Source of the DNA: an uncultured Thermus sp.
GTDB taxonomy: Bacteria > Deinococcota > Deinococci > Deinococcales > Thermaceae
Reading direction: 5' to 3'
DNA: 12,125 bases
Assembly (NCBI GenBank): GCA_947085095.1
Contig: CAMTVD010000023.1
Location: 1 to 12,125, forward strand
A program made the position numbers and the translations under genes. This document shows positions 1-12,125 of the stretch, piece after piece. The notes below the pieces were generated by a model. It made no database searches, was not told the DNA's origin, and worked only from the letters and a program-made list of their open reading frames with translations. The number at the start of each line of letters is the position of its first letter. Within the stretch, counting starts at the first letter, position 1.

Positions 1-180
1 CTAGTAGGAGGCCTAGAGGGTTACTTCTGGGGTCTGGGCCATCTTCCGCTTTGGACTCGCCCCATCTATATCCTAGGGGGCCTTCTTCTGGCCATCCCCG
101 AAGGGACGACCAGCCTGATGGCTATCCTCCTGGTTCTCCTAGTGAGCGGATGGCTGTGGAGCAAGCGGAGGAAATTATGA
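1..180 (+). CDS. C-terminal fragment of a membrane protein, probably a TRAP transporter fused (4TM/12TM) permease; 5'-truncated by the window edge
   Basis: Not in the ORF track. Frame 1 is open from base 1: LVGGLEGYFWGLGHLPLWTRPIYILGGLLLAIPEGTTSLMAILLVLLVSGWLWSKRRKL*. It is hydrophobic with a basic tail, and the 'LEGY...L..W.R....GGLLL..P' pattern resembles TRAP fused permease C-termini. TGA is at 178-180. Confidence 0.65.
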   Translation, partial: LVGGLEGYFWGLGHLPLWTRPIYILGGLLLAIPEGTTSLMAILLVLLVSGWLWSKRRKL

Positions 181-419
181 TTCCCAAGAAGGTCATCTTT
201 CACCCAGACGGCACCTACAAGCCAGATTGGCGGCGGGAGGAGATCCCGCTTACCGAGGAGGACCTTCAGGCCATGTGGGCGAGGACGGGCGAGGTGCTGG
301 CTAGCATAGAAAGGCAGGAGAGGATGATCCGCCGCTTTTACCGCTTCCTCACTAAGCACTTCGCCCCCAAGGAGGTGCGGGATGGACTTCAGGATAGACG
401 AGGAGACGGCGGCGCTTAG
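177..419 (+). CDS. Hypothetical 80-aa protein (MIPKKVIFHPDG...RRGDGGA)
   Basis: ATG at 177 overlaps the upstream stop (ATGA), with SD GGAGG at 167-171. It is the 3' part of track ORF 51..419 and overlaps the next gene by 38 nt. No recognised family. Confidence 0.6.
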   Translation: MIPKKVIFHPDGTYKPDWRREEIPLTEEDLQAMWARTGEVLASIERQERMIRRFYRFLTKHFAPKEVRDGLQDRRGDGGA

Positions 420-1542
420 GGAGCGGGTGCGGGCCTTTGTAGAGGAGGCCGTCATCCCCCGCGAAGAGGAGGTGGCCCGGGACCTCGGGCGCATGGAGAG
501 GGTCCTGCGGGAGCTCCAGAGGGAGGCCAAGGCCAGGGGGCTCTTCCTGCCCCACATGCCCAAGGAGCTGGGCGGGCTCGGGCTCTCCTGGCGGCAGCTG
601 GCCGTGATCCTGGAGGAGGCGGGGCGGAGCCTCCTGGGTCCCCGGGCCCTCAACGCTGCCGCCCCGGACGAGGGCAACATGCACCTCCTCCACCGGGTGG
701 CCAACGAGGCCCAGAAGCGCCGCTACCTCTACCCCCTCCTCTCCGGGGAGGTGCGCAGCGGCTTTGCCATGACCGAGCCCATGGGAGCGGGAGCAGATCC
801 GAATCTCCTTAAGGCCACAGCCCGGCGCAAGGGGAGGGGCTTTGTGCTGGAAGGGCGGAAGTGGTACACCACCGGGGCCGAGGGGGCCGCCTTCTTCATC
901 GTCCTGGCCCGGGCGGAAGAGGGCCCCACCATGTTTCTGGTGGACCGGGATCACCCAGGCCTGAAGCTGGTCCGCACCATCCCCACCATGGACCACTGGA
1001 GCCCCGGTGGCCACGGGGAGATCCTCCTGGAAGGGTGCGAGGTAGGGGAGGAGGCGGTCTTGGGAGAGCCGGGCAAGGGCTTCCACTACGCCGAGCTCCG
1101 CCTCGACCCGGCCCGTCTCACCCACTGCATGCGCTGGTTAGGCGTGGGGGTGCGGGCCACGGAGCTGGCCCAGGCGTACGCCTTGAGGCGGGAATCTTTC
1201 GGAAAGAAGCTGGCGGAGCACCAGGGGGTGCAGTTCATGATCGCCGACAGCCACATGGAGCTGCACGCAGCCCGCCTCATGATCTGGCACGCCGCCTGGA
1301 AGCTGGACCGCGGGGATAGGATCCGCCACGAGGCCTCCATGGCCAAGGTCTTCGTGGCGGAGGCCGTGGGCCGGGCCGTGGACCGAGCGGTCCAGATCAC
1401 CGGCGGCCTGGGCATCAGCGAGGACATCCCCCTGTCCATCTTCTACCGCGAGGTCCGCCCCTTCCGCATCTACGACGGCCCCAGCGAGGTCCACCGGGCC
1501 AGCATCGGCAAGCGGGCCCTGTACAAGGGGCTAAGGCCATGA
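382..1542 (+). CDS. Acyl-CoA dehydrogenase family protein, ACAD10/ACAD11- or LvaC-like subgroup
   Basis: 386 aa with SD AAGGAGGT upstream. General ACAD motifs are FAMTEP..AGAD, GRKWYTTG and R..FGKKLAEHQGVQF.IAD. Subgroup-type motifs are APDEGNM, RLTHCMR and RIYDGPSEVH (Asp where classical ACADs have YEG). Confidence 0.95.
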   Translation: MDFRIDEETAALRERVRAFVEEAVIPREEEVARDLGRMERVLRELQREAKARGLFLPHMPKELGGLGLSWRQLAVILEEAGRSLLGPRALNAAAPDEGNMHLLHRVANEAQKRRYLYPLLSGEVRSGFAMTEPMGAGADPNLLKATARRKGRGFVLEGRKWYTTGAEGAAFFIVLARAEEGPTMFLVDRDHPGLKLVRTIPTMDHWSPGGHGEILLEGCEVGEEAVLGEPGKGFHYAELRLDPARLTHCMRWLGVGVRATELAQAYALRRESFGKKLAEHQGVQFMIADSHMELHAARLMIWHAAWKLDRGDRIRHEASMAKVFVAEAVGRAVDRAVQITGGLGISEDIPLSIFYREVRPFRIYDGPSEVHRASIGKRALYKGLRP

Positions 1543-2516
1543 GAGAAACGCTGGAGGCCGCCCTCAGGGAGCTCTTCGGACCGGGGGAGATTCTCGCCCT
1601 GAGGCGCCTTCCCGGCGGGGCCTCTAAGGAGGCCTGGGCCTTGGACTACCGCGTGGGGGAAGCGGTCCTGCCCCTGTTCCTCCGGCGGGCAGGAGGGGGA
1701 GTGATCTACTCGGGAACCCTGCCCCTGGCCCAGGAGTTCCACCTCCTGCAGGTGGCCCACGCCCACGGGGTGAGGGTGCCCAAGCCCCTGCACTACTTCC
1801 CCAGCCTGGAGGGCCGAGAGGCCTTCCTGATGGAGAGGCTGGAAGGGGAGTCCATCGGGGCCCGCATCGTCCGCCGGCCCGAGTACGCCGGGGTACGGGA
1901 GCGCCTCCCCGAGGCCATGGCCCGGGAGCTGGCCGCCATCCACAGCATCCCCCTTGCCGAGGTGGGCTTCCTTCCTCCCGCCGCCCAGCCCCCCTGGCAA
2001 GAAGCCATCGCCACCGCGTACCGCGACCTGGACGCCCTGGACGAACCCCATCCCGCCCTGGAGTGGGGGCTCCGCTGGCTCTCGCAAAACCCCCCGCCCC
2101 CTCGGCCCCCTGTGCTGGTGCACGGAGACTTCCGCATCGGCAACCTCCTCATCACCCCAGAGGAGCTCGTGGCCGTCCTGGACTGGGAGTTTGCCCACGT
2201 CGGCGATCCCCGCGAGGACCTCGCCTGGCCTCTGGTGCGGGCCTGGCGCTTCGGCGAGGACGCCAAGCGCCTGGGAGGGGTGGGGCACCTGGAACCCTTC
2301 CTTGCGGGGTACAACGCCCTCACGGGAAGGGAGGTCGTCCCGGAGGAGTTATTCTGGTGGGAGGTGCTGGGTAACATCCGCTGGGGCCTGGGGGCCCTCA
2401 AGCAGGCCAGGCGCCACCTGAAGGGGGAGGAGCGCAGTGTAGAGCTGGCCGTCCTGGGAAGGCTGGCCGCGGAGATGGAGTACGAGATCCTGGACCTCCT
2501 GGAACGCCATGGATAG
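1539..2516 (+). CDS. Aminoglycoside-phosphotransferase (APH)/choline-kinase-fold phosphotransferase, similar to LvaA or the ACAD10/11 kinase domain
   Basis: 325 aa with GGASKEAW glycine loop, catalytic HGDFRIGN, and DWEFAHVGDPREDLAW. ATGA overlap with the dehydrogenase gene. Confidence 0.93.
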   Translation: MRETLEAALRELFGPGEILALRRLPGGASKEAWALDYRVGEAVLPLFLRRAGGGVIYSGTLPLAQEFHLLQVAHAHGVRVPKPLHYFPSLEGREAFLMERLEGESIGARIVRRPEYAGVRERLPEAMARELAAIHSIPLAEVGFLPPAAQPPWQEAIATAYRDLDALDEPHPALEWGLRWLSQNPPPPRPPVLVHGDFRIGNLLITPEELVAVLDWEFAHVGDPREDLAWPLVRAWRFGEDAKRLGGVGHLEPFLAGYNALTGREVVPEELFWWEVLGNIRWGLGALKQARRHLKGEERSVELAVLGRLAAEMEYEILDLLERHG

Positions 2517-2859
2517 GCCCCGCCTCGAGGAACTCCTGGAAGCCGTGGGAGAATTCCTGGAAAGGGATTTCCTGCCCACGGTGGGCGATCCCAGGCTCCG
2601 CTTCCAGCTCCTGGTGGCCCTAAACGCCCTCGGCATCGCCCGGAGAGAACTGGCCCTGGGCGAGGCCCTGCGGCAGGAAGAGGCGGCGGAGCTGGAGGCC
2701 CTCCTGGGCCATGGGGGGGAACGGGAGGTCCTCCTAAGGGAGCTAGCCCAAAGGATCCGCCAGGGCCAGGCTCCCGAGGGCACCCTAGCCTTCCTCAAGG
2801 TCCATGTGAGGCGGAAACTCTTGGTGGCCAACCCCAAGTACCTGGAGCGCTACCCATGA
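2509..2859 (+). CDS. Small helical protein, DUF6285/LvaB-like phosphotransferase partner
   Basis: 116 aa, with N-terminal MDRP..EELLEAV.EFL, central RFQ..VA.NAL.I..REL and C-terminal KL.VANPKY. It lies directly after the APH gene with an 8-nt overlap. Confidence 0.75.
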   Translation: MDRPRLEELLEAVGEFLERDFLPTVGDPRLRFQLLVALNALGIARRELALGEALRQEEAAELEALLGHGGEREVLLRELAQRIRQGQAPEGTLAFLKVHVRRKLLVANPKYLERYP

Positions 2860-3500
2860 GGCGGCGCCTCCTCCTCCTGCGCCACGGGGAAGTGGACTAC
2901 TTCCCAGGAGGGCGGCCCGTCCCCCCGGAAGGGGTGGGCCTCACCCCCAAGGGCCGGGCCCAGGCGGAAGCTGTGGGGGAGCTCCTCCGGGAGGTTCCCC
3001 TGGACCGGGCGGTCCACTCCGGGCTCCGCCGAACCCAGGAAACCGCCGAGATCGTCCTCAAAGGCCGCCCCATCCCCTTGGAGGCCTGGCCCGCCTTCCA
3101 GGAAATCCGGCCCGGAAAGCTGAAGCAGCTGGAGGATCCCAAGCGGGCCTTCCTCCAGGCCTTTGCCCCAAGGGACCTCTCGGACCGCTTCCTGGGCGGG
3201 GAGCGCTATGGGGACTTCCTGGACCGGGTCCTCCCCGCCTACACCCGCCTCCTGGCCCAACCCTGGGACACCCTCCTCCTGGTGGCCCACGGCGGCGTGA
3301 TCCGGGCCATCCTCTCCTACGCCCTCACCGGCAAGCCCATCCTTTTGCCCTTCGAGGTCCACCCCTGTGGCCTCTCCGTCCTGGACATGGACGAAGAGAG
3401 GGCCTTCCTTCGCCTCCACAACCTCACCCCCTACGAGCTCCTCTCCCAGGAGCGCAGGACCACCATGGAAGCCCTCTGGGAGGCCTACTATGGGGGATAG
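2856..3500 (+). CDS. Histidine phosphatase (phosphoglycerate mutase-like) family protein
   Basis: 214 aa with LLRHGE (RHG motif), S.LRRTQETA, GGE and VAHGGVIRAIL. ATGA overlap with the previous gene. Confidence 0.93.
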   Translation: MRRRLLLLRHGEVDYFPGGRPVPPEGVGLTPKGRAQAEAVGELLREVPLDRAVHSGLRRTQETAEIVLKGRPIPLEAWPAFQEIRPGKLKQLEDPKRAFLQAFAPRDLSDRFLGGERYGDFLDRVLPAYTRLLAQPWDTLLLVAHGGVIRAILSYALTGKPILLPFEVHPCGLSVLDMDEERAFLRLHNLTPYELLSQERRTTMEALWEAYYGG

Positions 3501-3502
3501 GG

Positions 3503-3575
3503 GTCCTGGGACCGGGGCTCGGGATGATCCCCAACAGGACTATGAACCCCCCACCCCGCTGAGAGAGGGGGCATA
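3503..3575. terminator. Possible bidirectional terminator region between convergent operons (two imperfect hairpins)
   Basis: GTCCTG(3503-3508)/CAGGAC(3535-3540) enclose GGGG/CCCC. TATG..CCCCC/GGGGGCATA spans 3541-3575. There is no clear U-tract. Confidence 0.3.
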
Positions 3576-3585
3576 GGGCACCCCA

Positions 3586-4329
3586 TCAAAGGCCCAGGTA
3601 GGTTTTCTGAAACTGGACATCCCCCAATAGCTCCTGGGCAGGGCCCTGGCGCACCAGCCTGCCGTTGGAGAGGACATAGGCCCGGTCGGCCATAGCCAAG
3701 GCCCGGGCTGCCTCCTGCTCCACCAGGAGCACGGTAACCCCCTCCCCACGAATCCGCTGGATCTGCTCAAAGACCAGAGCCCGAACCTTGGGCGCCAGCC
3801 CGGTGGAGGGCTCGTCAACGGCCAGAAGCTTGGGCCGGGCCATGAGGGCCCGCCCCAAGGCCAGCATCTGCTGCTCCCCCCCAGAAAGGTCTCCAGCCCG
3901 CTGCCACCGCCTCTCGTACAACCTGGGAAAGAGCTCGTAGACGAAGGCCAGCTGCCGCCGCACCTCCCCTTTGGGAAGGAGAAGGCCGCCAGCGAGGAGG
4001 TTTTCCTCAACGGTGAGCTCCCTAAAAGGCCGCCGCCTCTCGGGGCACAAGACCAGGCCCAACCGGGCAATCTGATGGGGCAGAAGATGATCCACCCGCT
4101 GTCCCTGGAAGCGCACCTCCCCCTCGAGGCGGATCTCCCCAGCCTTGGTGCCCCGGTGGAGGTGGGCTTCAAGGCGCACTAGGCCGGATATGGCCCGGAG
4201 AAAGCTGGTCTTCCCCGCCCCGTTGGGACCCACCAGGCAGACGAGTTCCCCTTGGCGCACCTCCAGGTCCACCCCAAAGAGGATCTGAGCCTTGTCGTAG
4301 AGTAGGGAGAGGCCCCGGACCTCAAGCAT
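3586..4329 (-). CDS. LIV/HAAT-family ABC transporter ATP-binding protein (LivF-like)
   Basis: Walker A GPNGAGKT, signature LSGGEQQMLA, Walker B AVDEPSTGLAP, and LLVEQ. Start reassigned to ATG 4329 (MLEVRGLS, 247 aa), preceded by GGGGAGGGGG. Confidence 0.93.
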   Translation of the reverse strand: MLEVRGLSLLYDKAQILFGVDLEVRQGELVCLVGPNGAGKTSFLRAISGLVRLEAHLHRGTKAGEIRLEGEVRFQGQRVDHLLPHQIARLGLVLCPERRRPFRELTVEENLLAGGLLLPKGEVRRQLAFVYELFPRLYERRWQRAGDLSGGEQQMLALGRALMARPKLLAVDEPSTGLAPKVRALVFEQIQRIRGEGVTVLLVEQEAARALAMADRAYVLSNGRLVRQGPAQELLGDVQFQKTYLGL

Positions 4330-5086
4330 GAGCCCCCTCCCCCAGGTAGGCCTCCACGACCCTGGGGTCCCGGAGCACCTCCTCCGGACTCCCCTCTGCC
4401 AAAACCTCCCCAAAGTTCAACACCACCACCCGGTCCGCGATCCGGAAAAGCTCGGAAAGCTTGTGCTCAATGATGACCATGGCGCACCCCTCGCTGTGGA
4501 GGCGACCGAACCGCCCCCCTCTGCGGAGCCTGGCCAAGGATTTGGCCAAGAGTTCCGTTTCCACGGGGGTTAGCCCGGCAAAGGGCTCATCCAGGATCAG
4601 GAGCTCGGGCTCCGTAGCCAAAGCGCGGGCGATCTCCAGGCGCTTAAGCTCCCCCTGGGAAAGCACGGAGGCGGGCTCCTTGGCCTTGTCGGCAATGCCC
4701 ACAAACTCCAAGGCATCCAGGGCCCGGGCCTCGGCCCGCTTCACCCAGTCCCCGCGCCGCCCCCCGCGGGGCCCATAGGCGGCCACCAGGACGTTGGCGA
4801 TGACGGGAAGGCGCTTCAGGGGCCTGGGGTTCTGGAAGGTGGCGGCAAGGCCGAGCCGCACCCTTTCCCACGTGGGCAACCGGGTGATGTCCCGTCCCTG
4901 GAAGCGTACCCTCCCCTCATCGGGCAGGTGGATGCCCAGAAGAACCCGGAGGAGGGTGGTCTTCCCCGCCCCGTTGGGGCCAATGAGGCCCACGATCTCC
5001 CTTGACTTCACCCGGAAGTTCACCCTGTAGAGAGCCTGGAGTCCCCCGAAGCGCTTAGAGATCCCCTCGGCTTCAAGCAGATCCAT
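4322..5086 (-). CDS. LIV/HAAT-family ABC transporter ATP-binding protein (LivG-like)
   Basis: KRFGGLQAL, GPNGAGKTT, TFQ, LSQGELKRLEIARALA, LDEPFAGL, IEH and V.EAYLG. Start reassigned to ATG 5086 (MDLLEAEG, 254 aa) with SD GAGGAGG. Confidence 0.93.
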   Translation of the reverse strand: MDLLEAEGISKRFGGLQALYRVNFRVKSREIVGLIGPNGAGKTTLLRVLLGIHLPDEGRVRFQGRDITRLPTWERVRLGLAATFQNPRPLKRLPVIANVLVAAYGPRGGRRGDWVKRAEARALDALEFVGIADKAKEPASVLSQGELKRLEIARALATEPELLILDEPFAGLTPVETELLAKSLARLRRGGRFGRLHSEGCAMVIIEHKLSELFRIADRVVVLNFGEVLAEGSPEEVLRDPRVVEAYLGEGAHA

Positions 5087-6734
5087 CCTGCACCTCCTCA
5101 CGAAGCTCCCTCCGGGAAACCTTGCCCACGTCCGTCTTGGGGAGCTCCCCCCGGAACTCTATCTCCTTGGGAAGCTTGTAAGGGGCCAGGCGCTCGCTAA
5201 GGAAGGCCAGGAGGTCCTCTTCAGTCACCTTCCCCCGGGCCTCGGGCTCTAGGACCACATAGGCCTTGGGGTAAGCCCCCACCCTGGGATCGGGCACGCC
5301 CACCACGCCCGCTGCTTTGACCAGGGGGTGGGCCCTTAAGGCCTCTTCGATCTCGCGGGGGAAGACCGGCCGCCCCTTGTACTTGATCATGTCCTTAGCC
5401 CGGTCGTAGAAGTGGAAATATCCCTCCTCATCCATGCGCACCAAGTCCCCGGTACGGAAAAAGCGGATTCCTTGGTGCAGGAAAAAGCTCCGTGCGTTCT
5501 CGTCCTCCCGACGCCAATAGCCCCGGGTCACGTTGGGCCCAAAGAGGGCCAGCTCCCCCACCTCCCCCACGGGCACGGGGTCCAGAGTATCCGGGTCTAC
5601 CACCAGGGCCTGGATACCGGGCAGGGGGATGCCGAAGGAACCCCGCTTCACCCGCTCCCTGGGGTTGATATGGCTCACGGAGGTGGTCTCCGTCATGCCA
5701 TAGCCCTCAGCGATCTCCCGGCCCGTCCTCCGGGCAAAGGTCTCAGCCGTGGCCTCGTGCAGGGCGTCCGCTCCGCTCACCACCACCGCAAGCCGCCGCC
5801 AGTCCACCCAGTGGGCCTTAGGATGGTCCCTTAGTACCTCGTAAAGCGAGGGCACGCCGAAAAAGTGGGTAGCCCGGTAGCGGACCATGGCCTCGAGGAT
5901 CCAGTCAGGATCGGGAGTGGAAAAGACGATCAGCCTGGCCCCAGACAGCAACCCCCCGAGGAGGAGAACCACCTGTCCGTAGATGTGGTAGAAGGGCAGA
6001 AAGGCGAGGATGGTGTTCTCGCTCCCAAAGGGGTTTAGGCTTTGGATCATCCGGTGGGCAGCCAGGATGTTGCCATGGGTAATCTCCACGCCCTTGGGTA
6101 GGCCTGTGGTGCCCCCGGTGTAGGGAAGGGCGGCCAGGTCCTCCGCAGAGCGGGAAACGGGAGCCCGCAGGGGCTCGCCCCTAAGCAGGTGGGCGAAGGG
6201 GTAGGTCCCCGCCCCCTGGGGAACAGGCAACCCCCGCACCAGAAGCTGTTGCCAGACGGGTAAGGCCTCCTTGAGGGAGACCACTACCGTGGCCTCCAGC
6301 TCTACCCTTGTCCGGCGCGCCGTTTCAAAGAGGGCGTCTTGGACCACCAGGAACCGCGCCCCAGAATCCCTAAGCTGGTGGGCAAGCTCGTGGGAGGTGT
6401 AGAGGGGGCTCACAGGCACCACCACTCCACCTGCCCACAGTATGCCTAGGTAGGCGATGGCGAACTGGGGGCTGTTGGCCAGGTAAAGGCCCACCCGGTC
6501 CCCGGGCCTCAGGCCCAGGGCCTGAAGCCCCCCGGCAAAGCGCTGGGCGGCCTCGAGGAGCTCCCCGTAACGGTAGGCCCGCCCGTAGTAGAGGATGGCC
6601 ACCGAACGCTCCCACCTCCGGAAGGCCTCCGCTACCCATTCGCCCACGCTCCCCTGACCCGGCTCTACCTGCGAAGGAGTCCCCGGAGGATAGAAGCGGG
6701 TCCAGGGGCGTTCCAGATAAAGGGCCTCGGTCAC
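5073..6734 (-). CDS. Acyl-CoA synthetase / long-chain-fatty-acid--CoA ligase (ANL adenylation family)
   Basis: 553 aa with AMP-binding YTGGTTGLPKG, EGYGMTET, FRTGDL, DRAKDMIK and LPKTDVGKVSRR. GTG start overlaps the livM-like stop. Confidence 0.95.
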   Translation of the reverse strand: MTEALYLERPWTRFYPPGTPSQVEPGQGSVGEWVAEAFRRWERSVAILYYGRAYRYGELLEAAQRFAGGLQALGLRPGDRVGLYLANSPQFAIAYLGILWAGGVVVPVSPLYTSHELAHQLRDSGARFLVVQDALFETARRTRVELEATVVVSLKEALPVWQQLLVRGLPVPQGAGTYPFAHLLRGEPLRAPVSRSAEDLAALPYTGGTTGLPKGVEITHGNILAAHRMIQSLNPFGSENTILAFLPFYHIYGQVVLLLGGLLSGARLIVFSTPDPDWILEAMVRYRATHFFGVPSLYEVLRDHPKAHWVDWRRLAVVVSGADALHEATAETFARRTGREIAEGYGMTETTSVSHINPRERVKRGSFGIPLPGIQALVVDPDTLDPVPVGEVGELALFGPNVTRGYWRREDENARSFFLHQGIRFFRTGDLVRMDEEGYFHFYDRAKDMIKYKGRPVFPREIEEALRAHPLVKAAGVVGVPDPRVGAYPKAYVVLEPEARGKVTEEDLLAFLSERLAPYKLPKEIEFRGELPKTDVGKVSRRELREEVQDGSA

Positions 6735-7801
6735 GCTACCACCTCCTTCTCAGGAAGGCGCAACTCCACCCCACAGGCCCGGCAGCGCCTGCGGGTGAAA
6801 GCGTTGCGCACCTTGCACCTGGGACACGTCTCCTCCAGGCGGTCCAAAACCCCCCGCACCACCCCTTGGGGCAGGAAGCGCATCACCAGCAGGATCAAGA
6901 AAGCGAAGGCCACCATCCGCACCTCCTCAACCACTCGGAGAAACTCCAAAAGGGGGAAGAGGAGGAAGGTGCCCGCCACGGGGCCGTAGATGGTAGCCAG
7001 CCCCCCGAAAACCGACCAGACGATGGGCTGAATGGAGTTGAAGACGGAGAGGCTGTCCGGCCCCACCACCCGCAGGAAGTGGGCGTGGAGACCTCCAGCG
7101 AGGCCAGCGAAGAAGGCGCTGGCCCCAAAGGCCAAAAGCTTGTAGCGCACGGTGTTCACCCCCACCATGCGCACCGCCACCTCACCCTCGCGGATGGCGT
7201 GTAGGAAGAGGCCGATCCGGGATCCGCCAAGCTTCCAGAGAAACAAGGTGGAGAGGAGAAAGGTGAACACCACGATGTAGTACTCCTGCAGGCGGCTCTG
7301 CCCCAGCCGGGGCAGGCCGGAAAGGCCCAGCTCACCCCCCGTGATCTTGGGAAAGACGAAAACGAGGCCCAGGGCGATGATGGGAAAGGCCAGGGTAACG
7401 AGGGAAAGGTAAGGTCCCCGGACCCTTAAGGACGGGAGGCCAACGAAGACTCCCGCCAGCGCAGCCAGAGAAGCCCCCAAGGGCACAGTAAGCCAGGGGG
7501 GAAGGCCCAGCTCCCGCCCTAAGATGGCCGAAACGTACCCGGAAAGACCGAAAAAGAAGGCGTGTCCCAGGCTCACCTGGCCCGTGTAGCCGGAAAGCAG
7601 GTCCCAGCTAGCGGCATAAAGTGCGAAGATGGCCGTGAGGGTTAGGACGCGGAGCCAGTAGGGATCCTGGGTAAAGAGCGGCAAAACCAACAGAAAAAGG
7701 ACGAACAGGAGGGCCACACTCCGCCCGGGCAAGGCCAGAACCTCATGCCTAAGGTAGAGGAAAATCCAGGGTAGGGACCAAACCCGCAAAGGACCGGTCA
7801 T
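6731..7801 (-). CDS. LIV/HAAT-family ABC permease (LivM-like) with a C-terminal four-cysteine zinc-ribbon-like tail
   Basis: SWDLLSGYTGQVSLGHAFFFG, LRVRGPYLSLVTLAF, TGGELGL, S.IG..L.AIRE.E.A...GVN and GG.ATIYGP..G. The tail reads CPRCKVRNAFTRRRCRACG. Confidence 0.93.
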   Translation of the reverse strand: MTGPLRVWSLPWIFLYLRHEVLALPGRSVALLFVLFLLVLPLFTQDPYWLRVLTLTAIFALYAASWDLLSGYTGQVSLGHAFFFGLSGYVSAILGRELGLPPWLTVPLGASLAALAGVFVGLPSLRVRGPYLSLVTLAFPIIALGLVFVFPKITGGELGLSGLPRLGQSRLQEYYIVVFTFLLSTLFLWKLGGSRIGLFLHAIREGEVAVRMVGVNTVRYKLLAFGASAFFAGLAGGLHAHFLRVVGPDSLSVFNSIQPIVWSVFGGLATIYGPVAGTFLLFPLLEFLRVVEEVRMVAFAFLILLVMRFLPQGVVRGVLDRLEETCPRCKVRNAFTRRRCRACGVELRLPEKEVVA

Positions 7802-8661
7802 CGCTCCTCCGCAAAGCCCACGCCGAAAAGGCCCTCTGGCCTAGCCACCAGGACCAAGACCATGATGAAAAGGGCCACCGCAGTCCGCAGAAAGGCCCCC
7901 CCTGGAACAAGGTTGATCACCAAAACCTCGGCAAAGGCCAGGACCAAGGCCCCCGAAAGGGCTCCGGGAAGGCTACCCAGCCCCCCCAGGACCACCGCGG
8001 CCAGGACCACCAGGAGGGGAGGGTTCCACATGTGGGGCTCGAGGGTGGCCATGGGAGCCACGGCCAAGCCCGCCAGAGCTGCCAGCAAGGCCCCTAGGCC
8101 CACGGCCCAGTACCCGGCACGGGAGAGGCTTATGCCCACGAGCTCCGCCGCCTCCTGGTCCTGGGCTGCGGCCCGGATCCCAAGGCCGAGCCGCGTTCCC
8201 TTCAGGAGGGCCCACGCGGCCAAAAGCACTGCGGCAGCGAAGCCCAGGGCCAGAAGGGCCTGCTGGGCCACCCGCACCCCCAGGACCTCCACGTACCCGG
8301 GAAGGAGGGCGGGCACAGAGCGAAAGTGCCCCCCAAAGAGAAGGAGGACCACCTCCTGCAGGAGGAGGGCTAGGGTGATGGTGACGATGAGCACTGTGGC
8401 CTCGTGCTCCCTCAGGGGCTCGAGGAGGAGCCCGTAGGCGGCCAGGGCCAGGAGGAGAACAATGAGAACCCCGAGGAGAGCTGCCCCAGCGAAGCCCGTC
8501 CACCCCAGGAAGAAGAAAAGGGCGTAGGCGGCCACCATGTAGAAGGCCGTGTGGGCCAGGTTCAGGATCCGGGCCACCCCGTAGGTGAGGGCGAACCCCA
8601 GAGCCAGCATCCCGTAGATGCCGCTCAGGACTAGGCCGTTGACCAGGATGGCTGCGAGCAT
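7798..8661 (-). CDS. LIV/HAAT-family ABC permease (LivH-like)
   Basis: NGL..SGIYG.LALGF.L.YG..RILNLAH, TRLG.GIRA.AQD.EAA.L.GI, VVLGGLGSLPGA and RPEGLFG. Confidence 0.95.
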   Translation of the reverse strand: MLAAILVNGLVLSGIYGMLALGFALTYGVARILNLAHTAFYMVAAYALFFFLGWTGFAGAALLGVLIVLLLALAAYGLLLEPLREHEATVLIVTITLALLLQEVVLLLFGGHFRSVPALLPGYVEVLGVRVAQQALLALGFAAAVLLAAWALLKGTRLGLGIRAAAQDQEAAELVGISLSRAGYWAVGLGALLAALAGLAVAPMATLEPHMWNPPLLVVLAAVVLGGLGSLPGALSGALVLAFAEVLVINLVPGGAFLRTAVALFIMVLVLVARPEGLFGVGFAEER

Positions 8662-9963
8662 CTACCGCCTCCAGGCCTCCACCACCCAGGGGGGCAGCTG
8701 GTAGGGGCGCACGCCCGCATAGCTGATCACCTTGTCCCCCACCCGCCAGTTGCGAGGCCAGAAGGCCTGCATGCGGTTGCCCACCCACTGGACCCCAAGC
8801 CCGGTGGTGAAGCCAGGACCCCAGGTGACATCGTGCGTTTTGTCAAAGACAAGCCGGCCGGAAGGACCCACAAAATCGGTGGCCTCCAGGGCCTTGACCA
8901 CCGCCTCCACATCCAGGGTGCCAGCCCGGTTCAGGGCATCCGCAAGGATGTAGAGGGCCCCGTAGGCTCCGCTGGCGGTGTAGATGGGGAACTCCTTGAA
9001 ACGAGCCTGGAAGCTGGTGATGAAGGGGATGGTCTTGGGGGTGATGGCCACGCCCGGAGCCAGGGTACTGAGGGTGGCCACGTAGTTCCCCAGGTTATCC
9101 GTGGCCTTGAGCCAGGTCTCCTGCTGGGCTTCCACGTTGATGCCCACAGGGGCGGCGGGGATCCTCAGGCGTCCCCAGTCACGCCCGAAGGGAACCCCTA
9201 CAGGGCCGGAGAGGACCGTGTAGATCACCTGGGCCCCGGCGCGCTGGATGGCGGTGAGCTCCGAGGTGACATCGGTCGCCACCGCCGAAGGCCGCCAGGT
9301 CCCCGCCACTTCGGCCCCATACCCCTGGGGCGGGGGTGCGGCGATAAGCCGGGTGGCCGTCTCCACCAGCGGATCGGCCCAGGCCGCCCGTTCGGCCAGG
9401 ATGGCCACCTTGGGCCGCTGAATGCCAAGCTGCTGCCGCACCGCCTGGACCACCTCGCTTAGGAGTAGGAGAGAGGTGCGGGCCAGGTCGCTGGACCTGG
9501 TGGGGCTTACGCGGAAAAGGTACTTGAAGCGGTCGTAGTTCCGGTCCACACGGCCGGTGAGGATCCCGTCCAAGCCCGCACCCGTGATGATGAAGATCCT
9601 CTTGTAGTCCGCCGCCACCTCGGTCATGGCCAGGACCGCCTCACTCCGGAAGCCCCCAACAAGGAAGTCCACGCGCTGGGCGGTGATAGCCCGCTCCACG
9701 GCGGTAGCCGCATCGGTTACGCTCAGCATCTCGTTGGTATCCACCCTTAGTAGCTCAACGCGGTAGCGTCTGTCCCCCACCTGGATGCCCCCGGCGCGGT
9801 TGATCTCCTCCGCGGCCAGAGTGGCTCCGTACCACATATGGGCCCCCTGCACGAAGGCCATGGGTCCCACTACGCCAATCCTTAGGGTCTGGGCCCAAGC
9901 CAGCGAGGTTAGGACAGCTAAACCCCCGAGCGTAAGCCACTTGAACATCACTATCCTTAACAT
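8662..9963 (-). CDS. LIV/HAAT-family ABC substrate-binding protein (periplasmic binding protein type I)
   Basis: Signal peptide ending LTSLAWA|Q, followed by LRIGVVGP, GA.LA.EEIN.AGGI and F.GPSG.L.FD. Start placed at ATG 9963 (433 aa) after a GGGGGGAG SD, because the track start at 10071 lies at the promoter itself. ATG 9948 is an alternative. Confidence 0.9.
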   Translation of the reverse strand: MLRIVMFKWLTLGGLAVLTSLAWAQTLRIGVVGPMAFVQGAHMWYGATLAAEEINRAGGIQVGDRRYRVELLRVDTNEMLSVTDAATAVERAITAQRVDFLVGGFRSEAVLAMTEVAADYKRIFIITGAGLDGILTGRVDRNYDRFKYLFRVSPTRSSDLARTSLLLLSEVVQAVRQQLGIQRPKVAILAERAAWADPLVETATRLIAAPPPQGYGAEVAGTWRPSAVATDVTSELTAIQRAGAQVIYTVLSGPVGVPFGRDWGRLRIPAAPVGINVEAQQETWLKATDNLGNYVATLSTLAPGVAITPKTIPFITSFQARFKEFPIYTASGAYGALYILADALNRAGTLDVEAVVKALEATDFVGPSGRLVFDKTHDVTWGPGFTTGLGVQWVGNRMQAFWPRNWRVGDKVISYAGVRPYQLPPWVVEAWRR

Positions 9964-10040
9964 CCTTAGCTCCCCCCTTCTAAGCCAGGTGTTCCGCCAA
10001 AGACTCTGACCGTCTTCCAGACGGACTCGTTGGGCGAAGT

Positions 10041-10056
10041 TACCGACTAGTCGGTC
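10041..10056. promoter_or_regulatory. TetR-type operator (PfmR-like box) for the ABC/ligase operon
   Basis: TACCGACTAGTCGGTC contains the perfect 14-bp palindrome ACCGACTAGTCGGT (10042-10055). It has 2 mismatches to the T. thermophilus PfmR consensus TACCGACCGNTNGGTN (recalled from literature) and lies just downstream of the predicted start site. Confidence 0.75.
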
Positions 10057-10071
10057 GGGACGGTTGAGCAT

Positions 10072-10100
10072 AGGTTAACCCCTCAACCCCGAAGTGTCAA
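10072..10100 (-). promoter_or_regulatory. Sigma-A promoter of the ABC/ligase operon
   Basis: On the minus strand: TTGACA (10100-10095), 17-nt spacer, TAACCT (10077-10072). Confidence 0.8.
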
Positions 10101-10195
10101 GAGGGGGCGCAGCTGAGCCCTCATCACTTTGAGGGCCGGGGCTTGACAAGGGGAAAAGAAGAGGGGGGGTTAGTAAGGTGTGCAACCCTGGGGTA

Positions 10196-10409
10196 GGGGC
10201 CCCAAAGAGGAAGGGTTCCGGGACCTGAAGGGGCAGGGGTTTGGCTTGGACCGGCACCGGCTCAGGACGGGGGCGAGCCTTAGGGGGTGGTTGTGGCTTC
10301 TGGCGTTGGGGGTGGTGCTCTTGCTTCTCCTTGGGGCCGGTTTGCGGGGCAAGGAATGGCTTACCCACCTCCTGGCCCATCCCGAGCGGCAGAGCCTCTT
10401 TGGGGCCCC
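10196..10409. repeat. Perfect 15-bp inverted repeat pair inside the IS remnant
   Basis: GGGGCCCCAAAGAGG (10196-10210) and CCTCTTTGGGGCCCC (10395-10409). The match extends to 19/21 over 10190-10210 and 10395-10415. Confidence 0.85.
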
Positions 10410-10533
10410 CTCCCCCCAAATGAACTGCTTCCGCCTGGCCCGGATCGCCCTGGCCCAGGGGCCCCCGCCCTGGCGGGAAGCGGTGGTGGTGGGGCTGGCC
10501 AGGTTGCTTCAGGAGCTGGGAGGGGGCAAGTGA
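10207..10533 (+). pseudogene. IS4-family transposase, C-terminal remnant
   Basis: EEGFRDLK.QGFGLD...L matches the IS4 '(Y..R..I)EE.FRD.K' region, followed by a hydrophobic helix and R.SLF/FRLA. The N-terminal DDE core is absent. Confidence 0.8.
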
Positions 10534-10556
10534 TGAGAGGTCAGACAGGCCCCACC

Positions 10557-10586
10557 TTGACAGGAGATAGCCGAGGGGCTTAATAT
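10557..10586 (+). promoter_or_regulatory. Sigma-A promoter of the serine hydrolase gene
   Basis: TTGACA (10557-10562), 18-nt spacer, TAATAT (10581-10586). Confidence 0.75.
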
Positions 10587-10597
10587 GGCCTCAATTC

Positions 10598-10613
10598 TAC
10601 CGAACGGTCGGTA
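10598..10613. promoter_or_regulatory. TetR-type operator (PfmR-like box) for the serine hydrolase
   Basis: TACCGAACGGTCGGTA. Its reverse complement TACCGACCGTTCGGTA fits TACCGACCGNTNGGTN exactly, and it sits immediately downstream of the -10 box. Confidence 0.8.
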
Positions 10614-10625
10614 AGGAGGTGAGGG

Positions 10626-10715
10626 ATGGGCCCAGGTCGCCAACACCGAACTCCGCCTGAACCAGTCGAGGCAAGGGCCCCTAGCGTCCGCAGCATCCCT
10701 CCAGCAACCTTTTAG
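10626..10715 (+). other. Possible 29-aa upstream ORF or degraded gene remnant (MGPGRQHRTPPEPVEARAPSVRSIPPATF*)
   Basis: Strong SD TAAGGAGGTGA (10612-10622) precedes ATG 10626. The TAG stop (10713-10715) overlaps the hydrolase SD TAGGAGGTGA. Confidence 0.35.
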
Positions 10716-10728
10716 GAGGTGATGTAAG

Positions 10729-11970
10729 GTGAAGGGTAAAACTTGGATCACCCTTGGGTTCCTCCTGAGCTTGGCCTTAGCCCAGGTCCAGGAGGGGGTG
10801 GACTTAAGCCGGCTCGCCGCCTTCAAGGCCCACCTCGAGGCTGAGGTGGACCAGGGCAGGCTCCCCGGGGCGGTATTCTTGGTGGCCCGAAACGGCCGGG
10901 TGGTCCTCCACGAGGCCGTGGGGTACCTGGATCCCACGACCAAGGCCTCCATGTCCAAAGAGGCCATCTTCCGGGTTTACTCCATGACAAAGCCCCTGAC
11001 CTCGGTCTTAACCTTGCAGATGGTGGAGGAAGGGAGGCTTTTCCTTACCGACCCCATCGCCCTCTACCTCCCTGAGTTCCGGGACCTCAGGGTAGGGGTA
11101 GAGAAGTCCCAAGATGGGAGATCCGTGCTGGAGCTTGCCCCCGCGCCAAGGCCCATCACCATCTACGACCTCCTGCGCCACACCTCTGGAATAACCTACG
11201 GGATCTTCTTTGATTCCCTGGTTAAGCAGGAATACCGCAAGGTAGGGGTGGACGCTGTAGACCAGACCCCGGAGGAGTTCCTCAGCAAGCTCGCCCGCCT
11301 TCCCCTCCAGTTTTCACCAGGCTCGGTGTGGGAGTACGGTAACTCCACGGACCTCCTGGGCCACCTCCTGGAAAAGATAGCGGGGAAAAGCCTCGCCGAG
11401 CTCATGGCAGAGCGCATCTTCAAACCCCTGGGAATGGCCGATAGCGGCTTCCAGGTGCCTAAGGAGAAGTGGCAACGGATCGCCGAGCCCTTCCGTCAGG
11501 ACCCCTTTACCCGAAGCCCCACCCCTCCAGCCCTCAACATCCGAGAACCCCCCAAGCGTTACTCGGGGGGTGCGGGAGCCGTGGCCACAGCCTTGGACTA
11601 CTACCGCTTTCTCCAGGCCCTCCTGAATGGGGGGGAGCTTGCAGGTAAGCGCATCCTCTCTCGCAAGAGCGTGGAGCTCCTCACTCGGGATCACCTTGGA
11701 CCCCTCTATCTCCCCTCCCTACAGCGGGGAGGCCCCTACCTCCCGGGCCCAGGGTACGGTTTCGGCCTAGGTGTGGCCGTACGCCTTTCCGAGGGAGGCA
11801 GTCCCCTTCCGGGATCGGCGGGAGACTACTTCTGGGCAGGGCTTTTCGGCACTTACTTCTTCGTGGACCCCAAGGAGCGGCTCGTGGGCATTTACATGAT
11901 GCAGAATCCCGGAGGGCGCACCTACTACGCCCAGCTCTTTAGGAACGCAGTCTACGCCAGTTTGCGCTGA
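10729..11970 (+). CDS. Secreted serine hydrolase, beta-lactamase class C-like fold (family VIII esterase-like)
   Basis: 413 aa with GTG start and SD AGGAGG. Sec signal peptide MKGKTWITLGFLLSLALA|Q, catalytic SMTK (SxxK, 10981-10992), LLRHTSG, PG..WEYGNSTD (catalytic Tyr) and WAG..GT.F.VDP. Confidence 0.93.
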   Translation: MKGKTWITLGFLLSLALAQVQEGVDLSRLAAFKAHLEAEVDQGRLPGAVFLVARNGRVVLHEAVGYLDPTTKASMSKEAIFRVYSMTKPLTSVLTLQMVEEGRLFLTDPIALYLPEFRDLRVGVEKSQDGRSVLELAPAPRPITIYDLLRHTSGITYGIFFDSLVKQEYRKVGVDAVDQTPEEFLSKLARLPLQFSPGSVWEYGNSTDLLGHLLEKIAGKSLAELMAERIFKPLGMADSGFQVPKEKWQRIAEPFRQDPFTRSPTPPALNIREPPKRYSGGAGAVATALDYYRFLQALLNGGELAGKRILSRKSVELLTRDHLGPLYLPSLQRGGPYLPGPGYGFGLGVAVRLSEGGSPLPGSAGDYFWAGLFGTYFFVDPKERLVGIYMMQNPGGRTYYAQLFRNAVYASLR

Positions 11971-11985
11971 TGGGAAGGCTTTCCG

Positions 11986-12125
11986 GGGTCGTGTCAAGAG
12001 TTATGTGTAAGAGTCTGTGTACGGGGGGCATACCGCTCCTGAAGCATCTTCTCCAGCACCTCCTTCACCTCCGAGAACCCCTTTAGTTTCCGTTCTGCCC
12101 ACCTCCCTTCCTGCCTCTCCGACTC
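11986..12125 (-). mobile_element. IS256-family insertion sequence, transposase-3' end (continues beyond the window)
   Basis: Terminal sequence GG(G)TCGTGTCAAGAGTTATGTGTAA resembles IS256-family ends, and the transposase stop lies within it. The exact first base is uncertain by 1-2 nt. Confidence 0.8.
11994..12125 (-). CDS. IS256-family transposase C-terminus (partial)
   Basis: Not in the ORF track. Minus-strand translation is ESERQEGRWAERKLKGFSEVKEVLEKMLQERYAPRTQTLTHNS*. The W..R...GF pattern and the 'LTH.' ending inside the terminal repeat are typical of IS256 transposases. Confidence 0.8.
   Translation of the reverse strand, partial: ESERQEGRWAERKLKGFSEVKEVLEKMLQERYAPRTQTLTHNS

Follow-up and report, generated by a model that had tools for sequence, protein, structure and literature searches.

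Does a 12,125-nt stretch of Thermus DNA (the window) encode a working route for 4-hydroxy or 4-oxo carboxylic acids, or only a chance gathering of genes with familiar labels? A preliminary description of this DNA had read it as a candidate complete pathway starting from lactones or esters, and Pfam and NCBIfam scans, which we used to assign gene families, recovered all of the genes it named. These genes form three units: a forward-strand group resembling the Pseudomonas lva genes (the Lva unit), a reverse-strand operon for an ABC importer, and a forward-strand gene for an exported esterase.

The acyl-CoA dehydrogenase (ACAD) of the Lva unit (382-1542, forward strand) is predicted from its sequence to be an LvaC/ACAD10/11-type enzyme that eliminates phosphate from 4-phosphoacyl-CoA. 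It scored 219 bits against mouse ACAD11 compared to 167 bits against MCAD, and ACAD11 residues R626, R631, H634-R637 (HCMR) and D753 align with its R240, R245, H248-C249-M250-R251 and D365. According to PMC12440821, these residues, including the catalytic Asp, define LvaC, ACAD10 and ACAD11. A conventional Thermus ACAD (2dvl), in contrast, has none of the hallmark residues and carries YEGT there instead. The full pattern occurred in 28 of 92 representative relatives (340-460 aa), including most of the top-scoring matches. For all lva comparisons, an operon from a Pseudomonas sp. (L044) stood in for KT2440 LvaA, LvaB and LvaC; its PrpR/sigma-54 regulator is followed by an APH (352 aa), a DUF6285 protein (118 aa), an ACAD (390 aa), an SDR (255 aa) and a ligase (564 aa), an order identical to that of lvaR and lvaABCDE by locus tags (PMC6692424). 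The window ACAD and its lvaC-position counterpart in this operon share 51% identity.

Next to it, at 1539-2516 of the forward strand, lies a gene for an APH-fold kinase (Pfam APH, 126 bits), a predicted LvaA-type 4-hydroxyacyl-CoA 4-kinase in which the motifs H195-G-D197, N202 and D215-W-E217 were all found. The kinase is 39% identical (190 bits) to the one in the lvaA position of L044, compared with 45 bits to the ACAD11 kinase and 61 bits to 9o56, which we guess may be the bacterial kinase structure of the chimyl alcohol preprint considered below. The CoA-contacting Arg adjacent to the alpha-C Glu of ACAD11 is replaced by Gln in both the window kinase and the Pseudomonas lvaA-position kinase.

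The following forward-strand gene (2509-2859) encodes a DUF6285 protein (PF19802, 79 bits) resembling LvaB, the small kinase partner. The lvaB-position gene of L044 also belongs to PF19802 (71.9 bits), and the two proteins are 30% identical. Modeling of the kinase with the DUF6285 protein gave an ipSAE of 0.88 in three of three runs (best of three controls, 0.00), with 100% contact agreement and a partner pLDDT of 92. Scores this high were obtained for 116 of 157 solved complexes and for 2 of 215 mismatched pairs, a rough yardstick, our own alignments having been used here; the predicted complex supports binding between the two proteins. Across many phyla, an APH was nearby in 33 of 80 loci with an LvaC-type ACAD. 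DUF6285 was present in 9 of the 11 loci whose APH scored at least 160 bits against the window kinase and in none of the 22 whose APH scored below 80 bits. Pfam matches, residue alignments and identities to L044 thus bear out the proposal that kinase, small partner and atypical ACAD match LvaA/LvaB/LvaC and ACAD10/11 in their sequence hallmarks. The unit closes with a branch 1 histidine phosphatase (2856-3500, forward strand; His_Phos_1, 139 bits) that has an RHG motif (R9-H10-G11) and a second His, H154, and that follows DUF6285 in all 13 Thermus loci read.

The start of this operon lies outside the window. Positions 1-141 are identical to the final 141 nt of contig C26, and the junction region is contiguous in a relative (G020), so that a TAXI-TRAP fused permease of 654 aa (Pfam DctM and NMT1_3) runs from C26:8611 to window position 180, with its DctM-domain 3′ end at 1-180 of the forward strand. 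Its TGA stop (178-180) overlaps, as ATGA, the ATG of a small conserved ORF (80 aa, 177-419, forward strand), which has a GGAGG ribosome-binding site 6 nt upstream and itself overlaps the ACAD start. No Pfam match and no atlas match of at least 0.9 was found for this ORF; in 9 of 11 loci from relatives, the ACAD gene is preceded by an ortholog of it (64-96% identity). The operon order is PfmR box, TAXI binding protein, TRAP permease, small ORF, LvaC, LvaA, LvaB and histidine phosphatase, and of the transporters it is the TAXI-TRAP system that has the most direct coupling to the Lva genes.

The ABC operon on the reverse strand comprises genes for a LivF-like ATPase (3586-4329; 221 bits to LivF) and a LivG-like ATPase (4322-5101; 190 bits to LivG), both with ABC_tran and BCA_ABC_TP_C domains and both under the curated cut-offs, LivM-like (6731-7801) and LivH-like (7798-8661) permeases of the BPD_transp_2 family, and a periplasmic binding protein (8662-9963; Peripla_BP_6). 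Between the permease and ATPase genes sits an acyl-CoA ligase gene (5073-6734, 553 aa; AMP-binding, 320 bits, plus AMP-binding_C) whose product best matches FadD-1 (3g7s, 277 bits) in the PDB. The preliminary description had doubted an automatic branched-chain amino acid label, rightly by sequence: the binding protein scored 41 bits against a LivJ/K model with a cut-off of 477 and only 37 bits against its closest PDB match, and is not LivJ/K-like. Its ORF as listed (469 aa) starts too early, the signal peptide-like N-terminus beginning at M37 or M42, so that the operator described below falls in the promoter and 5′ leader, outside coding sequence.

The forward-strand gene at 10729-11970 encodes an exported family VIII carboxylesterase with a beta-lactamase fold (Pfam Beta-lactamase, 230 bits). 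It contains S85-M-T-K88 and W369-A-G, and its top PDB matches are the carboxylesterases 4ivi (320 bits) and 7pp3 (284 bits). Its Sec signal-like N-terminus, judged by eye, ends ALA|Q and is kept in three of three orthologs read. The model for class C beta-lactamases scored it at 46 bits, its cut-off being 415. An IS insertion (11979-12125) follows the gene, marked by an 8-bp target duplication (CTTTCCGG, 11979-11986, 9-16 nt past the esterase stop) and then a multi-copy IS end. It separates the esterase from genes for an SDR, a 4HBT protein, an LvaE-like ligase and an LvaD-like SDR on contig C7, which in G020 directly follow the esterase. The best matches in the genome of the window (G000) to the L044 SDR (C7:3254-3997, 40% identity) and ligase (C7:1659-3215, 36% identity) are these adjacent LvaD-like and LvaE-like genes beyond the insertion; the ABC-operon ligase is the weaker LvaE match, at 31%. 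With the operon start on C26 and the best LvaE- and LvaD-like genes on C7, the idea of a complete pathway inside the window does not hold.

As the preliminary description had noticed, the importer and hydrolase promoters share an operator. Two copies of TACCGA-N4-TCGGTA lie in the window, at 10041-10056 (one mismatch) and 10598-10613 (no mismatch), compared to 0.15 sites expected from window shuffles and at least two in 3 of 200 shuffles. Both copies lie 11-15 nt downstream of promoter-like sites of the form TTGACA-17-TAnnnT: on the reverse strand before the importer (10100-10041), TTGACA (10100-10095), TAACCT (10077-10072) and the box GACCGACTAGTCGGTA (10056-10041), and on the forward strand before the esterase (10557-10613), TTGACA (10557-10562), TTAATAT (10580-10586) and the second box. 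On its reverse strand the esterase box reads TACCGACCGTTCGGTA, matching the PfmR consensus 5′-TACCGACCGNTNGGTN-3′ at 13 of 13 specified positions; this consensus and its sites come from a study of PfmR (TTHB023) in T. thermophilus HB8 (PMC7022988). In all nine relatives' loci read (L004-L008, L101, L103 and L104, with L098 for the shared divergent region), a box occupies the equivalent position before the importer. An RNA-library contig of X2 stops at 10057, where adapter letters follow, a weak hint only, the RNA evidence consisting of contigs. An IS-like insert of 230 bp also lies at 10188-10419.

Genome-wide, four sites with at most one mismatch were found in G000, all just past promoter-like sites of related operons, including the TRAP-Lva operon and the regulator's own operon. 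The latter, on another contig, encodes a TetR protein, an ACAD, a MaoC hydratase and an SDR; the TetR protein of contig C38 scored 312 bits against PDB 3vpr. Four sites are not above chance (mean 2.4 in 1-kb block shuffles, at least four in 43 of 200), so the weight of the operator lies in its position, its conservation and its match to a published site. In the six genomes whose Lva unit neighbors a PaaK-like ligase, the unit is not immediately preceded by any operator matching at least 10 of 12 positions.

The importer, esterase operon and Lva unit are shuffled in order among relatives, yet clustered. About 26 kb of G078 hold the Lva unit, a box with TAXI-TRAP genes, a box followed by TetR, ACAD, esterase, SDR, MaoC, 4HBT, ligase and SDR genes, and the importer; G076 has a tandem arrangement with the Lva unit upstream of the importer, and G008 has a full esterase gene within the pfmR operon, which diverges from the importer. 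Co-occurrence of the three units was not strict: the importer was found in 7 of 7 genomes with an esterase ortholog and the kinase in 7 of 10 importer genomes; no kinase was found in the other three (G016, G056 and G080), nor an importer in 8 of the 15 genomes with the kinase. Among the 13 Thermus genomes read, 7 have another ligase gene next to the Lva unit, and in 5 of these 7 an SDR and a paralogous Liv importer are there too. Liv-type importers were also seen close to LvaC-type ACADs in two betaproteobacterial loci and in loci of a Halorubrum and a Gaiellaceae member. The shared PfmR-type operator, the HB8 pfmR operon and clustering in several arrangements link the three units beyond proximity, as had been proposed.

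We lean, at a little better than even confidence, toward the window being the central part of a modular Thermus regulon under a PfmR-type repressor, serving the uptake of 4-hydroxy and 4-oxo carboxylic acids and their degradation by the Lva route. A functional link between Lva unit, importer and esterase is supported; we infer that the substrate would be a lactone, an ester, or a 4-oxo or 4-hydroxy acid and that the esterase may open lactones or esters. The esterase may first free an acid outside the cell from an ester, oligo-ester or lactone, and the TRAP system, the ABC system or both would import the 4-hydroxy or 4-oxo acid. A ligase, with the LvaE-like enzyme on C7 and the ABC-operon enzyme as candidates, would make the CoA thioester, the LvaD-like SDR would reduce a 4-oxo group, the LvaA/LvaB pair would phosphorylate the 4-hydroxyl, and the LvaC-type flavoenzyme would eliminate phosphate to give 2-enoyl-CoA, with beta-oxidation completed by the conventional ACAD, MaoC hydratase, SDRs and thiolase. 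An acyl-CoA intermediate probably releases the repressor, and the phosphatase probably dephosphorylates stalled or wrong 4-phospho intermediates (4-phosphoacyl-CoA or 4-phospho acid).

A less probable, though credible, reading is a general beta-oxidation regulon for fatty or aromatic acids, in which the importer takes ordinary fatty or branched acids, the esterase releases these from lipids, and the ACAD-kinase pair does a secondary job, such as clearing oxidised lipids, instead of defining what the cluster is for. Published work points this way, describing HB8 TTHB017-012 as part of a FadR regulon for fatty-acid degradation (PMC5597230) and PfmR targets as phenylacetate and fatty-acid genes (PMC7022988), as do the conventional ACAD, MaoC hydratase, SDRs and 4HBT thioesterase in the cluster and the presence of importer and esterase in G016 and G056, where no kinase was found. 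Against it, LvaE-D-C-A-B are contiguous in the HB8-type layout, their members are the top genome-wide matches to the Pseudomonas lva-type operon, and the Lva unit here shares one operon with a dedicated TRAP transporter. Since 4-hydroxy acids are modified fatty acids, the Lva and beta-oxidation readings are compatible.

That IS-driven rearrangement brought functionally independent units together by accident seems unlikely. The window layout, with the Lva unit convergent on the importer, was seen only in G000 and the 95%-identical G020, IS activity marks the region both after the esterase and in the 230-bp insert, and the Lva unit lies on another contig or replicon in G008, G009 and G010, and co-occurrence is partial; however, the parts recur jointly in at least four arrangements (G000/G020, G076, G078 and the HB8-type L012), the operator is common to the units, and all 7 genomes with the esterase ortholog carry the importer. 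We consider it very improbable that the kinase and phosphatase target lipids instead of acyl-CoAs, for example by phosphorylating 1-O-alkylglycerols and dephosphorylating lipid phosphates, activities that a preprint describes for ACAD10 and certain prokaryotic homologs (bioRxiv 10.1101/2025.09.10.675409). Several prokaryotic ACAD10-kinase homologs are reported there to phosphorylate chimyl alcohol, and a phosphatase in the Lva unit parallels the HAD domain of ACAD10, but the window kinase scores far closer to the lvaA-position kinase than to 9o56 or the ACAD11 kinase, has the LvaB-type partner missing beside all 22 ACAD10-type kinases, and sits among CoA ligases and CoA-ester enzymes.

In T. 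thermophilus HB8, TTHB017-012 under FadR encode a ligase, an SDR, an ACAD, a phosphotransferase, a hypothetical protein and a PGM-family protein (PMC5597230, Table 2), a layout also seen in L012. The operon TTHB023-014 ends with the ACAD and phosphotransferase genes, both elevated ~3.2-3.6 fold in a pfmR mutant (PMC7022988, Table 5). The same four Lva-unit genes (TTHB015-012) terminate the operon under pfmR/FadR control in HB8. The Thermus kinase, small helper and unusual dehydrogenase would be heat-stable versions of proteins whose counterparts other bacteria and mammals use on 4-hydroxy fatty acids.

Scans of the listed ORFs with Pfam and NCBIfam recovered each part of the gene inventory given in the preliminary description. 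On the + strand, genes for an acyl-CoA dehydrogenase (ACAD, 382-1542), an APH-fold phosphotransferase (1539-2516), a DUF6285 protein (2509-2859) and a branch-1 histidine phosphatase (2856-3500) run together with overlapping starts and stops to form the Lva unit. A Liv-type ABC importer operon on the - strand converges on this unit and encodes a substrate-binding protein (SBP, 8662-9963), LivH-like (7798-8661) and LivM-like (6731-7801) proteins, an AMP-forming acyl-CoA ligase (5073-6734), and LivG-like (4322-5101) and LivF-like (3586-4329) proteins. A beta-lactamase-fold hydrolase (10729-11970, +) completes the set. Three other listed ORFs (3-419, 138 aa and open at the 5' end; 10075-10419; 10509-10967) matched no family and were rejected, the first being better read as the tail of a TRAP permease gene in another frame plus an 80-aa ORF. 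Searching the whole window against Rfam at gathering thresholds gave no matches, and a terminator scan found 7 sites compared to 10.8 expected, none of them between the convergent operons.

The ACAD carries the residues that define a small subgroup of its family. In the ACAD11 structure paper, the catalytic Asp D753 together with R626 and H634-C-M-R637 are described as marks common only to ACAD10 and LvaC, with R626 and H634-C-M-R637 holding the 4-phosphate (PMC12440821). The window ACAD has R240, R245, H248-C249-M250-R251 and D365 at exactly the ACAD11 marker columns, with R240 equivalent to R626, R245 equivalent to R631, and D365 (in 'RIYDGPSEVH') aligned with mouse ACAD11 D753, the column that is N in the D753N mutant chain 8v3v. 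The conventional Thermus ACAD 2dvl has none of the subgroup marks and reads 'YEGTSE' at the catalytic position. By overall score, the best solved relatives are 4hr3 (226 bits), mouse ACAD11 (219 bits) and human ACAD11 (200 bits), with 2dvl at 210 bits and MCAD at 167 bits. The full residue pattern occurs in 28 out of 92 representative relatives of 340-460 aa, including most of the best-scoring matches, and the marker columns are invariant in a 19-sequence alignment (A3) whose other 18 rows were picked for having the pattern. Identity reaches 51% to the ACAD at the lvaC position of a Pseudomonas sp. lva-type locus (L044). On these residues the window ACAD falls within the LvaC/ACAD10/ACAD11 subgroup, and phosphate elimination from 4-phosphoacyl-CoA is its predicted reaction.

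The neighboring kinase keeps its catalytic residues H195-G-D197, N202 and D215-W-E217 invariant in 10/10 Thermus orthologs. Sequences at the lvaA and lvaB positions of L044 represented P. putida KT2440 in the comparisons of kinase and partner. Against the lvaA-position kinase (L044:7536-8594) the window kinase showed 39% identity over 310 residues (190 bits), compared to 45 bits for the ACAD11 kinase. The CoA-contacting Arg of ACAD11 (R86), which lies beside the alpha-C Glu, was not found, as the window kinase has Q65-E66 where ACAD11, 9o56 and 3dxp have R-E. Because the Pseudomonas lvaA-position kinase likewise has Q-E, this Arg is a mark of ACAD10/11-type kinases, not of LvaA-type ones. The earlier proposal that kinase, partner and ACAD form an Lva-type route is well supported by the defining residues and by likeness to the Pseudomonas lva-type operon, with this one ACAD11 kinase feature absent.

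The DUF6285 protein (116 aa) starts at 2509, overlapping the kinase stop at 2516, and LvaB of the KT2440 system is a partner of ~12 kDa encoded directly behind the LvaA kinase gene. Both the window protein (79.3 bits) and the L044 lvaB-position gene (71.9 bits) match PF19802 (cut-off 28.1 bits), and the two are 30% identical in a pairwise comparison (E 0.01). To place this pairing more broadly, species-representative genomes were scanned with an alignment of LvaC-type ACADs to give 80 loci, 33 of which have an APH gene within 9 kb of the ACAD. DUF6285 is present in 9/11 loci whose APH scored at least 160 bits to the window kinase, with one of the other two at a contig edge, and in 0/22 loci with ACAD10-like kinases (<80 bits), indicating that DUF6285 is a partner of LvaA-type kinases. 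This pairing fits the report, as quoted in PMC6692424, that LvaB is needed and was pulled down with LvaA in KT2440. A modeled kinase-DUF6285 complex scored 0.88 in 3/3 runs compared to 0.00 for the best of three controls, with 100% contact agreement and a partner pLDDT of 92; the mark applied is reached by 116/157 solved complexes and 2/215 mismatched pairs, and the alignments used here were self-made. Modeled contacts include kinase residues 169-179, an invariant stretch before the catalytic loop, and the model supports the predicted binding of the kinase to its putative DUF6285 partner. A search of literature full text found no paper on DUF6285.

The window is a complete contig (C23, 12,125 bp) from a 2.08 Mb genome in 41 contigs with roughly 67% G+C, and its edges fall inside larger gene sets. 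For one of its proteins, the nearest homologs are attributed to Thermus species. Window 1-141 is identical to the 3' terminal 141 nt of contig C26, which rules out reading this stretch as the end of an insertion sequence (IS). A 654-aa TRAP permease ORF begins on C26 and stops at 178-180, in an ATGA overlap with the start of an 80-aa ORF (177-419) whose 3' end in turn overlaps the ACAD start. Since the contigs overlap and the TRAP-to-Lva stretch is contiguous in G020, a relative of 95% identity, the Lva genes close an operon of eight genes that begins behind a PfmR-type box (PfmR being a TetR-type repressor). The small ORF is conserved (80-104 aa in relatives) and has its own RBS ahead of the ACAD gene, has no Pfam match and no atlas match of at least 0.9, and is missing from two loci in which the ACAD directly follows an SDR (L011, L012).

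At the other edge, an IS with inverted ends was inserted 9-16 nt past the esterase stop, leaving an 8 bp target duplication (CTTTCCGG) at window 11979-11986 and C7:138-145. From that point, C7:138-10402 matches the stretch directly after the esterase in G020, where the gene order is SDR, 116-aa ORF, 4HBT thioesterase, 536-aa ligase and 254-aa SDR. The IS (window 11979-12125; C7:1-145) lies between the esterase and the SDR, 4HBT, ligase and SDR genes downstream of it, and the start of the SDR may be disrupted as well. Multiple copies of its end sequence (11987-12125) are found in this genome and in many relatives, and it is a point at which several contigs break. The best matches in the genome to the lvaD- and lvaE-position genes of L044 are the adjacent SDR (40%) and ligase (36%) in this esterase-downstream stretch of C7, and the ligase of the ABC operon is a weaker match to the lvaE-position ligase (31%). 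The suggestion of a candidate complete pathway in the window is not supported, since the window is a fragment of a larger regulon, with the operon of its Lva genes beginning on C26 and the best LvaD- and LvaE-like matches on C7.

Two automated labels proved misleading, as the preliminary description had warned. The hydrolase has S85-M-T-K88 and W369-A-G motifs on a beta-lactamase fold, but it scored only 46 bits against the NCBIfam class C beta-lactamase model (bla_class_C, cut-off 415), and its best solved relatives are carboxylesterases (4ivi, 320 bits; 7pp3, 284 bits). Entry titles for 4ivi and 4ivk, which we take to be EstU1, say only 'carboxylesterase'. By these comparisons the hydrolase is classed as a family VIII carboxylesterase and not a class C beta-lactamase, and a signal-like N-terminus ending in A-x-A|Q was read by eye in it and three orthologs. 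A paralog with 52-56% identity is found in 29/31 other genomes of the genus; the copy in this genome (C22:100175-101233), the only one read, is by eye without a signal-like N-terminus, and in G007 (L010 6151-7954) the paralog comes after an SDR, downstream of a PfmR-type box, and is convergent on the Lva unit.

Likewise, the SBP of the 'branched-chain amino acid' importer scored 41 bits against the NCBIfam LivJ-type model (cut-off 477), so by sequence the importer is Liv-like in its membrane and ATPase parts only, with an SBP that is not LivJ/LivK-type. Solved structures gave no ligand clue for the SBP (best relative 37 bits) and no substrate clue for the ligase of this operon, which matched generic FadD, malonyl and feruloyl ligases. 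The phosphatase has RHG and second-His motifs, and a search of solved structures at E up to 1e-10 returned nothing. Histidine phosphatase genes are also found in two of the 80 ACAD loci, and the P. citronellolis cluster induced by levulinate includes one (PMC6692424).

The claim that the hydrolase and importer promoters share a near-identical operator was confirmed, as both boxes are present and match the published PfmR consensus. The palindrome TACCGA-N4-TCGGTA occurs at 10041-10056 with one mismatch and at 10598-10613 with none, compared to 0.15 sites expected from window shuffles. The published consensus for PfmR (TTHB023) of T. thermophilus HB8 is 5'-TACCGACCGNTNGGTN-3' (PMC7022988), which the reverse strand of 10598-10613 matches at 13/13 specified positions and 10041-10056 matches at 11/13. 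In the importer promoter (- strand), TTGACA (10100-10095) and TAACCT (10077-10072) are separated by a 17-nt spacer and followed by the box; the listed 469-aa SBP ORF begins too early, with a signal-peptide-like N-terminus from M37/M42. The esterase promoter has TTGACA (10557-10562) and TTAATAT, with the box 11-12 nt further on. Both window boxes lie 11-15 nt downstream of a -10-like hexamer, and the same source reports HB8 PfmR sites that also overlap the transcription start. Judged by sequence and position, the two boxes are PfmR-type operators with predicted repressor binding. The FadR box (TTRNACYNRGTNYAA, up to one mismatch) has no occurrence in the window and was found only in loci L012, L016 and L017.

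Genome-wide, only four operator sites have at most one mismatch: the two in the window, C26:7493 and C38:18730. This count is not above chance (block shuffles averaged 2.4, and 43/200 reached at least four), so rarity was dropped as evidence and the weight of the operator lies in where the sites are. The C38 box is 20 nt upstream of a TetR gene (C38:18750-19322) that is followed by ACAD, MaoC hydratase and SDR genes. With 312 bits to PDB 3vpr and 79% identity to the TetR of L012, a locus with the HB8-type layout, this protein is assigned as the PfmR ortholog, its own gene preceded by the operator. The C26 box lies just past a TTGACA-type promoter, ahead of a TAXI binding protein and a fused TRAP permease.

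The region between the importer and esterase promoters differs among relatives. An insert of ~230 bp (10188-10419) separates the two promoters in the window, weakly matches a DDE transposase (E 6e-4), recurs in G003 and G009, and is missing in the 95%-identical G020. An RNA contig from library X1 skips 10213-10422, indicating that near relatives in hot springs are also without the insert, and in G008 and G016 a PfmR-type TetR gene occupies its position. A 28-codon ORF (10625-10711) with a strong RBS (AAGGAGGTGA) lies downstream of the esterase operator and ahead of the esterase gene; it could be a leader peptide or a remnant left when the TetR and ACAD genes were rearranged away from this promoter. 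The 5' leader of the importer (10005-10031, -) has a hairpin-forming CCGTC-TGGAA-GACGG between operator and RBS, with no Rfam match.

Relatives combine the same units in different layouts. In G078 all units lie within about 26 kb, and G076 has the Lva unit in tandem, upstream of the importer. G008 has the importer, box, TetR, ACAD, full esterase (82%), SDR, MaoC, ligase and SDR together, with the Lva unit on another replicon, and G056, from another genus, has the importer and a pfmR/esterase operon without Lva. G018 has the box, ACAD, MaoC and Lva unit; here the Lva-type ACAD match is truncated or frameshifted and the kinase frame has one TAG stop (L011, G018:C4, 9722-11863), so from its reading frames this Lva unit looks decayed. 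Among 13 Thermus genomes read, seven have the Lva unit and a PaaK-like ligase in divergent orientation; in five of these, an SDR and a paralogous Liv importer (27-44% identity) come after the ligase. In other phyla, an LvaC-type ACAD has a Liv-type importer nearby in a Halorubrum, a Gaiellaceae and two betaproteobacterial loci. The Gaiellaceae MAG locus (L082, 2553-10188) has an HCMR-type ACAD divergent from APH, DUF6285, SDR, histidine phosphatase and LivGFHM genes, and in Halorubrum (L078, 254-10179) SBP, LivHMGF, ligase and SDR genes adjoin APH and ACAD.

Across 67 other genomes of the family, 15 have an ortholog of the kinase, 10 of the importer SBP and 7 of the esterase. The expected co-occurrence of the three units held for the esterase, which is always found with the importer (7/7), but only in part for the kinase, present in 7/10 importer genomes and 5/7 esterase genomes; these counts are given without a statistical test, and the relatives are not independent. 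Contigs from four hot-spring metatranscriptome runs (four studies), 95-99% alike, span the whole importer operon (e.g. 3276-10188 and 3459-10033, with one spanning 253-10057). Contigs over the esterase reach 11986 and then continue into non-IS sequence. One contig ends at 10057 with adapter letters, beside the predicted start, a weak hint. These contigs show the presence of near relatives in the libraries and not levels, strands or single transcripts. Parts of 406-3240 have no or low contig cover in X1, X3 and X5, from which nothing is concluded because contigs cannot rank expression.

Taken together, 4-phosphorylation by the LvaA/LvaB-type kinase followed by elimination by the LvaC-type ACAD is a well supported prediction for the core of this system. 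The linkage of importer, esterase and Lva units put forward in the preliminary description is also supported, by an operator that they have in common and that matches a published one, and by their recurrent clustering in varied layouts, with co-occurrence being partial. More tentatively, and with the balance leaning against it, these genes may form a mobile, re-assorting Thermus 'ester to beta-oxidation' cluster held together by one acyl-CoA-sensing repressor. Under such a scheme, lactones or oligo-esters present in the water or mats of hot springs would be the source from which the exported family VIII esterase harvests 4-hydroxy or 4-oxo acids. Uptake of these acids would be the task of two high-affinity importers that are unrelated to each other, a TAXI-TRAP and a Liv-type ABC system, both having a ligase close by, and a complete LvaEDCAB set would channel them into beta-oxidation. 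DUF6285 would be the obligatory partner of LvaA-type and not ACAD10-type kinases, and the dedicated histidine phosphatase might act in proofreading or as a safety valve for 4-phosphoacyl-CoA.

If this scheme is true, the 'fatty acid/phenylacetate' operon under PfmR and FadR in HB8 would be reassigned to 4-substituted acids. The Lva reading itself offers a function that can be tested for the PfmR/FadR regulon (TTHB023-012) of this model thermophile, whose published role is vague, and it puts names to genes now labeled aminoglycoside kinase, hypothetical protein, phosphoglycerate mutase, BCAA transporter and beta-lactamase. It also links DUF6285 to the LvaB role and splits the kinases into an LvaA subtype with partner and an ACAD10 subtype without. 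The recurring histidine phosphatase, like the HAD domain of ACAD10, raises the question of how cells handle 4-phosphoacyl-CoA. For the conversion of levulinate, gamma-valerolactone and 4-hydroxy acids, heat-stable LvaEDCAB enzymes would be of use, as would the esterase and the pair of high-affinity importers. In the main text of openly accessible papers, we found no proposal of a 4-hydroxy-acid role for TTHB012-015, and none of the papers listed for Thermus with levulinic acid, 4-hydroxyvalerate or gamma-valerolactone links them. No paper found in these searches assigns an Lva function to the Thermus genes or to DUF6285.

Among the closest known systems is the KT2440 lvaABCDE levulinate operon, as described in PMC6692424, PMC11342911 and PMC12440821. 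In L044, a divergent PrpR/sigma-54 regulator precedes genes for APH (352 aa), DUF6285 (118 aa), an ACAD of 390 aa that has both HCMR and DGP, SDR (255 aa) and ligase (564 aa), the same order as the lvaR|lvaABCDE implied by KT2440 locus tags in PMC6692424. Both systems have an APH-fold kinase, a ~12-kDa partner gene right behind it, and an ACAD with the catalytic Asp and HCMR; LvaD-like SDR and LvaE-like ligase genes belong to the window's regulon, and the HB8-type layout is a contiguous E-D-C-A-B. Gene order differs, being C-A-B in the window and A-B-C in KT2440, as does control, by TetR-type repressors (PfmR, FadR) in Thermus and the sigma-54 activator LvaR in KT2440. Transport is by TAXI-TRAP and Liv-type ABC in place of LvaF/G, and the histidine phosphatase, small ORF and exported esterase in the regulon are Thermus extras. 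The host is a thermophile from another phylum than Pseudomonas, with 30-51% identity to the Pseudomonas lva-type operon. P. citronellolis LA18T likewise has a histidine phosphatase family gene within its levulinate-induced lva cluster, but PMC6692424 reports that cluster without lvaB, whereas in the Thermus unit the phosphatase occurs together with the DUF6285 partner.

The window ACAD shares the active-site signature of ACAD10 and ACAD11 (equivalents of R626, R631, HCMR and D753), and the two-step chemistry of 4-phosphorylation then elimination, described in PMC12440821 and PMC11342911, is predicted for the window. In contrast to ACAD10/ACAD11, the window encodes its kinase and ACAD as two proteins, with a kinase that belongs to the LvaA subtype and has a DUF6285 partner, and a histidine phosphatase takes the place of the ACAD10 HAD domain.

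The literature on HB8 already assigns the orthologs to a single transcription unit. TTHB023 (pfmR)-TTHB014 ends with a 'putative acyl-CoA dehydrogenase' and a 'phosphotransferase', both raised in a pfmR mutant (PMC7022988 Table 5), and TTHB017-012 under FadR is listed as ligase, SDR, ACAD, phosphotransferase, hypothetical protein and PGM-family protein (PMC5597230 Table 2). The window ACAD, kinase, DUF6285 protein and phosphatase correspond to TTHB015, 014, 013 and 012, with orthologous genes (71-91% identity to L012), the same operator sequence and the same repressor family. PMC7022988 and PMC5597230 propose no 4-hydroxy-acid function. No Liv importer was found in G015, the genome carrying L012. 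Unlike in HB8, the Lva genes of the window genome are split from the pfmR operon and fused to the TRAP transporter operon, and the esterase is full length where the HB8-type layout has a 176-aa remnant. This remnant (L012 11505-12035), only the C-terminal part of the beta-lactamase fold, is 87% identical to window esterase residues 283-413 and lies between the first ACAD and the SDR, by position the gene listed as a hypothetical protein in PMC7022988. The intact window esterase has the beta-lactamase fold, S-x-x-K and W-x-G of the family VIII carboxylesterases 4ivi/4ivk and 7pp3, and unlike these it is set in an acyl-CoA catabolic regulon.
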